In this document: positions 1 to 64,000 of the stretch, one piece after another
Position numbering within the stretch: position 1 is the stretch's first letter
Layout: the number at the start of each line of letters is the position of its first letter
Source: a virus
DNA: 64,000 nt
Virus record (IMG/VR): IMGVR_UViG_3300021599_002733
Strand: one strand, 5' to 3'
Program-made: the position numbers and the translations under genes
The notes under the pieces: model-generated
What the model was told of the DNA's origin: nothing
The model's input: the letters and a program-made list of their open reading frames with translations, nothing else
The model's database searches: none

Positions 1-1033
1 CTGTTGCTATACCTACAAGTAAATATCCAAATTCTTTGGTACCAATTTGACCTTTATATTCAGCTACTTGTGTATTTGTTTCAATATCTAAAATATGGAA
101 TGCTGAGTAATCTCTAGAATCACCTCTAGCAACATCCGCTATAACCATATATGAACGGGAATAATCAGCTGGTTCCCATACCCATAGGTTTCTGTCGGCT
201 CCACGTTTCTCTAGTGGTTCTTTTACATATGTTTTTTCATAGAATTCTATAAATTCAGAATAGAATACAACATCACCTGAGGTACTAAAGTCACAGTCAC
301 ATTCTTGGGCTGCTTGTCTAGGATCACCTAGCAATTCATCTTGCTTATCTCTCCAAGCTTGATCACGTTCAGGGTGAACAAACCATGGTAATCTAACGGG
401 TAAAAAATCGTTTTCTTGGTTTTCTGCTCTAACCCATGTTTGATGAAACCAGTTACCAGTACCATAAGGGGTAGATAGTACAATAGCTCCACCACCCGTT
501 GCTAGGGTTTGTTGAGCTGAAGCCCATGTCTCACCAATATTTTCAATGAAGGCTGCCTCATCTACTAGTAGCAAAGATACTGCTTCTGATCGTGCTGCGT
601 CTGCATTTGATGATTTTGCTTTAATTTGAGAACCATTGGTTAAACGAAGTGTTAATTTATTGTTTTCTTCTGCTGGTACTTTGAGCCATGAAGGTAAATT
701 TTCGTACATGAATTTTACCTTAGTTACCATGTTTTTGGCTGTTTCTTGTGTAGTTGCTATACACAGCACGTTTTTGTCTTGATGGAATATCATTAACCAC
801 AAAGCATATCCTGCTCCCAATGTTGATATACCCAACTGTCTAGATTTAAGTACAATAGAGTATGGATTATCTTTCCATAAATGAAGTACTTTCTCTTGAA
901 ATGGATATAAATTAAATTGAATTCTACCTCGTTGTGGATGTTGGATAAAACAATATTTTCGCATAAAATGTGCTGGGTCGGAGGCACATTTAATATATTC
1001 TTGGCGAAGTATCTGTTTTATGTCTTGGCTCAT
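1..1033 (-). CDS. terL: Terminase large subunit, T4 gp17-like (partial; runs off the window start)
   Basis: Absent from the ORF track. Manual translation from ATG 1033: MSQDIKQILRQEYIKCASDPAHFMRKYCFIQHPQRG...LYPFQ...LKSRQLGISTL, with the gp17 Q-motif and Walker A. Downstream sequence includes VDEAAF (Walker B), STPYG and QECDCDF. Confidence 0.95.
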   Translation of the reverse strand, partial: MSQDIKQILRQEYIKCASDPAHFMRKYCFIQHPQRGRIQFNLYPFQEKVLHLWKDNPYSIVLKSRQLGISTLGAGYALWLMIFHQDKNVLCIATTQETAKNMVTKVKFMYENLPSWLKVPAEENNKLTLRLTNGSQIKAKSSNADAARSEAVSLLLVDEAAFIENIGETWASAQQTLATGGGAIVLSTPYGTGNWFHQTWVRAENQENDFLPVRLPWFVHPERDQAWRDKQDELLGDPRQAAQECDCDFSTSGDVVFYSEFIEFYEKTYVKEPLEKRGADRNLWVWEPADYSRSYMVIADVARGDSRDYSAFHILDIETNTQVAEYKGQIGTKEFGYLLVGIAT

Positions 1034-1599
1034 TATTTTTTAATTTTAATATTGTTAATGACTGCAATTGTATCTTGCATACATTCACTATATACTTTAG
1101 AAGTGTAATATGGTTTGAATTTTAACAATCCCCACAAATATTTTTTATCCCAATCTTTATACAAGAATGTTGTTATATTATCGTTAAATGTCTTGCTAGT
1201 AAATGATATAGAATCTTTTTTAATGAATCCAGAAAACTTATAACATTTTTCAGCCAATGTAAAATATGCCTTTTCAGATATACTATCTTTTTTTAGTACA
1301 GTTGTAGTTAAAGTAGAATCTTTAAAGCGATATTGAGTTTCTACTATATCTGTAATATTTTTGGTTTTGATCTGGAGTAATTTGGCTATAGAATCGTATT
1401 TTGGGTATAATGTTTTAAGTTCATCTATAGTAAGTGATTGTTGTCTATTCTTATCTCCTATAAGAGCAATCATATTATTGTTGTATCGTTTACGCTCTTC
1501 TTTTTCGTGTTGGTATAGTTTAAATAGACCATATAGAGCCATCAAACATATTACTAGCACGGCTAGCAATCCAAGAATTAATTTGTTTTTTGTTATCAT
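1033..1599 (-). CDS. Membrane-anchored protein, possible spanin (DUF6549-like)
   Basis: N-terminal TM helix followed by a coiled coil; resembles Bacteroidota phage lysis-accessory proteins. Confidence 0.4.
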   Translation of the reverse strand: MITKNKLILGLLAVLVICLMALYGLFKLYQHEKEERKRYNNNMIALIGDKNRQQSLTIDELKTLYPKYDSIAKLLQIKTKNITDIVETQYRFKDSTLTTTVLKKDSISEKAYFTLAEKCYKFSGFIKKDSISFTSKTFNDNITTFLYKDWDKKYLWGLLKFKPYYTSKVYSECMQDTIAVINNIKIKK

Positions 1600-1679
1600 A
1601 TTGTAGAAAAAAGTGTCTGCTCTATATTAGAACAGACACATAATTATGTTAATATAAAAATAGAACCATTTAAATAAGA

Positions 1680-2660
1680 TTATGCTTCAACTTCTCTTCC
1701 AGCAGCACGTTTAAGATCTTTAATCATATTAGCAGGAAGTTTATATTCGTCTTTTGCTTTTTTCAAATACGCATCGATTACTTTTTTATCGTCTTTGTAT
1801 TTTTTGATGAATTTTAAACCAGTGTTAAATTTTTCTAGTTTATCCGAAGAAACATTACCAAATTCTTGTTCAGCAGATTTAACATCTTTTGCAGATGGTT
1901 CTTTTTCTGTTGATCCAAATTCTTCTTCTGATTTGTAGTATGTTGAATCATCTATTTCTTCAGCGTCTTCCTCTTCGTCTTTTGCTTTTGATTTTGATTT
2001 AGATTCTGGTTTTTCTTTTGCAGGTTTTTCTGCTTTTTCTTTTTTAGCTTTAGGTTCTTCTGCTTTCTTTTCAGATGATTTACGTCCGCGTTGTCCAGCT
2101 TCTTTTCCTGTTATTTGGTTAGCAGCATCTTTTTCGATAGTATTTGTTGAAATATCATCTTTAAATTTATCTCCTGCCTCTTCAGCATCTAGCATAACTA
2201 CAGTTAATAAATCTTGTAATCCAATATCGTGTGATGCTTTAAGTTCTTTTTTAAATGCAGATACATATCCTTTTAAACGACCATCTGAAGTAATGTTTGG
2301 GTCTTTTTTAAGGGCATCTAAAACTGTTTTCTCAGTAGCTTTAACAGCTTGAAGTTCTTTTTCTTTGCCTTGTTTCTCTAATTGAGCTTTCAATTGTTTG
2401 ATACTAGCCATTTCATTAAGAGTTTCCTCATCAATTTGATATTTATCGGCTAATTCTTTAATTTTTTGTCCAGCTGTAGTTTTAATCCCAGCAATATTAG
2501 AATCTTGTTTTAATTTATTTACTTCGGCTTTTTCAACAGGGCTATTATATGGTAAAGTATCACTTTCACCTTTTTTATTTGTGATTATAACATTAGTAGT
2601 TTCACTTAAAGCGCTAGTAATTTCTTCACGTATAATTTCGAGTAAACGAGTTTTTTTCAT
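1680..2660 (-). CDS. Highly charged late protein, probable head-internal protein
   Basis: N-terminus MKKTRLLEIIREE; K/E-rich; late motif ATATTTATA upstream. Confidence 0.5.
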   Translation of the reverse strand: MKKTRLLEIIREEITSALSETTNVIITNKKGESDTLPYNSPVEKAEVNKLKQDSNIAGIKTTAGQKIKELADKYQIDEETLNEMASIKQLKAQLEKQGKEKELQAVKATEKTVLDALKKDPNITSDGRLKGYVSAFKKELKASHDIGLQDLLTVVMLDAEEAGDKFKDDISTNTIEKDAANQITGKEAGQRGRKSSEKKAEEPKAKKEKAEKPAKEKPESKSKSKAKDEEEDAEEIDDSTYYKSEEEFGSTEKEPSAKDVKSAEQEFGNVSSDKLEKFNTGLKFIKKYKDDKKVIDAYLKKAKDEYKLPANMIKDLKRAAGREVEA

Positions 2661-2684
2661 TTTAATATATTTTTGTTATAAATA

Positions 2685-3215
2685 TTAAGAAAACATTACT
2701 TGTTTAATTTTTTCAATCCTTTCCTCGGTTGTACCAGATAGTTCAACATATTTTTTAATTTTATTTCTGTTGGATGAAATAATTTTTTTAATTTCTTTAT
2801 CTATCTTCATTCTATATTCAGGATCAATTGCACGCACTCCATTATCCTCTAATTCAACTCCCTCAGGTGAAACATAAAATACATAGTCATACTCTGAGAT
2901 TAAACGTGATGCTAGTTGATCAAATTCATCACATACATAATGTGGGATTGATTTAGCTAGATGTGTAAATGCTATAACATCAATTACTGTGCGATCTGTT
3001 ATGATTCTTGGTTGGATCAATTCACTAGCACGTTCAGCTAAAAATATCATTTGACCTTTAATTGTTGAATCTGTATTTAAAGGTATTCCCAAATCACGTA
3101 AATATTTTGAACGTTCAGTTGCAAATGTATATTCTGTGAATTCAGGGAGTTCCTTTAATGCGTTTACTAGTGTTGTTTTACCTACACTTACTGTACCTAC
3201 AAATCCTATCTTCAT
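2685..3215 (-). CDS. P-loop kinase, AAA_28/NadR-like (dNMP-kinase-like)
   Basis: GTVSVGKTT Walker A; ITDRT; YDYVFY...EDNGVR. Confidence 0.8.
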   Translation of the reverse strand: MKIGFVGTVSVGKTTLVNALKELPEFTEYTFATERSKYLRDLGIPLNTDSTIKGQMIFLAERASELIQPRIITDRTVIDVIAFTHLAKSIPHYVCDEFDQLASRLISEYDYVFYVSPEGVELEDNGVRAIDPEYRMKIDKEIKKIISSNRNKIKKYVELSGTTEERIEKIKQVMFS

Positions 3216-3216
3216 A

Positions 3217-3450
3217 TTAAAATCTTGATTTAGCTACACCACTTTTATAATATGGTAATCCATCACCACCTTTTTTAGCTGCTTTCCACTCAGCTTCTGT
3301 ATATTTGAGTCCGTTAATATAGTATTCTCTTTTGGATTCATCACCTTCAGGTATAAAAGCAGGACCTTCTAAGTTATGCATTTTACCATCCAAATAATAT
3401 ACTATAGTTCCATTAGGAGAAACTAACCTCTTTGTTTGTGTGTTTGACAT
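3217..3450 (-). CDS. Small MORN-variant repeat protein
   Basis: YYLDGKMHNLEGPA...EYYING pattern. Confidence 0.6.
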   Translation of the reverse strand: MSNTQTKRLVSPNGTIVYYLDGKMHNLEGPAFIPEGDESKREYYINGLKYTEAEWKAAKKGGDGLPYYKSGVAKSRF

Positions 3451-3455
3451 ATATT

Positions 3456-4793
3456 TTATTTTAATAAATTTTCTGCTACATAAATTGCTTGCGCTCCTGA
3501 TACTGTAATTCCACGAGCACTTAAAGCATCACCCACGAAATGTACGTTAGAATAGTCAATCAAACTAAGGTTTTTATAATCTACTTTAACCTCAGGCGAT
3601 AGATATTTTACCTCAGGTATATAGATCCCCCAATCATCTCCCAATGTTGGGAATACTTTTTTCATGTCTTGAATAAAATCCATAACATATTTAAAGTAAC
3701 CTTCCATAACAGGTTCAACAACATGAGTTAATGTATCTAAACTAATTTGGGTACTAGATACTTCATATCCTTCAGACGTTCTTGAAGGTTTTCTTGAAGG
3801 AGAATAATACAAACCAGTTCTATCATTCCCTAATGGGTTATGAGGTTTATAGGTATATTGTAATTGGTTTACCACATTACGTGACCAAGTAAATGGATCC
3901 TCAATACCATTAATTTCCATTAATATACCAAAGTTAGTCATATTGTTTCTATATGCTTCATCTTTCTTTGCGTGGCCATTATATGAATGATCACCATAAG
4001 TTTCCTCTACAGCAACATAAGCAGCATTATTGTTTGTACAAAATGAACGTAATGAAACACCTTCATCATCAAATTTTCTATATAACTTAAAGTCATATGA
4101 AATATCAATTAATTTTTGAAAGTGTTCTTGTGGTGCTTCAAATCGAACTCCAATTTGTACTGATTTAGGTTCATCTGGTAATTCATATTCGTTTGCTAGT
4201 TGTTGAGCGAAGTCAATACCTGATTTACCTACAGCAAATATAAGCTCATCATATTGAATTTCACCTGCAAAGTGATGGTTTGCAAGTGATACTTCATTTT
4301 TAGTAAAATCAATACTATAAACTTTATGTTCCCATACAAATTCTACACCTTTAGATACTAAATAATCGTACCAATTTTTTCCTATTTCGTGTAGGTAGTC
4401 AGTTCCAATATGATAAACCCCAAATAAACGCAGACCGAAATATGGTTTAATGAAATCTGGTTCTTCTGTTGGGTTTGAGTACATGATTTTGGATGGGTCT
4501 GGGTGGAATCGTTTCCATGTTTCTATAACTTCATCCATTAACTGGTATGCTTTTTCTTCTCCACAATATTTTGAAAGTTGTCCTCCGATCATGTGGTGAT
4601 ATGTTAATTTACCGTCAGAGAATCCTCCACTCCCTAGCCAACCTGACATTACCTCTTCTGGTTTTCGGTTATATGGGTCTTTACCCATATCAATTACTGT
4701 AATGAGTTCTCCAGGGTAACCATTATCTACTAACTTTGTTATGGCATGAGCACCCGCTACACCACCACCAACTACTACAATTTTTTTATCCAT
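3456..4793 (-). CDS. FAD/NAD-dependent oxidoreductase (COG2509-like)
   Basis: VVGGGVAG dinucleotide fold; GSGGFSDGKL; IGVRFE; RSFCTN; PEVKY; VGD...RGI. Start moved to MDKK (4793), downstream of the promoter. Confidence 0.85.
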   Translation of the reverse strand: MDKKIVVVGGGVAGAHAITKLVDNGYPGELITVIDMGKDPYNRKPEEVMSGWLGSGGFSDGKLTYHHMIGGQLSKYCGEEKAYQLMDEVIETWKRFHPDPSKIMYSNPTEEPDFIKPYFGLRLFGVYHIGTDYLHEIGKNWYDYLVSKGVEFVWEHKVYSIDFTKNEVSLANHHFAGEIQYDELIFAVGKSGIDFAQQLANEYELPDEPKSVQIGVRFEAPQEHFQKLIDISYDFKLYRKFDDEGVSLRSFCTNNNAAYVAVEETYGDHSYNGHAKKDEAYRNNMTNFGILMEINGIEDPFTWSRNVVNQLQYTYKPHNPLGNDRTGLYYSPSRKPSRTSEGYEVSSTQISLDTLTHVVEPVMEGYFKYVMDFIQDMKKVFPTLGDDWGIYIPEVKYLSPEVKVDYKNLSLIDYSNVHFVGDALSARGITVSGAQAIYVAENLLK

Positions 4794-4811
4794 ATTATAT
4801 TTTATAATTTT

Positions 4812-4840
4812 AATATACAAAAAAAAGTAGCCCAATCCAA
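4812..4840 (-). promoter_or_regulatory. Host-type (Bacteroidota sigma) promoter TTGG-N17-TGTATATT
   Basis: The same architecture (N17-18) occurs at about 34819, 36424, 57370 and 61310. Confidence 0.6.
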
Positions 4841-4906
4841 AGATCGGGCTACAACTCCAAAAATATTTTTTAAGCGACTAGGCTATAGATCTAGTCTAAA
4901 TGTTTA

Positions 4907-5380
4907 TTAAATTGGTTTAATTACTATAGTATTTTTTCCTATTATGTCTTCTAGTGTGTATTTTGTTTTATCTAAAAATTTATTTAATGTTTGTCTATAC
5001 AATCTATGACGTAAATTATCATTAGCTTCTAAATAAAATTCTGTAAAATATTCTGTATAGTATTTTAAAATTTCGTTTAAGAAAATATAGATAAATGTGT
5101 TAAATATTTTTTCATCATATGTGGGGGGTTTATCATAACGTTTATTTCCGTTTTCATCTACCCATCCAAATTTAATTTCAGCTATTGTATCTCCTTTATA
5201 AAGGGATTGGTTTAAAATTATAAAATGTTGAATATCCTTTCTATCTTTAAACACCCATAAATTTTTACGAGTATGTTCAAAATCATAATGATTATCAGGA
5301 TTAACAGATTCAAACATTAACTCATATGAAGAGACTATAAGCTCTTCTCGAATTAATTGTTTTAAATCTTGTTTTTTCAT
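4907..5380 (-). CDS. Hypothetical protein with N-terminal LKQLIREE tag
   Basis: ORF track; shared N-terminal motif. Confidence 0.6.
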   Translation of the reverse strand: MKKQDLKQLIREELIVSSYELMFESVNPDNHYDFEHTRKNLWVFKDRKDIQHFIILNQSLYKGDTIAEIKFGWVDENGNKRYDKPPTYDEKIFNTFIYIFLNEILKYYTEYFTEFYLEANDNLRHRLYRQTLNKFLDKTKYTLEDIIGKNTIVIKPI

Positions 5381-5637
5381 GATTTATATATTTTTAATTT
5401 TAAATTACCATTTCCCTTAATTACTCTGTGCCACATATGTTTAGGGATATGGATTTGTTCGTTTAGTGAGGTTGGTAATTGATTATCAAGTTGCAATTTC
5501 CAATCTGTTTCTCCAAGTATCTCTATTGTTCTAGATTCATCATCACGGTGCCATAAAAGTTCAATTGGGTCTATATTTTCGTTAAACTCACGAATAATAT
5601 ATTTGTCTGTAACTTCTATGTCAGTGTATGGGGTCAT
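5377..5637 (-). CDS. Small cupin-fold protein
   Basis: WHRD...IPKHMWHRVIKG cupin motifs. Confidence 0.7.
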   Translation of the reverse strand: MTPYTDIEVTDKYIIREFNENIDPIELLWHRDDESRTIEILGETDWKLQLDNQLPTSLNEQIHIPKHMWHRVIKGNGNLKLKIYKS

Positions 5638-5954
5638 AAACCTAGATTATCTTTAACAAAATAATGGGCTATATCCCAGGCTTGTTTAGGAGACATATTG
5701 TATTTAAGTTCTAAAGTTTTCATTATAGCTCTCTCCACATATTCATGCAATATTACTTTTTCAATTTCATCCAAAGGAGTCTTATCTGAGATGAATATTT
5801 CGTCCTCTGGTATGTGGGTGCTTTCTTTACCATAATGATGGCTACCTAGATAATTGTTCCATACAGGGTATAATTTACTTAAAATAGAGGAATCAATCAA
5901 ATATACTTTGATTCCATCTATAGTAGTCAATAGTTGTTTTTTATATGAAATCAT
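5634..5954 (-). CDS. Hypothetical protein (HExxE zincin-like motif)
   Basis: VILHEYVE...AH. Confidence 0.45.
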   Translation of the reverse strand: MISYKKQLLTTIDGIKVYLIDSSILSKLYPVWNNYLGSHHYGKESTHIPEDEIFISDKTPLDEIEKVILHEYVERAIMKTLELKYNMSPKQAWDIAHYFVKDNLGL

Positions 5955-6388
5955 TCTCCTTTACGCTCTTGCCACTCGTAAGATATGCTATCTTTTTCAA
6001 TAGGACCACCTTTTGCCCATGTTCTACAAGTACGAGCAGAATGGCATTTAAAACTATGCATCCAACAATATCCTAGTCTTCCATCTTCATCTGATAATGG
6101 GCCGGGCATACAATCTTCCATTCTTGGGGAAATATCAAATGCAGCACAATTAGCACATAAAGATTGTTTAGCTGCTTCAACTGTTGTGTCCCAATGTTCT
6201 GCTAATTCATCCCAGTAATCACCAGGTTCATCAACATTTAAAGGACCATATTTAATATAGTCTGCTTTGATAGCTGAATCTCTATTTCTAGTGTTTAATT
6301 CTAAATCTTGGGTAGGTAAAGGGCAAGACATTGCCGCCTCATATAATTTACCTTCAGCTAAATATTTTTTTAAATCAAAATTATCCAT
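5951..6388 (-). CDS. Cys-rich hypothetical protein
   Basis: Likely start MDNFDLKKYLAE (6388); CANCAAF...GYC...FKC...TC..W. Confidence 0.6.
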   Translation of the reverse strand: MDNFDLKKYLAEGKLYEAAMSCPLPTQDLELNTRNRDSAIKADYIKYGPLNVDEPGDYWDELAEHWDTTVEAAKQSLCANCAAFDISPRMEDCMPGPLSDEDGRLGYCWMHSFKCHSARTCRTWAKGGPIEKDSISYEWQERKGE

Positions 6389-6389
6389 A

Positions 6390-6857
6390 TTATTTTGTTT
6401 TTCCCCATTTAGTACCTTTTCCAGGTGTTTTACATTGTGCTGCTGTAGGACGACATGAAGGATATTTTGAGCGTGTTTCTCCTTTTTCCCTACCACATGC
6501 TTTACATTTTGTTTTTCCGTCTACTTCACGGCAAGTATTGCAATCTACCCATCCACCTTTTTTACCAGGTTCACCTTTACGTGAAAACCATTTACGTAAA
6601 GATTCGTCTTCTTGGATAATGTTTAGAATAGTTTCTTTTAATTTAGCATATCCTGATCCGTAAGGGGCAGCTTTACCTGATTGAGGGTTGTCTGTTTCTT
6701 TTAGGTCTTTCCAAATATCTCCTTTACGACATCTAACTACAGCACCAGATTTGTAAGCGGAAGGTTTATCGAATTTGCGATCAGCAATGCGTAAACATCT
6801 GTCGCGTTTTTTTTCCTCTTGTAGGACTTCTTGTATTATTTTTTGAAGTCTATTCAT
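6390..6857 (-). CDS. Basic Cys-containing phage protein (DUF5872-like)
   Basis: SAYKSG; LRKWF...WVD...CGR...YPSCRP. Confidence 0.5.
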   Translation of the reverse strand: MNRLQKIIQEVLQEEKKRDRCLRIADRKFDKPSAYKSGAVVRCRKGDIWKDLKETDNPQSGKAAPYGSGYAKLKETILNIIQEDESLRKWFSRKGEPGKKGGWVDCNTCREVDGKTKCKACGREKGETRSKYPSCRPTAAQCKTPGKGTKWGKTK

Positions 6858-7025
6858 TTAATACTTTTGTCTTTCTTTTTCAAATAACTCATCGTCTTGT
6901 AAAATCCTATTTAAACGATCACATTCATCCAAAAATGCTTGGACTTTTGGAGATATATTTGTTGAATCTTCTTTTAATGTTCTTTTAGATTCGAGTTTTT
7001 CTAAATATTTTTCTATAGGTCCCAT
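6858..7025 (-). CDS. Hypothetical protein
   Basis: ORF track; likely start MGPIEKY, which avoids the overlap. Confidence 0.45.
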   Translation of the reverse strand: MGPIEKYLEKLESKRTLKEDSTNISPKVQAFLDECDRLNRILQDDELFEKERQKY

Positions 7026-7035
7026 AATATTTTTA

Positions 7036-7716
7036 TCACCAATACCCACTAAAGTTTTTTGCACCTCCTAGTTGTTTCCAGTAACGACCGATTCTACAAC
7101 TCCAATATGAAGGTTTTGTACGGTCAGTTTTTTCAGAACATCTATGTCTTTTCGCAAATGCTTGTCTAGCTTTAGGGTCATTGATTTTAACAGATAATCC
7201 AGTTGTGCCTCCAAAACTAACTTTTTTAATTTTTTTAGTTTTTGGATTACGAACATAAACATAGAATTTTTTAGATCCACCACGTTTTGGTTTTCCAATT
7301 GGTGGGTTTTTCTTTTTATCTTTTGCTTCTTCTAGTTCGTCTTCCTCTAACATAGGTATGTCCAATGGTACTTTAACACCTTCATATATTCCATATTCAC
7401 CTAAATCAGTTTCTGTTAAAATTTCTCTATCATCTTCATTTACATGAATCGCTTCACGGACATACAGATAACGAGCTTCCGACCATAAATTAAGGAAAGC
7501 TTCAGAGCCATATCGGAACGTGTTTTCTGTAAGTGGTAATTGATTATCCACATGATATTGCAGATTTTCCGATAGTATTTCTTTTTTAACTAAACTTTCG
7601 TTTATAAGCACTCCGGGATTACCAACATTTTCACATGTATGACATCCACAATTACACTCATCTTTTTTGGGTGGTGTAGATAATACTTCTTTTATTAGTT
7701 TACGTAAGCGTTCCAT
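7036..7716 (-). CDS. Phage protein with C-terminal DUF5754-like basic domain
   Basis: KKFYVYV...KKVSFG...FAKRH.C...YWS. Confidence 0.55.
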   Translation of the reverse strand: MERLRKLIKEVLSTPPKKDECNCGCHTCENVGNPGVLINESLVKKEILSENLQYHVDNQLPLTENTFRYGSEAFLNLWSEARYLYVREAIHVNEDDREILTETDLGEYGIYEGVKVPLDIPMLEEDELEEAKDKKKNPPIGKPKRGGSKKFYVYVRNPKTKKIKKVSFGGTTGLSVKINDPKARQAFAKRHRCSEKTDRTKPSYWSCRIGRYWKQLGGAKNFSGYW

Positions 7717-8876
7717 TATTTTAAATCATTAAAATCTATCTCTGCACTAGATCCTTTTAGGTCTTGGTCTTTATATAATAATCCTTTACTAAAAGATCTA
7801 AATTCAATTCCATAGGCTTGACCGATATGATTAGAAAAAGCAAATACAGGTTCATCAAATGTTCCTTCTATATCTGAAATATCATCATATATAATATGGC
7901 AATTTAAAGTTAAAATTCCATTTTCAAATGTATAATCATCATATCCACCTTCAAATGTTTCTTTAACTACTATTGTTTTTGGGTTATCTTTTCCAAATAC
8001 TACTTGTTCTAAAACATCTTCGGGAGTATTTTTAACTACTACTTTGGAGAGTACTTGATTTGTTGTTGGATTATATAGTTTATATTTTCCTTGTCTATCT
8101 AAAGGATAAAGAACTACATTTTCAAAATCCCCAACTTCATCATCTGATCCTACAATTCCAACTTTGTCTAGGAATGCTTTAAATATATTTACTCCTCCAA
8201 TGGGTCTACTTTTAGAACTTTCCCATCGGATAGCATCCCTTTTCTTTAAAGAAATATTAGCTACTACTTTATTACTAGGATCTAAAAGTTGAGTATCTGC
8301 TTTTGCAAATTCAGTTGCACCTTCTACTGATGCATCTTTTGCATTTTGTACGTTAGGTATTTTGATATTTTTCTTGGAGCTTTTTAATACAACAGTTATA
8401 GGGCCTCCATTTTCAGCTACTTTATTATTAATTAAATCATTAAATGATGCTTCGTTTACTTTTCCTGCTGATTGAGCTCCTTGGCCTGAAAGTGGTTTAA
8501 GGATTACTTCTATACCTTCTGGTGATTTTACTCCACCTTGGGATGAACCTTTAATATTTGGGTCTCTTTCAAATCCCATATCAACTAATTTCCGTAAAAC
8601 ACCAGGTCTAGAATCATCTGTTAGAATAAGGATACGATTAGCAGCATCAGAAAGAATATTTTCTTTGGGGATTTGTAGTTCTTTAGATATGTTTAAAGCT
8701 ACTTCTTGGGCTTTAGATGATAATTTTTCAAATGGGCCTTTAGCTTCTTCTAAATCTACCCCCATTTTTTTTAATTCAGACTCAATAATTAAGATATCCT
8801 GTTTATTTTTCATATCAGGATATCCTTTAGGGAATTTGTATGCTATACTATATAAAAATTGTTCTAAAACGTCCAT
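7716..8876 (-). CDS. Putative PD-(D/E)xK-fold nuclease-like protein
   Basis: NE...KADTQL...ISLK pattern; likely start MDVLEQF (8876). Confidence 0.45.
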   Translation of the reverse strand: MDVLEQFLYSIAYKFPKGYPDMKNKQDILIIESELKKMGVDLEEAKGPFEKLSSKAQEVALNISKELQIPKENILSDAANRILILTDDSRPGVLRKLVDMGFERDPNIKGSSQGGVKSPEGIEVILKPLSGQGAQSAGKVNEASFNDLINNKVAENGGPITVVLKSSKKNIKIPNVQNAKDASVEGATEFAKADTQLLDPSNKVVANISLKKRDAIRWESSKSRPIGGVNIFKAFLDKVGIVGSDDEVGDFENVVLYPLDRQGKYKLYNPTTNQVLSKVVVKNTPEDVLEQVVFGKDNPKTIVVKETFEGGYDDYTFENGILTLNCHIIYDDISDIEGTFDEPVFAFSNHIGQAYGIEFRSFSKGLLYKDQDLKGSSAEIDFNDLK

Positions 8877-8877
8877 T

Positions 8878-9339
8878 TTATGCCGGTGTTTCTTCTGGGG
8901 TTTCTGTTGGTGGTGTTTCCTCAACTGGTGGAGTTTCTTCCATTGTTGTATCTTCTAAAGGTGCTTCCGGTTCTGCTTTGGATCCATATTTTAAAATACG
9001 TCCGATTGCTTCTGCTGCTCTTTCTTCTTCTGGGAGATTAAGTAGGTAGTATTTTTTGCCTTCAACTTGGGCAATCCAACTGCGTTTACCATATGTAAGA
9101 TAAAAATCTTGTCCGTTTTTCAAATTAATACGGAAAGTAGTAGGACGTGGAGCAACCCAATCAATTGAGGATAAAAAATTACTAAATTCATTTGTCATTA
9201 AATCAATAATAACCTGTTTTAACTCGGGGAATTTTGTAAGTTCATCATATTCAACGGCAGCTTCTTCTGCTTGTTCCCGCCCCTTGACAACTTCGGGGGC
9301 AAGTTGTTTAATACGTGCTATGAGTTCTTCTCGCGTCAT
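8878..9339 (-). CDS. Hypothetical protein, E/P/T-rich tail
   Basis: ORF track. Confidence 0.6.
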   Translation of the reverse strand: MTREELIARIKQLAPEVVKGREQAEEAAVEYDELTKFPELKQVIIDLMTNEFSNFLSSIDWVAPRPTTFRINLKNGQDFYLTYGKRSWIAQVEGKKYYLLNLPEEERAAEAIGRILKYGSKAEPEAPLEDTTMEETPPVEETPPTETPEETPA

Positions 9340-10154
9340 TATTTTTTATCTTTAAGACGTTGCATTATTTTTTCTGCAATCGTTTCTTTCATTTTCATAG
9401 ATTTTGAAGTAGCAATTTTACCTGCTTTTTCATCAGACATCCCTTGTGATTTTAGGGCATCATAAATCTCACCTCTTTTTTTGATTTGTTTTTTTGACAT
9501 CTCATCAATCACCTCTTCTTGATTCATAACACTAGTCATAGCATCAATTTGTGGTTCTTTTAATTCAAAATCAAGATAATGTTTTGCTGAAACTAGCATT
9601 GATTTGGCTTGGATAATTTTTGATTGCCACCAATGCGGGAAATCAACTTCTTGTTCACCTTCAAATTGATCAACCATTTTGTAAAGTTCCATAGCATATT
9701 TTCCGATACGATATAGATCTGATTTAAGCATATGAGGTTCATCATCTTCGTGTCCTAGGTCAAGATCCTCATTTTGCATTGATTTTTTATCTTGAGATGC
9801 TTTTTTCATTGATTCTTCTTTATCTCCATCTTTGTCAATATCTAAAAAATCAGGTTTTGCTTTTTTCTCATCTAAAGGTTTAGACAAAGCAGCTCTAACC
9901 ATTTCACGTAATTTATCCTCTTTCATTTCTTTAGCTTCAGGTTTTTGTAGAGATTGCTCTACTTCTTTTTCATTTGCTTTTTTAGCTTGGTTAATAGCAG
10001 TGGCGCGGATATACTTTCCAGCACCCGCACCCTTACTATTAAAAATTTTTTCTCCTCGAGATTTTATAATAGCCATCTCGATTTGATCAGCTCTTTTTTT
10101 AACTTCAGGAGTTATAATTTCATTCAATATGTTATTTATCTCCTTGTTAGTCAT
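9339..10154 (-). CDS. Charged late protein, probable head-internal protein
   Basis: Several L/I-x-E sites; DIDKDGD motif; FPHWWQSKI. Confidence 0.5.
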   Translation of the reverse strand: MTNKEINNILNEIITPEVKKRADQIEMAIIKSRGEKIFNSKGAGAGKYIRATAINQAKKANEKEVEQSLQKPEAKEMKEDKLREMVRAALSKPLDEKKAKPDFLDIDKDGDKEESMKKASQDKKSMQNEDLDLGHEDDEPHMLKSDLYRIGKYAMELYKMVDQFEGEQEVDFPHWWQSKIIQAKSMLVSAKHYLDFELKEPQIDAMTSVMNQEEVIDEMSKKQIKKRGEIYDALKSQGMSDEKAGKIATSKSMKMKETIAEKIMQRLKDKK

Positions 10155-10157
10155 ATT

Positions 10158-10328
10158 TTAAGCTTTGTCTTCAGCAGAAGACACTTTTTTAAATTCACCA
10201 GCTAATTTTTTCAATTCACTAGCTGCTTTACGAGCGCGTCCGTGAGCTGCTTTAGCTGTTTTTGAGTTTTCTGTTTTTACTGTTTCTAGCAATGCTTCCA
10301 TTGCTTCTACTAATTCTGTTGTGTTCAT
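10158..10328 (-). CDS. Histone H1-like protein, Hc1 family (56 aa)
   Basis: Not in the track. Manual translation MNTTELVEAMEALLETVKTENSKTAKAAHGRARKAASELKKLAGEFKKVSSAEDKA matches the Bacteroidota Hc1 pattern KAA..RARK...EL.KL..EF+K.S. Confidence 0.75.
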   Translation of the reverse strand: MNTTELVEAMEALLETVKTENSKTAKAAHGRARKAASELKKLAGEFKKVSSAEDKA

Positions 10329-10355
10329 AAATTTGATTTTAATTATAGATTTGAT

Positions 10356-10895
10356 TTATTGTTCTCCACCCCCAATATATTCGCTAACGAAGAATTTAAG
10401 TGTGTTTCCAATTTGTGTTTCCAATTTTTCATTGTTCATTCCTTTAGCGATTTGAAGAGCATCCATTAGATTTTTCATTAATTCGCTTTCAGTACCTTCC
10501 ATGTTAGCTGCAATATCTTCTAAACCACCATCAGTTGTTGGAGTTTCTTCGGGCATATCACCTGGTAGGTCTTCTGTTTCAGTGTCTGTTACTTCAACGT
10601 CTTCAACTTCTTCTTCTTTTTTCTTTTTAGCTTCTTCAAGCTCATAGTCTTCTACAGGTTCATCTTCAAGATCACTAACGTGAGGGAAGTAATCTTTTTC
10701 TTCATCATCATAGTCCCCGTATATGTCTTCTTCCTCATAATCATAGTTATCTGGGTTGAGTTCAGTTAAGATCATTTCACGGATCTTAGAGCGAAGATCA
10801 CCTTCAGAAAGATTTTCTTTAGAGATTATAGGATTAAATTTTTCAAACGTTTTATTTTCGGTTAAAAATTTTCTTAAGTCAAAATTATCTGCCAT
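10356..10895 (-). CDS. Acidic late protein, probable head-internal/scaffold-like
   Basis: MADNFDLRKFLTE tag; D/E-rich. Confidence 0.5.
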   Translation of the reverse strand: MADNFDLRKFLTENKTFEKFNPIISKENLSEGDLRSKIREMILTELNPDNYDYEEEDIYGDYDDEEKDYFPHVSDLEDEPVEDYELEEAKKKKEEEVEDVEVTDTETEDLPGDMPEETPTTDGGLEDIAANMEGTESELMKNLMDALQIAKGMNNEKLETQIGNTLKFFVSEYIGGGEQ

Positions 10896-10896
10896 T

Positions 10897-11520
10897 TTAT
10901 TTTTTATTTGTTTGGTATAAATATTCGGAAAGTAGTGTTCCTATCACTCCTACTTTTTGTCTTAGGTAAATCCACTCATCTTTTTCCATATGGTGAGCAT
11001 CTTTAAACGATATCCCTAATATACCAATTACATGATTGTCTAAACTATGCAAGCTTATCATACAAATAGATTTTGTATCAAATTGGGTGGTGAATGGTTC
11101 TACACCATATGTTTCCTCACTTAATGTAGCATCAAATACAGTTAGTTCTCCGTTTTTATATATTTTAGAAAGTGCTTTTGGAAATAAAGAAACTGGTATA
11201 TTTTGGAATGTTGTCTGGATTGAAGGGATGTTTGGGGATGTTTTCTCATAGAATATAGAGAATTTTTGGATGGATCTACCCGTTGGGTAAAAATGACCTC
11301 CATTATGGAATTGAGCTATCCAAACTCTATCACACTCCAATTCATCTATCATATCCTCTAATTGATTGTCTATTAAAGTAGATGTTTCAAGAGCATCATG
11401 CATTGGAGTAGTTGCAGATTTCTTTTCCATTTTAATTTTAACCCAACTAACAATAATAGGGCCAAACACAGCAGTTATTAATGCTACTGTAACAGTTGTA
11501 AATACAGTTAATAGTTCCAT
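10897..11520 (-). CDS. Putative holin (N-terminal TM plus GAF-like domain, T4 gp t-like architecture)
   Basis: One N-terminal TM; RVWIAQFHNG...SIFYE...IGILGI. Confidence 0.55.
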   Translation of the reverse strand: MELLTVFTTVTVALITAVFGPIIVSWVKIKMEKKSATTPMHDALETSTLIDNQLEDMIDELECDRVWIAQFHNGGHFYPTGRSIQKFSIFYEKTSPNIPSIQTTFQNIPVSLFPKALSKIYKNGELTVFDATLSEETYGVEPFTTQFDTKSICMISLHSLDNHVIGILGISFKDAHHMEKDEWIYLRQKVGVIGTLLSEYLYQTNKK

Positions 11521-12089
11521 TACTTCTTTAAGTTTTCTAAATATGTTATTACTTCATTTAATGATTCCTCGGCACGTTCTCTATTAACAGAACCTACCCA
11601 TTTTTCGACTTCACCACTTTCAGTAACTGTACCTAGATTACTTTCTTCTAGTCTTTCTTTAAAGAAAACTTTATATTCTTCTATTGTTTGATCTATTTCT
11701 TTATTGTATGTGTCTTTAACATAATCTTCCCATTTTCCCTCAAGTTTGAGTTTGGTTTCAAATTCAGTTCGACAATCCAAACATGAACCATATGATTTAT
11801 AGTAGTGGGGATCCAATTGTTTATCCATTACACCTTTGCAAGAAGGACAAAATAAAGGAACAGATACTTTTTTAAATTTATCTAATTTAGTAATATTTTG
11901 TTTAATTCCATCTTTAATAGTCCAAGAACGACCATCTTCTTGCCATACATCACCTTCAACATGATCTGTTGTTTCTTGTGTATAACCTATACCATGGGTA
12001 ATTTTTTCTCCATTCTTACCCTTAACAAGGTTACGAATACGTTGAATATCCCTTTCGGAAAATTGCTTTTTTAAAACGTTATCTGACAT
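11520..12089 (-). CDS. Zn-finger hypothetical protein
   Basis: CPSC...CLDC. Confidence 0.55.
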   Translation of the reverse strand: MSDNVLKKQFSERDIQRIRNLVKGKNGEKITHGIGYTQETTDHVEGDVWQEDGRSWTIKDGIKQNITKLDKFKKVSVPLFCPSCKGVMDKQLDPHYYKSYGSCLDCRTEFETKLKLEGKWEDYVKDTYNKEIDQTIEEYKVFFKERLEESNLGTVTESGEVEKWVGSVNRERAEESLNEVITYLENLKK

Positions 12090-12619
12090 TATAATCCTAG
12101 TTCTTTTAATGTATCTATGGTTGCTTGTGGGTTTTTAGGGTCATGTAAGATTCCTATACCACCATTAGCATTCCATTTTTCAATAGTATCTGCTCTATCG
12201 TCTATAAGTATTTTATTTTTTCCTGAGAAATCTGCTTTGCTAGAGGCTTTTCTAAAATATATATTTTTCATATTATCTAGGCGAGTAACCCAATCTCTTT
12301 TTCCTTCTCTAGATTCTGGGTTTAAGGAGGGGGATGTTAAAATGTATGGGTTATACGATTTAATATAGTTCCAAAGCATGGGTCCACCTTTTTCCCAATC
12401 TAAACCAGCCCAATATTCGTATTCGGACATACCTTTTTCTTTTAAACTATCTTTAAAGACATCCCAAAAAGTATTTTTATCTTGAACATCAGCATGTTTG
12501 GTGTGAACACCAGTTAAATCTTCATAACCCTTATCAAAGTCAACTAATACACCATCCATATCACAAAAGATAATGTATTTTGGTTTGATTTCTTCGTATA
12601 TTTTTTTTAAACTAATCAT
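12089..12619 (-). CDS. HAD-family 5'(3')-deoxyribonucleotidase
   Basis: DMDGVLVDF; ILTS; GK..W; LIDD. Confidence 0.85.
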   Translation of the reverse strand: MISLKKIYEEIKPKYIIFCDMDGVLVDFDKGYEDLTGVHTKHADVQDKNTFWDVFKDSLKEKGMSEYEYWAGLDWEKGGPMLWNYIKSYNPYILTSPSLNPESREGKRDWVTRLDNMKNIYFRKASSKADFSGKNKILIDDRADTIEKWNANGGIGILHDPKNPQATIDTLKELGL

Positions 12620-12620
12620 C

Positions 12621-14195
12621 TTAGAATTTGGGTAAAGATAATGCCTTTGCTCTGGTTCTCCAAATATCTAGAACTTCTTCTTTTTCTTCTGGGGTAATTT
12701 TTTGGGAGTTTAGGTAAGTGTCAAGTACATCTATGAATGGTCTTTTTTCTTTTTTTGCTCTAAAATACATTCCTTGCAATTGAGCATCTACTTCTTTTTC
12801 AAGTTTAAAGTATTCTGCTTTAGGGAGTAGTTTAGCATCAATCAGGTTTCTGATTAACTGGTCATCTTCCAGGAACTTACCAGGTTTTAAATTAAAACCT
12901 TCTCCATGAGTTAAATGTTCGATTTCGTGTCTAACAACATCCTTTAAATTCATTGATATTTCAGACCACATTTTAGGTAAAAGTTTAGGATCTACTTCAA
13001 AACGAATTTCTAAATAATCCGTGTTCGAATCAGCCCCACCATCAATATTTAAATCATTTAACTCAGGTATAAATGAAATATTAGCATCCACGTCTATCAT
13101 TAAATCATCTGTTTCAAATGTTTCTTCATAACGTGAGGCATCCGCTCCACTTTCATAATCTTCTTTCCATTGATTAAAAATAGTTGAAGATATCTGATTT
13201 GAGATTTTATCATATCTACCTTCAACTAAAATTCCCTCAGTTAAAGTGTCTGTCCAATTTCTAAAACACATATTACCCTTTTCATATGCTTCTCTTTCAA
13301 TTTCAGGTAAATCACCACCCTCATTAGTGTTTTGTGTTGTGATATTATCTAATCTGTTCTCACAATTCTGCATATGGTGAATCATTTCATGCGCAAATGA
13401 ACGCATAATATCTTTTGGATGACGATTCATAGTATAAAGTACTATAATGCGGTTATCCGAATCATAGTAGGCTGTTTTACCAAAGAAATCTTCGGCATTT
13501 TTAGCATCATCTTTTACAAATTTAACTTTTGGTAAAGGTTGAATATTTAAACCTTGTTCAATCATATATTTTGTAAGTGATTTAATTTTAGGGGTGTAAT
13601 CAAATTTAGGGGTTTCTATATTTTCTTTAATAACAGAAGCTACATACCCAAAAACTGTATTTTTTTCTTTATCTGTTAGTTGGGTTGGGATATATTTAAA
13701 AAATTCTTCTTTTGATTGGGTTGCTGCTTTTCTAGCATTAGTTCCACTAATCCCATCTCCCGTTACAATGTTTAATACTTCAACATTATCTCCATATTTT
13801 TCAAAAAACTCCTTTCGTTTAACAAAGTCTTCAATATCTCCTTCATTTCCTTCCCTTGTACCTAAAACAGCATATGTTTTTATATCTGGGTTTTCTTCAA
13901 GGTAATCTTTAATATATTTTAAAGGTGATTGGGCTGTTACTATCTCAACTTGAGAAGGTAAATATTGTTTGTAGATGTTCCATATAGAATATGATTCATC
14001 TTGAGTTATATTATTTCGAACTCCACTCCCAATTACAATATAAAATTTTGTTATTTCGGGGTGATCTCTAAGGGTTTTTTCAACAACTTCAAAATGACCT
14101 TTTGTAGGAGGTTTAAACCCACCACCATACAAGGCAGTTACTTGGGATTCGTTTTCTAATAATCCTACTAATAAAGATTTAGCTAATTTATTCAT
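12621..14195 (-). CDS. Cytidylyltransferase-like (HxGH) nucleotidyltransferase fused to two HExxH zincin-like domains
   Basis: GGFKPPTKGH and ISGTNAR; FAHEMIHHMQ...EREAY; VRHEIEH...EVDA. Confidence 0.7.
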   Translation of the reverse strand: MNKLAKSLLVGLLENESQVTALYGGGFKPPTKGHFEVVEKTLRDHPEITKFYIVIGSGVRNNITQDESYSIWNIYKQYLPSQVEIVTAQSPLKYIKDYLEENPDIKTYAVLGTREGNEGDIEDFVKRKEFFEKYGDNVEVLNIVTGDGISGTNARKAATQSKEEFFKYIPTQLTDKEKNTVFGYVASVIKENIETPKFDYTPKIKSLTKYMIEQGLNIQPLPKVKFVKDDAKNAEDFFGKTAYYDSDNRIIVLYTMNRHPKDIMRSFAHEMIHHMQNCENRLDNITTQNTNEGGDLPEIEREAYEKGNMCFRNWTDTLTEGILVEGRYDKISNQISSTIFNQWKEDYESGADASRYEETFETDDLMIDVDANISFIPELNDLNIDGGADSNTDYLEIRFEVDPKLLPKMWSEISMNLKDVVRHEIEHLTHGEGFNLKPGKFLEDDQLIRNLIDAKLLPKAEYFKLEKEVDAQLQGMYFRAKKEKRPFIDVLDTYLNSQKITPEEKEEVLDIWRTRAKALSLPKF

Positions 14196-14940
14196 TTATA
14201 AAATTTGTTACTTTTTGTTTAGCTTCATCAAACGTATCAAATTCACGTTCTATATTCAATAATGATTCAATAGCTTTATCTGTTTTTTCTTTATCAGCTT
14301 TTGATTTAGCTAATTCCTCAGGTGTTTTAGGTTTACCCTTAGGCATAGGAAATAGTTGTTGGATTGTTTTAGGATCAAATGATTTGTCAACATCTTCTGG
14401 GTCATTGTTAATTAATACAATATTATCTCCAAACTCTTGTTTATATAAATCAATATTTGAAACTAAACCTTGCCAACTTTTTAATACAGCACTTGTAGGT
14501 AAACTTCTACCCCGTTCAGCATTTCGTTTTAAAGAGGTCATAGGGGAAACATAGATCATAATCATAAACGTTTCATATCCTCTTGCTTCTAGTTCTAATT
14601 TTTTCTTGAGTAATGGTTTAGAAGCAGCACCCGTACCATCAATTACAATATTTTGTAAAGATTCTACTGATTGAAGTTCTTTTTCTCTGGTGGTTACTCT
14701 AGCTCGTCCCATTAATTTACCTGCTTGGGATAGTTCTTCGGGGGACATAGAGGCAAAGTCTTCTTTGCCTAATTCTTTTTTAAGAAGTTCTTCATAGTCT
14801 TCATCTACATTTATCATAGTAAAACCCTTAATTCCTAATTTATTAAGCGTAAAAGTTTTACCAGCTCCAGCAGGACCAGCCATAAAAATTGCTTTAGGTC
14901 CAGATTGGATTTCCTTTAAAAGTTGAACTAAACTTATCAT
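14188..14940 (-). CDS. Zeta-toxin/AAA_33-like P-loop kinase
   Basis: AIFMAGPAGAGKT; INVD; VIDGTG; RNAER.R. Confidence 0.75.
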   Translation of the reverse strand: MISLVQLLKEIQSGPKAIFMAGPAGAGKTFTLNKLGIKGFTMINVDEDYEELLKKELGKEDFASMSPEELSQAGKLMGRARVTTREKELQSVESLQNIVIDGTGAASKPLLKKKLELEARGYETFMIMIYVSPMTSLKRNAERGRSLPTSAVLKSWQGLVSNIDLYKQEFGDNIVLINNDPEDVDKSFDPKTIQQLFPMPKGKPKTPEELAKSKADKEKTDKAIESLLNIEREFDTFDEAKQKVTNFINE

Positions 14941-14951
14941 GTTTATACATA

Positions 14952-15725
14952 TTACATATCCCTTTTAGCTATAGTTCTAAATTCGGTGAATATGGGTGAA
15001 TGTGTTGGGTTTTCAAGGTCAAATAATTTTTTAACTGTTTGGAAAATATCAATATTTTCTTCAAATGTTCTATTAGATTCAACAATTTCCCACCCTTTAC
15101 CTTGCATTTTACCTTTAGATGCTTTACGTTTAGAGGATTTTAACCATAGAATACCATAACGATCTATTTTCTTTCCAAAACATTCTTCATAGCACTGACC
15201 ATAAACGGCTGTTTGGAGTTCATATGTTGATTGGAGTTGATTTGAGGTTTTTAAATCTAGCAACCATAATTCTCCATCAAGTTCAACAATTAAATCGCAT
15301 GTACCTGCTACTTTAAGTTTATCTGAGAATAGGTGTACTTCTGTTTCAATTAGAGTGGGTTTAAATTCTTCCCAAAATTCAACAAAACGTAAAAACATCT
15401 GCCAAACATCTGGGTTAAATTGGGGTTTTCCAGCACTATTTAAAAAATGGAGTTCTTTACCATTTAAATAATCTTCACATAACTCGTGTACTTGGGTTCC
15501 TTCTTCAGCTGCTCTTTTAACAATATGTTCAGAAGCATATCCTACTTTTTTTAACCAATCCTCAAAAAACTTACCTTTAGGATAATATGATAAAACATAT
15601 GTTACTGAGGGGTAATAGTTTCCATTTCTACGGTAGTACCTAGAATCTGGTAGAGTGATTTGTTGGGCGTCTTCTGAAATTTCAAGGATTCTATTATAAG
15701 TTTTTTTAATGTTCCTTTTTTTCAT
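14952..15725 (-). CDS. PD-(D/E)xK (Cas4-like) exonuclease
   Basis: YPSVT; GTQVH; AGTCD...DLKTS; QTAVY. Confidence 0.85.
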   Translation of the reverse strand: MKKRNIKKTYNRILEISEDAQQITLPDSRYYRRNGNYYPSVTYVLSYYPKGKFFEDWLKKVGYASEHIVKRAAEEGTQVHELCEDYLNGKELHFLNSAGKPQFNPDVWQMFLRFVEFWEEFKPTLIETEVHLFSDKLKVAGTCDLIVELDGELWLLDLKTSNQLQSTYELQTAVYGQCYEECFGKKIDRYGILWLKSSKRKASKGKMQGKGWEIVESNRTFEENIDIFQTVKKLFDLENPTHSPIFTEFRTIAKRDM

Positions 15726-16648
15726 ATAAATTGGAGTTTTTTCTCCATTAGTTTATAGTTGGTTAATGGAGAGGTGGTTTGGATTAGTTTTGTAAAATGT
15801 TCAAATCCCATTTCACTTGGGTCTTTCCCTTTTAATTCCACTAAATATACTTCCTTACCTTCGTTAAGAAGCAATTCACAGAATTCTAATGCCTTTTTAA
15901 TAGCATCATTATCTAAAGCAATATATATTTTTTGTACCTTTGAGGTAACGATTTTTTTCATTAAAGATGGTTGTAAATTTTTTCCAAATAATGGAATAGC
16001 ATTTCGCTTTATTGCTATTGCATCAAATGGACCTTCACACAATATAATAGGTAAATCCCAATTAATAAACAATTCAAACGGGATTATATCGCGAGACACT
16101 TCGGGGTTGCGGTACTTGATGTAAGGGTCTTTCTCGAATGATCTCGCGGTAAAATAATTTAATTTACCGGTTGAATCATATGATGGTATAATAACCATAT
16201 TTGAATATTGCCCAAATTCACAATATCCTATATTGTATTTTAAAAGATCACCTTTGGATAAATTTCGTTTTTTAAGATACGCTAAGGCATGTCTGGAGAT
16301 GATACTATCATCAAATGGTTTATATTCTTTAGGGAGTTCAACTATAGTGGAAGATATTACTTCTTCAACATCACTTCCAGATTTAACTAGTGGTTTAAGT
16401 TGAGCAAATATTTCAGGGGAAACTTCTATTTGTTTAAATAGAGTAGATATTTTTTTACCTTTTTTACCACATACCCAACAGTTCCAAGGATTGTTACCTT
16501 GCTTATTTTCTGTAAAATTAACTTCTAGTTTTGGTTTTGAGTGGTGGCAGAAAGGACAGTGGTATGCTTGATTACCACGTGCTGTTCTTTTACCTGTTCC
16601 TAAAACAGAATTTACTAAATTAACTAGTAATTCATTTACCATAACCAT
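15722..16648 (-). CDS. DNA primase (Zn ribbon plus Toprim)
   Basis: CPFC...CWVC; CEGPFDA; ALDND; KDP. Confidence 0.9.
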   Translation of the reverse strand: MVMVNELLVNLVNSVLGTGKRTARGNQAYHCPFCHHSKPKLEVNFTENKQGNNPWNCWVCGKKGKKISTLFKQIEVSPEIFAQLKPLVKSGSDVEEVISSTIVELPKEYKPFDDSIISRHALAYLKKRNLSKGDLLKYNIGYCEFGQYSNMVIIPSYDSTGKLNYFTARSFEKDPYIKYRNPEVSRDIIPFELFINWDLPIILCEGPFDAIAIKRNAIPLFGKNLQPSLMKKIVTSKVQKIYIALDNDAIKKALEFCELLLNEGKEVYLVELKGKDPSEMGFEHFTKLIQTTSPLTNYKLMEKKLQFI

Positions 16649-16660
16649 TAAAATACAACC

Positions 16661-17110
16661 TTAATCTTGGGTATCAAAGTCTTTTCTGAAAAAACGGCCC
16701 TGGATATTATCGTTAAACCAATCCTCTGGGTCTTCTAATACCTCATATTTAAAGAGATATTTACTTTCAAGATATGTTAGTATTTTTTTATTATGTGAAA
16801 GACATAAAATTTTTCTTGTAAATTCTTCTTGTTTTCCCTGTTTAATTAACTCTAATATTGGTTTAGCAGAACCATAATATGTTTTCCAATCTGATTCTTT
16901 TTGGGTTGTTTTGGTAGTTGGTTTACGTCCAGGACCAGTTTGTTCAGCTAATTCTTTTTTAGTTAATTTTTTCTTTACGTTATGGTAAAGTACTTTTTTT
17001 CCAATATAAGATTTACCAGTAGGAATATGAGTTACAATATATACAAAACCATATGTCCACTCGGGGAGTTGAGAAATGTCATATATTTTTTTATCTTGGT
17101 ATAACCACAT
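16661..17110 (-). CDS. GIY-YIG endonuclease-like protein
   Basis: GFVY...YIGKK...YYGS...E...N. Confidence 0.75.
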   Translation of the reverse strand: MWLYQDKKIYDISQLPEWTYGFVYIVTHIPTGKSYIGKKVLYHNVKKKLTKKELAEQTGPGRKPTTKTTQKESDWKTYYGSAKPILELIKQGKQEEFTRKILCLSHNKKILTYLESKYLFKYEVLEDPEDWFNDNIQGRFFRKDFDTQD

Positions 17111-17111
17111 A

Positions 17112-18101
17112 TTATAAATCTAGGTTAATTAGTATGTTCATATCAGTTACTGCTGATAGAGGTAATGGTTGGGCTAATTTAGCTACAGCTAATAGTTCTT
17201 TATCATTGTTATATAAACCTACAGTTGTAACATATGGATTAAAATATGAACCTGTAGCGTAATCATACACTTTACCACTATTTGAGCTACCTGAGATTAG
17301 TGTTGGGTTTTGTGAAAAGTTAAATTCGTTTTCTCTAATAGTACATTTATATTGAGATTCATAGATAGTAATAGTACTATCAAATGAACACGTTATATTT
17401 TGAGATATTATTATAGATTGATTAAATAATTGAGGGATCGGGGGTTGAAGTGTTTTAGATGGTGTTAATTCTTTTGGAGCTGTCAGTTGTAGTGGGGGAG
17501 GAGTATAAGTGTTTAAATTTAAAAGATTTAAAGTTTCATCATGAGTTATAATAACCATCCCATGTTCATATATAATATCTCCTACTTTTGAACTTCCTGT
17601 TATAATATTTCCTTCACCATCATCTGTAAAAGAACCACTCTCATACGATAAAGTAAATGTTCCTGGTTTGATATACTCTCCAAATAAGTTTGAAGGTATA
17701 GCAATTACTCCTATTGTATCTCCAGAACCTGTTGGGAAATATCTATTAGCAGGTAAAGTATTTGATAAGTAATTGTATGAATTTGGAGTATAAAGTAAAC
17801 CTGTAATAGTACCATCAGGATTAAATGATGCTGTTGCTACTGAGGATCCATCAACTCCATCAATATAATTATAGTAGTAAAGTTCTCTAATGGAACGATA
17901 TACTAGAAATTGATCTTGGATTGAGTTATAACCTGTTGAGGTTGAGCCAGAAACCCAAAGTGTTGGGTTTGTGTTTTCCCCTAAAAATAGATCTATTCCG
18001 GAACCTGTCAATGCAGCTATCCCTTCAAAGTAAAAGTTTTTATTTACCTTAAAGGGTGAGACTACAACGTCCGAAGTTATAAATGGCTTGAATACGCTCA
18101 T
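17112..18101 (-). CDS. Virion tail/baseplate structural protein
   Basis: TTVGLYN...LLAVAKL C-terminal motif; paralog of the adjacent gene. Confidence 0.6.
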   Translation of the reverse strand: MSVFKPFITSDVVVSPFKVNKNFYFEGIAALTGSGIDLFLGENTNPTLWVSGSTSTGYNSIQDQFLVYRSIRELYYYNYIDGVDGSSVATASFNPDGTITGLLYTPNSYNYLSNTLPANRYFPTGSGDTIGVIAIPSNLFGEYIKPGTFTLSYESGSFTDDGEGNIITGSSKVGDIIYEHGMVIITHDETLNLLNLNTYTPPPLQLTAPKELTPSKTLQPPIPQLFNQSIIISQNITCSFDSTITIYESQYKCTIRENEFNFSQNPTLISGSSNSGKVYDYATGSYFNPYVTTVGLYNNDKELLAVAKLAQPLPLSAVTDMNILINLDL

Positions 18102-18107
18102 TCATTC

Positions 18108-19115
18108 TTAAAAATCTAATTTTACTCTAACAAGTGATTCTTTTGTAAAGTCCTTAAGTAAAGGTCTTGACATTTTAGCTACAGCTAACAATTCGTTTGA
18201 ATCATTATAGAATCCTATAGTAGTAACATATGTTTGTGGGTGATTGATAAAATCACTATAAATTACTTCCCCAGTTGACCCTGAAATAAATGTTGGGTTT
18301 TCTGAGTAATTGAATTCACTATTTCTAGATCTAACAAATATATAGTCTGAAGTTATTGTTTCTTGGGAATTTAATGAAAAGCTAGCTCCTCCACTAATAG
18401 CTGAGTAAAGTACTCTATTGTTAAAGTCATCTGTGTCGGAATTTCTTCCAGCGGTTACTCCAATTGATTGGGAAATTGCTGCAGGGTTCAATAGAACAGT
18501 TCCAAGATCAGGGAATACTAAACCATATGAACCAGATCCAGCTACATATCCTCCACCCGAAATTCCAAATCCATTTGACCCAGAAACTAATTGGAATACT
18601 CTAGTTGAGCCAATAAATGTATTTACCAATACATCATTTGAATTATCTGTTAATTGGATTACTCCACCTGATCCAGATAAAGTTAAATTTAGAGATCCAG
18701 GGAATAATGATTCTTTATATCTAGCACGCTCAACAGACAATACCCAGAAATTTGATCCAGTAATTACGTTAGTGTTAGAACCAAATATAAAACTTGCATT
18801 CTCATCCTCTAATATAAGAGAGCGATATTGCCCATACATTGTTTTTGAAGGTGAATTACCATCAACAATATTATTATACAATACACTTCCACTACCTACA
18901 GAATCACAATATACTATATCAAATTGGGTAGCTGCTGTATCTTGTGTAGAAGCAGTTTGATATACACTTAGGTAAAAATTCCCTGCAGAACCAGCTTCTT
19001 GAATAGAAGAAGTATAAAATTCTGTTAGTGTTGGGGAATCTGTTGACCAAAGAGTAGAAGTAATCGAGTCACTACTTACTACAAAATCTTCGGGATCTAA
19101 TCTTTTAAAGCTCAT
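18108..19115 (-). CDS. Virion tail/baseplate structural protein
   Basis: EFNYSENPT...TTIGFYN...LLAVAKM; paralog of 17112-18101. Confidence 0.6.
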   Translation of the reverse strand: MSFKRLDPEDFVVSSDSITSTLWSTDSPTLTEFYTSSIQEAGSAGNFYLSVYQTASTQDTAATQFDIVYCDSVGSGSVLYNNIVDGNSPSKTMYGQYRSLILEDENASFIFGSNTNVITGSNFWVLSVERARYKESLFPGSLNLTLSGSGGVIQLTDNSNDVLVNTFIGSTRVFQLVSGSNGFGISGGGYVAGSGSYGLVFPDLGTVLLNPAAISQSIGVTAGRNSDTDDFNNRVLYSAISGGASFSLNSQETITSDYIFVRSRNSEFNYSENPTFISGSTGEVIYSDFINHPQTYVTTIGFYNDSNELLAVAKMSRPLLKDFTKESLVRVKLDF

Positions 19116-19128
19116 TTTTTATTTTTTA

Positions 19129-19791
19129 TTAGCTAACTCTATTAATAGTAATTGGAATTGTTAATCTAGCTCCACTATCTAAACCAACTACAGTTAATGT
19201 AGCTGCAAGTTGTGTATTAGAACCAAATAATGTATTTACAGTAGTTGCTCTTAAGTTAAACTGTGTTCCAAGAATTGTTTTGGAAACATTTGTACCTAAA
19301 GTAGCAGTAGCATTAACATTTGCCTCGTTAGCAGCTGTTGTATTAATACCAACTCCTGTATATGTGTTTAATAAACGAACATCTGATATAGTAGCTGAGT
19401 ATCCACTAGTTTCGTATGTTTGAGTATTTCCTAGATAATTTAATGTTTGTGGTGTGATTGAAAGTGCAGCTCCTTGTTGTAAAGTAATTGCTGTGTAACC
19501 CAAATCAAGTACAGGTAATTTAGCTGTTCCACGTGGTAGAGTAGCTAATTTGTATTTCATAATTTGTGTTTCTTGAGGAAATGCCTCTAGTAATGGCATA
19601 TTTTCAATAGCTTCTCCGTAAAATGAAGACCCTGATGGGTGGGTAGGGTTGTAAAGAGTGTAGTCAATTTCGTCATCTGCTAAAGCAAATTGTGTGATTC
19701 TAAAAGAACCATCGTTTTTTGCTAGTAATTCTCTACCTTTTGTTGTTAAAATTGCGTCGACTGTTACAACTTGATTATTAAGATATCCCAT
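19129..19791 (-). CDS. Virion structural protein (tail-collar/fibre-attachment-like)
   Basis: LTTKGRELLA...ITQFALADDEIDY. Confidence 0.55.
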   Translation of the reverse strand: MGYLNNQVVTVDAILTTKGRELLAKNDGSFRITQFALADDEIDYTLYNPTHPSGSSFYGEAIENMPLLEAFPQETQIMKYKLATLPRGTAKLPVLDLGYTAITLQQGAALSITPQTLNYLGNTQTYETSGYSATISDVRLLNTYTGVGINTTAANEANVNATATLGTNVSKTILGTQFNLRATTVNTLFGSNTQLAATLTVVGLDSGARLTIPITINRVS

Positions 19792-19831
19792 TTTTTATTT
19801 TATTATAAATATATTATACTAATAAATATTG

Positions 19832-22800
19832 TTAAAGCAAACCTTTCTGCGTAAGATCTACAATAAATGAATCAAGATCTTTATTTAGTGCAGGAACTAC
19901 GAATTCAGGTCTAATAATATACGGGCCTTGGGAGTTACCTGGTTTTAAGCCTTCAAATATAATAGTGGCAGCATCATCAATGTATCTTCGAATTAGAAAA
20001 TGATCTAGATTAATAGATGAAGATGGTAAAGCACTATTTAAATGAACCTCAACAGACCCTGTATTTGATATTCTTTCAGGGGATTGGTTTGTTGGGGTAA
20101 ATACTTTCTTAACAATGTATGTTCTATTTTCTTTACCTTCAAATCTAAATTCATCTCCTACTTTTATCGACCAATCTAAAGTTATATTTTCAAAACCTGA
20201 TCCTGATATATTTTGTTGGCGTATCCCGGGGAGGTTATAGTATGAGTTCAGAGAGGAGGTAACTTCTGGGATATATATAATTCCAGCTTGGCTAGATGAC
20301 ACCTGGTTATATGTGGATGAAGTTGGGTAATTCCAGATTGAGCTAGTTCCCACAGGAATTATTTGTGATGGGCTAGGGAGAGGATCTTGAGAAATATTAA
20401 AAAATGTTGGTGGATTTACAGATGTTACTTGAAGAGTTGTTCCATACCCAGTATTTTCTTCAGGTCCATCAATTTGAAATACCCCAAAATAAAATTCATC
20501 TGTTGAGGTAAAATCTATATCTGGAGTTAATTCTATATAGAATGGTACTGCTTTCTTTTGTCCTGGGGTTAGGGTTTCAAATTTAGTTGATATTATATCT
20601 CCACCATTATTTTTATATAAATTTATTTGTACTGTTGTTGGGGAGGGATCAACGGAATTATATCTAGCTAATCCGATTTGTGCATTTATTATGAGATTAA
20701 CCCCTTCAATTATAGTATCATTATCTACATTATATTGCCAATCAATAGATCTATTATTTCCGGCGTCGTATAGAATGGACCAACCTGCTGAAGAACTTGG
20801 GGAAAATCCTTGGTATTGTCCTATATAATGTTCTGTGTAAAATATTGATTGTCCTGTGTTTATAGAAGAATATGTATTTAAAGTAGAAACACATGTGTTA
20901 TCTGTAATGGTTTGGACTATTTCAGAATTATATAAATTTATAGAAGAAGTCCAATTTGGAGGAGTATGTCCTATTTGAGTATATAAAATAGGTTCAATTC
21001 TATATCCACCTTTAAAAATATTTCTATATGAACTTTCTCCGGACCCTATTGAATCTGTATTGATAATAAGTCTTTCTCCTGTTTGGAAAGTACCTTGAAT
21101 ATTACTTAATGAATTTTCTGTTGTGTTTGGAATATCAACATTACCATTCTGGTCTATTAAATATTTTACTATGATTCCAGAGCAATCCATTCTATCTGGG
21201 GTGTATCCTCCTATAGTTTCAGCATAAGCTACCCATGTTTTTAAAGTATCTACTGTAGGTAATTTTCCGTATGTTCCACTATCTCCTGATGTCCATTGAT
21301 TTAATCTTTGGGATGTTGATTTACTACCGTTATATCTTGGATTGGTATGTCTTAGTAAAGTATAATTTGAATCTTGAACAGCCGCTCTTTGAGCATCTCC
21401 TTCTATTATAAGATCAAAATTAGTTGGAACTAATATACCCGAAGAATAATCTACATCTTGGAATGTTGTACTAATTCTATCTTCAAATACATTATTCATA
21501 ATAGCATTTTCATCACTATTGTAGAAGTTTGCTGTTGTAATATATGGCTCAAATATAACATGGTCGCAAACAGAAGCTGTAGGGGTTATACTTTGAGTGA
21601 TTAATATGTTACTAGAAAGTAGTGTTAAGTTAGGGTTTAATATATTAGCTGTATATGCTCTTAAATATAATTTATCTCCTTGTACCCCATAATATGAAGC
21701 TGTGATAGTAGTTGTTGTATTTGAACCTGCTGATATTGGGAGAAAAGATAAGGCTGAATATTCTCCTTGTCTATCCAACATTAGTCTAAATGATCCAGCT
21801 GAGCCACTAGTTCTAATTGAGGCTGTAATTTGTAAAGGAATGTTTGGTGTATTTTCAGGGGTAAAATATCCTGAAGAGGTTTGAAAGTATGGGGTTCCGT
21901 AATGCGCTATATTCCCTAAACTAGTATCCCATGGATCTAACTTACCACTAAGTGGAAAAGCTTGTGGGGCTATAACTAATGGTAACGTTTGAGAACTTGT
22001 AATTGAAGAAGAAACATAATAGTTTTTAACTTCATTGTCCATTCCAGCTCCCGCTAAATCAACATCTTGGTTATTTATTCTATATAAATAATATGTTTGG
22101 AATTCAGATATATCTAAAACTTGATAGTTAGTATATGTTGAATTTGATGTGTATTTGATTAATAGATTATTAATTTGCCCTAATGGAATTGAATTATTAT
22201 TTCCGTTACAATCAAGTTTGCTAATTTTAATAAATGCTTCTCTTCTAACTACATTAAGTAATGGGGGAACTATTCTCCATCTAGGAATCATTATTAACAT
22301 CTCACCCGATTGTGGTTGGGTAGATGTATTTAAAAATTGTTCTTCTGTAAGTGTTGAAAAATTAGTTTGTCCATATAAACCATTCCTATAAACTATAGGA
22401 GTATATTCAAACTCACTTAAACTAAGTGGGTATGGTTGATTTAAACTACCAGTTGTAACAATAATGATAGAGCCACTAAACTCACCATTATAAAATTCAT
22501 CTTGTGAATCATGTAATATAGTAATGGATCCTGAAGGGGTAGAGTAAGTTTCGTTCCAGTTTTGGGATGTATTGGAAGCATAGTTAAATGGTTCAAACAT
22601 TCCAGCTGTTCCTCCACTAAATTCTTCAATTAAAGAATGAGATATATAACTGCTTTGAGATATAGGGTCCCATACTTGAGTAGATTTTATAGTACCAGAA
22701 ATATCTAAATCTTCCCAAGATACTTGTGGTTCAGGGTATCTATTTCTTTCAAGTAAATGTTGTTTAATAACAACTCCAGAAGCAAGACTTGTACGAGCAG

Positions 22801-25800
22801 GTACAAAATCTTTAATCATTTTGAATAATGAATTGTCAAAGAATTTTATTAAACGTATAAAGTCGTTTAGGTTATAGTTTTTAGTGTATTTTTCAAAGTA
22901 CTCATTTCTTAACTTATCTAAATTAGGGTATGAAGTTAAACGTGAAGATCTAAAAGCAGGATCACCTATAAACTCTCCAATATTAAAATATCCAATAGAT
23001 GAATTAATATCATCATTTATCTCATCTTGTGGTGAAAATGCTACCTCAAGTAAGTTAATATTTGGAGTATAACTTGCACTTGCCTCGGTTGTTTGAGCTA
23101 ATCTTCTAAATGGAGATAAGGTACTTCCCGAAGGTAGGTTATCATTTTCTAATCGTATTTTATCACTTACAGCATTTTTAATACCCGCTACAGGTTGATC
23201 AAAAAATAAATATTCAGTGTTTGGTTTGAATATTGGAGTTAAGTCGTAATAAAAATTACTATCTGTAGGGAATGATTGAGTTATAACCCAAGATCCTGTT
23301 ACTTTAGGGTGTATAGAAATAGATTCAGTAAAAAATTCTCCACCAATGGATGCTCTAAAGGCTAGTTCATTGGGTGTACTATTTAAAAAGTTACCCTCAA
23401 TTGAGTAAGGATTCATTGTATAATCCTTAAACACACTTGAGCTAATAACAGTTGTATAGTATCTAATTTCTTGGTACGAACCCGAGAATGGTTCATATGA
23501 TCCAGCTAATGATCCTGTTCCATCATATATTGCAGTATTGTCGTATGTTACTATATCATACCCAGATACTGTTGCAGCTGAAAATGAGATTGGGAAATAA
23601 CTTGTTGATGAGTTAGCCCAAGGTATATCATTTCCTGTTATAGAGGAAGATTCATAGAAACCTAAAATAGTTCCGTTATTTCCACCCTCATATATTTTGT
23701 TGGAGGCATTTAATGTAAATTCACTTCCACTTCTATTTACCATTACAGACCACCATCCACCATCAAAAAATGGTAGGTATACGCTTGCTGTAACTGTTAT
23801 ATTTGCTACATCGGGGTAAAATTCTAGAGTAGCGTATTGGTAGTAAGGGTCAATAATAGACCCGGAATATGAACCTGTAGAATATGCTGAACCTGTATAT
23901 CTTAGAGTAACAGCTGAGCCAGAATCATTTGACCATAAACTTTGGGAGTATCTAATATTTGCGGTAGGTAATCCTGGTGTTTGGAATCTAAATGCTAGAG
24001 TAGAAGGTACATCATCTGGGGAATTCCAATCGTTATTTAAAGTCCAAGATGAGGAAATAAAGTTATTTTCTTCTGTAGAGTAAGCATAGTTAAATTCATT
24101 TTGCCAATAATCCCAATCGTTTGAATCTACTTTATCTTTTCCACCATACTCATTTATTCTTAATATAGTATCAGGGATACCATATGAGGTGATAAGGGCG
24201 CGCAAACCAGGTAAGGTACCTTTTGATTTGAGTAGGTATGGTAAGTTATGGTAAATGCGTTTATATAGCGATTTATTCACATCATCTAACGGTATATAAT
24301 CGTTGGATGCAGATACTAAGGTATCAATATACTCAAACCCACTTGGTGTTGGTAAAGATCCTGTAATATTTGGGAATGGAAATAAACCGCCCTCAGGTGT
24401 TAAACCTAAAAACGCAGTATATAGATCATTGTTGGAAAAACTATTTTGATATAATTTAATTCCAAAATCACGTATAGCATCAGCTACTATATCTTTTGAA
24501 ATACCAGACTCTAAACGGTTATCAGCATTGAATTTTTGAGTAACATCCTTATAATATATCCAAATATTATCAAAATGTTGGGCAACCATATCAATGAACA
24601 ATTCATACGGTTCGTTGTTTGGGTCTTCTCTTAAATATTCTGGTATAGAGAATAAAAGGTTATCTTTATTATTTTCATCATATAATGAGGCAGATAATAT
24701 AATTCCTCCATATTGAGGACTATATTCGTTTGTACTACCAAACCAATTTAAAACATCTACACTTCCTGTTGTAGCTAATTGGTAAGGTGGTTCTGTATTT
24801 GTTTTAGGCCAAGCCCATGAACCGCTAGTGTAATATAAATAGTAATCCCAACCATCAAAGTTGGTTATAATATTGTTTATTTTAGATTCTAGAACAGCAC
24901 TACTTTCACTAACCGCTATTGATGATGAATTTGTTGTATTTAAGATAGCAATGGAGGATGAATATTGTTCTATTAAACTAACTTTATAGTAAAAATTTTC
25001 TAGTCTAGTTTGAGCTGAGCTAAAGTGAATATAGTCACTAAATGTAGTGTAGTCAATATTGATATCTATTTCTTTTTCCTCTAATAAACTATTTATTTGG
25101 TTTTGGGAACTAGTTAAAGATGTAGTTACTAAATCGGTATAAGATAATTCTTGTGTGGAATTGTTAACTTGATCTTTTAAATCAATGTTGAAATTTGGAC
25201 CTTTAATTCTTAAAGTATCATTGAATACTATTGGTTCTTCTATAAAAGATACTTGGTATGCTATTGGTTCTTCTACAGAAGATACAACCCATAATGTAGA
25301 ATTAACTAAAAAATCCTCAGGTAGAGGTTCATATAATTTAATTAATATAGTTGGGTTATTTGGATCTTGATTATCTAAAGCAATATTGTTTGCTATAAAA
25401 AGAATATTGTCTCCAAAATTTAAATAAAAATCTAAGAAATATGTACTATCTTCTCTCTGTTGAATAAAGGCATTTGTTTTTTCAACTATGTCTTGATTTG
25501 ATAAAACAGTACTATCTAATCTAATTTCAGTTCTATCTGAAGATATTTCAGCAATATATAATTGTTCAATATCTGAACCTATTTGCTTATTTAAAAAGTT
25601 ATAGTATGAAATATAAGCACCTTGAGTAAACCCATTATTAATTAGATTTTGTTCAGGGTTGATTGTAATTTGAGATAATACTCCATCACTACCTGCTGAT
25701 TGCCCATCATTTAAAACTGTATATTGGGTGAAATTATATTCAGTAGATAATAAATTTTGGTTAAGATCATATATAAAATACTCAATATAACTACTTGAAG

Positions 25801-25906
25801 ATAGAGAAGTATTGACATCAAAAGTAGATATCAAATTTGTATCTTGAGATTCATATAACTGAGTAGTTAAGTCTTGGGTGTCTATTTGTACTATTTCTAC
25901 TGCCAT
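19832..25906 (-). CDS. Large baseplate wedge/tail protein (2024 aa)
   Basis: S/T/G/N-rich; LLKSKGT..GLRALI..YG...I.EY, as in P2 gpI/T4 gp7-like wedge proteins; baseplate context. Confidence 0.65.
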   Translation of the reverse strand: MAVEIVQIDTQDLTTQLYESQDTNLISTFDVNTSLSSSSYIEYFIYDLNQNLLSTEYNFTQYTVLNDGQSAGSDGVLSQITINPEQNLINNGFTQGAYISYYNFLNKQIGSDIEQLYIAEISSDRTEIRLDSTVLSNQDIVEKTNAFIQQREDSTYFLDFYLNFGDNILFIANNIALDNQDPNNPTILIKLYEPLPEDFLVNSTLWVVSSVEEPIAYQVSFIEEPIVFNDTLRIKGPNFNIDLKDQVNNSTQELSYTDLVTTSLTSSQNQINSLLEEKEIDINIDYTTFSDYIHFSSAQTRLENFYYKVSLIEQYSSSIAILNTTNSSSIAVSESSAVLESKINNIITNFDGWDYYLYYTSGSWAWPKTNTEPPYQLATTGSVDVLNWFGSTNEYSPQYGGIILSASLYDENNKDNLLFSIPEYLREDPNNEPYELFIDMVAQHFDNIWIYYKDVTQKFNADNRLESGISKDIVADAIRDFGIKLYQNSFSNNDLYTAFLGLTPEGGLFPFPNITGSLPTPSGFEYIDTLVSASNDYIPLDDVNKSLYKRIYHNLPYLLKSKGTLPGLRALITSYGIPDTILRINEYGGKDKVDSNDWDYWQNEFNYAYSTEENNFISSSWTLNNDWNSPDDVPSTLAFRFQTPGLPTANIRYSQSLWSNDSGSAVTLRYTGSAYSTGSYSGSIIDPYYQYATLEFYPDVANITVTASVYLPFFDGGWWSVMVNRSGSEFTLNASNKIYEGGNNGTILGFYESSSITGNDIPWANSSTSYFPISFSAATVSGYDIVTYDNTAIYDGTGSLAGSYEPFSGSYQEIRYYTTVISSSVFKDYTMNPYSIEGNFLNSTPNELAFRASIGGEFFTESISIHPKVTGSWVITQSFPTDSNFYYDLTPIFKPNTEYLFFDQPVAGIKNAVSDKIRLENDNLPSGSTLSPFRRLAQTTEASASYTPNINLLEVAFSPQDEINDDINSSIGYFNIGEFIGDPAFRSSRLTSYPNLDKLRNEYFEKYTKNYNLNDFIRLIKFFDNSLFKMIKDFVPARTSLASGVVIKQHLLERNRYPEPQVSWEDLDISGTIKSTQVWDPISQSSYISHSLIEEFSGGTAGMFEPFNYASNTSQNWNETYSTPSGSITILHDSQDEFYNGEFSGSIIIVTTGSLNQPYPLSLSEFEYTPIVYRNGLYGQTNFSTLTEEQFLNTSTQPQSGEMLIMIPRWRIVPPLLNVVRREAFIKISKLDCNGNNNSIPLGQINNLLIKYTSNSTYTNYQVLDISEFQTYYLYRINNQDVDLAGAGMDNEVKNYYVSSSITSSQTLPLVIAPQAFPLSGKLDPWDTSLGNIAHYGTPYFQTSSGYFTPENTPNIPLQITASIRTSGSAGSFRLMLDRQGEYSALSFLPISAGSNTTTTITASYYGVQGDKLYLRAYTANILNPNLTLLSSNILITQSITPTASVCDHVIFEPYITTANFYNSDENAIMNNVFEDRISTTFQDVDYSSGILVPTNFDLIIEGDAQRAAVQDSNYTLLRHTNPRYNGSKSTSQRLNQWTSGDSGTYGKLPTVDTLKTWVAYAETIGGYTPDRMDCSGIIVKYLIDQNGNVDIPNTTENSLSNIQGTFQTGERLIINTDSIGSGESSYRNIFKGGYRIEPILYTQIGHTPPNWTSSINLYNSEIVQTITDNTCVSTLNTYSSINTGQSIFYTEHYIGQYQGFSPSSSAGWSILYDAGNNRSIDWQYNVDNDTIIEGVNLIINAQIGLARYNSVDPSPTTVQINLYKNNGGDIISTKFETLTPGQKKAVPFYIELTPDIDFTSTDEFYFGVFQIDGPEENTGYGTTLQVTSVNPPTFFNISQDPLPSPSQIIPVGTSSIWNYPTSSTYNQVSSSQAGIIYIPEVTSSLNSYYNLPGIRQQNISGSGFENITLDWSIKVGDEFRFEGKENRTYIVKKVFTPTNQSPERISNTGSVEVHLNSALPSSSINLDHFLIRRYIDDAATIIFEGLKPGNSQGPYIIRPEFVVPALNKDLDSFIVDLTQKGLL

Positions 25907-26268
25907 TATTGTGGGTTAGCTAGTGGGGTTCCTGTTTGTAATTCTATTATTCGTTTTTGAGCGTCAAGTAGTTCAGTTCTTAATTGAGCTATTTCAGCTT
26001 GTAGAGCTTGTATTTCTTCATTATTTGCATCAAATCCAATATATTCACTACTTTTTTTAATTAAATATTCATGTGAATTTGCATCACCTGTTTCAGGAAT
26101 ATCATAGAACAAATCATTATACATTAAAAAAAATTCGTTAACAGTAGGCTGTTGTGCTAACTGTTGTTGAATAGTTTGAACACCTAGTTGTTTGAAAGAG
26201 GTGTCAATGATTTTTTGATAATCATTTTTATTATATACCTGTTTATTTAATTTAATATTTTCACTCAT
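25906..26268 (-). CDS. Hypothetical structural-module protein, C-terminal coiled coil
   Basis: ORF track. Confidence 0.55.
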   Translation of the reverse strand: MSENIKLNKQVYNKNDYQKIIDTSFKQLGVQTIQQQLAQQPTVNEFFLMYNDLFYDIPETGDANSHEYLIKKSSEYIGFDANNEEIQALQAEIAQLRTELLDAQKRIIELQTGTPLANPQ

Positions 26269-27401
26269 CAGTTAATGACTTTAAAATAATATTGATCATC
26301 AAAAATAAGTGTAGAACCATTAATTATAGTCTTGATTAAAATCGCATAATATCTTTCTGGTTCAAGTCCATTCATGTAAATATCAAAATAATTCCCACTA
26401 GCATCAGAGCTAATTTGAGTATATTGAGTATCAAAGTTAATAATAAACTCATCAGTATCCAAGTCTTTTACAGCATAGAATGAAGAAGTAGGTAAAAAAT
26501 TCAAATCTACAAAGTAAGATGAAGTTTGGTATACACGTGTAGGGTATAAAGGGCTTGAATTAACTCTAAATCTATTTACACTATCAGTATAAAATACTCC
26601 AGGATTTTCGTTTAAAGCTAATTTTAGGTTAGTTGTAGTAACTATACTACCTGTTAAAGAACCTGTTAATACTGTTGAATAATCTCTCCATCTAAATTCC
26701 AATTGTGGAGGATAAATTGTATTTGTATCAACACTATAGTATTTTGCTACAGGTTGAACATATTGGCTATTTGTAAATTCAACTGAGTCTTCCCATTTAG
26801 TTATAAATCCGTAATTTGGGATAGAGCCGCTATACCATTTATCTACAATAGTTTTTACGTTTACATCTATATCCTTATCACTTCTTAATCCAAAAGATTG
26901 AGTTACTTTATATGATGGTACCCCAGACCCAGAATAAAACCAGTTACCTCCTCCTTGAGTTGAAAATGAGGGGTTAAATGAACTTGTATATAGTTCGGAT
27001 CCATTTGATCCACTAGCACTCCAAAGTCCTGATCCTGAATAGTTAGAGTATGTCCATGAAATTCCATCTTGGGTTTCAGGTGAATCACCAAATTCACCAG
27101 TTCCATTATTCCAATCTTGGGCAACTGGATAGATTTCAACATCATATTCTGAAGAGATTCCTTGGGCAGATGCTATAAATCCTTTAAAATGAACATCCCA
27201 AGTAGAGCCATTTATTTTATTATCGATTATATTTACTATTTCGTTGGAGTCAAATTGCGTTAAAAAACGAGCTACATCTGGGGTTCCTTCTGGGGTAATA
27301 GTATTATATATTTCGCTTATGGCATCCATTCCCGAGTTCATGCTCGGATAATAAGAGTATATGGAAGCATCCTTATAAGGGAATATTTTATAAACAGCCA
27401 T
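26268..27401 (-). CDS. Virion structural protein (DNRLRE-like beta domain)
   Basis: DASIY...R.L.QFD...W.NG.G...NYGF...PQLE. Confidence 0.5.
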   Translation of the reverse strand: MAVYKIFPYKDASIYSYYPSMNSGMDAISEIYNTITPEGTPDVARFLTQFDSNEIVNIIDNKINGSTWDVHFKGFIASAQGISSEYDVEIYPVAQDWNNGTGEFGDSPETQDGISWTYSNYSGSGLWSASGSNGSELYTSSFNPSFSTQGGGNWFYSGSGVPSYKVTQSFGLRSDKDIDVNVKTIVDKWYSGSIPNYGFITKWEDSVEFTNSQYVQPVAKYYSVDTNTIYPPQLEFRWRDYSTVLTGSLTGSIVTTTNLKLALNENPGVFYTDSVNRFRVNSSPLYPTRVYQTSSYFVDLNFLPTSSFYAVKDLDTDEFIINFDTQYTQISSDASGNYFDIYMNGLEPERYYAILIKTIINGSTLIFDDQYYFKVIN

Positions 27402-27416
27402 TTTTTATTATAAATA

Positions 27417-29267
27417 TTATAGAGGCACAACTTTCCCCTTAATATCTAAATTAGGATAACGAACTTCAAATATACTTGGATCTAGTGAAGGGTATATTAC
27501 TTGATTTTGAGTAGCACCCGTTATATCATATGCGTATGCTGAGTATCCTGATGATGTGCCTGCTTTATTTGAAATGTTAATATTTTTAACTGTTTGAACA
27601 CCTTTAACTCTATCTAATAGAATATAAAGATCTCTTAACATTATTGGTTGGTTGATTTGCCAATTATTGATGTTAAAATAGTTTTGCAAAGCAGTCACAC
27701 ATGCTAATAATACCTCATTATTGTTATATTCAGGTAAAACTATAATTTCAAAATTAATTCCAATATTAATAATATATGCGTCTCTTATTTCAATATTATC
27801 TCCAATTACTCTATATTGAGATAGATATGTTCTAAGATTCTTTTTTAACAAATCAGAAGCATAATCTAATTGCCCAGCTGCGTTTTGAGATAAGCAATAT
27901 AAATTAAGAGTTTCAATTGTAGAAACTTGCTCATCAGTTAATTTAGGTTGTTCAATATATGCTTTAGTAAGGGATCCATATTCAGAAGGCATACTCAAAG
28001 CACGTATTAAATAATCATCAGCTGTAACTGAACGTTGTTGGGAAGCAACTAATGCTAAAGTATTTTGTCTAATTTCCTCTATAGTATCTCCACCCTTACC
28101 ACCAGATGCCGCGTTAGGGTTAGTTGAAGCTAATGAATTGAATATGTAATTAGCTGTGGTAGGATTTAAATTTATGTTATTAAATTGAGAATTTGCTTTA
28201 TTTAAGTTAGTTAAAGTGTTAGCTGCTACATTTGAAGTAACACCCCCACCAGTTAAATATCTTACAGTCAATGTTGTATTTGAAGGTGAAATCCCATAAG
28301 TATTGGTATAAAGAAAATTAGCTGGTGAATATGCTGTTGTTAATTTATCTTTAATAAATGGTAACCCTAAACCTACATTATTTGGGTTTGGAGTAATTTC
28401 TTCATCGCTATCAGCTGTTGTTCCTGAACCAAATTGGATTTGTAAGTTATTTAAAGATGTAAAACGAGTAGCAAATCTTCTTTGTACTTTTTCTAATTTT
28501 AGAATATATGGAACTAAATTATTAACAACATTATTGGGGTCATTTATATTAGTATTTGATATAGGTTTATATACCATTTCTTGCCCTAGATGATCTACTT
28601 CATACCATACATTCCCATCAGAGTCAACTATATCTAAAATTCCTATAATATTTGCAGTAGAAATATTTATAGTTTGAAATGATTGTGGTTCATTAAAACC
28701 AAAAGTTTGTGTATTAACAGTTGCAGAAATAGCATTTCTACTTTTTTTCAATAAGAAATACTGGGGTGTATTCCCTGAAATTTGATAGACTGAAACTTCT
28801 GTAGGGTCTTGTGAACTGGAAACTGAAAAGTCTAGTTTATCTTGGATAATGAAAGGAGATCCGTTTTGGGGGGTAATTATTGAGTTTTCTCCAATGGTTA
28901 TAGCGTAATCATAATCAGGTATAACAGAACCACTAACTGTTTTAGCAGGTAATTGTTGATAAAAATCAATAGTGGATTGTGCTACTCCAGTTGTTTTTGG
29001 TTTATAACCAAACATATATGCTAATTCAAATACATTATTTGTTTGTTGAGCATATTGAATAAAATTTTCTTGGAATTGATTATCTAAATAGAAACTTAAA
29101 ACATCACCTACATATGAAGCTTGTTCCATGAATAACATCCCAGGAGATGCTGGGGAAAAGTCATTGTAAGTGTTAGGGAAGTAAGTTTTAGTATATTCAA
29201 TCAAACGTTGTCTGAAATCAGAAAAATCCCTGTTTATATATTTTATATCTCTATTAGTTGTTGCCAT
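27417..29267 (-). CDS. Baseplate wedge subunit, T4 gp6/baseplate J-like
   Basis: RDF...DVLSFYLD; GYKP; ASGG...E.IR...Q.RSVTADDY. Confidence 0.9.
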   Translation of the reverse strand: MATTNRDIKYINRDFSDFRQRLIEYTKTYFPNTYNDFSPASPGMLFMEQASYVGDVLSFYLDNQFQENFIQYAQQTNNVFELAYMFGYKPKTTGVAQSTIDFYQQLPAKTVSGSVIPDYDYAITIGENSIITPQNGSPFIIQDKLDFSVSSSQDPTEVSVYQISGNTPQYFLLKKSRNAISATVNTQTFGFNEPQSFQTINISTANIIGILDIVDSDGNVWYEVDHLGQEMVYKPISNTNINDPNNVVNNLVPYILKLEKVQRRFATRFTSLNNLQIQFGSGTTADSDEEITPNPNNVGLGLPFIKDKLTTAYSPANFLYTNTYGISPSNTTLTVRYLTGGGVTSNVAANTLTNLNKANSQFNNINLNPTTANYIFNSLASTNPNAASGGKGGDTIEEIRQNTLALVASQQRSVTADDYLIRALSMPSEYGSLTKAYIEQPKLTDEQVSTIETLNLYCLSQNAAGQLDYASDLLKKNLRTYLSQYRVIGDNIEIRDAYIINIGINFEIIVLPEYNNNEVLLACVTALQNYFNINNWQINQPIMLRDLYILLDRVKGVQTVKNINISNKAGTSSGYSAYAYDITGATQNQVIYPSLDPSIFEVRYPNLDIKGKVVPL

Positions 29268-29269
29268 TA

Positions 29270-29674
29270 TTAAAATTGGATTTCTAGATTATCAGTAATA
29301 TTTGTGTTAATTACTGAGTATTGTAGGGTTACTGTTATTTGATTGGTATCTACTTGTCCAGTAACTGTTAAATCATTTACTTGAACATTTGGAAAATAGT
29401 TGATTAATTTGGAGTTAATATCTTCTCTAAGAAAATCTAAATTATCACTTGTAATTTGTTCAAAAATAAACGCTCTTAAACCACCACCAAATGTTGGATT
29501 TAAGTATCTTTCACCTGGGTTGGTTAAGAAGAAATTGATTAAGTTATTTTTTATAGCATCCTTAGTTAAGTAATTTGATTTAAAAACCGCATTACCATTA
29601 AAAGGAATGTCAACCCCAACCGCCTTACTAGCGTTTAAATCAATTGGATATATTTGTTGGGGATTAAATGCCAT
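29270..29674 (-). CDS. Baseplate protein, gp25/GPW family
   Basis: IKNNL...LTNPGER..NPTFG...FE. Confidence 0.9.
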   Translation of the reverse strand: MAFNPQQIYPIDLNASKAVGVDIPFNGNAVFKSNYLTKDAIKNNLINFFLTNPGERYLNPTFGGGLRAFIFEQITSDNLDFLREDINSKLINYFPNVQVNDLTVTGQVDTNQITVTLQYSVINTNITDNLEIQF

Positions 29675-30012
29675 TATCTATTACTCATTAAATTCATTAT
29701 TTGATCCATCCCTAATTCACCTTCAGGTAAAGAACCATTTACAGGGTCTGCGTTTACTCCAGGGTTAAATCTTGATACATCTTTTGAGGTAAAACTTAAA
29801 GCAGTTTCTCCTAAAACATCCATATAGGCTTGTCTTTTATCCATTGTAATAGGTGGAATTGAAGGGGATGTAGTTGGAGCAGGAGTGTAAGACTCATGTA
29901 CGATTACGGGTTTTGGATTTTTAACGGCTTCCAATAAAATGTCCTTCAATTCTTCTTGAATTGCTTCTTTAACAGCTTCTTTAATAAATTTTTTAAGTTC
30001 TGTTGCTTTCAT
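29674..30012 (-). CDS. Hypothetical protein with MKATELKKFIKE tag
   Basis: ORF track; late motif upstream. Confidence 0.55.
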   Translation of the reverse strand: MKATELKKFIKEAVKEAIQEELKDILLEAVKNPKPVIVHESYTPAPTTSPSIPPITMDKRQAYMDVLGETALSFTSKDVSRFNPGVNADPVNGSLPEGELGMDQIMNLMSNR

Positions 30013-30030
30013 ATGGTTATAAATATTAAA

Positions 30031-31137
30031 TTAATCGGCTTTTAAATTATTTGTTTGTATATAAAATACAAGTTCATCTATCAATATCTGATCAATTGAG
30101 CTAAAAGACCACTCTCCTCTTAACATGACTACACCTTGTTTATTTCTAGCTATAGCTCTTCTACGTTTTAAAGGATTTTCTGTTGTTTCTGTTTCAACTC
30201 CCATTTCAAATCCATTTACGTTTGAATATACAGGTTGACCCTGTTGTGTTTGCTGTTGAGTAAGAGCAATTAATTCTGTTGATAATTGTTCTTGTGTTTG
30301 AGTAGAGTTAGGAGCACAATGTTGGATAAATTGATCCAACAAATTCAAATAATTTATAATTTCAGATAATGTATCTTTTAAAATTAATAAAGTTACTAAT
30401 GTTACTTCTACTACAGTTTTATATTTTTTAATCTGTTTATCAATAGTACTAGATGTTTCTGTTACAGATGCAGGTACAGGTGTGGGGTTTAAAAGAATTG
30501 CTTTAGAAGCAGTAGATAAAGTAACTATTAAAGCTTCTATAACAGTTAACGCTGTGGTAATTGTTGATATTGTTTTATAAGCTATATTTAATTGTTTAAC
30601 TAGTTTATTTTTTTTATTAATTATATCCGTTAATTCTTGTGGGGTAGGACATGAATTAGGGGTGGAGAAGTTCTTTGCTAGTGCTTCTTTAGCATTAGAT
30701 ACACCAAACTTTGCTATTAATTTTAATATTAAAGGTAGTAAGGTAAATGTTAATGTAGTTAATAGATTATTTAATTTTTTTTGTTGTAACGTTTCAAAAT
30801 TTGTTTTTGAAGCAGTAATAGCTTTTATAGAGGATTCTGGTAGGGATGCTGTTTTGGCTATTTGTTGGTTTAAATCTATTTGTAAAGGAACTAATTCAAT
30901 CACCCCCAAATCAGATTTTATATTATTATTTGAATCAAAGGGGAGGTATGTATAAGTAGCAAAATTTGATTTAGTGATAATTAAGTTAAATAAATCAATA
31001 TAACTCCCATTTATAGTAAAATTTCCACTAGAGTCACTGTAAACTACATTAGAGTTGACCTCAACTTTAGCCCCAGTAATAGGTTCATTATTGTAAGAGA
31101 TTTTCCCTTTTATATTATATGTTTTAGTATCTTCCAT
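30031..31137 (-). CDS. Protein with N-terminal carboxypeptidase-regulatory-like domain and helical C-terminus
   Basis: IKGKI...EPI.GAKV...SD..GNF.I. Confidence 0.5.
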   Translation of the reverse strand: MEDTKTYNIKGKISYNNEPITGAKVEVNSNVVYSDSSGNFTINGSYIDLFNLIITKSNFATYTYLPFDSNNNIKSDLGVIELVPLQIDLNQQIAKTASLPESSIKAITASKTNFETLQQKKLNNLLTTLTFTLLPLILKLIAKFGVSNAKEALAKNFSTPNSCPTPQELTDIINKKNKLVKQLNIAYKTISTITTALTVIEALIVTLSTASKAILLNPTPVPASVTETSSTIDKQIKKYKTVVEVTLVTLLILKDTLSEIINYLNLLDQFIQHCAPNSTQTQEQLSTELIALTQQQTQQGQPVYSNVNGFEMGVETETTENPLKRRRAIARNKQGVVMLRGEWSFSSIDQILIDELVFYIQTNNLKAD

Positions 31138-32393
31138 TAAGTAGTTTTAACTGTTTTAGATAAAATTTCAGTTAAAGTAGTTTTAATATTAGTTAATTGA
31201 GCTTTAACATTTGAGGAAGTAGTCATCATTCCTCCATCAGGTGCAGCTAAACCACCAGGCCAAAGTTGTTGTACTTCTAATACACTCACTAATGTAATTA
31301 ATGATTCTAGTACAATATCTAATTTATTGTATAATGTATCACCCATTACTCCACGCTCAATAGCGTTACTATCCCCTAAAAATATATTACTCGATTGAAT
31401 AACTGTTTTAGGCGCATCTATATTCACTGATTTGATTGAAGATAAACCAACTGATTGTTGCCCGCTAATTAATATATTGTCGGTTTTAGCGTTTAATATA
31501 ATTCTAGTTGAATTAAGAATTATTTGAGGTGAAGTAAATGTTTTAGGGTCTGGTGCTGATCCGTTATATGAGATTAGATTAGGTTGGGCTAAATTAAATG
31601 GTATCTTCTGGTTAGATGTTAAGTAAATAGAGGATAAATCATTGTTAATGTTTTCTGTAATGGGAATCCATCCTTCATCAGTTGAGTTAGTTGGTTGACC
31701 ATTCCTCAATATAGTGATAGGGTCACCATTATTTCCTCCTTCAGACCAATTGTTTTTATATTTACTTTGTGATTTAGAGGTAGAGCCAAAACGTAAACTA
31801 TTACCATATCTCCCCTCATGTATTATATCTCCTTCAAAGGGCATTAAAGGGTGTATGTTTGATTTTTCAACAAATGTTGCTTGACTAGGATTATCAAGAG
31901 AATTTACAACAATTTCTTGTGGTTGATTATCTACAATATTGATAGCTCCTGTCCCTATTTGAGTGTAATCTAAATTTTGAGATGCAGGGGTAATGTTTTG
32001 TGTAACTGAAGGGAATTGGTTTCCATTAGGTGTGGATGTACCGTATAATCCTAATGGTTCTTGGTATAACCATTGTATTCCATTACTATTGGGAATAGTG
32101 CTTTGAATGAGCTCAACGTGCTCATTTACAGTAGGGTATTTTTTAGTGTTAGAATTTGATGGAAGTGCTGTATATGTTTTCCCAAAGTTATTAGGTCTAG
32201 TTCCATACCCTATTATTAAACCCAATGAATTTAAACCATATGTACCATTTTGAATCAATGGATGGTTTTCATCCATTATGATATCAGTAACCCGTACTAT
32301 TAAGGGTTTTTTTCTTTCTCCGGAAAAATTCTTTGGTGCGTTCCCATTTGTAGCTCTATTAGTTAAAGCAGGAAAGCCAAACTTATGAGACAT
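31137..32393 (-). CDS. Baseplate hub/spike (gp5/VgrG-like) protein
   Basis: FEGD...EGRYGNSLRFG; QIILNS.RI..NAK beta-repeat region; baseplate context. Confidence 0.55.
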   Translation of the reverse strand: MSHKFGFPALTNRATNGNAPKNFSGERKKPLIVRVTDIIMDENHPLIQNGTYGLNSLGLIIGYGTRPNNFGKTYTALPSNSNTKKYPTVNEHVELIQSTIPNSNGIQWLYQEPLGLYGTSTPNGNQFPSVTQNITPASQNLDYTQIGTGAINIVDNQPQEIVVNSLDNPSQATFVEKSNIHPLMPFEGDIIHEGRYGNSLRFGSTSKSQSKYKNNWSEGGNNGDPITILRNGQPTNSTDEGWIPITENINNDLSSIYLTSNQKIPFNLAQPNLISYNGSAPDPKTFTSPQIILNSTRIILNAKTDNILISGQQSVGLSSIKSVNIDAPKTVIQSSNIFLGDSNAIERGVMGDTLYNKLDIVLESLITLVSVLEVQQLWPGGLAAPDGGMMTTSSNVKAQLTNIKTTLTEILSKTVKTT

Positions 32394-32733
32394 CTTTTGA
32401 TGGTGGGTTAAAATTTTTAACTTCAGCTAGTAGTTGTGCTTTTTCTTCTTCGGTCATTCCAAAATCAGCAGCATCTGATGACTCTGATGCTAAGGCACGT
32501 TGAACAATAGTGGCCATTTTAATAAGTTGTTCATCATTTCGGATTCCCAACTCCATATATTCTTTAATTAATGGAACTACTAAAGTAGCATCTCCTATAT
32601 CATTAATAAGGGGTTTAAGTTCATTGATAAGAGCAGAAATTTGCTCTTCTTTTTTCTTTTGGTTATTGTAAATTTCTTGGAAAATATCCGAAAGTTTTTT
32701 CTTACCAAATATATTTTTATCTAGAGTACTCAT
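32383..32733 (-). CDS. Helical hypothetical protein (possible terminase small subunit)
   Basis: Two-helix coiled coil of TerS-like size; follows the late sigma gene; late motif upstream. Confidence 0.35.
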   Translation of the reverse strand: MSTLDKNIFGKKKLSDIFQEIYNNQKKKEEQISALINELKPLINDIGDATLVVPLIKEYMELGIRNDEQLIKMATIVQRALASESSDAADFGMTEEEKAQLLAEVKNFNPPSKDVS

Positions 32734-32745
32734 AAAAAGATTTTG

Positions 32746-33474
32746 TTATAAATATCTTGCAGTACATTCTTTAAAATCTAGATAGTCATTTTCTAAATAA
32801 AATACGTAATTCTTTTTAAATATGTCTTGTAGAACAGTTACTATTTTGGTTATTTTGGGAGTTTTTACATCTATCATCTCATGTATATAAATGTAAAGAG
32901 CCTTTTTATTAAAAATATCTATACCATCTCTTTTACGGAATAACTCTAAGACTGCATCGGCAATTTGAGCATCATTACCTTTTGGAAAAATTGTATAAAT
33001 ATTCTCTGAAATGAAATCAACATAAGTATCTATAAAGTTAGATAACTTATCTTTGCTAGGACCACCCTCTAGAGTATAGGAATGGTTTTCATCTTTTTCA
33101 AGATCTTCAACAGATGATTTTTGGACTTTCTTCTTATAATTTTTCTCGTTATATAGAATTAACCATCGTTTTACGATAGTTCCAAAATAAGAATAGGCTT
33201 TGGCTCCATTTTCAGGATTAAATAAGTGGATTTTTGAAAGTAAAAATACTATAATCTCATGTTGAAGATGCTCTAAATCTTCTACTTCGGTATGGTAGAA
33301 TTTAAAGGTATGGATTATATTTTGAGTTAATTTGAAGAAAGCATAATGGATTTCTTCCTCATATATTTTATTTTTCTCGGATATAATAGAAGTGCTATTG
33401 TATCTAACAATAGCATCTTCTGTTTCTTGGGTAAAATATCTTCTTTTTTCCCTTACTTTTTTTGTTATCATCAT
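32746..33474 (-). CDS. Late-transcription sigma factor, T4 gp55-like
   Basis: FNPE.G.KAYSYFGTI.KR resembles the gp55/sigma region 2. Confidence 0.75.
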   Translation of the reverse strand: MMITKKVREKRRYFTQETEDAIVRYNSTSIISEKNKIYEEEIHYAFFKLTQNIIHTFKFYHTEVEDLEHLQHEIIVFLLSKIHLFNPENGAKAYSYFGTIVKRWLILYNEKNYKKKVQKSSVEDLEKDENHSYTLEGGPSKDKLSNFIDTYVDFISENIYTIFPKGNDAQIADAVLELFRKRDGIDIFNKKALYIYIHEMIDVKTPKITKIVTVLQDIFKKNYVFYLENDYLDFKECTARYL

Positions 33475-33755
33475 TGGATTCGAATCACCTTAAAGTCATT
33501 TAATATATCTTGTATTTGTTGTATAGATTCGAAAAAGAAACCAACTTCATCATCTGATTTAAAGGTTCCATTCCTATCTAATTCTTTTAATGTTTTATCC
33601 GAAATTTCAATAGCACGTGAAAGTCTATCAAGATACTCCATGTATGAAACCAGAACATCTTCTGCTTTTTCTTGCTTACGCATAAGATTAAATGTTGAAA
33701 ATCCAAAAAATACAACTAGTAAACTTAAAACAATTATTATAATATAAAGTATCAT
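33471..33755 (-). CDS. Membrane-anchored hypothetical protein
   Basis: N-terminal TM. Confidence 0.6.
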   Translation of the reverse strand: MILYIIIIVLSLLVVFFGFSTFNLMRKQEKAEDVLVSYMEYLDRLSRAIEISDKTLKELDRNGTFKSDDEVGFFFESIQQIQDILNDFKVIRIQ

Positions 33756-34546
33756 ATGTTATTTAATAAATTTTTTAAACCATTACTTTTAATTGAACCC
33801 AACGCTTTATCTTTGGTTGGAGTTTTCTTTACATTGGTTGGTTTATTCCCCAATGTATAATTTCCTTTCCCTCCATCCAAGTTCTTTTTTCCTTCTTTTA
33901 ACTTTGGTAACCATTCACGTTCAAATTCAATACGTGCTGCCATTAAGTCTGCCTGGTGTAAGATAAAAGGTAATGAAGTTCTTGGTTTTTGCTCGGGCAT
34001 AAAGTTCTTTAAATACTTGTTATTTGCCTCATCATATAAACCATCGTGAGTCTGGATAGCAATCATCTCATTAAATGTATATTGGATACCATGAGATTGT
34101 AAAAGGAATAACCCTCTATCTGGAACAGATGAAAATGGTACTTTAGTATTAAACATATAATCCTCACCTAACTTATCTTTACGCCATTGGTCTGTCTGGG
34201 GTATATAGGAATCCTCGGATTCATCACCCATTTTACCTAAATCATGGTTTAGTGCTGAGAATATCAATTCTTCAGTAGTAAAAGTAGACATATCACATCC
34301 TTCATCTTCCCATAATGTAGCTTGCTTGATAGCACATCGAATAACGCGTAAAACATGCTCTACATACCCTCCAGGGAAAGCATTATGGTATTCTTTCTTA
34401 TGCGCAGCAGGCATTAATATTAAACGATCAGCATATTTTTCATAAAATGCTAATAGTTTTTCTTTACGTGGTTCGGAAATATATTCATTAATATACCCCA
34501 TTAATTCATCCCAATTCTCTTGGATTTGTTCGGCTGTTAGATTCAT
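33752..34546 (-). CDS. HD-domain phosphohydrolase
   Basis: H..FPGGYVEH; HDLGK; HDG; HQAD. Confidence 0.85.
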   Translation of the reverse strand: MNLTAEQIQENWDELMGYINEYISEPRKEKLLAFYEKYADRLILMPAAHKKEYHNAFPGGYVEHVLRVIRCAIKQATLWEDEGCDMSTFTTEELIFSALNHDLGKMGDESEDSYIPQTDQWRKDKLGEDYMFNTKVPFSSVPDRGLFLLQSHGIQYTFNEMIAIQTHDGLYDEANNKYLKNFMPEQKPRTSLPFILHQADLMAARIEFEREWLPKLKEGKKNLDGGKGNYTLGNKPTNVKKTPTKDKALGSIKSNGLKNLLNNI

Positions 34547-34562
34547 AACTTTTATTTATTTA

Positions 34563-34730
34563 TTAATTTTCTCTTTCAACAATAGATTGTAAATCATTTA
34601 TAAGTTCATTCAATTCTCTTAGAGCATTTACCCTTTCCTCCGAACTTCCTCTATTAACAATAAAATCTAATTGTTTTAAACGTCCTTGTATTGTTTGAAT
34701 ACGACGCAATGCTAACTCTTTATTTCTCAT
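34563..34730 (-). CDS. Hypothetical protein
   Basis: Likely start MRNKEL. Confidence 0.5.
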   Translation of the reverse strand: MRNKELALRRIQTIQGRLKQLDFIVNRGSSEERVNALRELNELINDLQSIVEREN

Positions 34731-34830
34731 TTGATTTATATATAACCGGGACAACATTATCCCACATTTATCTAACTTTATTTCTCATATATCTAGGGTT
34801 TAAAAACCCCGTATGATCAATATACAAAAC

Positions 34831-35268
34831 CTATTTTACCACCTCCAAGTAATTTTCAACAAAATCTTGAATTTTCTTTATAAATGCACACTTTTCAAAC
34901 TCTTCATTCTCCTCAAAGTAATGTATGGAAAGTTTTAGGGCAGTTAAAAACTCATCATCACTAGATCTTCTTAAATCATTAAGCCATACTTCATCTGTTA
35001 AATCTGTCTGGCTTATCCAATACCAGGATCTATGGTACATCATAAACTCCCCAGCCAAATCAACACCATCCATGTCCATATCATCAGAAGATTTCTCAAA
35101 AAAAGCTATAACTTGCTTTTTAAAACTCATCCCATTCATAATCAGTTTGGTAAACATTCCAATTTTGAATAATGGAGTTTTCTTAAAAGTATCTAAATTC
35201 TCCGAAATCTCCTCTTCTTGGGGCCTGTTGTTAAAAAATGAAAAAAACCTACTTAAATCCATATCCAT
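34831..35268 (-). CDS. Hypothetical protein with UVR-like C-terminus
   Basis: EENEEFEKCAFIK. Confidence 0.5.
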   Translation of the reverse strand: MDMDLSRFFSFFNNRPQEEEISENLDTFKKTPLFKIGMFTKLIMNGMSFKKQVIAFFEKSSDDMDMDGVDLAGEFMMYHRSWYWISQTDLTDEVWLNDLRRSSDDEFLTALKLSIHYFEENEEFEKCAFIKKIQDFVENYLEVVK

Positions 35269-35273
35269 GACTT

Positions 35274-35486
35274 TTAATTTATTGAGTTTAATTTAAACTC
35301 TAATTCATCGATTTTGCGCTCAAGACTATTGATCTCAACATTTAAAGATTCATAAAGCGAAATAGGATTTATAAAGTATGGATTTGAAGGATGGTAAGCC
35401 CAAACCTCTTCTTTAACATAAGAAATTGCAATAAGTTGATTTTTCAAATCAATTAATTCGTCCTCTATATTTTGAATTTCACCCAT
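35274..35486 (-). CDS. Hypothetical protein
   Basis: ORF track. Confidence 0.55.
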   Translation of the reverse strand: MGEIQNIEDELIDLKNQLIAISYVKEEVWAYHPSNPYFINPISLYESLNVEINSLERKIDELEFKLNSIN

Positions 35487-35570
35487 GATTATTTTTTATT
35501 ACCCCACCTCACTCCTAATATACATATATACAAGATATGGTGGACAATTATTCGCCAATAAATATTATGA

Positions 35571-36044
35571 TTATTTGTATCTTTGACCTAACTCTAAAAT
35601 AGCCTCTTTAGCCTGTTCAATAGACATTTGAAAGAATTCCCTATCATTATTTACCCGATAATCCTTTAAATACTTATGAAGCTCAATCTCTAAAGCGTGA
35701 GCATTAAAGCATTTAAACGCGAATTCAACGTTAAACTTAACAGGTACGCCCGTTCCACGAGAAACCTGTTCTGCGCGTTTATCCGGTGTTTTTTCCGTAA
35801 AGCCTATTTTAACCAAATTTGGCATAGTTCTATTGGTTAATACATAAACCCAAGAATCACCATCACCTTCCCTATTTTCATACAGATTTTTCCTACGAGC
35901 AGTATAATACGTTACTTTATCCCATTCAGGTTTTTCAGAATCTGGTGTTAACGTATAAAAAGCTGGTTCTGATTTGGTAAAATCCTCTTCCACTGAAATA
36001 TAGGTGTGGGCTACGGATTCATCTATTCGTTTTATATTTGACAT
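35571..36044 (-). CDS. T5orf172/GIY-YIG domain protein
   Basis: VYVL.N..MPNLVKIGFT...R...TGVP...E..LH...REFF. Confidence 0.85.
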   Translation of the reverse strand: MSNIKRIDESVAHTYISVEEDFTKSEPAFYTLTPDSEKPEWDKVTYYTARRKNLYENREGDGDSWVYVLTNRTMPNLVKIGFTEKTPDKRAEQVSRGTGVPVKFNVEFAFKCFNAHALEIELHKYLKDYRVNNDREFFQMSIEQAKEAILELGQRYK

Positions 36045-36056
36045 AACCTTTATTTT

Positions 36057-36245
36057 TTATTTTTTAATAATCGTAGCAACTATAATAAGTATTATTGTTG
36101 CAATAATGGGAATCCAAATTGGGGAAAACACCCACCACCAAGACCAATATTGAACAGGGCCTATTTGAGCTAACTTTAGGGTTAAGAATATTAAAAACAA
36201 TATTGTACCTAATCCTAGACTACTGTTTGATTTATTATTCTCCAT
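36057..36245 (-). CDS. Small membrane protein
   Basis: LIFL.LKL...WSWWWV.SPIWI. Confidence 0.7.
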   Translation of the reverse strand: MENNKSNSSLGLGTILFLIFLTLKLAQIGPVQYWSWWWVFSPIWIPIIATIILIIVATIIKK

Positions 36246-36393
36246 CTTCTTGGTTATCTAGTTCTGAAAACAAAATATCTCCAAATGCATATCCAAAAAA
36301 GAAGAAAAATACTGGGTTTCCTGTTAGAGTACCTGTGATTAGGGAAACTATTCCAAAAATGACTTTAAACGGGTTTTTAAGTAACTTATCCAT
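36235..36393 (-). CDS. Small membrane protein (52 aa, not in track)
   Basis: MDKLLKNPFKVIFGIVSLITG...; promoter at about 36424. Confidence 0.55.
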   Translation of the reverse strand: MDKLLKNPFKVIFGIVSLITGTLTGNPVFFFFFGYAFGDILFSELDNQEDGE

Positions 36394-36459
36394 GACCTTT
36401 ATTTTTAATTATTAATATGATTAAATATACGAACAATATCTTGTATATCCAAATATACT

Positions 36460-36768
36460 TTGCTCTAAGGTGGAAAAATTTTAAAGATCTTCTTTTTGTG
36501 GATTTTGGATTTTTTAAAACTTTGGCAAAACCGGAAACGTGGATATATTTGTGGGTATGTATGTTTGGTATATAAGGATATATAAGTCGATGGGTAAAGA
36601 TTGTAAGAGTTATATGTGTGCATACAAGTCCACTCCCCCCACCACCCCCACCATATTGACACCGGCGCGCGTGGGGCCATACTACCTACTATATACCATA
36701 TATATACGCCCGGCGTACGTACCCCAGACCACCCCTATTAGGAGGGTGGATCTTGCGGGTCAATTTTT
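36460..36768. other. Non-coding GC-rich island 1 (C-tracts, palindromes, hairpin)
   Basis: CCCCCCACCACCCCCACC, GGCGCGC, TACGCC-C-GGCGTA, CCACCC..GGGTGG. Confidence 0.6.
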
Positions 36769-36930
36769 TTAAGAGCCAATTTTGCTATGAGTCAGCTCAC
36801 CATCTTCAAAGTAATAGAACGCCAAGCGCCCATCGGCTTGTTGGATGGTAATGTTAGCGGTTTCGGTTAGACACCCATCAATGTTGAGGATGGATTGTTG
36901 GTTTAATTCTACAAATGTGTATGCGCTCAT
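36769..36930 (-). CDS. Hypothetical protein (53 aa, not in track)
   Basis: MSAYTFVELNQQ...; manual translation. Confidence 0.5.
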   Translation of the reverse strand: MSAYTFVELNQQSILNIDGCLTETANITIQQADGRLAFYYFEDGELTHSKIGS

Positions 36931-36965
36931 ATGGTTTGATTTTACGTTAGGTTATTTATGCTGGG

Positions 36966-37175
36966 TTAATCTATTAATTCATATTTTGAATCCTCAATTA
37001 TGACATAAGTTAATTTAACTTCATATCCATCCATTATATCAAAAGATTCAACTTCATATGTTGTTGGGGTTAAAACATCTATTATTGTACCCTCTATCAT
37101 GTAATGGAAAGATGGGTTAGGGTGGATGGTTTTTATCCTTTGACCTATTTTTAATATGTTGAAAATTAAATCCAT
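36966..37175 (-). CDS. Hypothetical protein
   Basis: ORF track; repeat promoter upstream. Confidence 0.6.
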   Translation of the reverse strand: MDLIFNILKIGQRIKTIHPNPSFHYMIEGTIIDVLTPTTYEVESFDIMDGYEVKLTYVIIEDSKYELID

Positions 37176-37237
37176 GTGTTTTATCTTTAATTATGGTTTT
37201 AATATACGAACTTACCTCCATAAACCATATTCCATAG

Positions 37238-37306
37238 CCACCGAAAGCCCGGTTGCTCGGGCTCCAAGTGGAAGATAAACGGTTATGAAGCGTTGTCTTT
37301 TAATTG
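37238..37306 (-). ncRNA. Candidate antisense sRNA (UUCAUAACCGUUUAUCUU seed plus GC hairpin)
   Basis: Reverse complement of the array start motif; followed by the AGCCCG-agcaac-CGGGCT hairpin. Confidence 0.4.
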
Positions 37307-37409
37307 TGGTCAGGACAGGATTCGAACCTGTAACCCCTTATTTATTTGAGTGATTTCTAGAGGAGCTCTCTCACTTGGGGAGTGCGTCTACCAATTCCGC
37401 CACCTGACC
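37307..37409 (-). ncRNA. tRNA-like RNA (Leu-type D arm, intact acceptor stem and T arm) with non-canonical, enlarged anticodon/variable region
   Basis: GGTCAGG/CCTGACC-A acceptor; TGGCGGAATTGGTAGACGC; ACAGG-TTCGAAT-CCTGT; 103 nt. Confidence 0.75.
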
Positions 37410-37425
37410 ATATGTTGGGGGCTAT

Positions 37426-37797
37426 TTATTCTATACCACCATTGGCAGCTATTAATTCTACCAATTCAATGGATTCTGCCTCCACTTTAGCTTTAGCCGG
37501 GCGTCCACGCTTAACGGCTCCACCATTGGCTGCTGCTTTGGCTGCTAGTTCCGCTAATCGGATCTGTCTTACACTATCGGCTTTAACTGGTCGTCCAAGC
37601 TTAAGTTCACCATTGGCTTTTTTAGCCGCTAGTTCAGCTAGCCTTTGTTGTCTAACACTATCTGGATTAACTGGACGGCCTTGCTTACCCTCACCCGCTG
37701 CTTTTTTGGCTGCTAGTTCTGCCAAACGGATTTGACGAGCACTGTTTGAATTAACTGGACGACCTAATTTTGCTGTTTCTACATTTACATTTTTCAT
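37426..37797 (-). CDS. AT-hook-like (GRP) tandem-repeat protein
   Basis: Three repeats of about 28 aa (K.GRPV..DSVRQ.RLAELAAK) and a terminal KRGRP. Confidence 0.7.
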   Translation of the reverse strand: MKNVNVETAKLGRPVNSNSARQIRLAELAAKKAAGEGKQGRPVNPDSVRQQRLAELAAKKANGELKLGRPVKADSVRQIRLAELAAKAAANGGAVKRGRPAKAKVEAESIELVELIAANGGIE

Positions 37798-37817
37798 AAC
37801 CTTAATTTTTTGCTTTT

Positions 37818-38012
37818 TTAATTATACTTTAATATACGAAATTGATTTATTATCTCTAAGTCCTTATTGTCTAATTGAATAAATTTGGTTTTGGTTTCTC
37901 CCTCAAACATAACTATCCAACGTTTATTACTACCGTCTTCCCTTAAGATACTACTTACTTTTTTCAAAAACTTAATTTCAATTAAGCTAATAACATTTTT
38001 TAAATCAACCAT
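37818..38012 (-). CDS. Hypothetical protein
   Basis: ORF track; its 3' end runs through the promoter repeat. Confidence 0.55.
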   Translation of the reverse strand: MVDLKNVISLIEIKFLKKVSSILREDGSNKRWIVMFEGETKTKFIQLDNKDLEIINQFRILKYN

Positions 38013-38057
38013 TTTATCTATCTTTAATTATGGTTCAATATACGAACTCTATTTCAA

Positions 38058-38132
38058 TTAACATCTTCCCTTTAACACTATATATTTAATATAAGCAAGG
38101 GCAAAAACACATATCCACAATACCACTGTCAT
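38058..38132 (-). CDS. Hydrophobic micropeptide (24 aa)
   Basis: MTVVLWICVFALAYIKYIVLKGRC. Confidence 0.45.
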   Translation of the reverse strand: MTVVLWICVFALAYIKYIVLKGRC

Positions 38133-38133
38133 A

Positions 38134-38214
38134 CTATTTCTTTAAAGTATATTTAATAATTCCACTCCACAAGACAACATTTAATCCAATCATCATTAAC
38201 AATACTACTGTCAT
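38134..38214 (-). CDS. Hydrophobic micropeptide (26 aa)
   Basis: MTVVLLMMIGLNVVLWSGIIKYTLKK. Confidence 0.45.
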   Translation of the reverse strand: MTVVLLMMIGLNVVLWSGIIKYTLKK

Positions 38215-38215
38215 A

Positions 38216-38296
38216 TCAATCTAAAACATTAAATAAACACTCAATACATTTTACTACTCCAAGTAACAACAAAACATAAACTAAACCACTTATCAT
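38216..38296 (-). CDS. Hydrophobic micropeptide (26 aa)
   Basis: MISGLVYVLLLLGVVKCIECLFNVLD; directly after the repeat promoter and leader. Confidence 0.5.
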   Translation of the reverse strand: MISGLVYVLLLLGVVKCIECLFNVLD

Positions 38297-38338
38297 ATCT
38301 TTTATCTTTAATTATGAATCAATATACGAAATGTTTAT

Positions 38339-38647
38339 TTAAACTGCTATTCCTTTTTTATCAAGAACCCCATTCAACATAAAAACCACATCACCAAGAT
38401 ACCCATCCCTAGCCAGGTCATCCAAATCATATATTTCCTCATCCCAATATGAACCACAACAATCACATCCAAAACTTTCCAGTTTACCTAACACAACATA
38501 GTTGCCTTCAAAATTAATCCATCTGATTTTTAGTTGTAGTACTGAATCAACTGTTTCATCAGCCAATTCATCATCAAAATCAATATCTTTAATTTTTCCA
38601 AATTGTTGGAACAAATCACATGCCTCTGCAAATTCTCTAGCTGTCAT
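38339..38647 (-). CDS. Acidic hypothetical protein (CDCC motif)
   Basis: ORF track; repeat promoter. Confidence 0.6.
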   Translation of the reverse strand: MTAREFAEACDLFQQFGKIKDIDFDDELADETVDSVLQLKIRWINFEGNYVVLGKLESFGCDCCGSYWDEEIYDLDDLARDGYLGDVVFMLNGVLDKKGIAV

Positions 38648-38871
38648 AACGTTTTATCTTTTTAATTATGGTTCAATATACGAACTTTATTTATTATCAC
38701 TAAGTCCTGAAATAAAATCCAAACATTTCTGTTTTACCTTAAAACTTACCTTACACCCATCCAGGTGAAAAAAGTAACCAATCTCATTATCAAACATTAC
38801 CAAAATTCCCTTATACACAAATGTATTATTCATAACCTTTATCTTTAAATATAATTCAATATACGAACTAT

Positions 38872-39066
38872 CTATTTAAACCACTCGTCCTCATCACCAA
38901 ACCAGTTATCATCCTCCACCCGGGTGATATCACACCTTTCATACCCCTGACCTTCATATTCCATGGAACCCACAATTCGATCCACCACCCACTTGTTCTC
39001 CACCTCAAATGTTCTTCCATCGTGGGGTCCACCTATAACCTTTACAATATATTTTACCATATCCAA
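38872..39066 (-). CDS. Hypothetical protein
   Basis: ORF track. Confidence 0.55.
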   Translation of the reverse strand: MDMVKYIVKVIGGPHDGRTFEVENKWVVDRIVGSMEYEGQGYERCDITRVEDDNWFGDEDEWFK

Positions 39067-39237
39067 TTAATTAAAAGCCACTTGGTACAACACTAAAGTG
39101 GCTGCGTTCACGTCAGGTATTTCACCTAAATCTTTATTCTGAAATTTTACAATGTTGATCAGGTCTCGTCCTGTGGTTTCGCCTGTTAAAGCATGTTTCA
39201 CTGCTGATTTGTAATCTTTTTTAACTTTTGTTTTCAT
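39067..39237 (-). CDS. Hypothetical protein (56 aa, not in track)
   Basis: MKTKVKKDYKSAVKHAL...; canonical leader. Confidence 0.6.
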   Translation of the reverse strand: MKTKVKKDYKSAVKHALTGETTGRDLINIVKFQNKDLGEIPDVNAATLVLYQVAFN

Positions 39238-39311
39238 AACCTTTATCTTTAAATATGTCTTAATATACGAAAGTAGCTTTAATTAGCTACTTCCTTTTAT
39301 TATTATTTTAT

Positions 39312-39527
39312 TTAAAATTCATAAATTTCATTCCAATTCCCTTTAATATAATCAACTTCACTCATATCATCTATATAATTATAACAAAAATCAAAATAAT
39401 TCTCATATTTTATTTCTTTATCTTCCTCAAACTCATTTAAAAAATCATTTAATATTTCTTCATCTTCATAACTTTCAATAATTTCTTTTACAAAATTATA
39501 ATCTCTTACTTTAAATTTAACTTTCAT
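39312..39527 (-). CDS. Very acidic small protein (possible DNA mimic)
   Basis: D/E and aromatic rich. Confidence 0.55.
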   Translation of the reverse strand: MKVKFKVRDYNFVKEIIESYEDEEILNDFLNEFEEDKEIKYENYFDFCYNYIDDMSEVDYIKGNWNEIYEF

Positions 39528-39568
39528 AACTTTTATCTTTAAATATGTCTGAGTATACGAAAAGAGCT

Positions 39569-39925
39569 TTAATTAAGCTCTTCCTTTTTAGTAAATGTTT
39601 CAATAATTTCAATTTCAAATACCTCATAATTATGATGTTTTAATTGAGTTGTGAATTTAGGACCTGGTATATTTCTTCTTTTACCATCTTCATTTAATAT
39701 TAATTGAGAACGGTCAATAGTTGTAATATAATTTTCTAGTCCTAGATTTTCAAATGATTTAACTTGTTTAAAACGTTTTTTCTTTAAACCTGATAGGTCC
39801 CCCACTTGAAATTCTTTAAAATACCCCATAGAGATATTATGTTTATAATGATTATTTATTTCTTTAATACCTAATTCATTTAAACCATATAATTTAACCT
39901 CAATCTCTTTTTTCACTTTTCTCAT
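39569..39925 (-). CDS. Hypothetical protein
   Basis: Likely start MRKVKK after the GGTT leader. Confidence 0.6.
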   Translation of the reverse strand: MRKVKKEIEVKLYGLNELGIKEINNHYKHNISMGYFKEFQVGDLSGLKKKRFKQVKSFENLGLENYITTIDRSQLILNEDGKRRNIPGPKFTTQLKHHNYEVFEIEIIETFTKKEELN

Positions 39926-39966
39926 AACCTTTATCTTTAAATATGTCTCAATATACAAAAAGAGGC

Positions 39967-40284
39967 TTATTTAGCCTCTTCCTTTTTAGGTCTTCCTCTT
40001 TTAACTAAACCTAACTCTCTCTTACTCTCTAATTCCTTTAACCTAATCTGTCTTACACTATCTTCTTTAATAGGACGTCCTCTTCTAAGTTCTCCATTAT
40101 TTCTTTTTAATTCTAACTCTTTCAAACGTTTTTGTCTTTCACTATCTTCTTTTACAGGACGTCCTAACTTTAACTCTCCATTTTTTCTCTTACTTTCTAA
40201 CTCTTTAATCCTTTGTTGTCTTACACTGTTTTCATTAACAGGACGTCCTAATTTTTTTACTTCAATTACTTCTACTTTTTTCAT
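39967..40284 (-). CDS. AT-hook-like (GRP) tandem-repeat protein, paralog of 37426-37797
   Basis: KLGRPV.EDS.RQ.RLKELE x3 and KRGRPKK. Confidence 0.7.
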   Translation of the reverse strand: MKKVEVIEVKKLGRPVNENSVRQQRIKELESKRKNGELKLGRPVKEDSERQKRLKELELKRNNGELRRGRPIKEDSVRQIRLKELESKRELGLVKRGRPKKEEAK

Positions 40285-40352
40285 AACTTTTATTATTTAT
40301 CTTTATTTATACTTTAATATACGAATTATATCTTAATTATCTTAGTCCTTAA

Positions 40353-40550
40353 TTATTTAGTTTGATCTTCTAAAAATGATATTAACATTTTAACTTCATT
40401 TTTATTTAACTTAGCAAGAAAAGTATCAACATCTACTGTTATTGAAATTTCAACCTCATCATTTTTATCAATTTTAGAAATATTTAACATATGAAATCCT
40501 TCATCAAAGTTAAAATTTAATTCATTTTCATTTAAAATAATTTCTTTCAT
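40353..40550 (-). CDS. Hypothetical protein
   Basis: ORF track; repeat promoter. Confidence 0.6.
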   Translation of the reverse strand: MKEIILNENELNFNFDEGFHMLNISKIDKNDEVEISITVDVDTFLAKLNKNEVKMLISFLEDQTK

Positions 40551-40622
40551 AACCTTTATTATTTATTTATCTTTATTTATACTTTAATATACGAATAATA
40601 TTTTAATTTGCTTAGTCCTTAA

Positions 40623-40826
40623 TTAAAACATACCTCCATTAATTACTAATCTTCTTCTATAAATAAAGTCATCACCTGTATCTATTCCAACATTCTCTAC
40701 ATTAACATCTGTTTTTTCAATTCTATTAACATAAACAAAGTCTGTAGGATCCATTCCTGTAACAACTACTTTCAAATTCTTATTCTCTACTTTCTCTAAT
40801 ACTTCAATCAATTCTTGTACTGTCAT
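40623..40826 (-). CDS. Hypothetical protein (MTVQELIEVL-type small phage protein)
   Basis: ORF track; repeat promoter. Confidence 0.6.
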   Translation of the reverse strand: MTVQELIEVLEKVENKNLKVVVTGMDPTDFVYVNRIEKTDVNVENVGIDTGDDFIYRRRLVINGGMF

Positions 40827-40885
40827 AACTTTTATCTTTTTAATTATATTTTAATATACGAATTTTATCTTACTTATTTTAGTCC

Positions 40886-41065
40886 TTAACTATTAAATTC
40901 TTCTTTAATCGAAAAAGTAACTAAAAATTCCCCATCCATACCATCGTAATCACTCATTTCAAAACCTAATTTTTCACCTAATTCTTTCAATTGTAAACAC
41001 AATTCAATGTTTGTTTCACTGATGTGATTCAATCGTAGTCCATTTACTAAATTTTCATTCTTCAT
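40886..41065 (-). CDS. Hypothetical protein (59 aa, not in track)
   Basis: MKNENLVNGLRLNHISE...; repeat promoter. Confidence 0.55.
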   Translation of the reverse strand: MKNENLVNGLRLNHISETNIELCLQLKELGEKLGFEMSDYDGMDGEFLVTFSIKEEFNS

Positions 41066-41126
41066 AATTTTTATCTTTTAAATTTATACTGAAATATACG
41101 AACTTTAATTTAATCAACTTAGTCCA

Positions 41127-41330
41127 TTATCTCTCCATAAACCACCCAATTAATATCCCATCCACTAAATGACTTACCTCAGTTAATGTTTCACAAGTTC
41201 CTAATGAAGTATTGTATACTTGATTAATAAATATTTCCTTCCTTTCATCACTTAAAATATAATCATCATAAAATTCATCAACTAATTGATTTATAAAATT
41301 CATCAATACAATTCCATCTAACTCTTTCAT
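41127..41330 (-). CDS. Hypothetical protein
   Basis: ORF track; repeat promoter. Confidence 0.6.
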   Translation of the reverse strand: MKELDGIVLMNFINQLVDEFYDDYILSDERKEIFINQVYNTSLGTCETLTEVSHLVDGILIGWFMER

Positions 41331-41372
41331 AACTTTTTATCTTTTTAATATGCTGAAATATACGAATAATTT

Positions 41373-41525
41373 TTAATCTAAACTATTCCTTTTGTGTTTG
41401 CGTTTACGTGTGTATTGTTTTTTAGACTGAATAGTCCTCTCAACAAAGCGACCATCAAAATAACCTTGTTGCTTCTGTGATTCTCTCGTCACACTTAAAT
41501 TCATCTTAATCGTTTGCTTTTTCAT
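41373..41525 (-). CDS. Small basic protein, ArfA-like motif (50 aa, not in track)
   Basis: ...GRFVERTIQSKKQYTRKRKHK... Confidence 0.45.
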   Translation of the reverse strand: MKKQTIKMNLSVTRESQKQQGYFDGRFVERTIQSKKQYTRKRKHKRNSLD

Positions 41526-41599
41526 AAGTAAATCTAATTGATTTAATTAGCTTTCATGATACTGAATATACGAAGGTATCCTCGCAAGTACTATTCCTC

Positions 41600-42125
41600 C
41601 TTGGCAGTATGATAGCCTACACAGTTGTGTCGGCTTTTAAATTTGGAGTGTAAATACCTAACCTCCTATGTTAGTTTTCTAACCTATCGTGTCGTTTTCT
41701 ACAGTAGTGGAGGGAATGCACTTGGCCTTTATCGCACCTACGCCGTAGCACTGTTACTAGCTTCACGTTTTGGTCCATTATACATATGTCAGGGTTCAGT
41801 TTCTCACCATTCTTTCCAACATTTCTCCCCCCACCCCCACGCTTCTATACGTGAGGGGGCGGGGGTTTGTATATACTTTTGAAGTTTTATGAAAGGGGGG
41901 TGGGGGGTGTGGGGGAGGGTTGTACCCTACCACCTCCTAATCCACTATTATAGGGTCCTACTCGACACATACACTCTTATTCTCCTATTCTTATTCCCCT
42001 CGTAATCTCTCGTTTTACACACGTTATATTCCTCCTAATCGCAGATCATCGCGTTTCACTCTTAATCCACTACACTATATACTCTTGATATTCTCCTAGT
42101 TATTTTCACGTTACTCTTAGTTGAT
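41600..42125. other. Non-coding GC-rich island 2 with G-quadruplex motif
   Basis: G6-T-G6-TGT-G5-A-G3 at 41895-41919; C/G hairpin 41827-41865. Confidence 0.65.
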
Positions 42126-42221
42126 TTACACTATAATTCTCAACACTAAAGCAATAAAATGCAACACTATAACTCCTAATCCCACTATTACTGCTCCATA
42201 AAACACTACATCATCCCTCAT
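42126..42221 (-). CDS. Hydrophobic micropeptide (31 aa)
   Basis: MRDDVVFYGAVIVGLGVIVLHFIALVLRIIV. Confidence 0.4.
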   Translation of the reverse strand: MRDDVVFYGAVIVGLGVIVLHFIALVLRIIV

Positions 42222-42223
42222 AA

Positions 42224-42379
42224 TCAAAATTGAATTAGTTCTATTACGTATTCTCCCGTTTTCTTTCCATTACGTGTTATCTCGTAATTCGGATCCATTC
42301 CACTCATCATCACATCATTTATCAACTCATCCACTGTGTTGAATTCTTTCTTGTAGTAATTACAATCTAAACTATACAT
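42224..42379 (-). CDS. Hypothetical protein (51 aa, not in track)
   Basis: MYSLDCNYYKKEF...GMDPNYEI; repeat promoter. Confidence 0.55.
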   Translation of the reverse strand: MYSLDCNYYKKEFNTVDELINDVMMSGMDPNYEITRNGKKTGEYVIELIQF

Positions 42380-42450
42380 TTTCTTTCTTATTTATACTGA
42401 AATATACGATCTCTCCTTTATATCTTCTATTCCTCTATCTTTATTGCTTT

Positions 42451-42654
42451 TTATTTAAATGTTTTGTTATAGTATTCTTCTGCTGAATTATAATCGCCTT
42501 TAGTTAATGAGTTTATCCAAGCATCTTTTATTTGTTGTTTCTCCATTTCCTTAGCTTGATCAATAATGTCCTGCTTCATTGATTCAGGTAAATACCACCA
42601 ATCCGGAGCACTCATTTCATTTAGTAACCATTCTACTGCTGATATATTTTCCAT
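42451..42654 (-). CDS. Small phage protein, AVEWL...AKEMEK family; paralog of 54438-54743
   Basis: Shared motifs EWL, EMEK, AE.YYN.TFK. Confidence 0.65.
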   Translation of the reverse strand: MENISAVEWLLNEMSAPDWWYLPESMKQDIIDQAKEMEKQQIKDAWINSLTKGDYNSAEEYYNKTFK

Positions 42655-42702
42655 AACTGTTTTTCTTTTATACCTGAATATACGAAATTTATTTTATATT
42701 TT

Positions 42703-42903
42703 CTATTCCTCAATTGATTCTATAAATTTGGTTTGAGTGAGTATTTCTGTTTCCCATTCCATACTTTCTTCTACTTCTTCTCCTTCACCACGTTCTTCTC
42801 CAAACATGATTATTTGCTCTGCTTCTTCTTTTGAATTAGCTTCAACAATATATTGTATTGTTTTTGTTGATTTTACTTCTGTTGTGATTCTAAATACTTT
42901 CAT
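42703..42903 (-). CDS. Small acidic protein (EANS.EEA), paralog of 43589-43795
   Basis: ORF track. Confidence 0.6.
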   Translation of the reverse strand: MKVFRITTEVKSTKTIQYIVEANSKEEAEQIIMFGEERGEGEEVEESMEWETEILTQTKFIESIEE

Positions 42904-42953
42904 AACCTTTATCTTTATTTATACTTTAATATACGAAATTTTAATTAAAAAAC

Positions 42954-43184
42954 TTAGTCCTTTAAATCTTTAATATAATCTCTAATTTCAATAGCACTTT
43001 CATAATCCTCTATATCTGAGAGTAATGCGTATTCTAATATATCGGTTAGTAGTGCTATAAAATCTCCTTTATGTTTATGTTCAAGTTGATCTTGCAAAAA
43101 TAATTTTTGTTTCCAAGGAATATTTGAGTTGTATATTTCCGGATGCATTTTATTTTTCCACAGTAATTTAATAGCCTCATCCAT
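42954..43184 (-). CDS. Hypothetical protein with UVR-like C-terminus
   Basis: EDYESAIEIRD. Confidence 0.55.
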   Translation of the reverse strand: MDEAIKLLWKNKMHPEIYNSNIPWKQKLFLQDQLEHKHKGDFIALLTDILEYALLSDIEDYESAIEIRDYIKDLKD

Positions 43185-43242
43185 ATTATCTACTTTTTAT
43201 TATTTCTCTACTTTCTATCTTTTATACCTTAATATACGATTT

Positions 43243-43551
43243 CTATTTTATGATTACTATTCCCTTCTCTATCATGCTATTGATCTTGGTTTTGATTTGC
43301 TCAATACCAAATGTTTCGTCTTGATATTCCGATCCTGCTATTTCTATAGCAAATTCCTCTATTGAATTAAACTCATTGTCACTATAACACTCATTAATGT
43401 ACATCCCCATATCTAAAATGTGTTGATCATTTTGGGATAGCTCGTGATAATCAACTTCATCTAAATTATTTGCATCTAAAAAATCAATATCAAACAAATT
43501 GTTTAATACGTCATGTTTTTCTTGGCCGATTTTTGTAAATTCTAATTTCAT
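43243..43551 (-). CDS. Acidic hypothetical protein
   Basis: ORF track; repeat promoter. Confidence 0.6.
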   Translation of the reverse strand: MKLEFTKIGQEKHDVLNNLFDIDFLDANNLDEVDYHELSQNDQHILDMGMYINECYSDNEFNSIEEFAIEIAGSEYQDETFGIEQIKTKINSMIEKGIVIIK

Positions 43552-43588
43552 AACTTTTATCTCTTTAATTTGATTGAATATACGAAAT

Positions 43589-43795
43589 TTATTTTAATTT
43601 TCTTCTTCCTTTTAACTGCTCCTCTACTGTGATTACTTCGGTTTGCCAATGTATGTTTTCTCTAAGGTTTATCCCTTCTTCTCTATGTTCCCCGGTTTGT
43701 AGTTGATATAGGGCTTCCTCTAACGAATTCGCTTCAATTTCATATTCAAATACTATTGTTTGCTCTACTTCTGTTTCGAATCTAAACTTTTTCAT
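43589..43795 (-). CDS. Small protein (EANS.EEA)
   Basis: Paralog of 42703-42903. Confidence 0.6.
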   Translation of the reverse strand: MKKFRFETEVEQTIVFEYEIEANSLEEALYQLQTGEHREEGINLRENIHWQTEVITVEEQLKGRRKLK

Positions 43796-43797
43796 AA

Positions 43798-44031
43798 CTA
43801 ATCTACTTTAACTATTACTATTTCTCCCTGGTGGAGTTCCACTGTGTTTCCTTCTACAAATGATTCGAATTCGTTTTGGTCGAGCAACATCCCAGTAATA
43901 CATCGTTCCCCATTTATCTCATATATTAGTTCAACTCCACTAATGTGAACTCCGTTCATATGAGGAATTACTTCCGTTACTACTAGATCATTAAATTCCC
44001 TTTTAACAATATCAATACTTAATACTTTCAT
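43798..44031 (-). CDS. Hypothetical protein
   Basis: ORF track. Confidence 0.6.
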   Translation of the reverse strand: MKVLSIDIVKREFNDLVVTEVIPHMNGVHISGVELIYEINGERCITGMLLDQNEFESFVEGNTVELHQGEIVIVKVD

Positions 44032-44092
44032 AACCTTTATTTTTTCTTTTATACTTGAATATACGAAAGCCCCTTTAATTTGGGGCTTCCTT

Positions 44093-44395
44093 TTATCTAC
44101 TAATTACTTTTTCTATTACTGATGTTCCTGAATTGATCATTGTTTGAACTCTATCCCAATTCCCCTCATCTGATTGCCATTCCATTTCAAACGGTTCATA
44201 TCTAAATTGGAAATTACTTAGGGCAAATCCCATTCCATTCATTTTAAACTCACCTTCACCATTTTTCTTGAAACGTAGTGTATATCTATTATCACACATA
44301 CAACTCACAACATAAAAAATCACTTCCTTAGCGTCTTTTTTAATGTCCTTCAATACTGAAGGCGGGTTTACTCTTAATTCTTGATACTTGCTCAT
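44093..44395 (-). CDS. Hypothetical protein
   Basis: ORF track. Confidence 0.6.
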   Translation of the reverse strand: MSKYQELRVNPPSVLKDIKKDAKEVIFYVVSCMCDNRYTLRFKKNGEGEFKMNGMGFALSNFQFRYEPFEMEWQSDEGNWDRVQTMINSGTSVIEKVISR

Positions 44396-44446
44396 AACTT
44401 TTATTTTTTTAATTTGATTGAATATACGAAATTTATTTTAAATAAC

Positions 44447-44695
44447 TTAGTCCTTAATTATATTTGCTAATCCATTCCCTGCATTTATTAGCCGTTTAGC
44501 TATTTCTTCTATACTTTCTGTTACTTTAAATCCACCATTGTTGTGTGTTGTTGTTCCTATAACAGTATGTTTTGCTTTTACTACACGTCCAACATTGTTA
44601 ATTTCTGCTTCTACTTCATAAAAATGACCTATCATATCTATGTTTATATAGATAGGTTGTTTGTCTTGTAATGATGTTACTTTAATTACCCACAT
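44447..44695 (-). CDS. Small protein, FlbD-like pattern
   Basis: IKVT...IYIN.D.I...T.I...VTES.EEI. Confidence 0.45.
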   Translation of the reverse strand: MWVIKVTSLQDKQPIYINIDMIGHFYEVEAEINNVGRVVKAKHTVIGTTTHNNGGFKVTESIEEIAKRLINAGNGLANIIKD

Positions 44696-44707
44696 AACTT
44701 TTATTTT

Positions 44708-44932
44708 TTATTTAATATAAACATTTTCATAAAATTCCTTCAACATTACTCCATGTTTTGTTTTAACATAATCTCTTCTTAGTTTAAACAAGTGTTGTAG
44801 TGTTCTGTTATATGTCCAAAACTTTTCTACTGATTTGTTTGTTGGTGTGTTGTAATATGATGTTGTTTTCTCACCCCATTCATCTACTAATGTTTGAACT
44901 ATTTCTGCTTTGGAATTAAATTCTACTTTCAT
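44708..44932 (-). CDS. Hypothetical protein
   Basis: ORF track. Confidence 0.6.
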   Translation of the reverse strand: MKVEFNSKAEIVQTLVDEWGEKTTSYYNTPTNKSVEKFWTYNRTLQHLFKLRRDYVKTKHGVMLKEFYENVYIK

Positions 44933-44989
44933 TTTTTATTTCTTTTATACTTCAATATACGAAAGCCCTTTTACTTAAGGGCTTCCTTT

Positions 44990-45310
44990 TTAAAATTTAC
45001 TTGCAAACATTAGTTTTAGCTTATCTTCTATTTTCTCCTCCTTCAGTTCATCAATCTTTTCATCAATCAACTTATCTAAGTCAATACCTAACTTTAATAA
45101 ACTATCTTTAAATTCTTTATATGCTTTATAACCCGTTTCAATTTCAACTCCTAAAAATTTAACATCTGTAACATCCACACCTAGATCAGTATCAATTCCA
45201 TCTTCACTAATAAATGCTTGGTGTACCAATGTTAACTCAATTGCATCGTTTTTACCTAATTTTACTTCTGTTTCGAAGCTTACCATTAATGTTTTGCTTG
45301 TAATTTTCAT
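44990..45310 (-). CDS. Hypothetical protein
   Basis: ORF track. Confidence 0.6.
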   Translation of the reverse strand: MKITSKTLMVSFETEVKLGKNDAIELTLVHQAFISEDGIDTDLGVDVTDVKFLGVEIETGYKAYKEFKDSLLKLGIDLDKLIDEKIDELKEEKIEDKLKLMFASKF

Positions 45311-45382
45311 AACCTTTATTTTTTAAATTTATATTTCAATATACGAAAGCCCCTTTAGATTGGGGCTTCCTTTGTTAAATTT

Positions 45383-45778
45383 TTATTTTGTTTTGTTTTC
45401 TTCATCTACTAGGCGTTGCATGGTCTGGACTAGTGGGTCTATTTCTTCCTCATCATCATCTTCCTCCAACACAACATATTCATCCATTATTGCTGTAACA
45501 TGTTCCATTATAGCATCAATATCAATTTCTACATTTTCTAGTTCAATTTCTCTACCACTATAACTCAATCTAAACTCAGCAGTATCCTCATTTACAAAAC
45601 TATTACTATTATTATCTAAACAACGCTCAATTCTATCTACAATTTCTCTACCTAACTCACCCGTGATTGTGGTTGGTGTTTCTAGTTGTTTAATCATTTC
45701 AATCACTTTATCAATATCAACTGTTGATGTTAGTGTTTTTGCTGATGTTAGTTGCTCAATTAATTCTTGCTTTCTCAT
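45383..45778 (-). CDS. Acidic hypothetical protein
   Basis: ORF track. Confidence 0.6.
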   Translation of the reverse strand: MRKQELIEQLTSAKTLTSTVDIDKVIEMIKQLETPTTITGELGREIVDRIERCLDNNSNSFVNEDTAEFRLSYSGREIELENVEIDIDAIMEHVTAIMDEYVVLEEDDDEEEIDPLVQTMQRLVDEENKTK

Positions 45779-45828
45779 AACTTTTATTTTTTAATTTGAT
45801 TGAATATACGAACTTTTTTTTATATCTT

Positions 45829-46107
45829 CTATTCCTCTATTAAGGTAACATCTTTATAATTGATTTTACATGTTATTTTATTTTCAAATATATCATAAGA
45901 ATATAACCACATACATGTTGGACCAAATCTATCTACATTCATTCCTTTTCCCATAAATGTATCTTCATTTACTGATGTTATGGTGTGATCATTTTTACAT
46001 TCAAGAACGTTTATTTTGAATGGTTTTGGTTCTTTTTTATATGTTGTGATTCCTTTGATTGTGAATCGTGTTCCGTCTTGTTGTAGCTTTTTAATAATTT
46101 CTTTCAT
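45829..46107 (-). CDS. Hypothetical protein
   Basis: ORF track. Confidence 0.6.
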   Translation of the reverse strand: MKEIIKKLQQDGTRFTIKGITTYKKEPKPFKINVLECKNDHTITSVNEDTFMGKGMNVDRFGPTCMWLYSYDIFENKITCKINYKDVTLIEE

Positions 46108-46400
46108 AACTTTTATTTTTCTTTTATACCCGAAATATACGAAAGAGAGTTTACACTCTCTAGTCCTCTACTTTCAATACTATTAATGCTATTCCTAACA
46201 ATATTACAAACACTGCCATACTTACTGTTTTGAATCTTTTATTATTTTCAACACTTCTTCTAGTTCATTTAGAGTAAATTCAATCTGTTTTTTTATTTCT
46301 GGGTGTTTTATTCTTTCTATTCCTATTTTGAATCCCTTTATTTTACCCTCTAGTGTGGTTTGGGTTAGCTCTAGTATTGCTTTATCTTCTATCATAACTT

Positions 46401-46676
46401 TTAATTTAACTCTAATTCTTTAACGATTTCTTCCAACTTTGCTTCCATTTGAGCTGCATCTTGTTTTACTTGCTCACTAGCTGAATCTAGAGCAAATACA
46501 TCAAAATATGAACGGTGGTATGTAATAACATTATCATTAAAACCATTGTAATCTGCATTTACAATTGAGATATAACCACCCATCCCATCATCATCTAGTT
46601 CATAGTTTGGGAATGTTTCTTCAACAAATGTTAAAAATCGTTTTGTAACTTCTCTTTTTCTTTGTGTCTTTGTCAT
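46401..46676 (-). CDS. Hypothetical protein
   Basis: ORF track. Confidence 0.6.
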   Translation of the reverse strand: MTKTQRKREVTKRFLTFVEETFPNYELDDDGMGGYISIVNADYNGFNDNVITYHRSYFDVFALDSASEQVKQDAAQMEAKLEEIVKELELN

Positions 46677-46723
46677 AACTTTTATTTTTTCTTTTCTTAT
46701 ACAATCAATATACGAAAGATATT

Positions 46724-46933
46724 TTAAAAACCTATGTCCCTTTTATCAAAATCTTCTTGCTCAAACTGCTCTACCACTGCTAGATCCTCTAGTGCATTTG
46801 TTACTAGTTTTTCTATTTGTTTTTGTAGTGTGATGGCATCTAAAATGTTAAGTTTACCAACACCATTTTCCAATCCAATTGCTTTAACATAGTCATCTAA
46901 TGCTATTAAACGCTCAATTCTGCTTTCTGTCAT
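46724..46933 (-). CDS. Hypothetical protein
   Basis: ORF track. Confidence 0.55.
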   Translation of the reverse strand: MTESRIERLIALDDYVKAIGLENGVGKLNILDAITLQKQIEKLVTNALEDLAVVEQFEQEDFDKRDIGF

Positions 46934-46939
46934 AACTGT

Positions 46940-47158
46940 TTATCCTTTTATTGTTAAATTCTCTAAAACTTTCAAACACTCAACACATCCAACCTCTACT
47001 ATACCTTCATAGTGAGCGTGGTTAGTTGATAATGCTGGGGTACCACACAAATTGCCTTTTCCTGATTTGTAGGCATGTGCTGTGTCTGTCCAAACATTTC
47101 CTTTGTTTCCAAAAATCATAAATCCACTACCTAGTTCTTTAATGTTTACTTTTTTCAT
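46940..47158 (-). CDS. Small Zn-finger-like protein
   Basis: H...LCG...C..C. Confidence 0.55.
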   Translation of the reverse strand: MKKVNIKELGSGFMIFGNKGNVWTDTAHAYKSGKGNLCGTPALSTNHAHYEGIVEVGCVECLKVLENLTIKG

Positions 47159-47219
47159 AACCTTTATTTTTTAAATTTATACTACAATATACGAAATCTC
47201 TTTTACAAGAGCTATTCCT

Positions 47220-47405
47220 TTAATTTAATTCTTTTACTATGTGAAACGTTAATACACAATCAGATACACTCATGTTTGGGTTTTCATGTCGCATTTGCCA
47301 TTTAACAATATTGATAAAATCAATTGTACCTACTTGTTTTTTAGCAATGTTTTTGATTGTTCGTTTTATTCTAATTGCTGCTATTTTTTCTTGTAACTCG
47401 TTCAT
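47220..47405 (-). CDS. Hypothetical protein
   Basis: Likely start MNELQ after the GGTT leader. Confidence 0.55.
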   Translation of the reverse strand: MNELQEKIAAIRIKRTIKNIAKKQVGTIDFINIVKWQMRHENPNMSVSDCVLTFHIVKELN

Positions 47406-47444
47406 AACCTTTTTTCTTTTATACTTCAATATACGAAAACTATT

Positions 47445-47798
47445 TTAATAGTCTTCGTCCTCTTTATCATCATACCAAAAACCTTGTCCTGAGCAATTTT
47501 CAGGTTCGTCTTCAACATATTCCCATCCTGTTTTCCTTTCAACCAAATTTGGTGATTTGAATTGTTTCCCACTGAATGCTAAGTTAATCCCGGCGCCACG
47601 ATCTGGTTCTAGTCCATTCATTTCAGCTAATAGCTCATAAAAATCTTTACCACCAAACTCGCCATAACCATCATAGTTATCTTCTACCCATGAATTGCCT
47701 TTATCATCCAACATAAACACGGTAAATGTAGGTCGGTTTGAATGTTGATTCGCAATTGATTTGTTTGTGTCTTGTGTGTGCCAACTAAAAAATCCCAT
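47445..47798 (-). CDS. Conserved phage hypothetical (MGFFSW...YDGYG.FGG.D.Y)
   Basis: ORF track. Confidence 0.65.
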   Translation of the reverse strand: MGFFSWHTQDTNKSIANQHSNRPTFTVFMLDDKGNSWVEDNYDGYGEFGGKDFYELLAEMNGLEPDRGAGINLAFSGKQFKSPNLVERKTGWEYVEDEPENCSGQGFWYDDKEDEDY

Positions 47799-47834
47799 AA
47801 CTTTTCTTTTTTATTTTAATATACGAAAGGCTCT

Positions 47835-48587
47835 TTAATTAGAACCTTCCTGTTTGCTAAATCTATTTAAAATTTCCTCTGTTGTTAAATCTTCAAATTC
47901 AGCATCATGTTTCTTATAGATTTGTTCTCGATCTATTTCATTTGGAATATGAAACTGAACATAGCTGCATGAAGGGAATTTAACTTTAATTATATCGAAA
48001 TGACCCATACCTCTAGTGTAATCACTTACTACTGTTACAGTTGCGTTTGGATACAACTTTTGATATTTTTCAATTGTATAATTTTTTATTTTATGTTTCT
48101 TATTGTAATTTTCACAAAATGCTTTTTGCATTTCGTTGTGTATATGAAGTTTTTCTAGCAATGTTGATGGTTTGATGTAGCGATATTGATCTTGAATTGA
48201 ATAACATTGTACTTTATCTCGTTCAAAATATAGATAAAACGATGATGTTTCAAGTTTACCATTATTATGGCGCAATCCTATCAACTCAACATCTCCACCA
48301 CACATATCAATTGTAACTTCTGCTTCAAATAGAGTCTTATCGTAACGACTTCCTAGTGTTACTGTTCTTGTATCTTTTCCTCGTTTAAATGTGTTTTTAA
48401 AATCAACACCTAAACGAAATCCATTTCTGATCAATAGATCAACACCATATTTATTTTTACTCTCAGATAAATCAGTACTATTTTTACAACGTTCAACATA
48501 GCTAGCTATCATTTTCTCTTGCTCAGGTGTAAAAAATATACCTGCAAATAGATCTAATTGGTTTGGGTCTTTAATTTCTTCACTCAT
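47835..48587 (-). CDS. Hypothetical protein
   Basis: ORF track. Confidence 0.65.
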   Translation of the reverse strand: MSEEIKDPNQLDLFAGIFFTPEQEKMIASYVERCKNSTDLSESKNKYGVDLLIRNGFRLGVDFKNTFKRGKDTRTVTLGSRYDKTLFEAEVTIDMCGGDVELIGLRHNNGKLETSSFYLYFERDKVQCYSIQDQYRYIKPSTLLEKLHIHNEMQKAFCENYNKKHKIKNYTIEKYQKLYPNATVTVVSDYTRGMGHFDIIKVKFPSCSYVQFHIPNEIDREQIYKKHDAEFEDLTTEEILNRFSKQEGSN

Positions 48588-48624
48588 AACTTTTTCTTTT
48601 ATACTTTAATATACGAAAGATATT

Positions 48625-48885
48625 TTAATTTTCTTTGTCCTCTTTAACATACTTTCTAATCAACTTAAATATCTCAGAGATATCTGTAAATTTCATTTGC
48701 TGATCGTTTCGTATGGGTAGGAATGCTATGGTAAAGCCATGATTAGCTTGGAATGTTTCTGTAACACGTTTACCGTTGATCTCGTTTAGGTAGATCCAAG
48801 GGTAGTTGCCTACGAGTTTTATATCTATTCCAATACGTTGCATTCGTTCTACAAATACTTTTAATATGTCTTGTTTTTTCTCCAT
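48625..48885 (-). CDS. Hypothetical protein (NYPWIY)
   Basis: Likely start MEKKQ. Confidence 0.6.
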   Translation of the reverse strand: MEKKQDILKVFVERMQRIGIDIKLVGNYPWIYLNEINGKRVTETFQANHGFTIAFLPIRNDQQMKFTDISEIFKLIRKYVKEDKEN

Positions 48886-48957
48886 TTTACTTGTTTTAAA
48901 ATAACAATGCCAACCCACTTGAGGTTGGCAATGTTGTTTTGGTTATGAAAAAGCATC

Positions 48958-49332
48958 TTATAGTACGTCCTCTCCTGCTAGCGCTAGCTGTAATTCTGCT
49001 ACTGGTCCTCCGGTTGAGACTAGCCATTTATTATCTTTTGTAAACAAATAACCATATTCTTCTATATCACCACTGAAGAAATCCTCTACATCGTTATGTT
49101 GTTTTTGGTTGAGATCCTCTCCACGGTCACGAGCGTATGCTATTGTTTCATCTATATCTGATTCGAGTGAAGATATATCTCCTAGTGCAATTAGTTGCTC
49201 TACTTTCTCTCTATCTTGAAAGTGGTTTTGGAGTATCTCTCCATTACCTGATATGTAACCATCAAAATGACAATAAATTGATGTTACTGTTCCGTCTTGT
49301 TTTTCAATTGCGATTCTTGATCTAGTGCTCAT
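48958..49332 (-). CDS. Conserved phage hypothetical (MSTRS.I...YCH.DGY)
   Basis: ORF track. Confidence 0.65.
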   Translation of the reverse strand: MSTRSRIAIEKQDGTVTSIYCHFDGYISGNGEILQNHFQDREKVEQLIALGDISSLESDIDETIAYARDRGEDLNQKQHNDVEDFFSGDIEEYGYLFTKDNKWLVSTGGPVAELQLALAGEDVL

Positions 49333-49393
49333 AACTTTTATTTTTCTTATTTATACTACAATATACGAAAGATATTTCAAATATTCTATTCCT

Positions 49394-49747
49394 TTATTTC
49401 AGAAAACAATAACAAAAACTTTCATAATAGTCATAGTTATTAGCCATTTCTCTTAGTTTATCAGCTGTAATAGAATTATAGAATTTCTCTCCTCTGCCTA
49501 CTACCTCGTAAACTAGATCACTCCAACTATCATCACCAACATCAATACCTCCATTTCCATCTCTGCCTAGCCAAGCATCTTCATATGTTTTAGATAGTAG
49601 ACTTGCTTTTTTATTGACAAATTCTTTTAGTTCGTTAAAAGTATCTTTATCTAATTTGAATAGTTCTGGGCCAATTCTTCTATAATCGTGATCTATATCC
49701 CAATTAGTTGCCTCTATCAATTTCCAATTTTTACTTTCACTTGTCAT
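49394..49747 (-). CDS. DUF4240-like protein
   Basis: WKLIE...DD.W.DL..EVV.RG..FY. Confidence 0.55.
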   Translation of the reverse strand: MTSESKNWKLIEATNWDIDHDYRRIGPELFKLDKDTFNELKEFVNKKASLLSKTYEDAWLGRDGNGGIDVGDDSWSDLVYEVVGRGEKFYNSITADKLREMANNYDYYESFCYCFLK

Positions 49748-49801
49748 AACCTTTATTTTTATACTTTAATATACGAAAGATATTTCAAATATTCTATTCC
49801 T

Positions 49802-50020
49802 CTATAAATTTTCAATTTCTTCTTTTACTTCTTGCCACCATTCCGCTTGTAAATGATATTCCCAAATTGTTTGTAAAACTTCTTCAATTGCAATCAAAGC
49901 ACATTGTTTAGCTTCTTTGTATCTAGATTCTACATTGTTGATTCCTGTATGACTACCATTGTTTGGTAACATATAGTAGAATCTATCAACTAGTTCTTTT
50001 GCTTTTTCTTGTGATGTCAT
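49802..50020 (-). CDS. Small phage protein (KAKELV...AKQCALIA...WQEVK)
   Basis: Likely start MTSQEK. Confidence 0.6.
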   Translation of the reverse strand: MTSQEKAKELVDRFYYMLPNNGSHTGINNVESRYKEAKQCALIAIEEVLQTIWEYHLQAEWWQEVKEEIENL

Positions 50021-50021
50021 C

Positions 50022-50258
50022 TTATTCATCTTCAAATTCCATACACACTACCATATATTCAGGTAGATATTCTACTTGTCCAGCACACTCATTGTACTTT
50101 GGATACTCCTCGTTTTCTAGCATTTCAAAATAACATTTTTCATCGTGTATGTACAGCAGTCTACCTTTTAGTGTTGGAAACACATTGCTATTTGTTACTT
50201 TTCCTATCACATCATGTGCTTTAGAGATAAGTTGGATACGTTCAGTTACTCCCCTCAT
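50022..50258 (-). CDS. Hypothetical protein
   Basis: ORF track. Confidence 0.55.
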   Translation of the reverse strand: MRGVTERIQLISKAHDVIGKVTNSNVFPTLKGRLLYIHDEKCYFEMLENEEYPKYNECAGQVEYLPEYMVVCMEFEDE

Positions 50259-50655
50259 CGTCTTCTTTATCTAAATTAATCCAACCTTTTGTTTCTATAT
50301 GTTTTAGAAACGCTCTAAATTCATCTATACCCTCTTGATCCATCATTTCACGAGCATCTATCATTGACTCTTCAACGTTATGAAATACACCTCTCATCCA
50401 TATAGGATTATCTGAGGAATCTTTTTTCCAATTATCATAATCACCACTTCGTTTATCTGTAAATTCAATGCTAACATCTGGATACAATGTTTCACAGTCA
50501 TCTCTGAATATCATTATTGCTTCAAAGCAATAGTTACTTGTTTCGTAGATACAGTTTATAGTGTTTGTGAGTTGATGTGGTTCTAGGGGTTTGATTTGTA
50601 GTTGTTCTTCTCGAACGTACCATACACCATCAATTTGAATTCTATCTTTACTCAT
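50242..50655 (-). CDS. Hypothetical protein
   Basis: ORF track. Confidence 0.6.
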   Translation of the reverse strand: MSKDRIQIDGVWYVREEQLQIKPLEPHQLTNTINCIYETSNYCFEAIMIFRDDCETLYPDVSIEFTDKRSGDYDNWKKDSSDNPIWMRGVFHNVEESMIDAREMMDQEGIDEFRAFLKHIETKGWINLDKEDDEGSN

Positions 50656-50724
50656 AACTTTTATTTTTATACATTGAATATACGAAAGAGGAGATTACTC
50701 TCCTCTTCCTTTTATTCTATTTTT

Positions 50725-51477
50725 TTAAACTGCTAGAGCATATTGATCTGCTAGAGCAAACAATCGTTGATTTAACAATATATCTTGATTGAAATTTGAT
50801 ACATTTGCTGTTAGCGATTCTTGAATTCTGTTGAACACTGTCCACACATCATTACCTTCATCCTCTATTCGATTAACTCGTAGTATTTCTTCAACGTCTG
50901 CATCTGTAACATCATCAAAACGTAAACGAGCTGCTTGAAAAGCAAACTTCTTCATATCATCTATTGATAGTTGCTTGCGCTTCATCTCATTGATTTCTTC
51001 AGCTAATATAATTGCTTTATTATTTAATTTAGCAATGATTTGAGGTAGCTCTCTATAATTAATTTCAGTATGTTTAATTTGAGATTCAGCTGCTCTATCA
51101 AATCGAACTGCTCCGTTTGAACATACTAAACGAAATGCTCCTAAATCCATATTGAGTGGTTGAACTCCATTACAACTATTTGATAATGTAATAGATGCTA
51201 ATGCTTCTGTTTTACCTTTGTTGTTTAATATAGAAAAATCAGGATGATGCATCTGAACATAGTTGGAAGATACTTTACGATTTTTTCCTTTTTGTTCTGC
51301 TACACCTTTCAACTGCCAGCCCTCATTTTGTAGTCGCTGTACAACATCAAGAGTATCAATATAAAACGGTTTTTGTTTGATTCGTTGAACATTTTTAATG
51401 TTGTTTGAATCTAATGTGTTTGCGAACGCAATCGCTTTGTTGATATCGTTATCAACAGGAATAAATTTGTACTTCAT
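50725..51477 (-). CDS. DUF932/DUF945 family protein (divergent copy)
   Basis: LSNS.NG...GAFRLVCSNG...H...W.VFNRIQE.L. Confidence 0.8.
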   Translation of the reverse strand: MKYKFIPVDNDINKAIAFANTLDSNNIKNVQRIKQKPFYIDTLDVVQRLQNEGWQLKGVAEQKGKNRKVSSNYVQMHHPDFSILNNKGKTEALASITLSNSCNGVQPLNMDLGAFRLVCSNGAVRFDRAAESQIKHTEINYRELPQIIAKLNNKAIILAEEINEMKRKQLSIDDMKKFAFQAARLRFDDVTDADVEEILRVNRIEDEGNDVWTVFNRIQESLTANVSNFNQDILLNQRLFALADQYALAV

Positions 51478-51539
51478 ATCATTTATCTTTTAAATTTATA
51501 CTTGAATATACGAAAGGGAGATTGCTCTCCCTATTCCTT

Positions 51540-52343
51540 TTATTCTTCTTCTTGATTAAAAGCGTAATGCACTCCGTCCTTGTAGATCGAAAAGAATATT
51601 TTAAAATCTTTATCGCAATCTCGATTCTTTTCAAAGTGTAGTGTTCTCTCAAGTCCATCTTTACTTCGTTCTACTTTACAAAACGCTTCCATCATATGCT
51701 TTAATCTTTGGGACCCTGCAAATTCATCGCTTTTAGTTACTTGTTGAATGTTGATAAATGATGTATAGTATCCAGGTTTGTTTTTACCTTTTTTAACATT
51801 GTCTTGTAGAGCTAAGAACCATGATTCTGCTTGTTTTGAAGTACCTCCGTTTTGATCTTTATACATATCTAAAATTTCAGCTACAGAATCAACTGCTATT
51901 ACATCATATCCTAAGTTAAAAACATGTTCAACTGTTTCTTTGATGTTTTCCATATAATCTTTCAAAAACAACGTTTGAACGCAACCAAACGCTGGCATTC
52001 TTCTACAGTATTTGTAATGTCCGATTTGATCCATTTCTCCTTGTACTAGCAAACATTTTAGTCCTTGCATTGTAAATTTAGATAACATATCCATTACTAG
52101 TGTTGATTTACCTGAACCTGGTCCTCCTGCTATCATCATTGAAGTGCCTGGCATTAAACCGCCTTCAGTAGATAAGATAATATCTATTTCTGTATTTGTT
52201 TTTAAAGGAACGAATAGCGATTCATTGAACTTTAAATCGTTTCCTCTAAATAGTTTGATTTGAGATAAATCAATTTCTTTTCTTTCTACTTGTTTTTTAG
52301 GACGTCCTCTTCTTTCCACTTTTAATACATTTACGTTTTTCAT
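51540..52343 (-). CDS. RecA-superfamily ATPase, RadA/Sms-like, with N-terminal AT-hook
   Basis: RRGRPKK; GGPGSGKST; VDSV; QVTK...AGS..L.HM; KNR. Confidence 0.8.
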   Translation of the reverse strand: MKNVNVLKVERRGRPKKQVERKEIDLSQIKLFRGNDLKFNESLFVPLKTNTEIDIILSTEGGLMPGTSMMIAGGPGSGKSTLVMDMLSKFTMQGLKCLLVQGEMDQIGHYKYCRRMPAFGCVQTLFLKDYMENIKETVEHVFNLGYDVIAVDSVAEILDMYKDQNGGTSKQAESWFLALQDNVKKGKNKPGYYTSFINIQQVTKSDEFAGSQRLKHMMEAFCKVERSKDGLERTLHFEKNRDCDKDFKIFFSIYKDGVHYAFNQEEE

Positions 52344-52408
52344 AACCTTTTGCTTTTTAAATTTATACTATAATATACGAACTTTCTTTTAAATCTTCTA
52401 TTCCTCTT

Positions 52409-52636
52409 TTATTTTCCATATGTTTGCTCCCACACCTCAGCGCCTGTTCTATTATCGTGTTGTGGCCAATTTTCGTTGTATCCTGGGTTGCTTAGGTGCA
52501 TTATAATAGCTATAATTGTGTTTAGCCAAAAGAAAATAAAGTATTTTCCGAAATGACCTTTGATATACCATTGAATGAACCAAACAAACAATGCTATTAC
52601 TATAAATGAGCTTATAAGATTCCAAATTGCTTTCAT
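52409..52636 (-). CDS. Small membrane protein
   Basis: Two hydrophobic segments. Confidence 0.6.
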   Translation of the reverse strand: MKAIWNLISSFIVIALFVWFIQWYIKGHFGKYFIFFWLNTIIAIIMHLSNPGYNENWPQHDNRTGAEVWEQTYGK

Positions 52637-52683
52637 ATTCTAAATATACGAATTTTCTTTTAAATATTCTATTCCTTTTATAA

Positions 52684-52731
52684 AGACAACAATGGAGCAG
52701 CTGGCACTGCTCCTTTAGTTTGTTGTTGTCT
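52684..52731. terminator. Long intergenic hairpin
   Basis: AGACAACAA..GGAGCAG-ctggca-CTGCTCC..TTGTTGTCT. Confidence 0.5.
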
Positions 52732-52735
52732 GCTT

Positions 52736-53536
52736 TTAATTTGCAAACTCAAGCGCCAATTCAAACAATTCTTTGTTTACTTTCAAGTCTTGATTGAAGT
52801 TTTTAATTCTTCGCGCTTTGCGGCTTTTGTTACCTGCATTATAGTTGAAATCACCTTCAATGATTTTTTCTTGTATTACATTGAATATTGACCATAGATC
52901 AGTTCCTTTATCCTCTGGTCGAGTTGGCTCAAGCAATAGCTTAGCATCAATTGTAATTCGTGTCATTTCCTCCTCTGTAAAGCGAGTAGCTAGAGCACGT
53001 GTTGCTAGCTCAACTGCTTGCTCTTCATCCAATTGAGTTTGTTTCATTTTATTCATTGATTCAACTGTTAGAGGTAAACGCTCAACCATCTCTTTGATTT
53101 TTGCTTGCAATTCCTCAAATGTATAGCCCATATGACGCAATTTTACATTTTCGAATTCTGTAGTGGAGATAACCAATCCATTTTCACATACCAAACGAAA
53201 CAAACCAGCTGTGAATGTAAATGAATTTTTTCCGTCATGGCTATTTGTCAATAGAATTTGTGGAAACACTGTATCACCATCAGAGCCATTGATTACAATA
53301 TCATTGTTTCTAAACACTACTAGGTGTTTTTGGAAGCCAACACCTTTTCTTGCTTTGACTTGTTTAGCATCTACAACTCCCCATCCAAGTTGAGCCATAT
53401 CATCAATCACTTGTGATGTTGGAATGTGTGTATAAGCAGATGATACATTTGTTGCTGCTGTAGCTGTAAATACACTTGGTGCTGCATTTTTAATGTCGCT
53501 TTTTGACAAGAATTCTGAATTTTCTAAATTTAACAT
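52736..53536 (-). CDS. DUF932/DUF945 family protein
   Basis: APSVF; Y..IPT; LTNSHDG; GLFRLVCENG; LW..FNVIQE. Confidence 0.9.
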   Translation of the reverse strand: MLNLENSEFLSKSDIKNAAPSVFTATAATNVSSAYTHIPTSQVIDDMAQLGWGVVDAKQVKARKGVGFQKHLVVFRNNDIVINGSDGDTVFPQILLTNSHDGKNSFTFTAGLFRLVCENGLVISTTEFENVKLRHMGYTFEELQAKIKEMVERLPLTVESMNKMKQTQLDEEQAVELATRALATRFTEEEMTRITIDAKLLLEPTRPEDKGTDLWSIFNVIQEKIIEGDFNYNAGNKSRKARRIKNFNQDLKVNKELFELALEFAN

Positions 53537-53598
53537 ACCTTTATTTTTTTAATTATACTTCAATATACGAACTTTCTCCTGTGAATCCAATTCCTCTT

Positions 53599-54168
53599 TT
53601 AATCCCACCAACGATTTATTTGTTGGTTCAATATTTTGAATAGTAGTTTAAGGGAACGATCTTGGTTTTCAAGTGCCACTTCCATTGCTATCTCTTGTTT
53701 GTCTTTTTGCTCTATTGGTCTGTTAAAACGGTTTATCTCTCCTGTCATAACCCGCTTATGTTGTCTAGGATATTTGGCTAGATATTCATCGTAGTTTTCC
53801 CATATCAAAGTATCCTCCATTGAAAACCATTGTTGTGTCTCGTCTGTTGGAACAAATTCATATTCTTTTTTAAAGTAATCCATATACTCAGAATGGTATA
53901 GATCTTCCTGTTGTATTCTACATAGGCGAGCACACAATAACATCAATTCAGCATCTCGGTTTGCACTAACATGTATGCCTTTTTCCAAAATATATTTGGC
54001 TTGTTTTTCTAGTTTAACTCGTAGCACCTCGTAGATGTAGTGATGGTCATAGTCTCTATCTTTCCATATGGTTGGTAGCCAATGGATTATGTTTTTGATA
54101 CCTCTGTAGATATCTTTGTGGTAATATTTACCTTCAAATTTCCACCATCGTTGAATTCGTCCTAACAT
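53599..54168 (-). CDS. Conserved phage hypothetical (W.DRDYD...WWD)
   Basis: ORF track. Confidence 0.65.
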   Translation of the reverse strand: MLGRIQRWWKFEGKYYHKDIYRGIKNIIHWLPTIWKDRDYDHHYIYEVLRVKLEKQAKYILEKGIHVSANRDAELMLLCARLCRIQQEDLYHSEYMDYFKKEYEFVPTDETQQWFSMEDTLIWENYDEYLAKYPRQHKRVMTGEINRFNRPIEQKDKQEIAMEVALENQDRSLKLLFKILNQQINRWWD

Positions 54169-54169
54169 C

Positions 54170-54436
54170 TTATTCTGATTTAATTCTTTTTAATACATAA
54201 AATCCACCACTTGCTACATTATATCCAAACTCAAGATTGTTTTCAATAAGGAATGACATAACCATTTCTTTTTCTTCTGGTGTTAGATTAATGCATTCAT
54301 AGTTTTGAACATCTCTTAACTCATCTATTGCAGTTTGTGTCCCAACTCTTAATCCTGCTGAGTAGTTTGAATCTCTTATTGATTTTATATAATCATCAAC
54401 TACATTTGGCTTTGGCTTTCTATACTTTCCAAACAT
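54170..54436 (-). CDS. Hypothetical protein
   Basis: Likely start MFGKY, which avoids the overlap. Confidence 0.55.
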   Translation of the reverse strand: MFGKYRKPKPNVVDDYIKSIRDSNYSAGLRVGTQTAIDELRDVQNYECINLTPEEKEMVMSFLIENNLEFGYNVASGGFYVLKRIKSE

Positions 54437-54437
54437 C

Positions 54438-54743
54438 TTATTCTGATTTAAAGGTTTCGTTGTAGTATTGTTCTGCATTTCCAACTGGATTTGATATTTT
54501 TTCAATTCTATCTCTTGTTCCTTTATCATATCCATCATCCCAAGCGTTATGCACTTCGTCTTTCTCCATTTCTAGGGCTTTCTCAAATAGTTCTTTATGA
54601 GTTATATCAATGTTTTTTAACTCTTGCATCAACCACTCTAGTGCTGTCTGTTTCATATTTGCTCTTTTAATTTGTGGTATAACCACGTTTTCAAATATCT
54701 CTTTTAATTTAGGTTTGAATTCTTCTGGGTCTAGAAAAGGCAT
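54438..54743 (-). CDS. Small phage protein, MKQTA.EWL family
   Basis: Paralog of 42451-42654. Confidence 0.6.
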   Translation of the reverse strand: MPFLDPEEFKPKLKEIFENVVIPQIKRANMKQTALEWLMQELKNIDITHKELFEKALEMEKDEVHNAWDDGYDKGTRDRIEKISNPVGNAEQYYNETFKSE

Positions 54744-54744
54744 G

Positions 54745-55026
54745 TTATTTTTTCTTTTTACTACAGTTTCCTCTTGCAAAATCATCTATTGATTTAACTC
54801 CACACTCACATTTTTGAGCATCAACATCAAACATACAACCTTTAATACCTGCTTTCTTGTTCTCTACCCAAACAGCTCGCTCTGCCTCTATTGGTGATAC
54901 GTTTCCTTCAGGATAAACGGTGTGAGATATTCTGATGCGTCGTTTTATCTCTACTGGTTTTTTACATAACATTCCTATATGTCTGAGCCAAAGTAGGAAT
55001 TTTGTTTTGATGTTTCGTTTTCTCAT
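54745..55026 (-). CDS. Hypothetical protein, Cys-containing
   Basis: ORF track. Confidence 0.55.
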   Translation of the reverse strand: MRKRNIKTKFLLWLRHIGMLCKKPVEIKRRIRISHTVYPEGNVSPIEAERAVWVENKKAGIKGCMFDVDAQKCECGVKSIDDFARGNCSKKKK

Positions 55027-55027
55027 G

Positions 55028-55255
55028 TTAGTCGTTAAATGTTAAACCTTGTTCATTCATATTTCCACGTAAAAACTCTCTAACTTTCTCTAGAGCTTCA
55101 TATACTTCTCCTGTTACCTTGTCGTTGTATTTTAGCTCTGAGCGGAGATGTTGATCCACATCCCATGCTAACATTTGCCATTTCCAACCGTTGAGAGCAG
55201 ACTCCATGTCTATTCTATCTTCGTTTGGGTCAAATTCTAAAATTACTTTTGCCAT
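55028..55255 (-). CDS. Hypothetical protein
   Basis: ORF track. Confidence 0.6.
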   Translation of the reverse strand: MAKVILEFDPNEDRIDMESALNGWKWQMLAWDVDQHLRSELKYNDKVTGEVYEALEKVREFLRGNMNEQGLTFND

Positions 55256-55488
55256 TACTTTATCATTTTAATATTTCCTGTTGGTATTTGTATTTTCTTT
55301 CCCTCGCATGTAACAACGTATGTCATCCCATTCCGGTAAGATGTTGTCTCGTGAGCTTGAATGGATGTTTCATCGTGTAAAATCACTATTTTATCGCATT
55401 CTTTTTTACGTTTAATGGAATATATTCCTATCATTGTAAACACTCCCACTACAAGTGAAAATGCCATAATTGAAATTGCATCTTTCAT
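55255..55488 (-). CDS. Membrane-anchored small protein
   Basis: N-terminal TM. Confidence 0.55.
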   Translation of the reverse strand: MKDAISIMAFSLVVGVFTMIGIYSIKRKKECDKIVILHDETSIQAHETTSYRNGMTYVVTCEGKKIQIPTGNIKMIK

Positions 55489-55692
55489 AACTTTTATTTT
55501 AATTTAATATACGAAAACTATTTTATTTCTCCAATTCCTCCCAATCAGAGTATTTACCATTTACTTTTACTCTATATTTGTATTTACTTAATCTAGAGCA
55601 CATAGCTAAAAATTCCCCTTCAAACCAAATGTGGGTATATCTCTTTTCAAAATCAGAGAAACAATTTCTAACTTTCACTTTATCTCCTCGTT

Positions 55693-56442
55693 TCAAATCC
55701 ATTCTATCTCGTTTGTAATGTTATCCCACTCAAAATTAAATGGTGAATGTGCATATGAATATCTTTCATCCAACACAGATGCGTTTATAAAATGTGTGTG
55801 ACCATCAAAATAGTGTCCCCAACTTCCATGAATATGTCCAAACACATGTATTTTTGGTTTGATTTGATCCACTCGATATCGAAGCATTTCACAACCAACT
55901 CGAATTGTGCTTCCACCTGGTATATCTAGGTGTCCGTAAGGTGGTCCGTGTGTAATTAGTATGTCTGTATTTTCGGGTATAGCATCCCATTTTGTTTTCA
56001 TTTCTTCTCCGTTTCGAGGTAAATTGAAAGCCCAATTGAAGAATTCGGGTTGCCAAGGCGAGCCATAGATGCGAATATTTTCTTCTGGTATGTCTCCGTT
56101 TGGGCCATCATAGTATAGGGCTAGTTCCTCGTCTTGTAGATACTCTATTGTTTTATATCCTGTTAGTATACCTTTTGCCTCTTCTGGTTTGTCTTGCATC
56201 CAACGGTCGTGGTTTCCAGCGATAAATATTTTAGTGTTGTAGTTGTCTATTTCATCAAACCATTTGAAAAACATCATTGCCTCCATTGGATTATATCCAC
56301 TGTTCATAAAATCACCTGCGTGGATAAGAATATCTCCACCGGGTAGATCCAACGGTTGATTACTTTTACGTAACGATTTTGACGTTGTAAGTTGATTGTG
56401 TTTAGTGTGTGTGTCTGAAATTAATGTGATTTTTGTTTTCAT
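55693..56442 (-). CDS. Metallophosphoesterase (calcineurin-like, MPPED/239FB-type)
   Basis: SDTH; HAGD; GNHD; THGPP; FGHIH. Confidence 0.92.
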   Translation of the reverse strand: MKTKITLISDTHTKHNQLTTSKSLRKSNQPLDLPGGDILIHAGDFMNSGYNPMEAMMFFKWFDEIDNYNTKIFIAGNHDRWMQDKPEEAKGILTGYKTIEYLQDEELALYYDGPNGDIPEENIRIYGSPWQPEFFNWAFNLPRNGEEMKTKWDAIPENTDILITHGPPYGHLDIPGGSTIRVGCEMLRYRVDQIKPKIHVFGHIHGSWGHYFDGHTHFINASVLDERYSYAHSPFNFEWDNITNEIEWI

Positions 56443-56465
56443 AACCTAAATATATGAAATTTTAT

Positions 56466-56816
56466 TTAAATATCCTCTTCCTCCTCTAAGCCATCCATTA
56501 AAGTTACATCCCAAATGGATATATCATCATCATCTTCATCCCAATACCCATTTACATAAATTCTATATAACTCGAGTGTTGTATAGTATGTTCCTGTACC
56601 ATCAGGTACAACCCAACATGCAGATCTTTCTTCATCATACCCAGGTATAACATTTTTTTTCAAAATCCAATCTCCAAATTGTATAGCGGATTCTTGTCTA
56701 GCTCTAAACGTGTCTACTGTTTTGAATGCTTGTTTTGCTTCTGCTCTACGTTTGAGTTCATTCCATTCTTGCTCTGATAAAGCATCTATGAGTATGTCTA
56801 GAGTTTGTTTATCCAT
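56466..56816 (-). CDS. Hypothetical protein
   Basis: ORF track. Confidence 0.6.
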   Translation of the reverse strand: MDKQTLDILIDALSEQEWNELKRRAEAKQAFKTVDTFRARQESAIQFGDWILKKNVIPGYDEERSACWVVPDGTGTYYTTLELYRIYVNGYWDEDDDDISIWDVTLMDGLEEEEDI

Positions 56817-56843
56817 TTTACCTACATTTGTATGAAGTTAATC

Positions 56844-57239
56844 TCATTTTCTTTTTGTGGTGTTGATGCAAATATATAGTTTATACTCTGAATTTTTTGT
56901 TTTGAATGCAATACAACGGAAATCCCCCTCTGTAATATCACTTTCAATTTCCGTAATTGGGGTTGTTAGCCAAGTGTATTGGTAACCGTATTGTGGGTCA
57001 ATTATAACACTATAGCCAATTTGGGGTTCTTCGTGTAGTTCTTTTGCTCGGCTGCCTAGCTCTTCTGCTCCCCACTCTACAAATTTGAATTGTATTCCAA
57101 AGTGTTTTTCACCATTGCTTTTAATTAGTGTGATAGGCATATTTGTTGTATTACAAATATCGCAAATGTTTACAGATGTACGTAAACCTTTCTCGTGGTG
57201 TTTAGTGATACTATCACAATATCTACAATATATTTTCAT
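56844..57239 (-). CDS. Zn-ribbon hypothetical protein
   Basis: C..C...C..C. Confidence 0.55.
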   Translation of the reverse strand: MKIYCRYCDSITKHHEKGLRTSVNICDICNTTNMPITLIKSNGEKHFGIQFKFVEWGAEELGSRAKELHEEPQIGYSVIIDPQYGYQYTWLTTPITEIESDITEGDFRCIAFKTKNSEYKLYICINTTKRK

Positions 57240-57400
57240 TTTAAATAAATAATAACATTAATAACATAACTGTTGCCCAACCATCAAATCCGGTAAGAGC
57301 GAATATAACCATTCCAATAAACGAAAGCAATTGAAATATAAATTTTTGATTTCCTTTTTCCATACTTTGAATATACGAAAGAAATCTTTGAAAGCCAAAT

Positions 57401-59914
57401 TTACTTGTAGACTTTTTTCATGGTACCATCGCTATACACTTCAATGTATATTCCGGTTGCTGTAAATTGGGATGGATCTACTTCTTGTCCTCTCAAGTTG
57501 ATATATTTTACAATGGTTTTTTCTGAGTCTAGATTTGTATTGTTAATAGAGATAGGTCCAAATGTTTCATACACACCATTCAAGTCATATTGCTGTAGTC
57601 TGTAGTAGTTGATGATTGGCTCAACTTTGTAATCTGTTACGTTATAGTCAATTTGGTTTGTTGAGTTACCTGCTGCATTTAATGTTGTGATAGTTGTCCA
57701 AGTTTCTCCATCTCTACTTTTCTGTAAATTAAAGTGGCTTGTGTTTTGCTCTGTTGCAGTTACCCAAAATAAATGGTTGTTGTTTCCTTTATTTACTCCA
57801 TCAAATGTAGATAGTTCAACTGGAAGGCCAAATGTGATGTTTATTCTATATTCCTCTATTTCACCCCAATCATACCCTAGTGAATAATAGGCATCGTTTG
57901 ATGGTGTTTCTGCCCATGAAGATAATATTCTTAAAGTAACAGTTCCTATATTTGTTGTTGATGGTACTGTAAAAGATTGTGAACGAGTTGCCCCGGGTGA
58001 TTGCTGCATTATGGTTTCAGTTGTTTCGAATAAACCATCATTGTCAAAATCAATCCATGCAACATACCCAGAATAATTTAAATATGTCATGGGGCTAGAT
58101 GCGGAAATTGTATATGTTGTTCCTCTATTTAATGTGGTTAAAATTGAGGTGAAATTTTGGTATGAATCGTATCCTTGTGGAGCGTCATATGTTGAATTGT
58201 TATTTATTGTGTTTAAAGTTACATTTGAGATATAATCTCCACTACTTGTTCCATAAATATATTCTGGTGCTAGATTTAATGTCACACTTACTGGGGTGTT
58301 GAAACTTGCAGGGCAAGTACCGTTAACTGAACGAGTTCTAACCCAAATTGTAGATAATTGAACGTTCAAAAATAGGGAGAAGGGATTGGCTGGGTTGTTT
58401 TGGAATCCATCCACCGTTGTAAAATTATCGGATGACCATTCAATTCTGTTGATGGTTCCTTCATTTCCTGTTGTGGTAAATACAATACCATCATTCACTG
58501 TTGTTGTGGTTACGTTTGCTGATATTGTGCCTGGGTTTGTTGGGGTTGAACAAGGTGTTGTAGCACAAATAGAGAAGGTACCTTGACCAGTCCCATTACC
58601 ATAACTATGTACCCTAACATAATATGTTACTCCATTAGTTAACCCCGTTACAGTTGTTGTTTCAGTGGATGAACCTGATGTATTGTCAACACAAGCAAGT
58701 GAGGTTAACCCAGCGCAAGTCCCACTATAAACTTGTAAAACAGCATCTGATAAAGTACCAGGTGTAACTGTAAGGGTTTGGCTTGTACCATTTGCCACAA
58801 AACTATACCATACATCATCATCCGCAGTTCCAACACATGCTGCTACAGATTGATTTGCTCCTACCGTTGTACCATTTGTTGAAGAACTACAGCTACTTCC
58901 TGAGTTTATTGTCAATGCAGGGGCACTTGAGCAGTTATTGTTTGATGGAGGGGTAACACATGTTCTAGATATAGTAAATGTACCTGTAGTTGTTGAATTG
59001 TAATGGCCTATATAAACAAAATAAACAGTTCCACTTGTGGCTGTAAATGTTGCAACTTCGTTTGAGCTTGTTATATTATCTACATTTGCAACTGTTGTAT
59101 ATGTTCCCCCACAAGCACCTGTATTACTTGTTAAAACTAATAATCTAGTATCAAATCCTTGCACTACAGTAAGTGTTGTTGTACTACCATCTCCTGTAAA
59201 TTTATACCACACACCCATTGTCCCTGTGGTGGATGAATTTGGTGCTGTTTCTGATACAGCATTTACTGTTGTTCCCGCTAAAGCAGATGTAGCACAAGGT
59301 AAACTTGTAGCACCGGAGCATTCATCGTTTGAGGGTGGTGAAGCTATTGTATATGTAACTGTAATGTTATCTATTAGAGCAGGTGGGTTCACACCACTAC
59401 TACCATCATTTCTCCAACTAAAAATAATTCTTCTGGTTGTCCCAGCAATTGTGTTTGGTAAGGTATAAGTAGTTGTAGCACAAGTGGTTTGGCCTTGAAT
59501 TGTCCCTAAAAGTACTCTATTTGTTCCACTAGCTGTTACTGCAGTACCTGCTGTTGGGGTTACAGTGTTAACACATGACCATACTCTTAAATCATCAAAA
59601 CTAGACTCCCCAGCAACTTTTCTATTAAAATTTAATGTAATGTTAGTTACAGAGGCAGGCACAACAATACTAAAATAAGCATGAACTATTGATACTGCTG
59701 TGTTTGTATATGAGTAGGCACTTGAATTGTTTGAAATATAAAGTGCTCCTGTTCCATCACATTGGTTAGCTGTTCCACGGAACCATTTGTTTGTTTGAGT
59801 TCCATTCACTAAAGTAAGTGAATTTCCAGTTTCAAATGTTTCTGAAAATAGGGTGGTTTGTGTGAAAGACACAAATGAGATCAACATGAACCATATTAAT
59901 AGTAGTCTTTTCAT
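57401..59914 (-). CDS. Secreted/surface protein with signal peptide, PPC-like repeats, GEVED-like domain and Bacteroidota T9SS-type C-terminus
   Basis: MKRLLL signal; two PPSN(D/N).C repeats; AWIDFDNDG.F...GEIEEY; LPVEL; YYRLQQYD..G; N.RGQ.V...GIYI. Confidence 0.7.
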   Translation of the reverse strand: MKRLLLIWFMLISFVSFTQTTLFSETFETGNSLTLVNGTQTNKWFRGTANQCDGTGALYISNNSSAYSYTNTAVSIVHAYFSIVVPASVTNITLNFNRKVAGESSFDDLRVWSCVNTVTPTAGTAVTASGTNRVLLGTIQGQTTCATTTYTLPNTIAGTTRRIIFSWRNDGSSGVNPPALIDNITVTYTIASPPSNDECSGATSLPCATSALAGTTVNAVSETAPNSSTTGTMGVWYKFTGDGSTTTLTVVQGFDTRLLVLTSNTGACGGTYTTVANVDNITSSNEVATFTATSGTVYFVYIGHYNSTTTGTFTISRTCVTPPSNNNCSSAPALTINSGSSCSSSTNGTTVGANQSVAACVGTADDDVWYSFVANGTSQTLTVTPGTLSDAVLQVYSGTCAGLTSLACVDNTSGSSTETTTVTGLTNGVTYYVRVHSYGNGTGQGTFSICATTPCSTPTNPGTISANVTTTTVNDGIVFTTTGNEGTINRIEWSSDNFTTVDGFQNNPANPFSLFLNVQLSTIWVRTRSVNGTCPASFNTPVSVTLNLAPEYIYGTSSGDYISNVTLNTINNNSTYDAPQGYDSYQNFTSILTTLNRGTTYTISASSPMTYLNYSGYVAWIDFDNDGLFETTETIMQQSPGATRSQSFTVPSTTNIGTVTLRILSSWAETPSNDAYYSLGYDWGEIEEYRINITFGLPVELSTFDGVNKGNNNHLFWVTATEQNTSHFNLQKSRDGETWTTITTLNAAGNSTNQIDYNVTDYKVEPIINYYRLQQYDLNGVYETFGPISINNTNLDSEKTIVKYINLRGQEVDPSQFTATGIYIEVYSDGTMKKVYK

Positions 59915-59983
59915 GGTGTGTAAGTTTACTTATAAATATTCTAAATTATATTTTAGTATACAAAAAACAACTTGGAAAGACAA

Positions 59984-60014
59984 AGAAAACCTCACTATCT
60001 GTGAGGTTCTTTTT
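59984..60014 (-). terminator. Hairpin terminator after the tRNA cluster
   Basis: AACCTCAC-tatct-GTGAGGTT. Confidence 0.6.
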
Positions 60015-60015
60015 G

Positions 60016-60089
60016 TGGAGGATAACGGAGTCGAACCGTTGACCCCTTGCGTGCAAGGCAAGTGCTCTAGCCAGCTGAGCTAATCCCCC
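60016..60089 (-). tRNA. tRNA-Ala(TGC)
   Basis: GGGGGAT/ATCCTCC acceptor with G3:U70; loop CTTGCAC; GGTTCGACTCC. Confidence 0.95.
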
Positions 60090-60102
60090 TTTTATGGTCT
60101 TG

Positions 60103-60187
60103 CAGAGGATGAGAGATTCGAACTCCCGGTACCTTTCGGTACAACAGTTTTCAAGACTGCCGCAATCGACCACTCTGCCAATCCTCT
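60103..60187 (-). tRNA. tRNA-Ser(TGA)
   Basis: Loop CTTGAAA; long variable arm GTACC-GAAA-GGTAC; discriminator G. Confidence 0.95.
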
Positions 60188-60191
60188 AAAA

Positions 60192-60341
60192 TCAAACTTT
60201 GTTTATAGCGTAAACAGCAGCTTGTAGATGTGTGATAGCATCACTGAGATTTTTAGTTGGTGTTTCTTCATACTTCTGAGTGAGTTTCACTAGAGTAGTC
60301 TCTAGTGTTTTGATTTCAGATTGTATTTTTAACTTTTTCAT
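60192..60341 (-). CDS. Hypothetical protein (49 aa, not in track)
   Basis: MKKLKIQSEIKTLE...; late-type motif AATATGTATAA upstream. Confidence 0.5.
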   Translation of the reverse strand: MKKLKIQSEIKTLETTLVKLTQKYEETPTKNLSDAITHLQAAVYAINKV

Positions 60342-60389
60342 CTCGTTTATACATATTAAAAAAATGTAAGAGTTCTTAACGGGTTAATA

Positions 60390-60707
60390 TTATCCTTTAA
60401 GTACTTGTTTTGACGCTAATTTATCTAATCTAGAGTCAACGTAGCGTCTAGTTTCCTCTATTTGGTTCATTATGGTTTTTTCTACCATTGTGACATCTCG
60501 TCCACATTTTTCGAACTCCCTCCAAATATTTTGGTGCATTTCATCAATATGACGATGTATATCTTCTACATCACGCATGTAGTTGTTTTTAAATGTATGT
60601 AAATCTGAGTTTAACTTACTGATCTTAACCATACCCACAACAATAACAGATATAATAATTACTGCTACAATCGTAAGCATACCTAAAACGAATGATGTTA
60701 TTTCCAT
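60390..60707 (-). CDS. Membrane-anchored coiled-coil protein
   Basis: N-terminal TM; flanked by a 15-bp inverted repeat. Confidence 0.65.
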   Translation of the reverse strand: MEITSFVLGMLTIVAVIIISVIVVGMVKISKLNSDLHTFKNNYMRDVEDIHRHIDEMHQNIWREFEKCGRDVTMVEKTIMNQIEETRRYVDSRLDKLASKQVLKG

Positions 60708-60757
60708 GTTTTCTAGTTTTTAAAATGTCAAAGAACTCTTACATTATTTTATTTATG

Positions 60758-60829
60758 TATTCGGTACGGGGTTCGAACCCGTGCCTCCGCCGTGAAAGGG
60801 CGGCGTGTTAACCACTTCACTAACCGAAC
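60758..60829 (-). tRNA. tRNA-Glu(TTC)
   Basis: GTTCGGT/ACCGAAT acceptor; CCGCC-CTTTCAC-GGCGG; GGTTCGAACCC. Confidence 0.93.
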
Positions 60830-60830
60830 A

Positions 60831-61140
60831 TAACCCCTAGCAGTTTCTATTGATCAAGTAGACCATCTAGGGGTTGGTATTGGTTATATGAGTGTCTATA
60901 GAGGCAACGCGTTTGCACCTATAAAGCACCTCAACTTCCCAACACTCAAAAAGACCATCTGAGTGGGCAGATCTAACGGTATGCCCGATGGTACTTGACC
61001 TGTAGATTCTATCTACAGGGGGGTTCAAACTCTAGAACCGGAGAACTAGAGGGTTCCAACATTTTCATGTTGGTGAGGCAAAAGACCTACCCTGGTACGC
61101 TCGATCGCGGTCACCACAGTCCAGAAGCGTGGTAGGTACT
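60831..61140 (-). ncRNA. Unassigned, highly structured ncRNA candidate (about 300 nt)
   Basis: At least 7 hairpins plus long-range stems; GC-richer than the flanks; no ORF; one GAAA tetraloop on the minus strand. Confidence 0.6.
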
Positions 61141-61172
61141 GTTTTGGTATACGTATTGTACTCGGAGATGGT

Positions 61173-61286
61173 TTAGTATTCTTCTTTTTTCTTTGTTTTA
61201 GCTTTTGGATATCCTTTTTGTTTAGATGCCCACGAAACCCAACTTTGGAGTGTTTCGATTCTTGCTTTAGCTGATGTTTTACTCAT
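61173..61286 (-). CDS. Small basic protein (37 aa, not in track)
   Basis: MSKTSAKARIETLQSWVSW...; promoter at about 61310. Confidence 0.45.
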   Translation of the reverse strand: MSKTSAKARIETLQSWVSWASKQKGYPKAKTKKKEEY

Positions 61287-61338
61287 TTGTTTCTGTTTTA
61301 ATATACTTTAATATAAGAAAAATTTATTGTTTATCCAA

Positions 61339-61752
61339 CTATTTTTTAAAAACTTGAATGGTATGTTCTTTTTCTATCAAGTCTGTAAATTGCCCCTCAT
61401 ATCGTGTTGCTCGAACAATATGGTTGTCTATCCAATGGTAGTTTCCACCACGTGGTTTACCCATCAATAAACCATGGTATTTGAAGCCATGTTTGGCTAA
61501 CCACTGTTCTGTTACCGCTCTATGTTCCTCTACTCGAGAGGTAAAGAAGGTGATGATATGTCCTTCATCAAACCACTTGTTTAAAATTTCAAGTGCATCT
61601 GGGTATAGTTTAGCGTCTATCATGCGTTCAGGTTCCTCGTTTGGAATGTCATCGCATATGGTTCCATCTATGTCTATCAGATAATTTTTAACGTTGTTAG
61701 AGAGGATAGGGGATATTCGTTTACCGTCTTTTTCTAAATTGTGTAATTCCAT
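61339..61752 (-). CDS. HAD-superfamily phosphatase
   Basis: DIDGT; FTSR; MGKP; IDN. Confidence 0.8.
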   Translation of the reverse strand: MELHNLEKDGKRISPILSNNVKNYLIDIDGTICDDIPNEEPERMIDAKLYPDALEILNKWFDEGHIITFFTSRVEEHRAVTEQWLAKHGFKYHGLLMGKPRGGNYHWIDNHIVRATRYEGQFTDLIEKEHTIQVFKK

Positions 61753-61781
61753 ATCTATAAATATGGGTTTTCAATTACCAT

Positions 61782-62144
61782 TTACTCTTCTTCTGCTAAT
61801 ATAGTTACGGTGTATAATTGATATTCATCATCTCTATGTAAATAGACTGTGCAATAGTATCCGTTTCCAAGATATGCTCCCCAATACGGATCTCCCAATT
61901 CATCTAATCCAATTACATCATCCATTAAAATACCCATATCATCCAATACTCCCCTCAATACCTCACCTGCAATTTCAGCATCGTATGTAGTGTAGTACAT
62001 TTGGTTTTCTCTACCTTTTTCTTGGATAGTGTACCACATTTCTGCGGGGATATTTTCTGTTTTCTTTTTTGTAACTATGCCTATTTGGGCATTTGTGGTA
62101 AGGCTACTTGCTAGTAGCGCTATTGTCAAAACTATTTTCTTCAT
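61782..62144 (-). CDS. Secreted hypothetical protein
   Basis: Signal peptide ending NA-Q (Bacteroidota-style). Confidence 0.6.
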   Translation of the reverse strand: MKKIVLTIALLASSLTTNAQIGIVTKKKTENIPAEMWYTIQEKGRENQMYYTTYDAEIAGEVLRGVLDDMGILMDDVIGLDELGDPYWGAYLGNGYYCTVYLHRDDEYQLYTVTILAEEE

Positions 62145-62376
62145 CTTCTATTTTTTTTAGAACTATATCTTGTATTGCTTGCAGATCAGCTTCTGTTGCA
62201 TTAGCTGCGTTGTAGCATTCAAATTTTGTGTTGTCTAGGTCAGTATCACTGGTTATCAAAACATGATAGTCTGTTAATGTTGCTCGCAGATCATCTAGTG
62301 CTTGCATATACGTTTTGGGTTCGCTTTGAAAGTATCTGCGAGGTAATCTTACTACAAAAATTGGTTTTGCTGTCAT
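62104..62376 (-). CDS. Hypothetical protein
   Basis: ORF track. Confidence 0.55.
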   Translation of the reverse strand: MTAKPIFVVRLPRRYFQSEPKTYMQALDDLRATLTDYHVLITSDTDLDNTKFECYNAANATEADLQAIQDIVLKKIEDEENSFDNSATSK

Positions 62377-62759
62377 TGTTTTCTCCTTTCTAAAACTTTT
62401 TGATATTCTTCATCACATAATGTTGTAATCCAACCAATATCGTTTCTTACTTTACCGGGTTTGCCTGTTCGCTCACATATTGTATAGCTATCATTTTCTG
62501 CTTTTGAGATACGATCATATATCTCATCTGAGCCAGAGGTAATATAGAAACGTAATCCACCAAATTTTTCTTTAACTTGGCATGTTTTCCTGTCCCATCC
62601 TAGCTCTATTAGATCCTCTATTAGCTCTTTGATCAGCGGAAACCAACCGTTACTACATTCAAATATCCAACAATCTTTGATTGGTTCTCTATCTGTGAAG
62701 TATCCATTTTCTAATCCACCAATGGATTCCAAAAATGCGTTCATTTCTTCATCTGTCAT
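62373..62759 (-). CDS. Conserved phage hypothetical (GW..LI...QVKEKFGGLRFY...CE..G.PG)
   Basis: Recognisable widespread motif. Confidence 0.7.
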   Translation of the reverse strand: MTDEEMNAFLESIGGLENGYFTDREPIKDCWIFECSNGWFPLIKELIEDLIELGWDRKTCQVKEKFGGLRFYITSGSDEIYDRISKAENDSYTICERTGKPGKVRNDIGWITTLCDEEYQKVLERRKQ

Positions 62760-63099
62760 AACTTTCTATTATAGTGTCTTTATATGTTAGTGTGATTAGT
62801 TTGGTTGGTATTTTGAAAGGAGTGTTGTCCACATTTGTTGGCACCATCATATCAGCAAGTGGGCCATACTTTTCTTTCCATATAGGTAACGCTAATTGAT
62901 GTCTCTCTTCCAAACTCAACTCTCGTTCTTCAATCTTTAGTCCCCATGTTTCAGAGAACTCAGAATCTATTTTACAATTATTGATGAATTCTTCTTTTTT
63001 TAATGTCCATAAATCGCATCTACCTACAGTGTCATCATTTTGTTTAACATAATTTTCATACACCTCATTAATAATCTGATTGTATCTTTCTTTATTCAT
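62749..63099 (-). CDS. Hypothetical protein, paralog of 63534-63917
   Basis: Shared blocks. Confidence 0.65.
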   Translation of the reverse strand: MNKERYNQIINEVYENYVKQNDDTVGRCDLWTLKKEEFINNCKIDSEFSETWGLKIEERELSLEERHQLALPIWKEKYGPLADMMVPTNVDNTPFKIPTKLITLTYKDTIIESYDR

Positions 63100-63101
63100 A
63101 A

Positions 63102-63356
63102 TTAATCTAGTCTAGTTAATTTATCGTGTATCTTAGAAATCATCTCAATTTTCTTACCCTGAATGAATTTAATATCACCCGTCTCATCATTTCTTACAAA
63201 AATACCAGCCTCAAGTCCTCGTTTCTTAAAACGTTCCTCTGAGTGAAGAAAATAAGTTTCTGTATTCAAAAAAGCGTCAATAATGACTTGACCGACTGAT
63301 TCCAATTCAATTTCCCCCAAAAAAGGGTCTTTGTGTTTTATTTTTTCGTTATTCAT
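63102..63356 (-). CDS. Hypothetical protein
   Basis: Likely start MNNEK. Confidence 0.55.
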   Translation of the reverse strand: MNNEKIKHKDPFLGEIELESVGQVIIDAFLNTETYFLHSEERFKKRGLEAGIFVRNDETGDIKFIQGKKIEMISKIHDKLTRLD

Positions 63357-63541
63357 AATCTTTCTGTAAGGTCTTTTTTGTTTACTAACCAAGTATTAGG
63401 TTCTATTTCCCCATCAGTTGTTACAACTAAGTATCCATTACCTTTATCCTCAATACATCTCACAATCTTTCCATTTGGATGTAAATCAGTCCTATGACTT
63501 TCCGATAATCTCGTATAGTATTTTTTACCTATATCACTCAT
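63353..63541 (-). CDS. Hypothetical protein
   Basis: ORF track. Confidence 0.55.
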   Translation of the reverse strand: MSDIGKKYYTRLSESHRTDLHPNGKIVRCIEDKGNGYLVVTTDGEIEPNTWLVNKKDLTERL

Positions 63542-63917
63542 AACTTTCTATTGTTTCGTTGTTATATGTTAGTGTGATTAGTTTGGTTGATATGTTTTGT
63601 TCATCTAAAGATTCTTTTACCCTATCAGTACCTAAACTTTGCCAATTTACAAACTGAGTATGTTTATCATCCTCAATCAAATTGTATCTTTCTTCCAAAC
63701 TCAACTCTCGTTCTTCAATCTTCAGTCCCCACTTTTCAGAGAACTCAGTATCTTTTTTGATACAATGAATAAACATATCCTTAGGTAACGGTCTGTCACT
63801 AACTAACTCGTTTTCCAACCAATAATATTCATCTTCTACAACTGGTTGAGGTTTCCAATTTTTAAGATAATTCTCATAAGCCTCATCAATAATCTGATTG
63901 TATCTTTCTTTACTCAT
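63534..63917 (-). CDS. Hypothetical protein, paralog of 62749-63099
   Basis: Shared blocks. Confidence 0.65.
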   Translation of the reverse strand: MSKERYNQIIDEAYENYLKNWKPQPVVEDEYYWLENELVSDRPLPKDMFIHCIKKDTEFSEKWGLKIEERELSLEERYNLIEDDKHTQFVNWQSLGTDRVKESLDEQNISTKLITLTYNNETIESYE

Positions 63918-64000
63918 AACCTATATTTTTACAAAACGTGTGGTTGGAAAAATCCATTTATCTGTTCCTATAGTATCGTGCCACTCACTATACGGACGAG

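Follow-up and report, generated by a model that had tools for sequence, protein, structure and literature searches.

Promoter-early stem-loop (PeSL) cassettes have been described in the T4-type phages RB49/phi1, T4/PST and KVP40/nt-1 (PMC2839356, PMC4122927). The array reported here resembles them in its short, apparently composite promoter-plus-terminator repeats, concentrated in a hyperplastic region where they flank small ORFan genes, in an A-rich tract 5′ of the promoter, in the lack of a dedicated recombinase and in the way relatives vary: cassettes are inserted, deleted, replaced or reordered, and the breakpoints fall in the repeats. The likeness is one of sequence. Middle promoters of phage T4 offer a second point of reference: they keep the −10 element of early promoters and swap the −35 element for a MotA box, through sigma appropriation by MotA and AsiA. 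Integron cassette arrays, like the array reported here, consist of co-oriented small accessory genes, separated by repeats and variable in content between relatives. Here, we describe the array found in a 64,000-nucleotide viral sequence (IMG/VR record IMGVR_UViG_3300021599_002733, analysed over its whole length and hereafter called the window).

Layout of the array and anatomy of its units

The minus strand carries 42 co-oriented copies of the core TTCGTATATT (≤1 mismatch) between positions 36424 and 57379, about 21 kb in which each element heads one to three small genes; only one exact copy was found on the plus strand of the window. At ≤1 mismatch, the whole window yields 55 sites, against 10.8 ± 3.9 expected. 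The region from 34.5 to 57.4 kb holds 63 minus-strand open reading frames (ORFs), or about 1.5 genes for each element. A preliminary description of this DNA had reported a co-oriented array of about 40 units, each preceding one to three small ORFs, and these counts bear it out; the array does occupy the span given there (37201–56482), but reaches about 0.8 kb further at each end. The features are as follows (hairpin energies in kcal/mol).

36424–57379, minus strand: the array as a whole, in which 42 composite promoter elements accompany about 60 small ORFs of the same orientation
57370–57379, minus strand: first unit, at the upstream extreme of the array; TTG-type, with TTG at −19 to −17 and without GGA
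56449–56458, minus strand: GGA-type unit with variant core TTCATATATT
55506–55515, minus strand: hybrid unit with both boxes (GGAATTGG)
53562–53571, minus strand: hybrid unit with both boxes (GGAATTGG); heads DUF932 gene 52736–53536
52643–52652, minus strand: GGA-type unit
52372–52381, minus strand: GGA-type unit; heads KaiC/RecA-like ATPase gene 51540–52343
51505–51514, minus strand: GGA-type unit, spacer hairpin (−13.2); heads DUF932 gene 50725–51477
50677–50686, minus strand: GGA-type unit, spacer hairpin (−17.5)
47818–49777, minus strand: four GGA-type units, cores 49768, 49360, 48608 and 47818 (hairpin −13.2)
46134–47437, minus strand: four GGA-type units, cores 47428 (hairpin −9.4), 47186 (−6.3), 46707 and 46134 (hairpin −10.2)
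44058–45812, minus strand: five GGA-type units, cores 45803, 45338 (hairpin −16.5), 44954 (−15.3), 44421 and 44058 (−16.5)
42401–43586, minus strand: five GGA-type units, cores 43577, 43231 (ATCG variant), 42928, 42677 and 42401 (ATCG variant)
40316–41574, minus strand: six GGA-type units, cores 41565, 41357, 41093, 40853, 40586 and 40316, several with a common GGACTAAG spacer subtype
39262–39959, minus strand: three GGA-type hairpin units, 39950 (TTTG variant, −13.7), 39552 (TATACT variant, −10.7) and 39262 (−13.4), mutually 83% identical over 70 nt
37201–38867, minus strand: six GGA-type units, cores 38858, 38675, 38321, 38037, 37831 and 37201
36424–36433, minus strand: last, most downstream unit; TTG-type
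61310–61319, minus strand: lone TTG-type member of this promoter family (AGTTGG-N16-TTCTTATATT), away from the array; heads a non-coding RNA/tRNA cluster
4812–4821, minus strand: isolated TTG-type variant (TTTGTATATT), preceded immediately by a GC hairpin and a T-run; heads gene 3456–4793

A unit spans about 70 nt and forms a compact regulatory cassette that lies directly 3′ of the preceding gene’s stop codon. An A-rich tract with the GGA box is followed by a 20-nt spacer, the near-invariant core and a conserved leader, A-rich and about 25 nt long, that ends in (A/G)GTT-ATG; A-A at +11/+12 and (T)ATAAA at +14 to +19 are moderately conserved. Numbered from the first T of TTCG in the core, GGA occupies −23 to −21 (G in 40/42 copies at −23 and at −22, A in 42/42 at −21), which is the GGA-N22-CG spacing noticed earlier. 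It lies exactly 20 nt 5′ of the core in 40 of the 42 copies, and the exact pattern GGA-N20-TTCGTATATT gave 35 matches, against none in 100 shuffles.

The elements are strictly confined to one strand and to intergenic DNA, at a set distance from the start codon (27–45 nt 3′ of the core in 36/42 copies, most commonly 34–37 nt), and they make up almost all of the intergenic DNA of the array; outside it, genes run in long, nearly gapless operons. Their anatomy and placement are promoter-like, as first proposed. The array is a hyperplastic block, neighboured by the tRNA/837-aa gene region and by a conserved HD-phosphohydrolase/sigma-like/baseplate block. Median identity among the 42 repeats is 56% and exact shared runs have a median of 11 nt, the longest in-register ones reaching 34 nt. 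Identity over 70 nt rises to 84% between neighbours, and spacer subfamilies (GGACTAAG..., GGAATAGAA... and hairpin types) are present.

The preliminary description supposed that host-takeover or anti-defence genes may be enriched in the cargo, in which only about six of the 63 ORFs match any Pfam family. The cargo had also been called unrelated, which holds for most genes, but not for a pair of DUF932 paralogues and two further families that are likewise duplicated. Judged by its sequence, the phage is an uncultured myophage related to Flavobacterium phage immuto (vB_FspM_immuto, MW353176), and its host is most likely Flavobacterium or a related genus. The 837-aa GEVED protein encoded next to the array has cellular homologues that come nearly all from Flavobacterium or other Bacteroidota, in keeping with the Bacteroidota phage first suspected. 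By analogy with other large lytic phages, the array is probably an early-expressed accessory region.

Arrays in relatives and in immuto

Relatives G001, G003, G004 and G005 each possess one such array, with 24–36 exact cores on a single strand, versus 0–3 in controls (G002 being a fragment of the phage that G001 represents), and the GGA consensus is common to the arrays of these metagenomic relatives. Immuto has a syntenic array at 60.9–76.2 kb, with 23 units reading AGTTG(C/G)-N16-TTCnTATATTTAG; the literature searched contained no description of its promoters. In both phages, the small-gene array leads on to an HD phosphohydrolase, a sigma-like gene and baseplate genes, and both have the core TTCnTATATT, a similar leader ending in GTT-ATG and occasional spacer hairpins (only 2/24 elements in immuto). 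The immuto core is more degenerate, its leader has a different conserved sequence (TAGGTATCAATAATTAAAAC) and no GGA-type units occur: instead, TTG at −19 to −17 (the sigma-A −33 type) is followed after 20 nt by TAtaTTTa, in the layout of Bacteroidota sigma-A promoters.

Two upstream boxes and embedded hairpins

The Bacteroidota sigma-A consensus has TAnnTTTG at −12 to −5 (PMC9723704). TATATT in the core agrees with this −7 box at its first six positions (6/8 in interior units). About 38 interior units have the GGA box and lack the −33 TTG, whereas both ends of the array have TTG at the sigma-A −33 position, some 4 nt downstream of where GGA lies; TTG is also used by the isolated sites at 61319 and 4821, and two units carry both boxes. 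The same arrangement of TTG ends and GGA interior recurs in G001, G003 and G004, and GGA is nearly invariant in diverged relatives, while adjacent bases vary. Beyond the preliminary description, we propose two putative promoter classes, GGA-type and TTG-type. Five Flavobacterium genomes show no enrichment of the bipartite motif and canonical TTTG-N17-21-TAnnTTTG sites in the window are at chance level, so it is not secure that unmodified host sigma-A holoenzyme recognises the elements; candidate readers of the GGA box are the C-terminal domain of polymerase alpha, through an UP-like element, and a phage factor.

A further addition is an apparent terminator hairpin within the spacer of the promoter. 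Eleven of the 42 units have a strong GC hairpin there (−9 kcal/mol or stronger), with stems that differ in sequence but share one location and extend into GGAA and TTTC, complementary tetramers at opposite ends of the spacer. We counted 20 terminator-like sites, where 4.7 were expected. As the hairpin sits within the spacer, terminator and next promoter would share the same DNA, and read-through RNA from the upstream gene would end in the hairpin followed by UUUCGUAUAUU. A stable hairpin is absent from 26 of the 39 interior units, which nevertheless retain GGA and core, and at several positions spacer pairing is not significantly above shuffles. We infer promoter and terminator activity from this anatomy and from the cultured relative immuto.

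Turnover of cassettes among relatives

The array shares 31–39% of its genes with each of the three closer relatives and 11% with the most distant. Single-copy shared genes were collinear in 10/15, 13/19 and 11/16 cases in the array, versus 9/10, 10/11 and 10/11 in the flanks; about one-third of shared array genes are thus out of order. One relative with a closer flank aligns unbroken over 8.7 kb of flank, yet has only four array segments in common. Taking breakpoints as the ends of segments ≥80% identical, 56 of 104 fell within −40 to +55 of a core, versus a background of 15.6%, these 104 HSP ends not being independent events; in the closest pair (95–97% identity), segments end at −28, −34, +29 and +41 to +46. 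Transposed cassettes keep the promoter–gene–promoter structure. Gene-plus-promoter units thus appear to be reshuffled, gained and lost among related phages, and the PeSL analogy drawn in the preliminary description gains from this; the relatives did not display a stable gene order with breakpoints outside the repeats, and the idea survives the comparison. Where only one neighbouring gene of an element is conserved, element similarity is slightly raised (0.59–0.61 vs 0.45–0.51 for random pairs), which fits crossovers inside the element and also fits fast turnover.

Interpretation and alternative explanations

We read the block, with a probability of about 0.68, as a promoter–terminator cassette array, a hyperplastic accessory region whose cassettes would be shuffled via repeat homology. 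At every unit, host RNA polymerase would start about 7 nt past TATATT, and each group of one to three small genes would thereby form its own short transcription unit, with the GGA box taking the place of the −33 TTG seen at the array ends and in immuto. The 42 repeats would serve as dispersed homology for the phage’s general recombination, which would duplicate, delete, transpose and exchange promoter-plus-gene cassettes between co-infecting relatives, an outcome equal to that of T4-type PeSL elements. A tentative alternative, which we hold to be on the unlikely side, is that GGA-type units form a separate temporal class whose AAAGGA box is read by a phage activator or remodelled sigma factor, not by unmodified host polymerase; only the TTG-type end units would then be immediate-early, and the cassette architecture would be unaffected. 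Two upstream boxes on one core in four phages, the near-invariance of GGA, the motif’s absence from host genomes and an immuto array without GGA-type units all suit this idea. However, no candidate activator was identified, and the sole sigma-like gene, which looks like a T4 gp55-type late sigma factor, also occurs in immuto (46% identity) and Mel-JY01 (37%), both without the GGA type. Moreover, the A-tract together with GGA conforms to AAAAAARNR, the consensus of the proximal UP subsite in E. coli (PMC4132738), a sequence that the alpha subunit could read without a phage factor, and concerted evolution of the repeats could spread one variant without functional difference. It is improbable that the element acts mainly as RNA and not as a promoter, serving a few long transcripts as a terminator, RNase processing site or translation-control leader: complementary spacer ends, 11 strong hairpins and a leader conserved up to the start codon would be expected of it, but hardly the many hairpin-free interior units, the spacer pairing no better than shuffles at several positions or homologous immuto elements with sigma-A-type boxes at correct spacing and so few hairpins.

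The breakpoints do not prove that the repeat is a recombination substrate, because nearly all intergenic DNA of the array is the element and any exchange preserving whole genes breaks there. An ordinary dense promoter array, with repeats alike through tuning to the same polymerase and turnover produced by horizontal acquisition and illegitimate recombination under selection that keeps genes intact, would involve no special homologous exchange via the repeat; it agrees with the short exact runs and with a backbone order still discernible among relatives. We nonetheless consider it unlikely, since spacer subfamilies, high identity between neighbours and long exact runs indicate duplication or conversion of the elements themselves, transposed cassettes preserve their structure and the same behaviour has been experimentally shown for PeSLs (PMC2839356). 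The integron-like mechanism first suggested, with a site-specific recombinase moving cassettes by acting on the repeat, seems very improbable: the resemblance is a superficial one of layout (co-oriented cassettes split by a repeat, some copies palindromic), whereas a search for Phage_integrase-family (tyrosine recombinase) genes gave no match in the complete 166-kb relative, in G005 or in immuto (14/14 control genomes matched), the repeat lies 5′ of genes and hairpins occur in only a quarter of units.

Comparison with known systems

With no integrase in the complete relative or immuto, the array resembles PeSL elements, not integrons; it lacks attC-type sites and a common Pc promoter, and each cassette appears to bring its own promoter. 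With T4 middle promoters it would share, by analogy only, the principle of a second class that keeps a host-type −10 element beneath a phage-specific upstream box; no MotA or AsiA homologue was identified, and the GGA box precedes the TTG position by about 4 nt, whereas the MotA box is at −30. Compared with PeSLs, the array belongs to another host phylum (Bacteroidota) and another phage lineage (Immutovirus-like), and its interior promoters depart from the host consensus, with GGA in place of the −33 TTG and a near-invariant 10-mer core. Its hairpin, found in only about a quarter of units, lies inside the promoter spacer, so that its U-tract would be the promoter core, whereas the PeSL hairpin lies upstream of the promoter; and its 42 elements form one contiguous array in 21 kb, where PeSLs occupy several scattered regions. 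We suggest that the array represents PeSL-like cassette shuffling in a Bacteroidota phage, with a changed promoter box and an embedded hairpin.

Layout of the array

With up to one mismatch allowed, the window contains 55 copies of the near-invariant 10-mer core of the repeated element, TTCGTATATT, where 10.8 would be expected; 42 of them sit on the minus strand, spanning 36424–57379, and the plus strand has a single exact copy. The bipartite pattern GGA-N20-TTCGTATATT gave 35 exact matches in the window and none in 100 shuffles, which bears out the fixed GGA-to-core spacing of the preliminary description; the array reported there is real, spacing included, its coordinates having been set slightly short at both ends. 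We regard this as a real and highly non-random array of predicted promoter cassettes with partly embedded putative terminators, and it is from the sequence that we infer promoter activity, terminator activity, early timing and the host polymerase as reader. Aligned on the core (first base = 0), the coding-strand consensus runs as follows.

Consensus of the array element, minus strand
Upstream of GGA, minus: A-rich tract
-23..-21, minus: GGA (G 40/42, G 40/42, A 42/42)
Directly 3′ of GGA, minus: (A/C)(T/G)A
Up to the core, minus: variable spacer, with TAAA near -10..-7
0..9, minus: core TTCGTATATT, each position conserved in at least 40/42
Downstream of the core, minus: n-A-A, then (T)ATAAA at 14..19, then an A-rich leader

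The first annotated start codon follows the core by 27–45 nt in 36 of the 42 units. Median identity between units is 56% over 70 nt (background 29%), rising to 84% between neighbours, whose exact in-register matches extend to 34 nt and which fall into recognisable spacer subfamilies. A simple gene call placed 63 minus-strand ORFs in 34.5–57.4 kb; outside the array, genes are tightly packed in long operons and intergenic DNA is nearly nil. Plus-strand GC skew within the array (38000–48000) falls to -0.48, the coding strand there being strongly G-rich and C-poor, far beyond the structural region.

Cargo and neighbouring features

Among the cargo genes, Pfam recognised only DUF932 (twice), a T5orf172/MUG113 domain, a metallophosphoesterase and a KaiC/RecA-like ATPase, while PHROGs assigned the cargo mostly to families of unknown function. 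Several further features lie within or near the array.

Features within and near the array
19832–25906, minus: 2024-aa ORF amid tail/baseplate genes
32746–33474, minus: gene for a 242-aa sigma-like protein, ~3 kb downstream of the array, near structural genes
37307–37409, minus: match to the Rfam tRNA family at 44.7 bits, interrupted at the anticodon region by 42 inserted nt, in a 250-nt array gap
41575–42125, minus: non-coding island of ~550 nt within the array
57401–59914, minus: gene for an 837-aa protein with GEVED and T9SS-associated galactose-binding-like domains, adjoining the array
60015–60829, minus: tRNA genes Ala-TGC, Ser-TGA and Glu-TTC, just upstream of the array

The tRNA-like match at 37307–37409 was not called by ARAGORN. 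The non-coding island is richer in G+C and contains six TAGGAG(G/A) repeats as well as long runs of C and of G; no Rfam family matched it, and its fold z-score was -0.6. It is partly conserved in two relative loci, L216 (78%) and L113, and is resembled by a GC-rich gap at ~74.2–74.4 kb in the cultured Flavobacterium phage vB_FspM_immuto (MW353176; hereafter immuto). No Pfam or PHROG match was found for the 2024-aa ORF, which has a homologue of 2034 aa in L216. Between its baseplate genes (16064–16900) L216 also carries a GIY-YIG homing-endonuclease-like gene that is absent from the window (~27403–27434).

Phage identity and relatives

By megablast, neither the array nor the 2024-aa gene matched any of 50,697 phage records, among which relatives are visible at the protein level only. 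The window, a partial genome, encodes a baseplate wedge protein whose counterparts in immuto, a 160-kb myovirus, and in the Microcystis phage Mel-JY01 are 45.6% and 43.8% identical, respectively. Cellular homologues of the 837-aa protein (up to ~57% identity in segments) come nearly all from Flavobacterium or other Bacteroidota; this protein is probably host-derived and a useful pointer to the host. Together with the immuto-like baseplate wedge, these homologues uphold the earlier assignment to a Bacteroidota phage.

Scanning IMG/VR with the bipartite motif yielded at least 118 loci; at least 51 loci carry three or more copies, 43 of them from that scan, and the many-copy contigs are 66–80% identical to the window in a patchy manner. 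Four metagenomic relatives (G001, G003, G004 and G005) have one array each, with 24–36 exact cores on one strand within 16–22 kb (0–3 in controls). G001 is a complete genome of 166 kb, and G002 is a fragment of the same phage. The GGA consensus is common to all large relatives. In immuto the array is syntenic, its small genes being followed by an HD phosphohydrolase, a small ORF, the sigma-like gene and baseplate genes. The array lies in the hyperplastic region of a Flavobacterium-type myophage, and its architecture is kept throughout an abundant uncultured clade. A crAss-like virion RNA polymerase with early promoters was considered and dropped, the neighbouring genes being those of a myovirus baseplate; a search for T7-type RNA polymerase found no match, but the control genomes gave none either, so that this search is uninformative.

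Gene shuffling among relatives

Clustering of proteins across the window and four relatives showed the downstream flank to be collinear in all five. Of the window's array genes, 31–39% have a homologue in any one of the three closer relatives and 11% in the most distant, and the shared genes kept their order as tabulated.

Collinear single-copy shared genes, window against each relative
G001: array 10/15; flank 9/10
G003: array 13/19; flank 10/11
G004: array 11/16; flank 10/11

Rearrangements include a DUF932 copy on the opposite side of a pair of genes (75-aa and RecA-like), two gene families (5 and 6) that have exchanged places, and another (14) displaced by ~20 genes. A relative that aligns over 8.7 kb unbroken in the flank (76% identical) has just four short array segments in common.

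Of 104 ends of segments sharing 80% identity or more, 56 lay within -40..+55 of a core (background 15.6%), although these HSP ends are not independent and the repeat is almost the sole intergenic DNA in the array. With the flanks collinear, this agrees with the gene gain and loss at repeat breakpoints that had been proposed as a check. In the closest pair, G001 and the relative locus L089 (95–97% identical), segments end at -28, -34, +29 and +41..+46, and one exchanged segment is precisely promoter–gene–promoter. We infer homologous recombination through the repeat from these patterns, the compared genome pairs being too diverged for individual recombination junctions to be read.

Hairpins within the predicted promoter spacer

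A GC-rich hairpin of -9.4 to -17.5 kcal/mol (cut-off -9 or stronger) fills the spacer in 11 of 42 units. Stems extend into the conserved GGAA and TTTC and vary in sequence from unit to unit, with constant geometry. In these 11 units RNA from the upstream gene would end with the hairpin followed by TTTCGTATATT/UUUCGUAUAUU, and an independent terminator scan of the array called 20 sites (4.7 expected), many of them spacer hairpins. Of the 39 interior units, 26 lack a stable hairpin and still have GGA, which is therefore not kept merely as the base of a stem. On the plus strand (37500–57400), several spacer hairpins run into CCTTTT(T/A), which is complementary to the A-tract plus GGA; such sites, called by the terminator scan, could also stop antisense transcription.

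Two upstream boxes on one core

Two kinds of unit share the core: GGA-type units, with the box at -23..-21 from it, and TTG-type units, with TTG at -19..-17.

Units with TTG
61310–61319, minus: TTG-type promoter-like unit heading the tRNA/ncRNA cluster
57379, minus: first array unit, TTG-type
55515 and 53571, minus: units with both boxes, GGAATTGG
36433, minus: last array unit, TTG-type
4821, minus: variant unit with TTG-type position

Across the array the order is TTG, ~35 GGA, TTG, and this order recurs in G001, G003 and G004. In immuto 23 array units read AGTTG(C/G)-N16-TTCnTATATTTAG. The sigma-A consensus of Flavobacterium and other Bacteroidota has TAnnTTTG at -12..-5 and, some 19–21 nt upstream, TTG at -33 (PMC9723704). 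Setting the TATATT of immuto at -12..-7 places TTG at -35..-33 and yields the box TAtaTTTa, near that consensus; TTG stands 20 nt upstream of the -7-type box in 24 of 24 immuto units and in five window units. All window units have the core TATATTnA, agreeing with TAnnTTTG at 6 of 8 positions, and TTG occupies the -33 position in 5 of 43; the other 38 have GGA only, 4 nt further upstream. The immuto homologues do match the host primary-sigma promoter consensus, whereas the 38 interior GGA units of the window do not. We conclude that the core is best read as a -7 box of the sigma-A type, extended on its 5′ side by a phage-specific TTCG.

In the same register GGA lies at -39..-37. The proximal UP subsite of E. 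coli promoters occupies -46..-38. Its consensus is AAAAAARNR (PMC4132738), to which the A-tract plus GGA bears a resemblance. An ECF-type promoter, with an AAC-type -35 and CGT in its -10, would account for the CGT within the core and the GGA(A/C) upstream, but GGAAx-to-CGT is 20 nt against 16–17 nt in ECF promoters, TTG-type units carry the same core as GGA-type units, and the relatives showed no match to the ECF-type region-4 domain (Sigma70_r4_2). Five Flavobacterium genomes show no enrichment of the bipartite motif, which is not decisive against an ECF promoter because host ECF regulons are small. Within the window, the canonical Bacteroidota promoter patterns, TTTG-N17-21-TAnnTTTG and TAnnTTTG alone, occur at chance level.

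We tentatively propose, with a probability of roughly one in five, that the GGA box marks a second, phage-specific promoter class, to which a putative phage factor redirects the polymerase from TTG, and that the 70-nt element serves as portable homology for cassette trade. Such a system would parallel, for Bacteroidota, the sigma appropriation of T4, and would operate in an abundant aquatic clade of Flavobacteriia phages; an element with a terminator folded into its promoter spacer would let co-infecting phages swap ready-to-express cassettes. Our search of the literature on the motif, Flavobacterium phage promoters and immuto found no description of these elements.

The sigma-like protein

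The 242-aa sigma-like protein (32746–33474) is kept in all relatives, in immuto (46%) and in Mel-JY01 (37%), and has thousands of metagenomic homologues without annotation. Sequence matches are weak (Sigma70_r2, PF04542, E 0.05; an RpoE-like family, E 0.008); its profile matched no PDB sequence, and Foldseek returned nothing at E 0.001 or better. The structure model (pLDDT 74.5) has a second helical domain besides a sigma region-2 fold. Its best structural match is 7d7d_F, from the T4 gp45-dependent activation complex (Z 10.5, rmsd 3.0, 96 residues); we take chain F to be gp55, the entry title naming no chain. About 30 further sigma region-2 domains follow, SigB tying at the same Z, and sigma domains emerged from this wide structural alignment only. 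The modelled region-2 fold is firm, and likeness to gp55 is tentative. The protein is probably a phage late sigma factor, a role more likely for it than reading the array promoters: immuto and Mel-JY01 possess it and lack GGA-type units, so it is unlikely to be what reads GGA. Within the window, the T4 late motif TATAAATA is confined to five array units and never lies upstream of the structural operons, and so gives no handle on the late promoter.

Significance

Bacteroidota phage promoter grammar is nearly unmapped, and this phage group is very abundant in the environment, given that the sigma-like protein alone has metagenomic relatives in the thousands. The predicted elements define promoter and terminator for the group in exact and testable terms, which would help annotation and the building of genetic tools in Flavobacteria; their putative overlap of terminator and promoter is a compact design. 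TTG and GGA on one core form a natural promoter-class pair through which a new mode of RNA polymerase recruitment in Bacteroidota could come to light. The ~60 unknown cassette genes per phage, mostly differing between relatives, are a pool in which to search for host-takeover and counter-defence functions. The array is also evidence that shuffling in the style of the promoter-early stem-loop cassettes (PeSLs) of T4-type phages extends beyond T4-like phages of Proteobacteria and cyanobacteria.

Comparison with known systems

The preliminary description had likened the array to both integrons and PeSLs. It is not an integron: the tyrosine recombinase family PF00589 had no match in complete G001, G005 or immuto (14 of 14 control genomes matched), and, where integron cassettes lack promoters, end in attC sites and depend on a single Pc, each unit here bears its own promoter-like element 27–45 nt upstream of a start codon.

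Nor is it a strict member of the PeSLs, because, unlike theirs, its interior promoter-like units deviate from the host primary-sigma consensus and its hairpin sits inside the promoter spacer, and because its activities are predicted ones. In its reconstructed evolution, however, the array behaves like the PeSLs of T4, whose pattern has been described (PMC2839356, PMC4122927) and in which crossovers between adjacent repeats yield cassette mini-circles. Unstable content and order, breakpoints at the repeat, unit subfamilies and the lack of a tyrosine recombinase match in complete G001 and in immuto, taken together, make up that pattern. As with PeSLs, the units are gathered in one 21-kb hyperplastic block beside small ORFs (57 of 63 without a Pfam family), and differences between related phages have their junctions in the repeats, here nearly the sole intergenic DNA.

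Follow-up and report, generated by a model that had tools for sequence, protein, structure and literature searches.

An Anticodon-Less tRNA-like Element and an Anti-Leader Hairpin at the 3' End of an Early Transcription Unit of a Freshwater Phage

Organization of the Locus

The window, by which we mean the whole 64-kb stretch of DNA that was analyzed, derives from an uncultured phage of lake water and carries all of its genes on the minus strand. On this strand lie about 40 early small-gene cassettes, which share the promoter box CGTATATT and, following it, the leader and start motif AAGATAAAGGTTATGAA; the canonical order of the cassette elements is GGA, a spacer hairpin (then TTTCG), TTCGTATATT and GTATAAtTAAAgATAAAGGTTATGAA. 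The promoter boxes, 40 in number, are found in the window on the minus strand only. The interval 37238-37409 is the 3' end of one early transcription unit and holds three RNA modules on the gene strand, which sit in the 3' untranslated region of the gene for a 123-aa repeat protein. The features of this region are collected in Table 1.

Table 1. Features at the 3' end of the early transcription unit, with their positions in the window
Feature	Position	Strand	Basis
Upstream cistron, 123-aa protein with four KxGRPxxxSxRQxRLAELxxK repeats	37426..37797	minus	ORF, translation
Anticodon-less tRNA-Leu-like element, 103 nt	37307..37409	minus	Rfam RF00005, 44.7 bits
Linker, start of the 3' trailer; begins CAA right after the discriminator A	37300..37306	minus	sequence
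H1, anti-leader hairpin, stems AAGA/UCUU and AACG/CGUU	37272..37299	minus	MFE fold, covariation
H1 loop CUUCAUAAC, 9 nt, complementary to GUUAUGAAG (start codon and flanks)	37282..37290	minus	alignment
H2, GC-rich terminator-like stem-loop that closes the unit	37238..37271	minus	fold, covariation
Promoter box CGTATATT of the next cassette, end marker of the unit	37201..37208	minus	1 of 40 boxes

When read on the minus strand, the tail behind the tRNA-like element comprises a short linker, CGCUUCAUAACCGUUUAUCUUCCAC and then a hairpin, AGCCCG/CGGGCU. The succession of tRNA mimic, inverted leader motif and GC hairpin that an earlier note on this DNA had described is therefore confirmed by the minus-strand sequence. 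Within the tail, CGCUUCAUAACCGUUUAUCUUCC matches the leader motif in reverse complement, save for one additional G. With up to three mismatches allowed, the leader motif AAGATAAAGGTTATGAA has 32 matches in the window, all of them on the minus strand, against a chance expectation of 1.27. Exact copies are located at 38829-38845, 39233-39249 and 42899-42915, and a copy with one mismatch at 39921-39937, so that the matches claimed for the genes at 38833, 39237 and 42903 (exact) and 39925 (one mismatch) were all recovered by the motif search. On the plus strand, a fuzzy search of the 64 kb, with indels allowed and a limit of three edits, returned exactly one copy, at 37272-37289, in which a single inserted base corresponds to the bulged G. 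Two further statements of the earlier note hold on these counts: the motif is in sense orientation elsewhere and inverted only here (32 minus-strand copies versus one on the plus strand), and no plus-strand promoter accompanies the inverted motif, as the window has no plus-strand promoter box. Because a single plus-strand copy stands against 32 minus-strand copies, with 1.3 expected, the inverted leader motif is real and non-random, and not a chance match.

Two aspects of the earlier description need to be modified. The antisense tail is indeed present, but not in the single-stranded form in which it had been proposed; it consists of the loop and the 3' arm of hairpin H1, which together are antisense to the leader and start motif of the early genes. 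The terminal GC hairpin also exists, although it is longer than claimed (37271-37238) and the U run that follows H2 is weak.

The motif has a palindromic core, ATAA...TTAT, and 8 of its 17 positions equal those of its own reverse complement, which speaks for the leader complementarity being a chance match or a functionless relic. Against chance stands the fact that this is the only plus-strand copy within three edits in 64 kb, compared with 32 on the other strand. Against a relic stand its conservation, with stem covariation, across relatives in which the flanking protein is merely 65-95% identical, and its duplication at a second locus, both described below. This is the least probable of the readings considered here.

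The tRNA-like Element

With 44.7 bits against a gathering threshold of 29, the element passes the threshold of the Rfam tRNA family RF00005. It possesses a 7-bp acceptor stem, a D arm, a T arm, a GTTCGAATC-type T loop and a discriminator A; the posterior probabilities of the acceptor, D-arm and T-arm positions in the Rfam alignment are near 1, and the predicted fold agrees. The anticodon arm, on the other hand, is missing. The same alignment places there a non-conserved insert of 42 nt, versus the 13 nt expected, and a 5-bp anticodon stem with a 7-nt loop presenting an anticodon is not found in the window's element. ARAGORN calls no tRNA at this position.

Other known classes of RNA were considered and set aside. 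With an intron permitted, the anticodons and intron sites that ARAGORN assigns to 24 family members disagree with one another, and the window copy stays uncalled; since the anticodons are many and the intron positions inconsistent on one and the same scaffold, the family does not consist of intron-bearing tRNAs. A tmRNA was detected by ARAGORN neither in the window nor in 25 family members, and the insert is short for one, at merely 42 nt. No non-tRNA Rfam match, which would include YrlA, other bacterial Y RNAs and further tRNA mimics, was obtained for the window at E<=10 or for its relatives at E<=1. In addition, the ends of the element lie in the acceptor stem, unlike those of Y RNAs, with their permuted topology and Ro-binding stem ends. 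A role of the insert as a guide was likewise rejected, the complementarity of the 52-nt middle to the window being at most 11 nt, which is the chance level.

The conservation of the element is markedly uneven along its length. Its first 26 nt are exact in 31 viral contigs, and its 3' end (T arm, acceptor strand and A) is conserved in all of them, while the middle differs wholly in sequence and length among the 25 distinct viral elements, which measure 87-143 nt. For the 5' half there are matches among the tRNA-Leu genes of cultured phages. Because the 26-mer has only one match in the genomes of 185,579 prokaryotic species (one genome per species), as against 31 viral loci, the tRNA-like scaffold is essentially viral. 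What is common to the family are acceptor, D and T parts of tRNA-Leu type, a hypervariable middle and a restriction to phages. In several other phage groups the tRNA-like element is positioned 15-25 nt ahead of a gene start. The members in the window and its close relatives belong to freshwater Flavobacterium-type phages, and in these close relatives the middle may be reduced to as little as 13 nt, or the D arm lost, with the acceptor and T stems still paired and covarying.

At the junction between the element and the linker, the 3' flank is that of the window's genuine tRNAs, with discriminator N73 followed by CAA and no encoded CCA, and the junction is kept in L171, L045, L174 and all units of the second locus. 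Taking into account that the family retains only the acceptor stem, the T arm and in many cases the D arm, which are the parts read by the CCA-adding enzyme and by RNases P and Z, the tRNA-like element is probably a processing handle for RNase P and RNase Z and not a decoder.

Relatives of the First Locus

Relatives were collected by means of the upstream repeat protein, so that the sample is unbiased as to the RNA. This protein has 1481 homologues and occurs in two C-terminal forms, a long one with a GGIE end and a short one with an ETAS end, in the latter of which the stop codon of the upstream ORF falls inside the H1 loop. Records L035-L038 and L041-L043 have the long form, a spacer of about 20 nt and the tail, with no tRNA-like element, and relative to L035-L043 the 103-nt element of the window is a clean indel. 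In L033, L040 and L044, which have the short form, the reading frame enters the tail and stops at a UAA within it. Ribosomes translating these short-form genes, whose ORF ends at the UAA inside the loop, would unwind H1. In record L039 the tRNA-like element contains another insert and is equipped with a promoter box of its own; that of L045 is divergent, and ARAGORN calls it as an odd tRNA-Lys. Neither module is found in L032, a distant relative with another promoter and leader system and no CGTATATT boxes.

The dependence of the tail on the tRNA mimic, as originally supposed, was not borne out, since seven lineages carry H1 (together with H2) directly after the upstream gene and without a tRNA-like element. 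At the first locus, comparison shows the tail to be the older of the two modules and the tRNA-like element to be the more variable. An interpretation of the tail as the upstream ORF's ancestral 3' end, with a recent insertion of the tRNA-like element, was also considered and was dropped, as the long C-terminal form is widespread and the second locus has the unit too.

Structure of Hairpins H1 and H2

Covariation of H1 and H2 was evaluated in an alignment of 12 distinct relatives (A1). In H1, the four loop-adjacent pairs are paired in 100% of the sequences; the pair 15-29 appears as CG or AU, and the pair 16-28 as CG, GC or UA. The covariation score was reached by none of 500 shuffles, and shifting the partner columns abolishes the pairing. 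The loop CUUCAUAAC, for its part, is invariant in the 12 relatives. The expectation that the seed would be conserved in relatives is thus borne out in the form of an invariant loop on a covarying stem, and H1 is a selected structure. The window's own copy of H1 is a weak hairpin (4+4 bp), and the antisense stretch has been shortened by a deletion in which about 10 nt were lost. Positions 33960-33998 also resemble H1, with two mismatches, but they form no hairpin and fall within a coding region, and the likeness is regarded as a coincidence.

H2 covaries as well and contains G-U pairs that correspond to mismatches on the plus strand. It occurs once in the window. Its stem is strong, but only a UUUCGG is found inside the 3' arm, with no strong U tract directly attached, and H2 is absent from the results of the terminator scan. 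In several relatives, the next gene follows H2 without a promoter box. When folded in isolation, nine trailers from different phages all form H1 with an open loop together with H2, and the CAU of the H1 loop has an unpaired probability of about 1.0. A conserved and accessible seed, complementary to the target start regions, is therefore present, and the trailer, as folded in these predictions, is built like a small RNA that acts by base pairing.

The structures are assigned to the gene strand because of their G-U pairs and U tracts. A possible alternative is that the inverted cassette acts on the plus strand, either as an antisense promoter and leader directed toward the tRNA-like element and the upstream gene or as a micro-ORF. 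Such a role would account for the inverted GTATA(A/T)TT box-like sequence that most relatives keep between H1 and H2, as well as for the perfect leader and ATG on the plus strand. However, the window has lost this box and L040 has a degenerate form of it, no GGA-N22 upstream element is present, every one of the 40 boxes shares its strand with all the genes, and the G-U pairs and U tracts of H2 and of the second-locus terminators work only on the minus strand. The plus-strand ORF from 37285, whose translation the earlier note had named as evidence that would tell against an antisense role, is not conserved: it has 22 codons here, 20 in L035 and 5 in L033, L040 and L044, and the products are unrelated beyond MK. 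A function on the plus strand is accordingly regarded as improbable.

The Second Locus and the Distribution of the Unit

Three records (G001, G002 and G003) contain two copies of H1 each, the second of which is located after a DUF932-like gene. The unit found there consists of a tRNA-like element, a CAAAA linker, H1 with the same loop, a strong stem and a U tract. The inserts of these tRNA-like elements in G001-G003 measure 54, 27 or 13 nt, and the terminators have 11-12-bp stems followed by 6-8 U. An initial scan with a 14-base pattern was dominated by chance matches; the second-locus arrangement was found by pattern scan at ten loci, and in a scan that left the loop unspecified 8 of the 8 genuine second-locus units still carried CUUCAUAAC. 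When both loci are counted, the tRNA-like element lies directly ahead of H1 in 15 units in 13 contigs, and the conservation of tRNA mimic, anti-leader tail and terminal hairpin in relatives, as anticipated, thus extends over two loci. Among the units, the T stems and the terminator stems covary, and some of the second-locus and related tRNA-like elements are devoid of any D arm.

In G002, the tRNA-like unit adjoins a real tRNA-Met. This vicinity, and that of the tRNA-like elements in general, speaks for the idea that H1 imitates an anticodon stem-loop, that of tRNA-Met or tRNA-fMet, and is a decoy that diverts a nuclease attacking anticodon loops, or else an enzyme or a ribosomal site by which a CAU loop is read. 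The inner loop UUCAUAA does contain U33, CAU, A37 and A38, and the loop is invariant. Its size, though, is 9 nt and not 7, unless it is taken as closed by a C-C mismatch, and the stem of 4-6 bp is AU-rich and lacks the three G-C pairs of the initiator tRNA. Any RNA antisense to an AUG context necessarily has the CAU-loop form, and the conserved 3' flank matches the leader, which would be needless for a decoy. We consider mimicry of tRNA-Met to be very improbable, more so than a plus-strand function.

The unit is not uniformly distributed. At the second locus of the window, only a plain hairpin follows the DUF932-like gene, with no unit, and none is present in the DUF932-gene relatives L197 and L198. 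No close DNA relatives were found among cultured phages; the closest cultured phage is Flavobacterium phage immuto, with 46% identity in the DUF932 protein. In immuto the same promoter box is present in 10 copies, some of the start contexts are identical, and neither a tRNA-like nor an H1 module was found. Since this phage has the promoter box but neither module, the module is accessory and dispensable.

Complementarity to Early Start Regions

In most relatives, the segment that runs from the H1 loop to H2 is antisense to the entire cassette stretch from GTATAATT to ATGAAG, over about 33 nt. The second-locus copy is antisense to a different leader variant, AAAGAAACGGTTATGA, which L044 has as a leader in forward orientation. 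H2, in turn, resembles the spacer hairpin of the cassettes. Because the antisense match spans the cassette stretch and the second-locus copy mirrors a leader variant, the module looks, at the level of sequence, like an inverted duplication of the target cassette.

The predicted pairing of the 23-nt seed with the 38 promoter-proximal start regions has a mean duplex energy of -12.4 kcal/mol, compared with -5.9 +/- 0.8 for shuffled seeds, of which 0 of 500 reach this value. Duplexes of -15 or below are obtained for 10 of the 38 start regions, versus 0.09 expected from the shuffles and 1.5% of random windows. When both partners are allowed to fold, the mean cofold gain is -10.5 kcal/mol, as against -5.1 +/- 1.3 in the controls, and the best gain, -17.5, is that of the gene at 42903, with H2 intact. 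In a scan of the whole minus-strand transcript, by contrast, the seed shows no gain in selectivity over shuffled seeds, and non-start sites give equal or better duplex energies; for this reason, energy alone does not single out the start regions. The pairing envisaged in the earlier note is therefore upheld at promoter-proximal starts, where it is far stronger than in shuffled controls, but not as an enrichment over the transcript as a whole. The start consensus is identical in all relatives and the loop is invariant, which leaves no variation of seed and target to compare.

The lack of transcript-wide selectivity is in line with a different view of H1, namely, that it is a structural or protein-binding element of the 3' end, involved in processing, stability or termination, and that its leader complementarity merely reflects the inverted duplication. 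A duplication at the DNA level is indicated by the inverted similarity of the relatives, which extends into the GTATA(A/T)TT part of the cassette, and by the likeness of H2 to the spacer hairpin. Moreover, H1 is found without the tRNA-like element, even overlapping a stop codon, and the element is dispensable in relatives. A purely structural hairpin, however, would not hold a 9-nt loop invariant while its stem covaries. The 3' flank AUCUU is kept even where the 5' arm is coding and unable to pair, and two paralogous loci retain complementarity to two leader variants. To our knowledge there is also no candidate for an H1-binding protein, which we count against this view. A structural or protein-binding role of H1 is judged rather unlikely, though well ahead of the plus-strand and decoy functions.

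Proposed Mechanism

We rank ahead of a structural or protein-binding role the reading that the tRNA-like handle sets free a trailer of about 70 nt and that this trailer covers the start sites of many early genes; this is proposed tentatively, with somewhat under an even chance of being right. Cleavage 3' of the tRNA-like element would set free the trailer (65-75 nt), composed of H1 and H2. The exposed H1 loop could then nucleate pairing with GUUAUGAAG at many early start sites, the pairing could spread from the loop into the leader, and the resulting duplex would block initiation in a host dependent on leaders that lack both structure and a Shine-Dalgarno sequence. Processing, a discrete small RNA and repression are all steps that we infer. 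Release of the trailer in this manner fits the anatomy of the unit, its conservation in relatives and the computed pairing energies. Of the earlier proposal as a whole, the conserved architecture of handle, anti-leader and terminal hairpin stands, and two parts of it do not: the tail also exists without the handle, and the middle of the handle is dispensable.

Initiation in Flavobacterium ignores the Shine-Dalgarno sequence and is tuned by leader structure and by key upstream bases (PMC6847099). As initiation depends on leader structure, masking of the leader should be effective in the host. The putative small RNA would be made from the same early promoters as its approximately 40 target classes, which raises a concern of stoichiometry. 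The most far-reaching version of the proposal is that of a global anti-leader riboregulator, in which the RNA of about 70 nt docks on some 40 cassettes and brings about a self-limiting early shut-off, having arisen by inverted duplication, with two copies tuned to two leader variants. Taken as a whole, this version appears unlikely, about on a par with a structural role.

The stretch, or part of it, is present in twenty public runs, mostly from lake or fresh water. One of these, a freshwater metatranscriptome, contains 90% of the sampled words, and one of its contigs spans 37228-37926 without a difference, in an unstranded assembly in which carry-over of DNA is possible. In the same metatranscriptome, contigs of other family members, with other inserts, have a several-fold higher depth; these contigs carry no information on strand or ends.

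Comparison with Known Systems

One close parallel is found in phages P1 and P7, whose C4 RNA, according to Hartmann et al. in 1995, is reportedly cut from a longer transcript by RNase P and blocks translation near the ribosome-binding region. The maturation of this antisense RNA by RNase P is documented (PMC4919922). The trailer proposed here would likewise be a phage antisense RNA, cut by RNase P from a longer transcript and pairing with start regions. C4 differs in that it acts on one operon (ant/icd) and that its own body is the RNase P substrate; the proposed trailer would have a separate tRNA-like handle, and its leader target is common to dozens of genes.

A second parallel is 3'ETS-leuZ, the trailer of the glyW-cysT-leuZ tRNA operon of E. 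coli, which acts as a base-pairing regulator (10.1101/2021.04.25.441314). Like the phage trailer, it is a 3' external spacer of a tRNA transcript, and it ends in the operon terminator. The E. coli RNA, however, is set free by RNase E and acts, with Hfq, as a sponge for the small RNAs RyhB and RybB, whereas the phage trailer lies behind a non-decoding tRNA-like element and would target the start regions of mRNAs. In the phylum of the phage host, we know of no classical Hfq-dependent small RNAs.

Non-decoding tRNA-shaped modules embedded in longer transcripts are also represented by the tRNA-like structures of MALAT1 (mascRNA) and MEN-beta and by the t-elements of plant mitochondria, in which cuts by RNase P and RNase Z define RNA ends (PMC4919922). 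Those modules are eukaryotic or organellar; the present one belongs to a phage, and its cleavage is deduced from its structure. In the papers searched on phage tRNA-like RNAs and in a 2026 preprint on bacterial tRNA mimics, no such family and no anti-leader trailer were found.

With respect to the presumed outcome, a comparison with phage T4 is appropriate, in which the repressor RegA and the endonuclease RegB shut down many early mRNAs via a common feature of the start region. The SELEX consensus of RegA is said to contain GUUAUG. The likeness lies in the control of many early mRNAs through a common start-region feature; the difference is that RegA and RegB are proteins, whereas the agent proposed here is an RNA.

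Conclusions

The locus adds a branch of freshwater Bacteroidota phages to a large unannotated family of anticodon-less tRNA-like RNAs. The members that keep only the acceptor/T-arm minihelix point to processing or end recognition as the selected function of the family. A further result is a small conserved RNA motif, open to search and to testing, in which H1 with loop CUUCAUAAC precedes a terminator hairpin, and the occurrence of the same promoter box in immuto brings a bench system within reach. If the reading favored here is true, the unit would be a natural bacterial example of a tRNA-shaped "cut here" handle that delivers a regulatory RNA, and if the trailer pairs with the leader, it would be the first case in which a single RNA shuts off many genes of a phage early programme.

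Candidate structured RNAs beside the tRNA-like elements

Just upstream of the tRNA-like element at the second locus, the site that follows a DUF932-like gene, relatives of the phage carry a conserved stretch of about 60 nt. It begins with CGTCGCAAGTAGAACCGACGG, ends with TTCGGGG and contains nested or pseudoknot-like complementarity (CGUCG/CGACG, AGUAG/CUACU and GGC/GCC). This element drew no match in Rfam; possible roles are those of a self-cleaving RNA or a processing RNA. At the position taken in relatives by the second unit of tRNA-like element, H1 (the anti-leader hairpin) and terminator, the window carries only a long hairpin, with AGACAACAA...TTGTTGTCT around GGAGCAG...CTGCTCC.

In G002, a relative with two copies of H1, an RNA-like stretch of about 170 nt starts with GGGGCTGAAATGC, resembling the 5' end of tmRNA, and finishes with a T arm and CCACCCCTCA immediately before H1; neither ARAGORN nor Rfam made a call on it. 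Members of the tRNA-like family from two other phage groups (L020 and L023) have a conserved structured region after the tRNA-like element, with compensatory changes, e.g., CTGTAG..CTACAG vs CTCTGTGG..CTACGGAG; the region may be another unannotated RNA. In the prokaryotic genome collection the tRNA-like scaffold was matched only once, on a contig of a Saccharibacteria-labelled MAG (L195); this further member of the family is likewise anticodon-less and carries an insert of about 110 nt. The contig may be of phage origin and have been binned with the MAG.

Coordinates of the features discussed
Feature	Location	Strand	Context
Conserved element, ~60 nt	L188:2730-2830; also L190, L192, L193, L187	minus of each	between DUF932-like gene and second-locus tRNA-like element
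RNA-like stretch, ~170 nt	L186:200-430	minus	G002, between tRNA-Met and H1
Conserved structured region	L020:11620-11720; L023:10565-10665		after tRNA-like element
Anticodon-less family member	L195:3305-3460
Long hairpin	window 52680-52740	minus
H2, terminator-like hairpin	window 37238-37271	minus
GRP-repeat proteins	window 37426-37797; 39967-40284
CGTATATT boxes	window 37201-57400	minus

GRP-repeat proteins, early-gene starts and a probable promoter box

The two paralogous proteins in the table consist of GRP-containing repeats of about 28 aa, and their family, with 1481 metagenome homologues and no Pfam domain, has two alternative C-termini, one of which arose through read-in to the H1 hairpin. 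Early-gene starts, window-wide and in L044, L045 and L046, follow the consensus AAAAA(A/G)GUUAUGAA, which is complementary to positions 33-38 of a CAU anticodon loop and also resembles the T4 RegA binding consensus.

The box CGTATATT occurs in 40 copies in the window, each preceded by GGA and a frequently hairpin-forming spacer, and in 10 copies, confined to a single strand, in the cultured Flavobacterium phage immuto; it is likely an early promoter specific to this phage group. Since H2 resembles the canonical cassette spacer (GGA, hairpin, TTTCG), with GTGG in place of the box, its sequence hints that the whole module was built from cassette parts.

Follow-up and report, generated by a model that had tools for sequence, protein, structure and literature searches.

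The minus strand of the window, by which we mean the whole 64,000-nucleotide stretch of viral DNA analyzed here (IMG/VR virus record IMGVR_UViG_3300021599_002733), carries at positions 37307 to 37409 a tRNA-like element of 103 nt in which the acceptor stem, D arm and T arm of a leucine tRNA enclose a middle that does not form an anticodon arm. We favor the interpretation, with a probability of about 0.55, that the element specifies a non-decoding RNA which is built on a leucine-tRNA frame, would be cut out of its transcript in the manner of a tRNA, and carries the inserted middle as a payload. The anatomy of the element, the family to which it belongs, the structural selection acting on both the frame and the inserts of that family, and the tRNA-like flanks are direct observations of this study. 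Of the readings considered, the payload reading was chosen because it is the one best supported by the anatomy; readings of the element as a decoy, as processing punctuation, as a pseudogene, as a DNA-level site or as an intron-containing tRNA are ranked below it.

A leucine-tRNA frame around a non-tRNA middle

An earlier note on this DNA had described a perfect 7-bp acceptor stem, an A discriminator, a Leu-like D arm and a perfect T arm, and all of these are confirmed when the minus strand is read. The Rfam tRNA model (RF00005) aligns to the element over model positions 1-71 with 44.7 bits, compared with a gathering score of 29, and with an E value for the window of 2.8e-6, handling 42 nt as an insertion. 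The 5′ strand of the acceptor stem, GGTCAGG (37403-37409), pairs perfectly over 7 bp with the 3′ strand, CCTGACC (37308-37314). U8, G9 and a Leu-type D arm follow (37384-37402), the latter having a 3-bp stem, GCG/CGC, and a loop with A14, A15, G18, G19 and A20a. The D-arm sequence, GCGGAATTGGTAGACGC (37400-37384), is of the usual bacterial tRNA-Leu type, and its BLAST matches fall under annotated phage tRNA-Leu genes. The T arm (37315-37331) consists of ACAGG and CCTGT, perfectly paired around the loop TTCGAAT, and the discriminator, A73, is at 37307. Compared with canonical tRNA-Leu, the element has the acceptor stem, the discriminator, the D arm with G18G19 and the T arm with a TTCRANY loop, but it does not have the anticodon arm with its 5-bp stem, 7-nt loop, U33 and R37.

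The place of the anticodon and variable arms is taken by an insert of 52 nt (37332-37383), the last U of which is a candidate for U48. This agrees with the earlier estimate of some 50 nt lacking a canonical anticodon loop: the sole candidate for a 5-bp anticodon stem, CTCCC/GAGAG, is interrupted by a C-A mismatch, and the loop it would close, CAAGTGA, puts an A rather than U33 at position 33. The 32 nt on the 3′ side of this candidate arm form no variable-arm hairpin in the minimum-free-energy fold. That fold instead turns the middle into one long irregular hairpin, with CCCC/GGGG as the closing helix and GTGA/TCAC as an inner helix, which is the same irregular stem that had been put forward as the alternative. 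ARAGORN, proposed at that time as a check, rejected the element, making no call there at default settings whether introns were allowed or not. The folding energy is unexceptional for the whole element (z = -1.27) and unremarkable for the insert (z about -1.0), so it is the covariance-model score and the family, rather than folding energy, that give the structure its significance. The predicted hairpin of the insert is without covariation support, since this insert has no relative and forms a singleton cluster.

A family of elements in uncultured phages

Searches of IMG/VR recovered a family with the same design. A first pattern, in which 44-72 nt separate the Leu D arm from the T loop, matched at least 119 loci, and a second recovered copies with middles of 21-40 nt. 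A looser scan of the retrieved loci gave, among the matches listed, 143 elements that lack an anticodon and have inserts ranging from 20 to 133 nt. The exact 33-nt pattern from the 5′ part of the element had 0 matches in IMG/VR. The window element has the D arm and the T loop TTCGAAT searched for, the T stem of the family (ACAGG/CCTGT), which is outside the search patterns, and an insert (52 nt) within the family range. The inserts of 146 distinct elements, again among the matches listed, fall into 120 unrelated clusters.

The frame is under structural selection. Across 71 members, pairing in the three helices reaches 99.4% and double changes occur at 9 of the 15 pairs, a result equaled by 0 of 500 shuffles; slid controls are paired in only 29-39% of cells. 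Within this set the acceptor helix is 98.8% paired, with double changes at 6 of its 7 pairs, and the T-arm helix is 100% paired. A14, A15, G18 and A20a do not vary at all, and U48 reaches at least 90% conservation. Because the family was gathered with exact-match patterns, the constancy of the D arm and T loop is partly built in; positions outside the search patterns are nevertheless still conserved or covarying. The acceptor stem AGTCAGG/CCTGACT is found in 55 of 104 distinct copies, and many of the others have fully compensated alternatives. The window acceptor is the G1-C72 variant of this stem, which is at least partly common to 7 of the 104. A73 is present in 79 of them (76%) and G73 in 13%. 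The model built from the family (R1) gives the window element 85.3 bits, a score that is not independent since the sequence is in the training alignment.

The inserts show selection as well. Among related inserts of the same cluster, 11 changes are compensatory, 9 are one-sided and only 2 pairs are broken, and the excess of compensatory over broken pairs argues that the inserts are folded RNA under selection and not filler. As a group, the family inserts fold only modestly better than shuffled sequences (mean z of -0.83). A permissive scan of 17 family loci found no match of the inserts to Rfam families other than tRNA; sub-threshold matches to YrlA and Plastid-ycf2 in that scan fall on real tRNAs.

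A single contig may hold up to five different copies of the element. Ordinary tRNAs lie within 500 nt of 48 elements, and for 72 there is none in the retrieved stretch. Genuine tRNA-Leu genes on the same contigs differ from the elements in acceptor stem, D arm and T arm, and 14 copies with short inserts are likewise not canonical tRNA-Leu. A search of the genomes of 185,579 species turned up a single copy of the exact frame, on a MAG contig of 7 kb, and this copy also bears an insert; the frame sequence is otherwise absent from the bacterial genomes searched. No family of neighboring proteins is common to more than 8 of about 125 loci, and with no conserved partner protein, the RNA seems not to rely on a dedicated protein encoded alongside it. 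We found no description of the family in the literature searched, which did not extend to the older T4 and T5 papers. Judged by its sequences, the family is phage-specific, large and largely undescribed.

These data bear on two statements of the earlier note. Its prediction of constant arms around a variable middle in the homologs is borne out by the pairing of the helices and the number of insert clusters. The possibility, which it had named as a refutation, that the homologs are ordinary tRNA-Leu and the window copy a one-off degenerate does not hold, as there are more than 140 elements and these are distinct from the tRNA-Leu genes that reside with them.

Two further features were seen at some of the family loci. 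T-arm-like hairpins (GGTTCGATTCC, GAGTTCGAATCTC and TGGTTCGACTCCA) lie within the inserts of elements at four loci (L056, L048, L097 and L011), as well as in RNA2 of phage T5, which suggests, from sequence, nested or duplicated tRNA modules. At another locus (L110), a full-length GOLLD RNA (259 bits; 10429-10853) is located about 570 nt from the family element (11426-11536) and directly adjoins another tRNA-like match (10345-10419).

tRNA-type ends and leucine identity

The flanks of the elements resemble those of tRNA genes. U occupies position -1 in 104 of 129 family members (81%), C74 is found in 95% and A76 in 82%, and position 75 is A or U, not C. The window element has U at -1, at the end of a 16-nt leader (37410-37425) that runs from the upstream stop codon, and A73 is followed by the trailer CAA (37304-37306), so that CCA is not encoded. 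The same trailer is found on the tRNA-Ala and tRNA-Ser of the window, and this common CAA suggests that the element would follow the same route of 3′ trimming and CCA addition as the phage tRNAs.

The identity of the frame raises the possibility of leucylation. The E. coli leucyl-tRNA synthetase (LeuRS) requires A73, A15-U48, G18G19, A20a and contacts in the D and T loops, and tRNA-Leu variants without both the anticodon and variable arms stay active (PMC9976931). The earlier note's statement that recognition of A73 and the elbow by LeuRS is largely independent of the anticodon accords with this review. At the level of sequence, every E. coli LeuRS identity nucleotide listed there is present in the element, namely A73, A15 with the candidate U48, G18G19, A20a, U54/A58 and C56. 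The nucleotides of the G18-U55, G19-C56 and U54-A58 pairs of minimal LeuRS substrates (Larkin et al. 2002, as summarized in PMC9976931) are present too. It is thus possible that the RNA is charged with leucine.

The element in its gene cassette

The element lies among small minus-strand ORFs, between the stop codon of one of them and a conserved hairpin. The three real tRNAs of the window were placed by ARAGORN at 60015-60829, about 22.6 kb away, in line with the description of a small-gene array some 23 kb from them. The window is from a myovirus-type phage, whose baseplate wedge protein has 45.6% identity with its counterpart in Flavobacterium phage immuto. Near and distant BLAST searches of 50,697 GenBank phages found no close relative of the region, only partial matches to tRNA-Leu D arms and T arms.

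The ORF immediately upstream (37426-37797, minus strand) encodes a protein of 123 aa with GRP/AELAAKKA repeats, and homologs of it occur on three other contigs (L120, L121 and L125). More exactly, the repeat unit GRPV-x-DSVRQ-x-RLAELAAKKA occurs in it three to four times and has AT-hook-like GRP motifs; the protein matched no Pfam or PHROG family. A promoter-like box, CGTATATT, precedes this ORF at 37838-37831 on the minus strand. There are 40 copies of the box on the minus (coding) strand between about 36431 and 57377 of the window, mostly ahead of small ORFs, and the boxes and small ORFs together look like an array of promoter-led cassettes. Downstream of the element, the conserved hairpin (37246-37263, minus strand) has the stem AGCCCG/CGGGCT, which in the counterpart on L121 is AGCCCC/GGGGCT, a compensatory change. 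The hairpin is predicted to end the transcription unit, and a terminator scan did not call it because its U tract is weak. In order, the cassette thus comprises the box (37838-37831), the ORF (37797-37426), the 16-nt spacer, the element, a trailer of ~45 nt and the hairpin (37263-37246), with the next box at 37208. Since it is flanked by a stop codon and a hairpin within a promoter-led cassette, transcription most likely includes the element as the 3′ end of the cassette, and co-transcription of the 123-aa ORF with the element is probable on this arrangement.

A single syntenic relative came to light, L121 (68-81% nucleotide identity over common genes). The ORF, trailer, hairpin and next promoter all recur there, but the element is absent. 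The ORF of L121 terminates in GCTTCATAA, and the identical sequence is found in the window directly 3′ of the element, where GCTTCATAACCG (37280-37291, minus strand) corresponds to the ORF end and stop codon of L121. Since the L121 cassette is complete without it, the element can be regarded as an accessory module, which may have been inserted in the window lineage or deleted from L121, the comparison itself giving no direction. The search with the neighboring ORF yielded two relatives in viral contigs (L120 and L121) and one in metagenome contigs (L125, on a contig that ends before the site), and none of these relatives provided an ortholog with the same insert.

Several other sequences near the element deserve mention. 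An 11-nt D-loop sequence, GAATTGGTAGA, at 37387-37397 is repeated 70 nt upstream at 37457-37467 (minus strand), where it lies within the tail of the upstream ORF and forms codons for ELVE. The window has these two copies and no others, compared with a chance expectation of about 0.03 in 128 kb, and the repeat may be a recombination scar from acquisition of the element. A gene for a T5orf172/MUG113-domain protein (GIY-YIG-like) lies 1.3 kb beyond the element on its downstream side (35571-36044, minus strand), and L121 has one too. In the trailer, positions 37280-37300 (minus strand) include a complement of GGTTATGAA, a start-region motif with 12 copies on the coding strand, and one of AAGATAAA, which has 26 sites. 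A role for this segment as a 21-nt antisense RNA against start regions was considered and rejected, the full 21-nt complement having no target in the window.

Known relatives and lookalikes

The closest annotated relative of the element is RNA1 of phage T5 (NC_005859, 30501-30644), annotated as 'tRNA-like stable RNA with unknown functions'. Like the element, it has the D-arm core CGGAATTGGTAGACG, a T arm and a closing helix of the acceptor type, and a large non-tRNA insert (about 85 nt) separates its D and T arms. The family model scores T5 RNA1 at 41.2 bits (E value of 5.5e-9), above the tRNA-Leu of T4 (36.1) and that of T5 (29.3). In contrast to the element, T5 RNA1 has a U-U mismatch in the acceptor helix, a discriminator U in the register of the model and the T loop TTCAACT; it also lies within the tRNA region of T5, whereas the window element is solitary.

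The T4 genes rnaC (species 1) and rnaD (species 2) specify phage-encoded stable small RNAs and adjoin tRNA genes. Both lack the Leu-type D arm of the element, although rnaC has a T-arm-like hairpin at its 3′ end. By the test with the family model they are not members, the match to rnaC being weak and partial (24.8 bits) and rnaD giving none. We know of no function established in decades for T4 species 1 and 2 or for T5 RNA1 and RNA2. The T4 RNAs, RNAC and RNAD, are expressed late, have been confirmed by Northern blot and have been described as 'of yet unknown functions' (PMC9697503).

Class II tRNA-Leu (RF00005) and the minimal LeuRS substrates share with the element the acceptor stem, A73, U8-A14, A15-U48, G18G19, A20a and the T loop. 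Class II tRNA-Leu differs in having an anticodon arm and a regular variable arm, both of which are absent from the element. Another non-decoding RNA with ends of this kind is tmRNA (SsrA), whose ends form a chargeable tRNA-like domain recognized by a synthetase that is independent of the anticodon. tmRNA is of the alanine type (G3-U70), has no true D stem, includes a tag ORF and pseudoknots, and is about 300 nt long. The element was rejected as a tmRNA, its 3-70 pair being U-A and there being no ARAGORN tmRNA call or Rfam match. It was likewise rejected as a mimic of YrlA or bacterial Y RNA (RF02553), to which there was no match at E values up to 1; the ends of YrlA make up the stem that binds Ro, and those of the element form a tRNA acceptor stem. 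A man-made parallel is the tRNA scaffold of Ponchon and Dardel from 2007, reportedly used for recombinant RNA and made of a tRNA body with the anticodon arm swapped for an RNA of interest. The architectural idea is the same, in that the product is processed and stabilized like a tRNA, but the element is natural and has a Leu frame.

By their baseplate proteins, the nearest cultured relatives of the phage are Flavobacterium phage immuto and Microcystis phage Mel-JY01, and neither has a family member. The family match in Mel-JY01 proved to be a normal tRNA-Leu(UAA). In immuto, an 84-nt sequence (NC_055915.1, 20247-20330; L143) located about 0.3 kb upstream of the tRNA cluster has a good acceptor stem and T arm, no recognizable D or anticodon arm, an R1 score of 24.7 bits and no ARAGORN call.

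A model for the RNA and its alternatives

In the payload model, transcription, processing, stability, payload function and charging are what we infer from the sequence. The RNA would be transcribed as the 3′ part of the upstream cassette, from the box at 37838 through the ORF (37797-37426) and the element to the hairpin at 37263-37246. The tRNA machinery of the cell would then excise it as it would the phage's own tRNAs, with RNase P generating the 5′ end, trimming of CAA at the 3′ end and addition of CCA. Interaction of the D and T loops would produce a normal tRNA elbow and hence a stable, L-shaped handle, from which the 52-nt hairpin would project in place of the anticodon and variable arms as the specific payload, a module for binding or pairing. 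Such an RNA would be incapable of reading codons. Leucylation would also be possible, as all of the E. coli LeuRS nucleotides are kept. Within the 64-kb window no antisense target of the insert rose above chance, the longest match of 11 nt being the mode for shuffled inserts. This result counts against the model, as do the failure of the inserts to match any Rfam family, the singleton status and unremarkable folding energy of the window insert, and the only modest folding of the family inserts as a group.

A related possibility, to which we assign a clearly smaller but still appreciable chance, is that the frame is kept for charging by LeuRS or for binding to LeuRS, EF-Tu, the CCA-adding enzyme or defense toxins that attack acceptor ends, and that the insert serves mainly to bar the RNA from use by the ribosome. 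LeuRS is among the few synthetases that ignore the anticodon, which would explain why a Leu frame was recruited. A decoy of this kind would be expected to have the E. coli LeuRS determinants that the element carries and could dispense with the anticodon and variable arms as active tRNA-Leu variants do (PMC9976931), and the invariance of A14, A15, G18 and A20a in 71 members, together with U48 at 90% or more, is consistent with it. A73, however, is found in only 76% of the family, with 13% having G73, which is an antideterminant for E. coli LeuRS in the context of tRNA-Ser (PMC9976931), and the Leu-specific nucleotides could be a mere inheritance from an ancestral tRNA-Leu. Moreover, a decoy has no need of 120 unrelated inserts under structural selection or of arrays of different copies. 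The decoy and payload readings overlap in part, and the diversity of the inserts, the selection on their structure and the arrays fit a payload better than a pure decoy. We find improbable a role as processing punctuation, in which the tRNA shape would be only a site for RNase P and RNase Z that splits the mRNA from its 3′ hairpin and frees a trailer sRNA of ~60 nt, the insert being irrelevant. The position of the element, exactly between the cassette stop codon and the conserved hairpin, suits this role, as do the complementarity of the trailer to the 12 coding-strand copies of the start-region motif and an approximately twofold excess of 8-mer complementarity between trailer and window (122 versus 59 ± 20 for shuffled sequences). 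The enrichment is not significant for 9-mers (26 versus 14 ± 8), though, and L121 has the same trailer and hairpin without the element. Other members of the family occur in arrays or beside tRNAs and not in mRNA 3′ UTRs, and the selection on inserts would be left unexplained.

Functionless remains of a tRNA gene, whether a decaying tRNA-Leu pseudogene or a gene wrecked by an insertion, might be rejected by ARAGORN, missing from a close relative (L121), and endowed with a singleton insert of unexceptional stability, all of which is true of the element. Decay would strike the arms too, whereas here every arm is perfect and the middle is wholly non-tRNA; more than 140 relatives have the same pattern together with covariation, and the frame is unlike that of any co-resident or bacterial tRNA-Leu. 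We therefore hold this explanation to be quite improbable. Less probable again is an element that acts at the level of DNA, with the constant halves serving as recombination or homing targets or as an attachment-site mimic, and the variable middle being incidental. Unrelated inserts between identical halves do resemble the outcome of cassette exchange, and the presence/absence difference from L121, the copy of the 11-nt D-loop sequence 70 nt upstream and the T5orf172-domain gene 1.3 kb away could be accommodated. The acceptor stem and the inserts, however, both show compensatory changes, which point to selection on an RNA fold, and the elements have beside them no integrase and no nuclease family that recurs across loci. 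Recombination between the halves may well spread inserts, but this would explain their movement and not their function. The reading that we judge very improbable is a functional tRNA from which an intron in the middle is spliced to leave a normal anticodon arm, an outcome that the earlier note had listed as a refutation of its own view. The insert is located at the usual place of tRNA introns, and ARAGORN with lowered thresholds proposes a Glu(ctc) tRNA with a 14-nt intron, a model in which the stems are mismatched and the intron position is non-canonical. Every possible single excision was then examined for a 5-bp stem containing no more than one mismatch, an in-register U33 and R37 and a class I or class II variable region, and there were zero solutions. 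ARAGORN called some tRNA in 58% of 1098 single-deletion variants, a test that does not discriminate, since 149-652 were called with shuffled middles. There was no match to a group I or other intron in Rfam, and the inserts of the rest of the family are equally non-tRNA. At 52 nt, the insert is far below the size of a group I intron.

Implications

The payload model can be taken a step further, although we offer this version as a speculation with a low chance of being correct. The elements may constitute a modular phage RNA platform, in which a constant, leucylated Leu frame is combined with interchangeable structured inserts that act as specificity domains. If so, the RNA would be more than a stabilized small RNA: a charged, non-ribosomal adaptor that could carry leucine or an acyl-RNA end to whichever partner the insert selects. 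Such a platform could also act as a sponge for host toxins that attack the acceptor ends of tRNAs.

The family shows that the type of RNA represented by T5 RNA1 is not the oddity of one model phage but a widespread design in uncultured phages. One consequence is that phage tRNA counts obtained with Rfam-type tools are inflated by non-decoding genes. The old question posed by the small stable RNAs of T4 and T5 is now testable through charging, the partners of the inserts, and counter-defense against systems directed at tRNA. Nature may have reached the tRNA-scaffold trick of RNA engineering in phages of this kind.

Follow-up and report, generated by a model that had tools for sequence, protein, structure and literature searches.

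The minus strand of the window, i.e., of the whole 64,000-nt stretch of viral DNA that was analysed, carries a conserved structured non-coding RNA (ncRNA) that heads a tRNA-containing transcription unit. This RNA is absent from Rfam, yet, on the homology of its core, it is a variant of a described class, namely the antitoxin RNA of the toxin AbiF. The best overall explanation, the truth of which we regard as evenly balanced, is that of an AbiFr-like RNA which the phage encodes as an orphan and which works as a pseudo-antitoxin against AbiF abortive infection.

According to the pertinent reports (PMC12737573 and PMC13064643, both on Zilberzwige-Tal et al. 2025; bioRxiv 10.1101/2025.04.15.648962), AbiF (Abi_2/AbiD-F) is the HEPN RNase toxin of type III toxin-antitoxin systems, and the ncRNA encoded upstream of it (AbiFr/RCd22) is its antitoxin. 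These three sources describe one bulge of AbiFr as inhibitory and the RNA as blocking the HEPN active site and as working both in trans and in cis; Cas13 and crRNA are thought to be derived from the AbiF-AbiFr pair. In the studied systems, the canonical abiF motif is the element for which binding and inhibition of AbiF have been demonstrated. A literature search yielded no paper on an AbiFr-homologous phage RNA family.

The RNA gene extends from about 61142 to 60830 and is 313 nt long in the window. The surrounding region (60830–61172) is flanked by a 37-codon ORF (61173–61286, minus strand) and by the gene of tRNA-Glu, with all neighbouring genes located on the minus strand. Folded as minus-strand RNA, it reaches a minimum free energy of −117.6 kcal/mol with a z-score of −5.1 (100 shuffles), versus a z-score of −2.5 for the plus strand of the same region. 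Its GC content is 0.45–0.48 versus ~0.33 in the flanks; no ORF is conserved, and the lengths of homologues differ by indels that are not multiples of three. An earlier note on this DNA had described a GC-rich, multi-hairpin RNA free of ORFs and abutting the 5′ end of tRNA-Glu, all of which is borne out; the region ends 1 nt before the tRNA, and the seven sets of stems which the note had listed all exist (Table 1).

Table 1. Features of the RNA locus, ordered 5′ to 3′ on the minus strand, with the corresponding stems or hairpins of the earlier note.
Feature	Position	Strand	Details	Earlier note
Promoter-like box	61148..61155	minus	TACGTATA; 6 nt upstream of CAGUACC	
Domain A, two-tier hairpin	61080..61140	minus	H1 G[U]ACCUACC/GGUAGGUC, H1b ACGC/GCGU, 3′ bulge ACCAG, apical hairpin H2, then CUUUU	61085-91/61131-37 with 61097-101/61126-30 (H1/H1b)
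Ha, optional hairpin	61056..61073	minus	CCAACAU-GAAA-AUGUUGG; covaries (CCGUUAU/AUAACGG, CCAAUG/CAUUGG); missing from short variants	61056-62/61067-73, GAAA loop on the minus strand
Hb, optional hairpin	61030..61051	minus	CUCUAG...CUAGAG; covaries (CAUGG/CCAUG, UCGAG/CUCGA); missing from short variants	61030-35/61046-51
Hc hairpin	60999..61019	minus	CCUGUAGAU-AGA-AUCUACAGG; covaries; in most C-only copies; missing in L212, L270, L081	60999-61006/61012-19
Hd/He, AbiFr-type two-tier hairpin	60953..60995	minus	Lower stem AG[U]ACCAUC/GAUGGUC, upper stem GGGCA/UGCCC, 3′ bulge ACUCA	60954-59/60987-92 with 60965-69/60982-86
Hd/He 12-nt loop	60970-60981	minus	UACCGUUAGAUC in the window; UACCGUAAGAUC in most relatives; nearly invariant	
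Hf middle helix	60939-46 with 60876-83 (unit 60876..60946)	minus	8/8 pairs with compensatory changes	
Hg	60930-33 with 60889-92	minus	4/4 pairs with compensatory changes	
Hh, optional hairpin	60896-60924	minus	Missing in 22/64 copies	60897-60923
Ht, terminator-like two-tier hairpin	60834..60873	minus	Lower stem CCCCUAG/CUAGGGG, 5′ bulge, upper stem with loop UUGAUCAA, 3′ bulge AAACUG with invariant ACU	60832-40/60867-75
Degenerate U tract UUAU	60830..60833	minus	Between Ht and tRNA-Glu; reads GGGGUUAU|G	
tRNA-Glu (UUC)	60757..60829	minus	ARAGORN and Rfam (68.7 bits); co-oriented, immediately 3′ of the RNA	

No family in Rfam accounts for the locus. Neither tmRNA, nor RNase P RNA, nor another housekeeping RNA was found, with ARAGORN returning three tRNAs only and Rfam returning tRNAs only, in agreement with the earlier note, which had seen no tmRNA or RNase P signature. 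A cmscan against Rfam, proposed there as a check, gives no match for the RNA even at E ≤ 10: with Rfam 15, the whole window at gathering threshold, positions 60000–61500 at E ≤ 10, and 15 relatives' loci at E ≤ 10 produced only tRNAs and noise, and GOLLD and ROOL were not matched in the window searches (whole window at gathering threshold; 60000–61500 at E ≤ 10). Likewise, the canonical abiF motif (RF03085; gathering score 37 bits, a 37-nt hairpin with the conserved loop CUCUCNACGAU) had no match in positions 60000–61500 of the window (E ≤ 10), in the 15 relatives' loci, or in five whole phage contigs (E ≤ 1); on host abiF loci, this model scores 34–43 bits. That the phage RNAs are devoid of the canonical motif was counted against the pseudo-antitoxin reading, as was the match of the window copy to a host-derived model over Hd/He only.

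Relatives were gathered via flanking proteins, which led to related uncultured-virus contigs, and by nhmmer, with which the RNA was located in contigs that have the 105-aa gene downstream in common. When IMG/VR and JGI metagenomes were scanned with patterns and the matches filtered by profile, the set grew to ~77 copies from distinct uncultured phage or metagenome contigs, nearly all of them from freshwater samples. Many of the 120 matches listed from the scan of viral contigs with the Hd/He loop pattern were due to chance and were removed with nhmmer. Among cultured phage genomes (blastn, 50,697 records), the tRNA was matched and the RNA was not. The exact pattern of domain A gave 50 matches in 185,579 prokaryote species genomes, none of which was confirmed by nhmmer, hence, all were judged to be chance; this missing host counterpart of domain A (by exact pattern, in the same 185,579 species genomes) is a further point that was counted against the pseudo-antitoxin reading. 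A neighbouring HAD-phosphatase gene was rejected: the 105 viral contigs in which it is conserved are without the RNA within 4 kb.

Base pairing within the family is well supported by covariation. Across 64 distinct homologues of the 3′ two-thirds (Hd to Ht, “domain C”), 90.3% of the alignment cells are paired, versus 74.4% in shuffled alignments and 32–43% with the partners slid; compensatory two-sided changes occur in 35 of the 44 pairs, and none of 500 shuffles reached any of these measures. The earlier note had let its structured RNA stand or fall with conservation, covariation or expression, of which the first two are present. Mutual information on the Hd-to-Ht alignment supports nested helices only; a conserved antiterminator pairing, sought by the same analysis, was not among them. 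In the helices, G·U combinations outnumber A·C (122 versus 54), an excess that fits an RNA read from the minus strand.

The family is modular and spans 123–410 nt, the minimal form being 123 nt long. In long forms (300–410 nt), to which the window copy belongs, domain A is followed by Ha, Hb, Hc, Hd/He, Hf (with Hg/Hh inside), and Ht, and some relatives carry a 65-nt insert past Hb; Ha/Hb and/or Hh are missing from short forms. The C-only forms (29 copies) begin at Hc or straight at Hd, some of them 0–3 nt past a tRNA, and a few copies are A-plus-Ht forms, with domain A alone accompanying Ht in L305, L308 and L125. In domain A, 96% of cells are paired (30–31 distinct homologues); H2 contains four covarying pairs, while H1/H1b is nearly invariant, in part because the pattern used for harvesting sits in H1b/H1. 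A CUGG/CCAG pseudoknot in this domain was rejected, as it is not kept in L119, L118, L122 and L331.

Within domain C, 7 of the 12 pairs of Hd/He covary, and the consensus of the He loop across the phage family is U(A/C)CCGU(A/U)AGAUC. Changes in Hf are exemplified by GAUAuUGG/CCAcUAUC versus UGCaCAG/CUGuaGCA; this helix encloses a conserved internal loop (GGGAAG...UAUAAC), of which GGGAA.../UAUAAC is invariant across the family. The outer stem which the earlier note had drawn around the Hh hairpin (60889-95/60942-48) can be formed, but is specific to the window copy, and the covariation of the family supports Hf and Hg in its place. In Ht, 10 of 13 pairs covary, and the apical loop keeps a 6-nt palindrome through its changes (UGAUCA, UGGCCA, UAGCUA, GACGUC), with a non-palindromic tetraloop in 12 of 64 copies. 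A kissing pair between the He and Ht loops (GAUC with GAUC) was discarded, since it is lost when the Ht loop changes. All of 100 significant Ht matches are attached to this RNA family; hence, a generic phage terminator, which would also be found apart from this RNA, is ruled out.

Upstream of the RNA, a promoter-like box is placed at a spacing of 6 nt before CAGUACC, reading ATATTTATA in most relatives and TAnnTTTG in host AbiFr genes. The box of the window copy resembles the repeated early cassette promoter of the window (TTCGTATATT), and the type found in the relatives matches a motif upstream of the window's 837-aa gene. Transcription is predicted to start near 61142.

At the 3′ end, a tract of U5–U8 follows Ht in 52 of 64 copies. 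Besides the degenerate tract in the window, similarly broken U tracts occur in L332 and L091, where a tRNA lies 2–5 nt downstream; other tRNA-abutting copies keep U6. Given the broken tract and the position of tRNA-Glu 4 nt past Ht, it is plausible that the 3′ end of the window RNA is made by RNase P cleavage at 60830/60829. Past tRNA-Glu, the window continues with an ORF for a 105-aa membrane coiled-coil protein, a 49-aa ORF, tRNA-Ser, tRNA-Ala, and a plain terminator near 59985–60010. Across the family, a tRNA is present within 3 kb in 55 of 77 copies, abutting the 3′ end of the RNA in nine (1–5 nt downstream) and its 5′ end in six, and none is found within 3 kb in the remaining 22. As most relatives end in their own intrinsic terminator and 22 of 77 have no tRNA within 3 kb, the association with tRNAs is frequent rather than defining; the 3′ end by RNase P cleavage which the earlier note had inferred is retained as plausible for the window copy, which abuts tRNA-Glu with a broken U tract, but does not extend to most relatives.

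In most loci, a co-oriented ORF begins 13–52 nt downstream of the RNA. The downstream genes fall into 26 unrelated clusters, the biggest of which accounts for 15 of 77 copies, and include those for the membrane coiled-coil protein, a metallophosphoesterase resembling PDC-S10, a GT2 enzyme, a T9SS adhesin, and tRNAs. No conserved neighbouring protein was found; even the top clusters (DUF3310, metallophosphoesterase), which were uninformative, are present in no more than 21 of 88 loci. Traits of a riboswitch, i.e., a conserved downstream family and mutually exclusive terminator and antiterminator pairings, were not found either.

This arrangement bears on the possibility that the RNA is a cis-acting attenuator or insulator, whose modules of hairpin and U tract, chiefly Ht, would terminate or meter transcription from a phage promoter into the downstream tRNAs or genes, in the way in which RCd22 and AbiFr act in cis on abiF, the likeness to AbiFr reflecting a borrowed regulatory cassette and not toxin binding. 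Such a role would agree with the prevalence of U tracts past Ht, with the closely following ORFs or tRNAs, with the degeneration of the window tract exactly where read-through into tRNA-Glu is needed, and with the reduction of abiF transcription by RCd22 through premature termination (Saunier et al., bioRxiv 10.1101/2025.04.15.648962). However, the genes that would be controlled belong to many unrelated families, a conserved antiterminator pairing was not found, and Ht is never a terminator of other genes; furthermore, a plain terminator has no need for the invariance seen in the 12-nt loop, in the GGGAAA/UAUAAC internal loop, and in the ACU bulge. Taken together, we consider an attenuator unlikely.

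The relationship to the AbiF antitoxin emerged from covariance models. A model of the phage Hd-to-Ht core (R1), applied to a sample of 151 genomes from the class (Bacteroidia) to which a Flavobacteriales MAG belongs, matched two of them, designated G152 and G005; these were still the only two matches among the 178 Bacteroidota genomes searched. In G152, the match lies directly past a canonical Bacteroidota promoter (TTG..TACCTTTG) with the sequence AGUACUCGUUCAGCAUACCGUAAGAUCUGCUAGCGGGUC, and its hairpin and loop are the same as those of the phage Hd/He. Next come an Rfam abiF motif just below the threshold (36.3 bits; gathering score 37) and the gene of a 314-aa Abi_2 protein (PF07751, E 2e-56); the whole abiF locus is inserted in a type I restriction-modification operon, with hsdS on one side and hsdR on the other. 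The encoded AbiF is homologous over its full length to chain A of PDB 8VZ6, i.e., AbiF bound to its ncRNA (E 4e-49), and homologues of this type are numerous in freshwater Bacteroidota (e.g., Pseudarcicella, Flavobacterium, Cytophaga). In G005, the match is an orphan RNA in which the hairpin is joined by an abiF-like and an Ht-like one; its neighbours are a SocA_Panacea gene and a DUF4041/T5orf172 gene.

In 9 of 11 distinct loci of the G152 AbiF clade, the upstream ncRNA begins with a hairpin of the Hd/He type (CAGUACC..UUGCU-UCCCGUAAGAUC-AGC..GGUC-UUU; e.g., CAGUACCUGCGUUGCUUCCCGUAAGAUCAGCUCACAGGUCUUUC in L361). Upstream of seven further abiF genes, R1 detects the ncRNA with E-values of 4e-9 to 2e-4 and with an alignment that covers the whole RNA, terminator included; its scores on host RNAs are 20.9–43.4 bits. 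In all, nine loci of freshwater Bacteroidota with the ncRNA directly ahead of abiF, in addition to one orphan copy, were credited to R1 over this range of E-values. More distant AbiF loci are without an Hd/He-type 5′ hairpin; this holds for L347–L349, L351, L352 and L354 and for distant loci found via RF03085. In the reciprocal direction, a model built from ten host AbiFr sequences only (R2) aligns end to end (positions 1–115) with the 123-nt phage RNAs of L115, L122, L106, L318 and L189 (46.6–34.1 bits, E 5e-7 to 3e-4 in 478 kb). Its scores over the phage RNAs amount to 30.8–46.6 bits overall, with further phage copies matched in part; on the window copy, it covers Hd/He only (60923–60995; 17.9 bits, E 0.0015 in 601 nt). 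The traits delimiting the AbiFr clade, i.e., a two-tier AGUACC..GGUC hairpin with the loop (U/A)(A/C)CCGU(A/U)AGAUC immediately past the promoter, are present, and host and phage RNAs have in common the polymorphism of the loop-closing pair (GCA..UGC or GCU..AGC, i.e., A-U or U-A). Sequence comparison thus firmly establishes the phage Hd/He as a homologue of the 5′ hairpin of host AbiFr.

Beyond this hairpin, the apparent homology between phage and host is colinear and not independently significant. In the R1 and R2 alignments of the 3′ half (in the host, AAUAAUACAC plus the abiF hairpin terminator), CAUUAACACACCC is aligned with CAAUAAUACACCC, UACUA with CACUU, and GGGUUUU with GGGUUUU. A model of the phage 3′ part (R3; Ht and linker) was not significant on host abiF hairpins (E 0.1–4 on host loci, best on-target 0.6–4), so that it is the architecture which likens Ht to an abiF-type hairpin, i.e., two tiers, ACU within a 3′ bulge of 5–6 nt, and the presence of a U tract. 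A search of 401 Bacteroidota genomes with the Hd/He loop pattern remained at chance level, with seven matches versus ~6 in the reversed control, and only a fragment matched R1. The absence of the 5′ hairpin from the distant AbiF loci and the lack of significance of the Ht model on host hairpins were likewise counted against the pseudo-antitoxin reading.

To the eye, Hd/He, Ht, domain A, and the abiF motif resemble one another in plan: the lower stem is GC-rich, the upper stem is short, and a loop of 7–12 nt is combined with a 3′ bulge of 5–6 nt. At the bulge, many Hd/He copies and the Bacteroidota abiF motif have CACUx, whereas Ht has xxACUx and domain A has ACCAG.

The homology has to be weighed against a trans-acting structured RNA unrelated to AbiF, e.g., a T4-like stable or self-assembling RNA, for which Hd/He would be a generic portable module. 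The modular build of the family (A plus Ht, C only, A+B+C), the 55 of 77 copies within 3 kb of tRNAs, and the absence of the canonical abiF motif from the phage RNAs would suit such an RNA, and the preserved palindrome in the Ht loop is what a kissing-loop dimer would lead one to expect. The 12 of 64 copies with a non-palindromic tetraloop speak against the latter. Moreover, a portable module would not readily explain that, of the two R1 matches in 178 Bacteroidota genomes, one heads abiF and the other is an orphan with an abiF-like hairpin, that the same hairpin heads eight further loci fetched through AbiF homologues, and that the host-only model R2 aligns with the whole minimal phage RNA, beyond the hairpin. 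We therefore rate an RNA unrelated to AbiF as rather improbable.

No toxin of the AbiF family was found among the genes following the RNA. Downstream of the window RNA, the first protein-coding gene past tRNA-Glu is that of the 105-aa membrane coiled-coil protein and not abiF/Abi_2, and a search of five RNA-bearing phage contigs (95–140 kb) for Abi_2 (PF07751) was negative, which, at a completeness of 59–83%, does not prove the absence of the gene. It is conceivable that the RNA is an antitoxin for a toxin of the phage itself, of a family that is missed by Pfam Abi_2 and encoded nearby or elsewhere. AbiF systems do occur on prophages (bioRxiv 10.1101/2025.04.15.648962), the RNA is located directly upstream of a gene, like AbiFr, and some contigs carry, downstream of it, a 238-aa gene with a match to the candidate defence family PDC-S10 (E 3e-72). 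Against a toxin borne by the phage stand the negative Abi_2 search and the variation of the immediate downstream genes between contigs, where a dedicated partner would be expected to be conserved; this is the least credible of the explanations considered, and a very unlikely one.

Under the preferred reading, i.e., a pseudo-antitoxin directed against the AbiF of the host, the phage RNA would be transcribed from a phage promoter early in infection and, in the window phage, would be released by RNase P from the tRNA-containing transcript. Acting in trans, it would bind the host AbiF dimer and the RNase site would stay blocked; while the labile AbiFr of the host would no longer be replenished after infection, the phage RNA would substitute for it, and abortive infection would not be fired. 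A decoy or anti-defence function of the phage RNA in general has, in our estimate, slightly less than an even chance of being correct. Since the two-tier layout with its 3′ bulge recurs in domain A and Ht, as many as three AbiFr-like hairpins would be lined up in the long form. More tentatively, large freshwater Bacteroidota phages may carry a dedicated modular anti-defence RNA, in which up to three tandem AbiFr-like hairpins (A, Hd/He, Ht) sequester AbiF, beside their tRNA genes; through this placement, the phage would block the RNase and also replace RNAs that it might cut.

With regard to novelty, the earlier note was right in proposing a real structured ncRNA outside Rfam, but its core is homologous to the described class of AbiF antitoxin RNAs. 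An affinity left open by analogy with GOLLD and ROOL has given way to homology with the ncRNA of the Bacteroidota AbiF toxin-antitoxin system, which lowers the categorical novelty of the RNA while adding a testable function. The RNA in ~77 distinct uncultured phage or metagenome contigs thereby gains a function-linked annotation, and many Bacteroidota AbiFr RNAs are seen to carry a conserved 5′ hairpin outside the Rfam abiF motif. An AbiFr-homologous phage RNA without a toxin gene makes counter-defence by RNA mimicry directly testable with the 123-nt minimal and the 313-nt long forms. Should the reading as a dedicated tandem array of AbiFr-like hairpins hold, it would mean a first natural and widespread family of RNAs working as pseudo-antitoxins versus AbiF, from which RNA inhibitors of AbiF and of Cas13-type enzymes could be drawn.

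Among known phage RNAs, GOLLD, ROOL, and the stable RNAs of the T4 tRNA cluster (species 1/2, rnaC/rnaD) are likewise phage-borne, composed of multiple hairpins, and often neighbours of tRNA genes. In contrast to GOLLD and ROOL, the present RNA is much smaller (123–410 nt), has no Rfam match, and possesses a clear relative in a defence system. With AbiFr/RCd22, it shares the promoter-proximal CAGUACC start and the two-tier hairpin at the 5′ end (loop UaCCGUaAGAUC, base GGUC-UUU), as well as an apparently colinear order of 5′ hairpin, middle hairpin, ACAC linker, GC-rich bulged terminator hairpin (ACU in the 3′ bulge) and U tract, and the covariance models match reciprocally. Unlike AbiFr/RCd22, the phage RNA has no abiF gene behind it, the apical part of its terminal hairpin (canonically UGCCUCUCNACGAUGCA) is replaced, and it carries the extra domains A, Ha, Hb, Hc, and Hg/Hh, on contigs of lytic-type phages and often among tRNAs. 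The RF03085 abiF motif (Weinberg et al. 2017) is likewise a terminator formed by a two-tier hairpin with a bulge on its 3′ side, and the orphan canonical motif in cyanophage S-CREM1, left uninterpreted by its authors (PMC9964418), is a precedent for phage carriage without abiF; however, Ht and Hd/He of the phage RNA give no match to RF03085 in the window (E ≤ 10) or in the five phage contigs (E ≤ 1), and the loop sequences differ. Closest to the mechanism proposed here are phage RNAs which replace or mimic a host antitoxin, thus blocking an abortive-infection RNase, i.e., the pseudo-ToxI RNA by which phage PhiTE escapes ToxIN (Blower et al. 2012, PMC3475682) and the hairpin of the cos region of the lactococcal phage sk1, which inhibits AbiF (PMC13064643) and represents the sole phage escape from AbiF reported so far. 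Those two were shown experimentally, pseudo-ToxI being a short repeat array for ToxN and the sk1 hairpin bearing no resemblance to AbiFr, whereas the present family is known from sequence, is widespread, and is homologous to AbiFr.

Short forms of the RNA consisting only of domain A, its 5' two-tier hairpin, and Ht, the bulged terminator-like 3' hairpin, are found at six loci (L305, L308, L323, L336, L125 and L307). These RNAs are about 120 nt long, and a promoter-like box and a U tract belong to each of them; domain A can thus stand as a module by itself. Ht carries a palindrome of 6–8 nt in its apical loop; across A2, the alignment of 64 distinct homologues covering the Hd/He core hairpin to Ht, its sequence varies between copies while palindromy persists. 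The majority of copies carry UGAUCA, next to UGGCCA (L217, L244), UAGCUA (L206) and GACGUC (L219), and a non-palindromic GACG tetraloop replaces the palindrome in 12 of the 64. The palindrome could be the site of a kissing-loop dimer.

Coordinates of the features discussed
Feature	Source	Position	Strand
Ht apical loop (A2 columns 150-157)	window	60850-60857	
HAD/PNKP-phosphatase-like gene (137 aa)	window	61339-61752	-
Intrinsic terminator	window	59985-60012	-
tRNA match (103 nt)	window	37307-37409	-
Metallophosphoesterase gene	L083	1891-2607	+
Orphan AbiFr-like RNA	L338 (genome G005)	1501-1657	+

The HAD/PNKP-phosphatase-like gene recurs with 59–79% identity across more than 100 viral contigs, in almost none of which the RNA lies within 4 kb; hence, that the two are neighbours in the window does not reflect a conserved arrangement. 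In L083 and its relatives L084, L127, L132, L275 and L301, a metallophosphoesterase gene follows 41–49 nt downstream of the RNA; its product has a match in PADLOC to PDC-S10, a candidate defence family (E 3e-72), so that here a phage carries a homologue of a candidate defence gene.

Directly after tRNA-Ala, an ordinary intrinsic terminator (CCUCACAGAUAGUGAGG, then a U run) probably ends the transcription unit headed by the RNA. Elsewhere in the window, the Rfam tRNA match (44.7 bits, no ARAGORN call) may represent a tRNA interrupted by an intron or other insert, or else an element that resembles a tRNA.

Among bacteria, the orphan AbiFr-like RNA, which has no abiF toxin gene, combines an Hd/He hairpin, an abiF-like hairpin and an Ht-like hairpin, and is flanked by a SocA_Panacea antitoxin gene on one side and a DUF4041/T5orf172 gene on the other. 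In one Bacteroidota clade (L339, L352, L355, L360-L364), type I restriction-modification operons carry abiF together with its ncRNA as an insertion that separates hsdS from hsdR, with hsdR starting 1–20 nt past the abiF stop codon.
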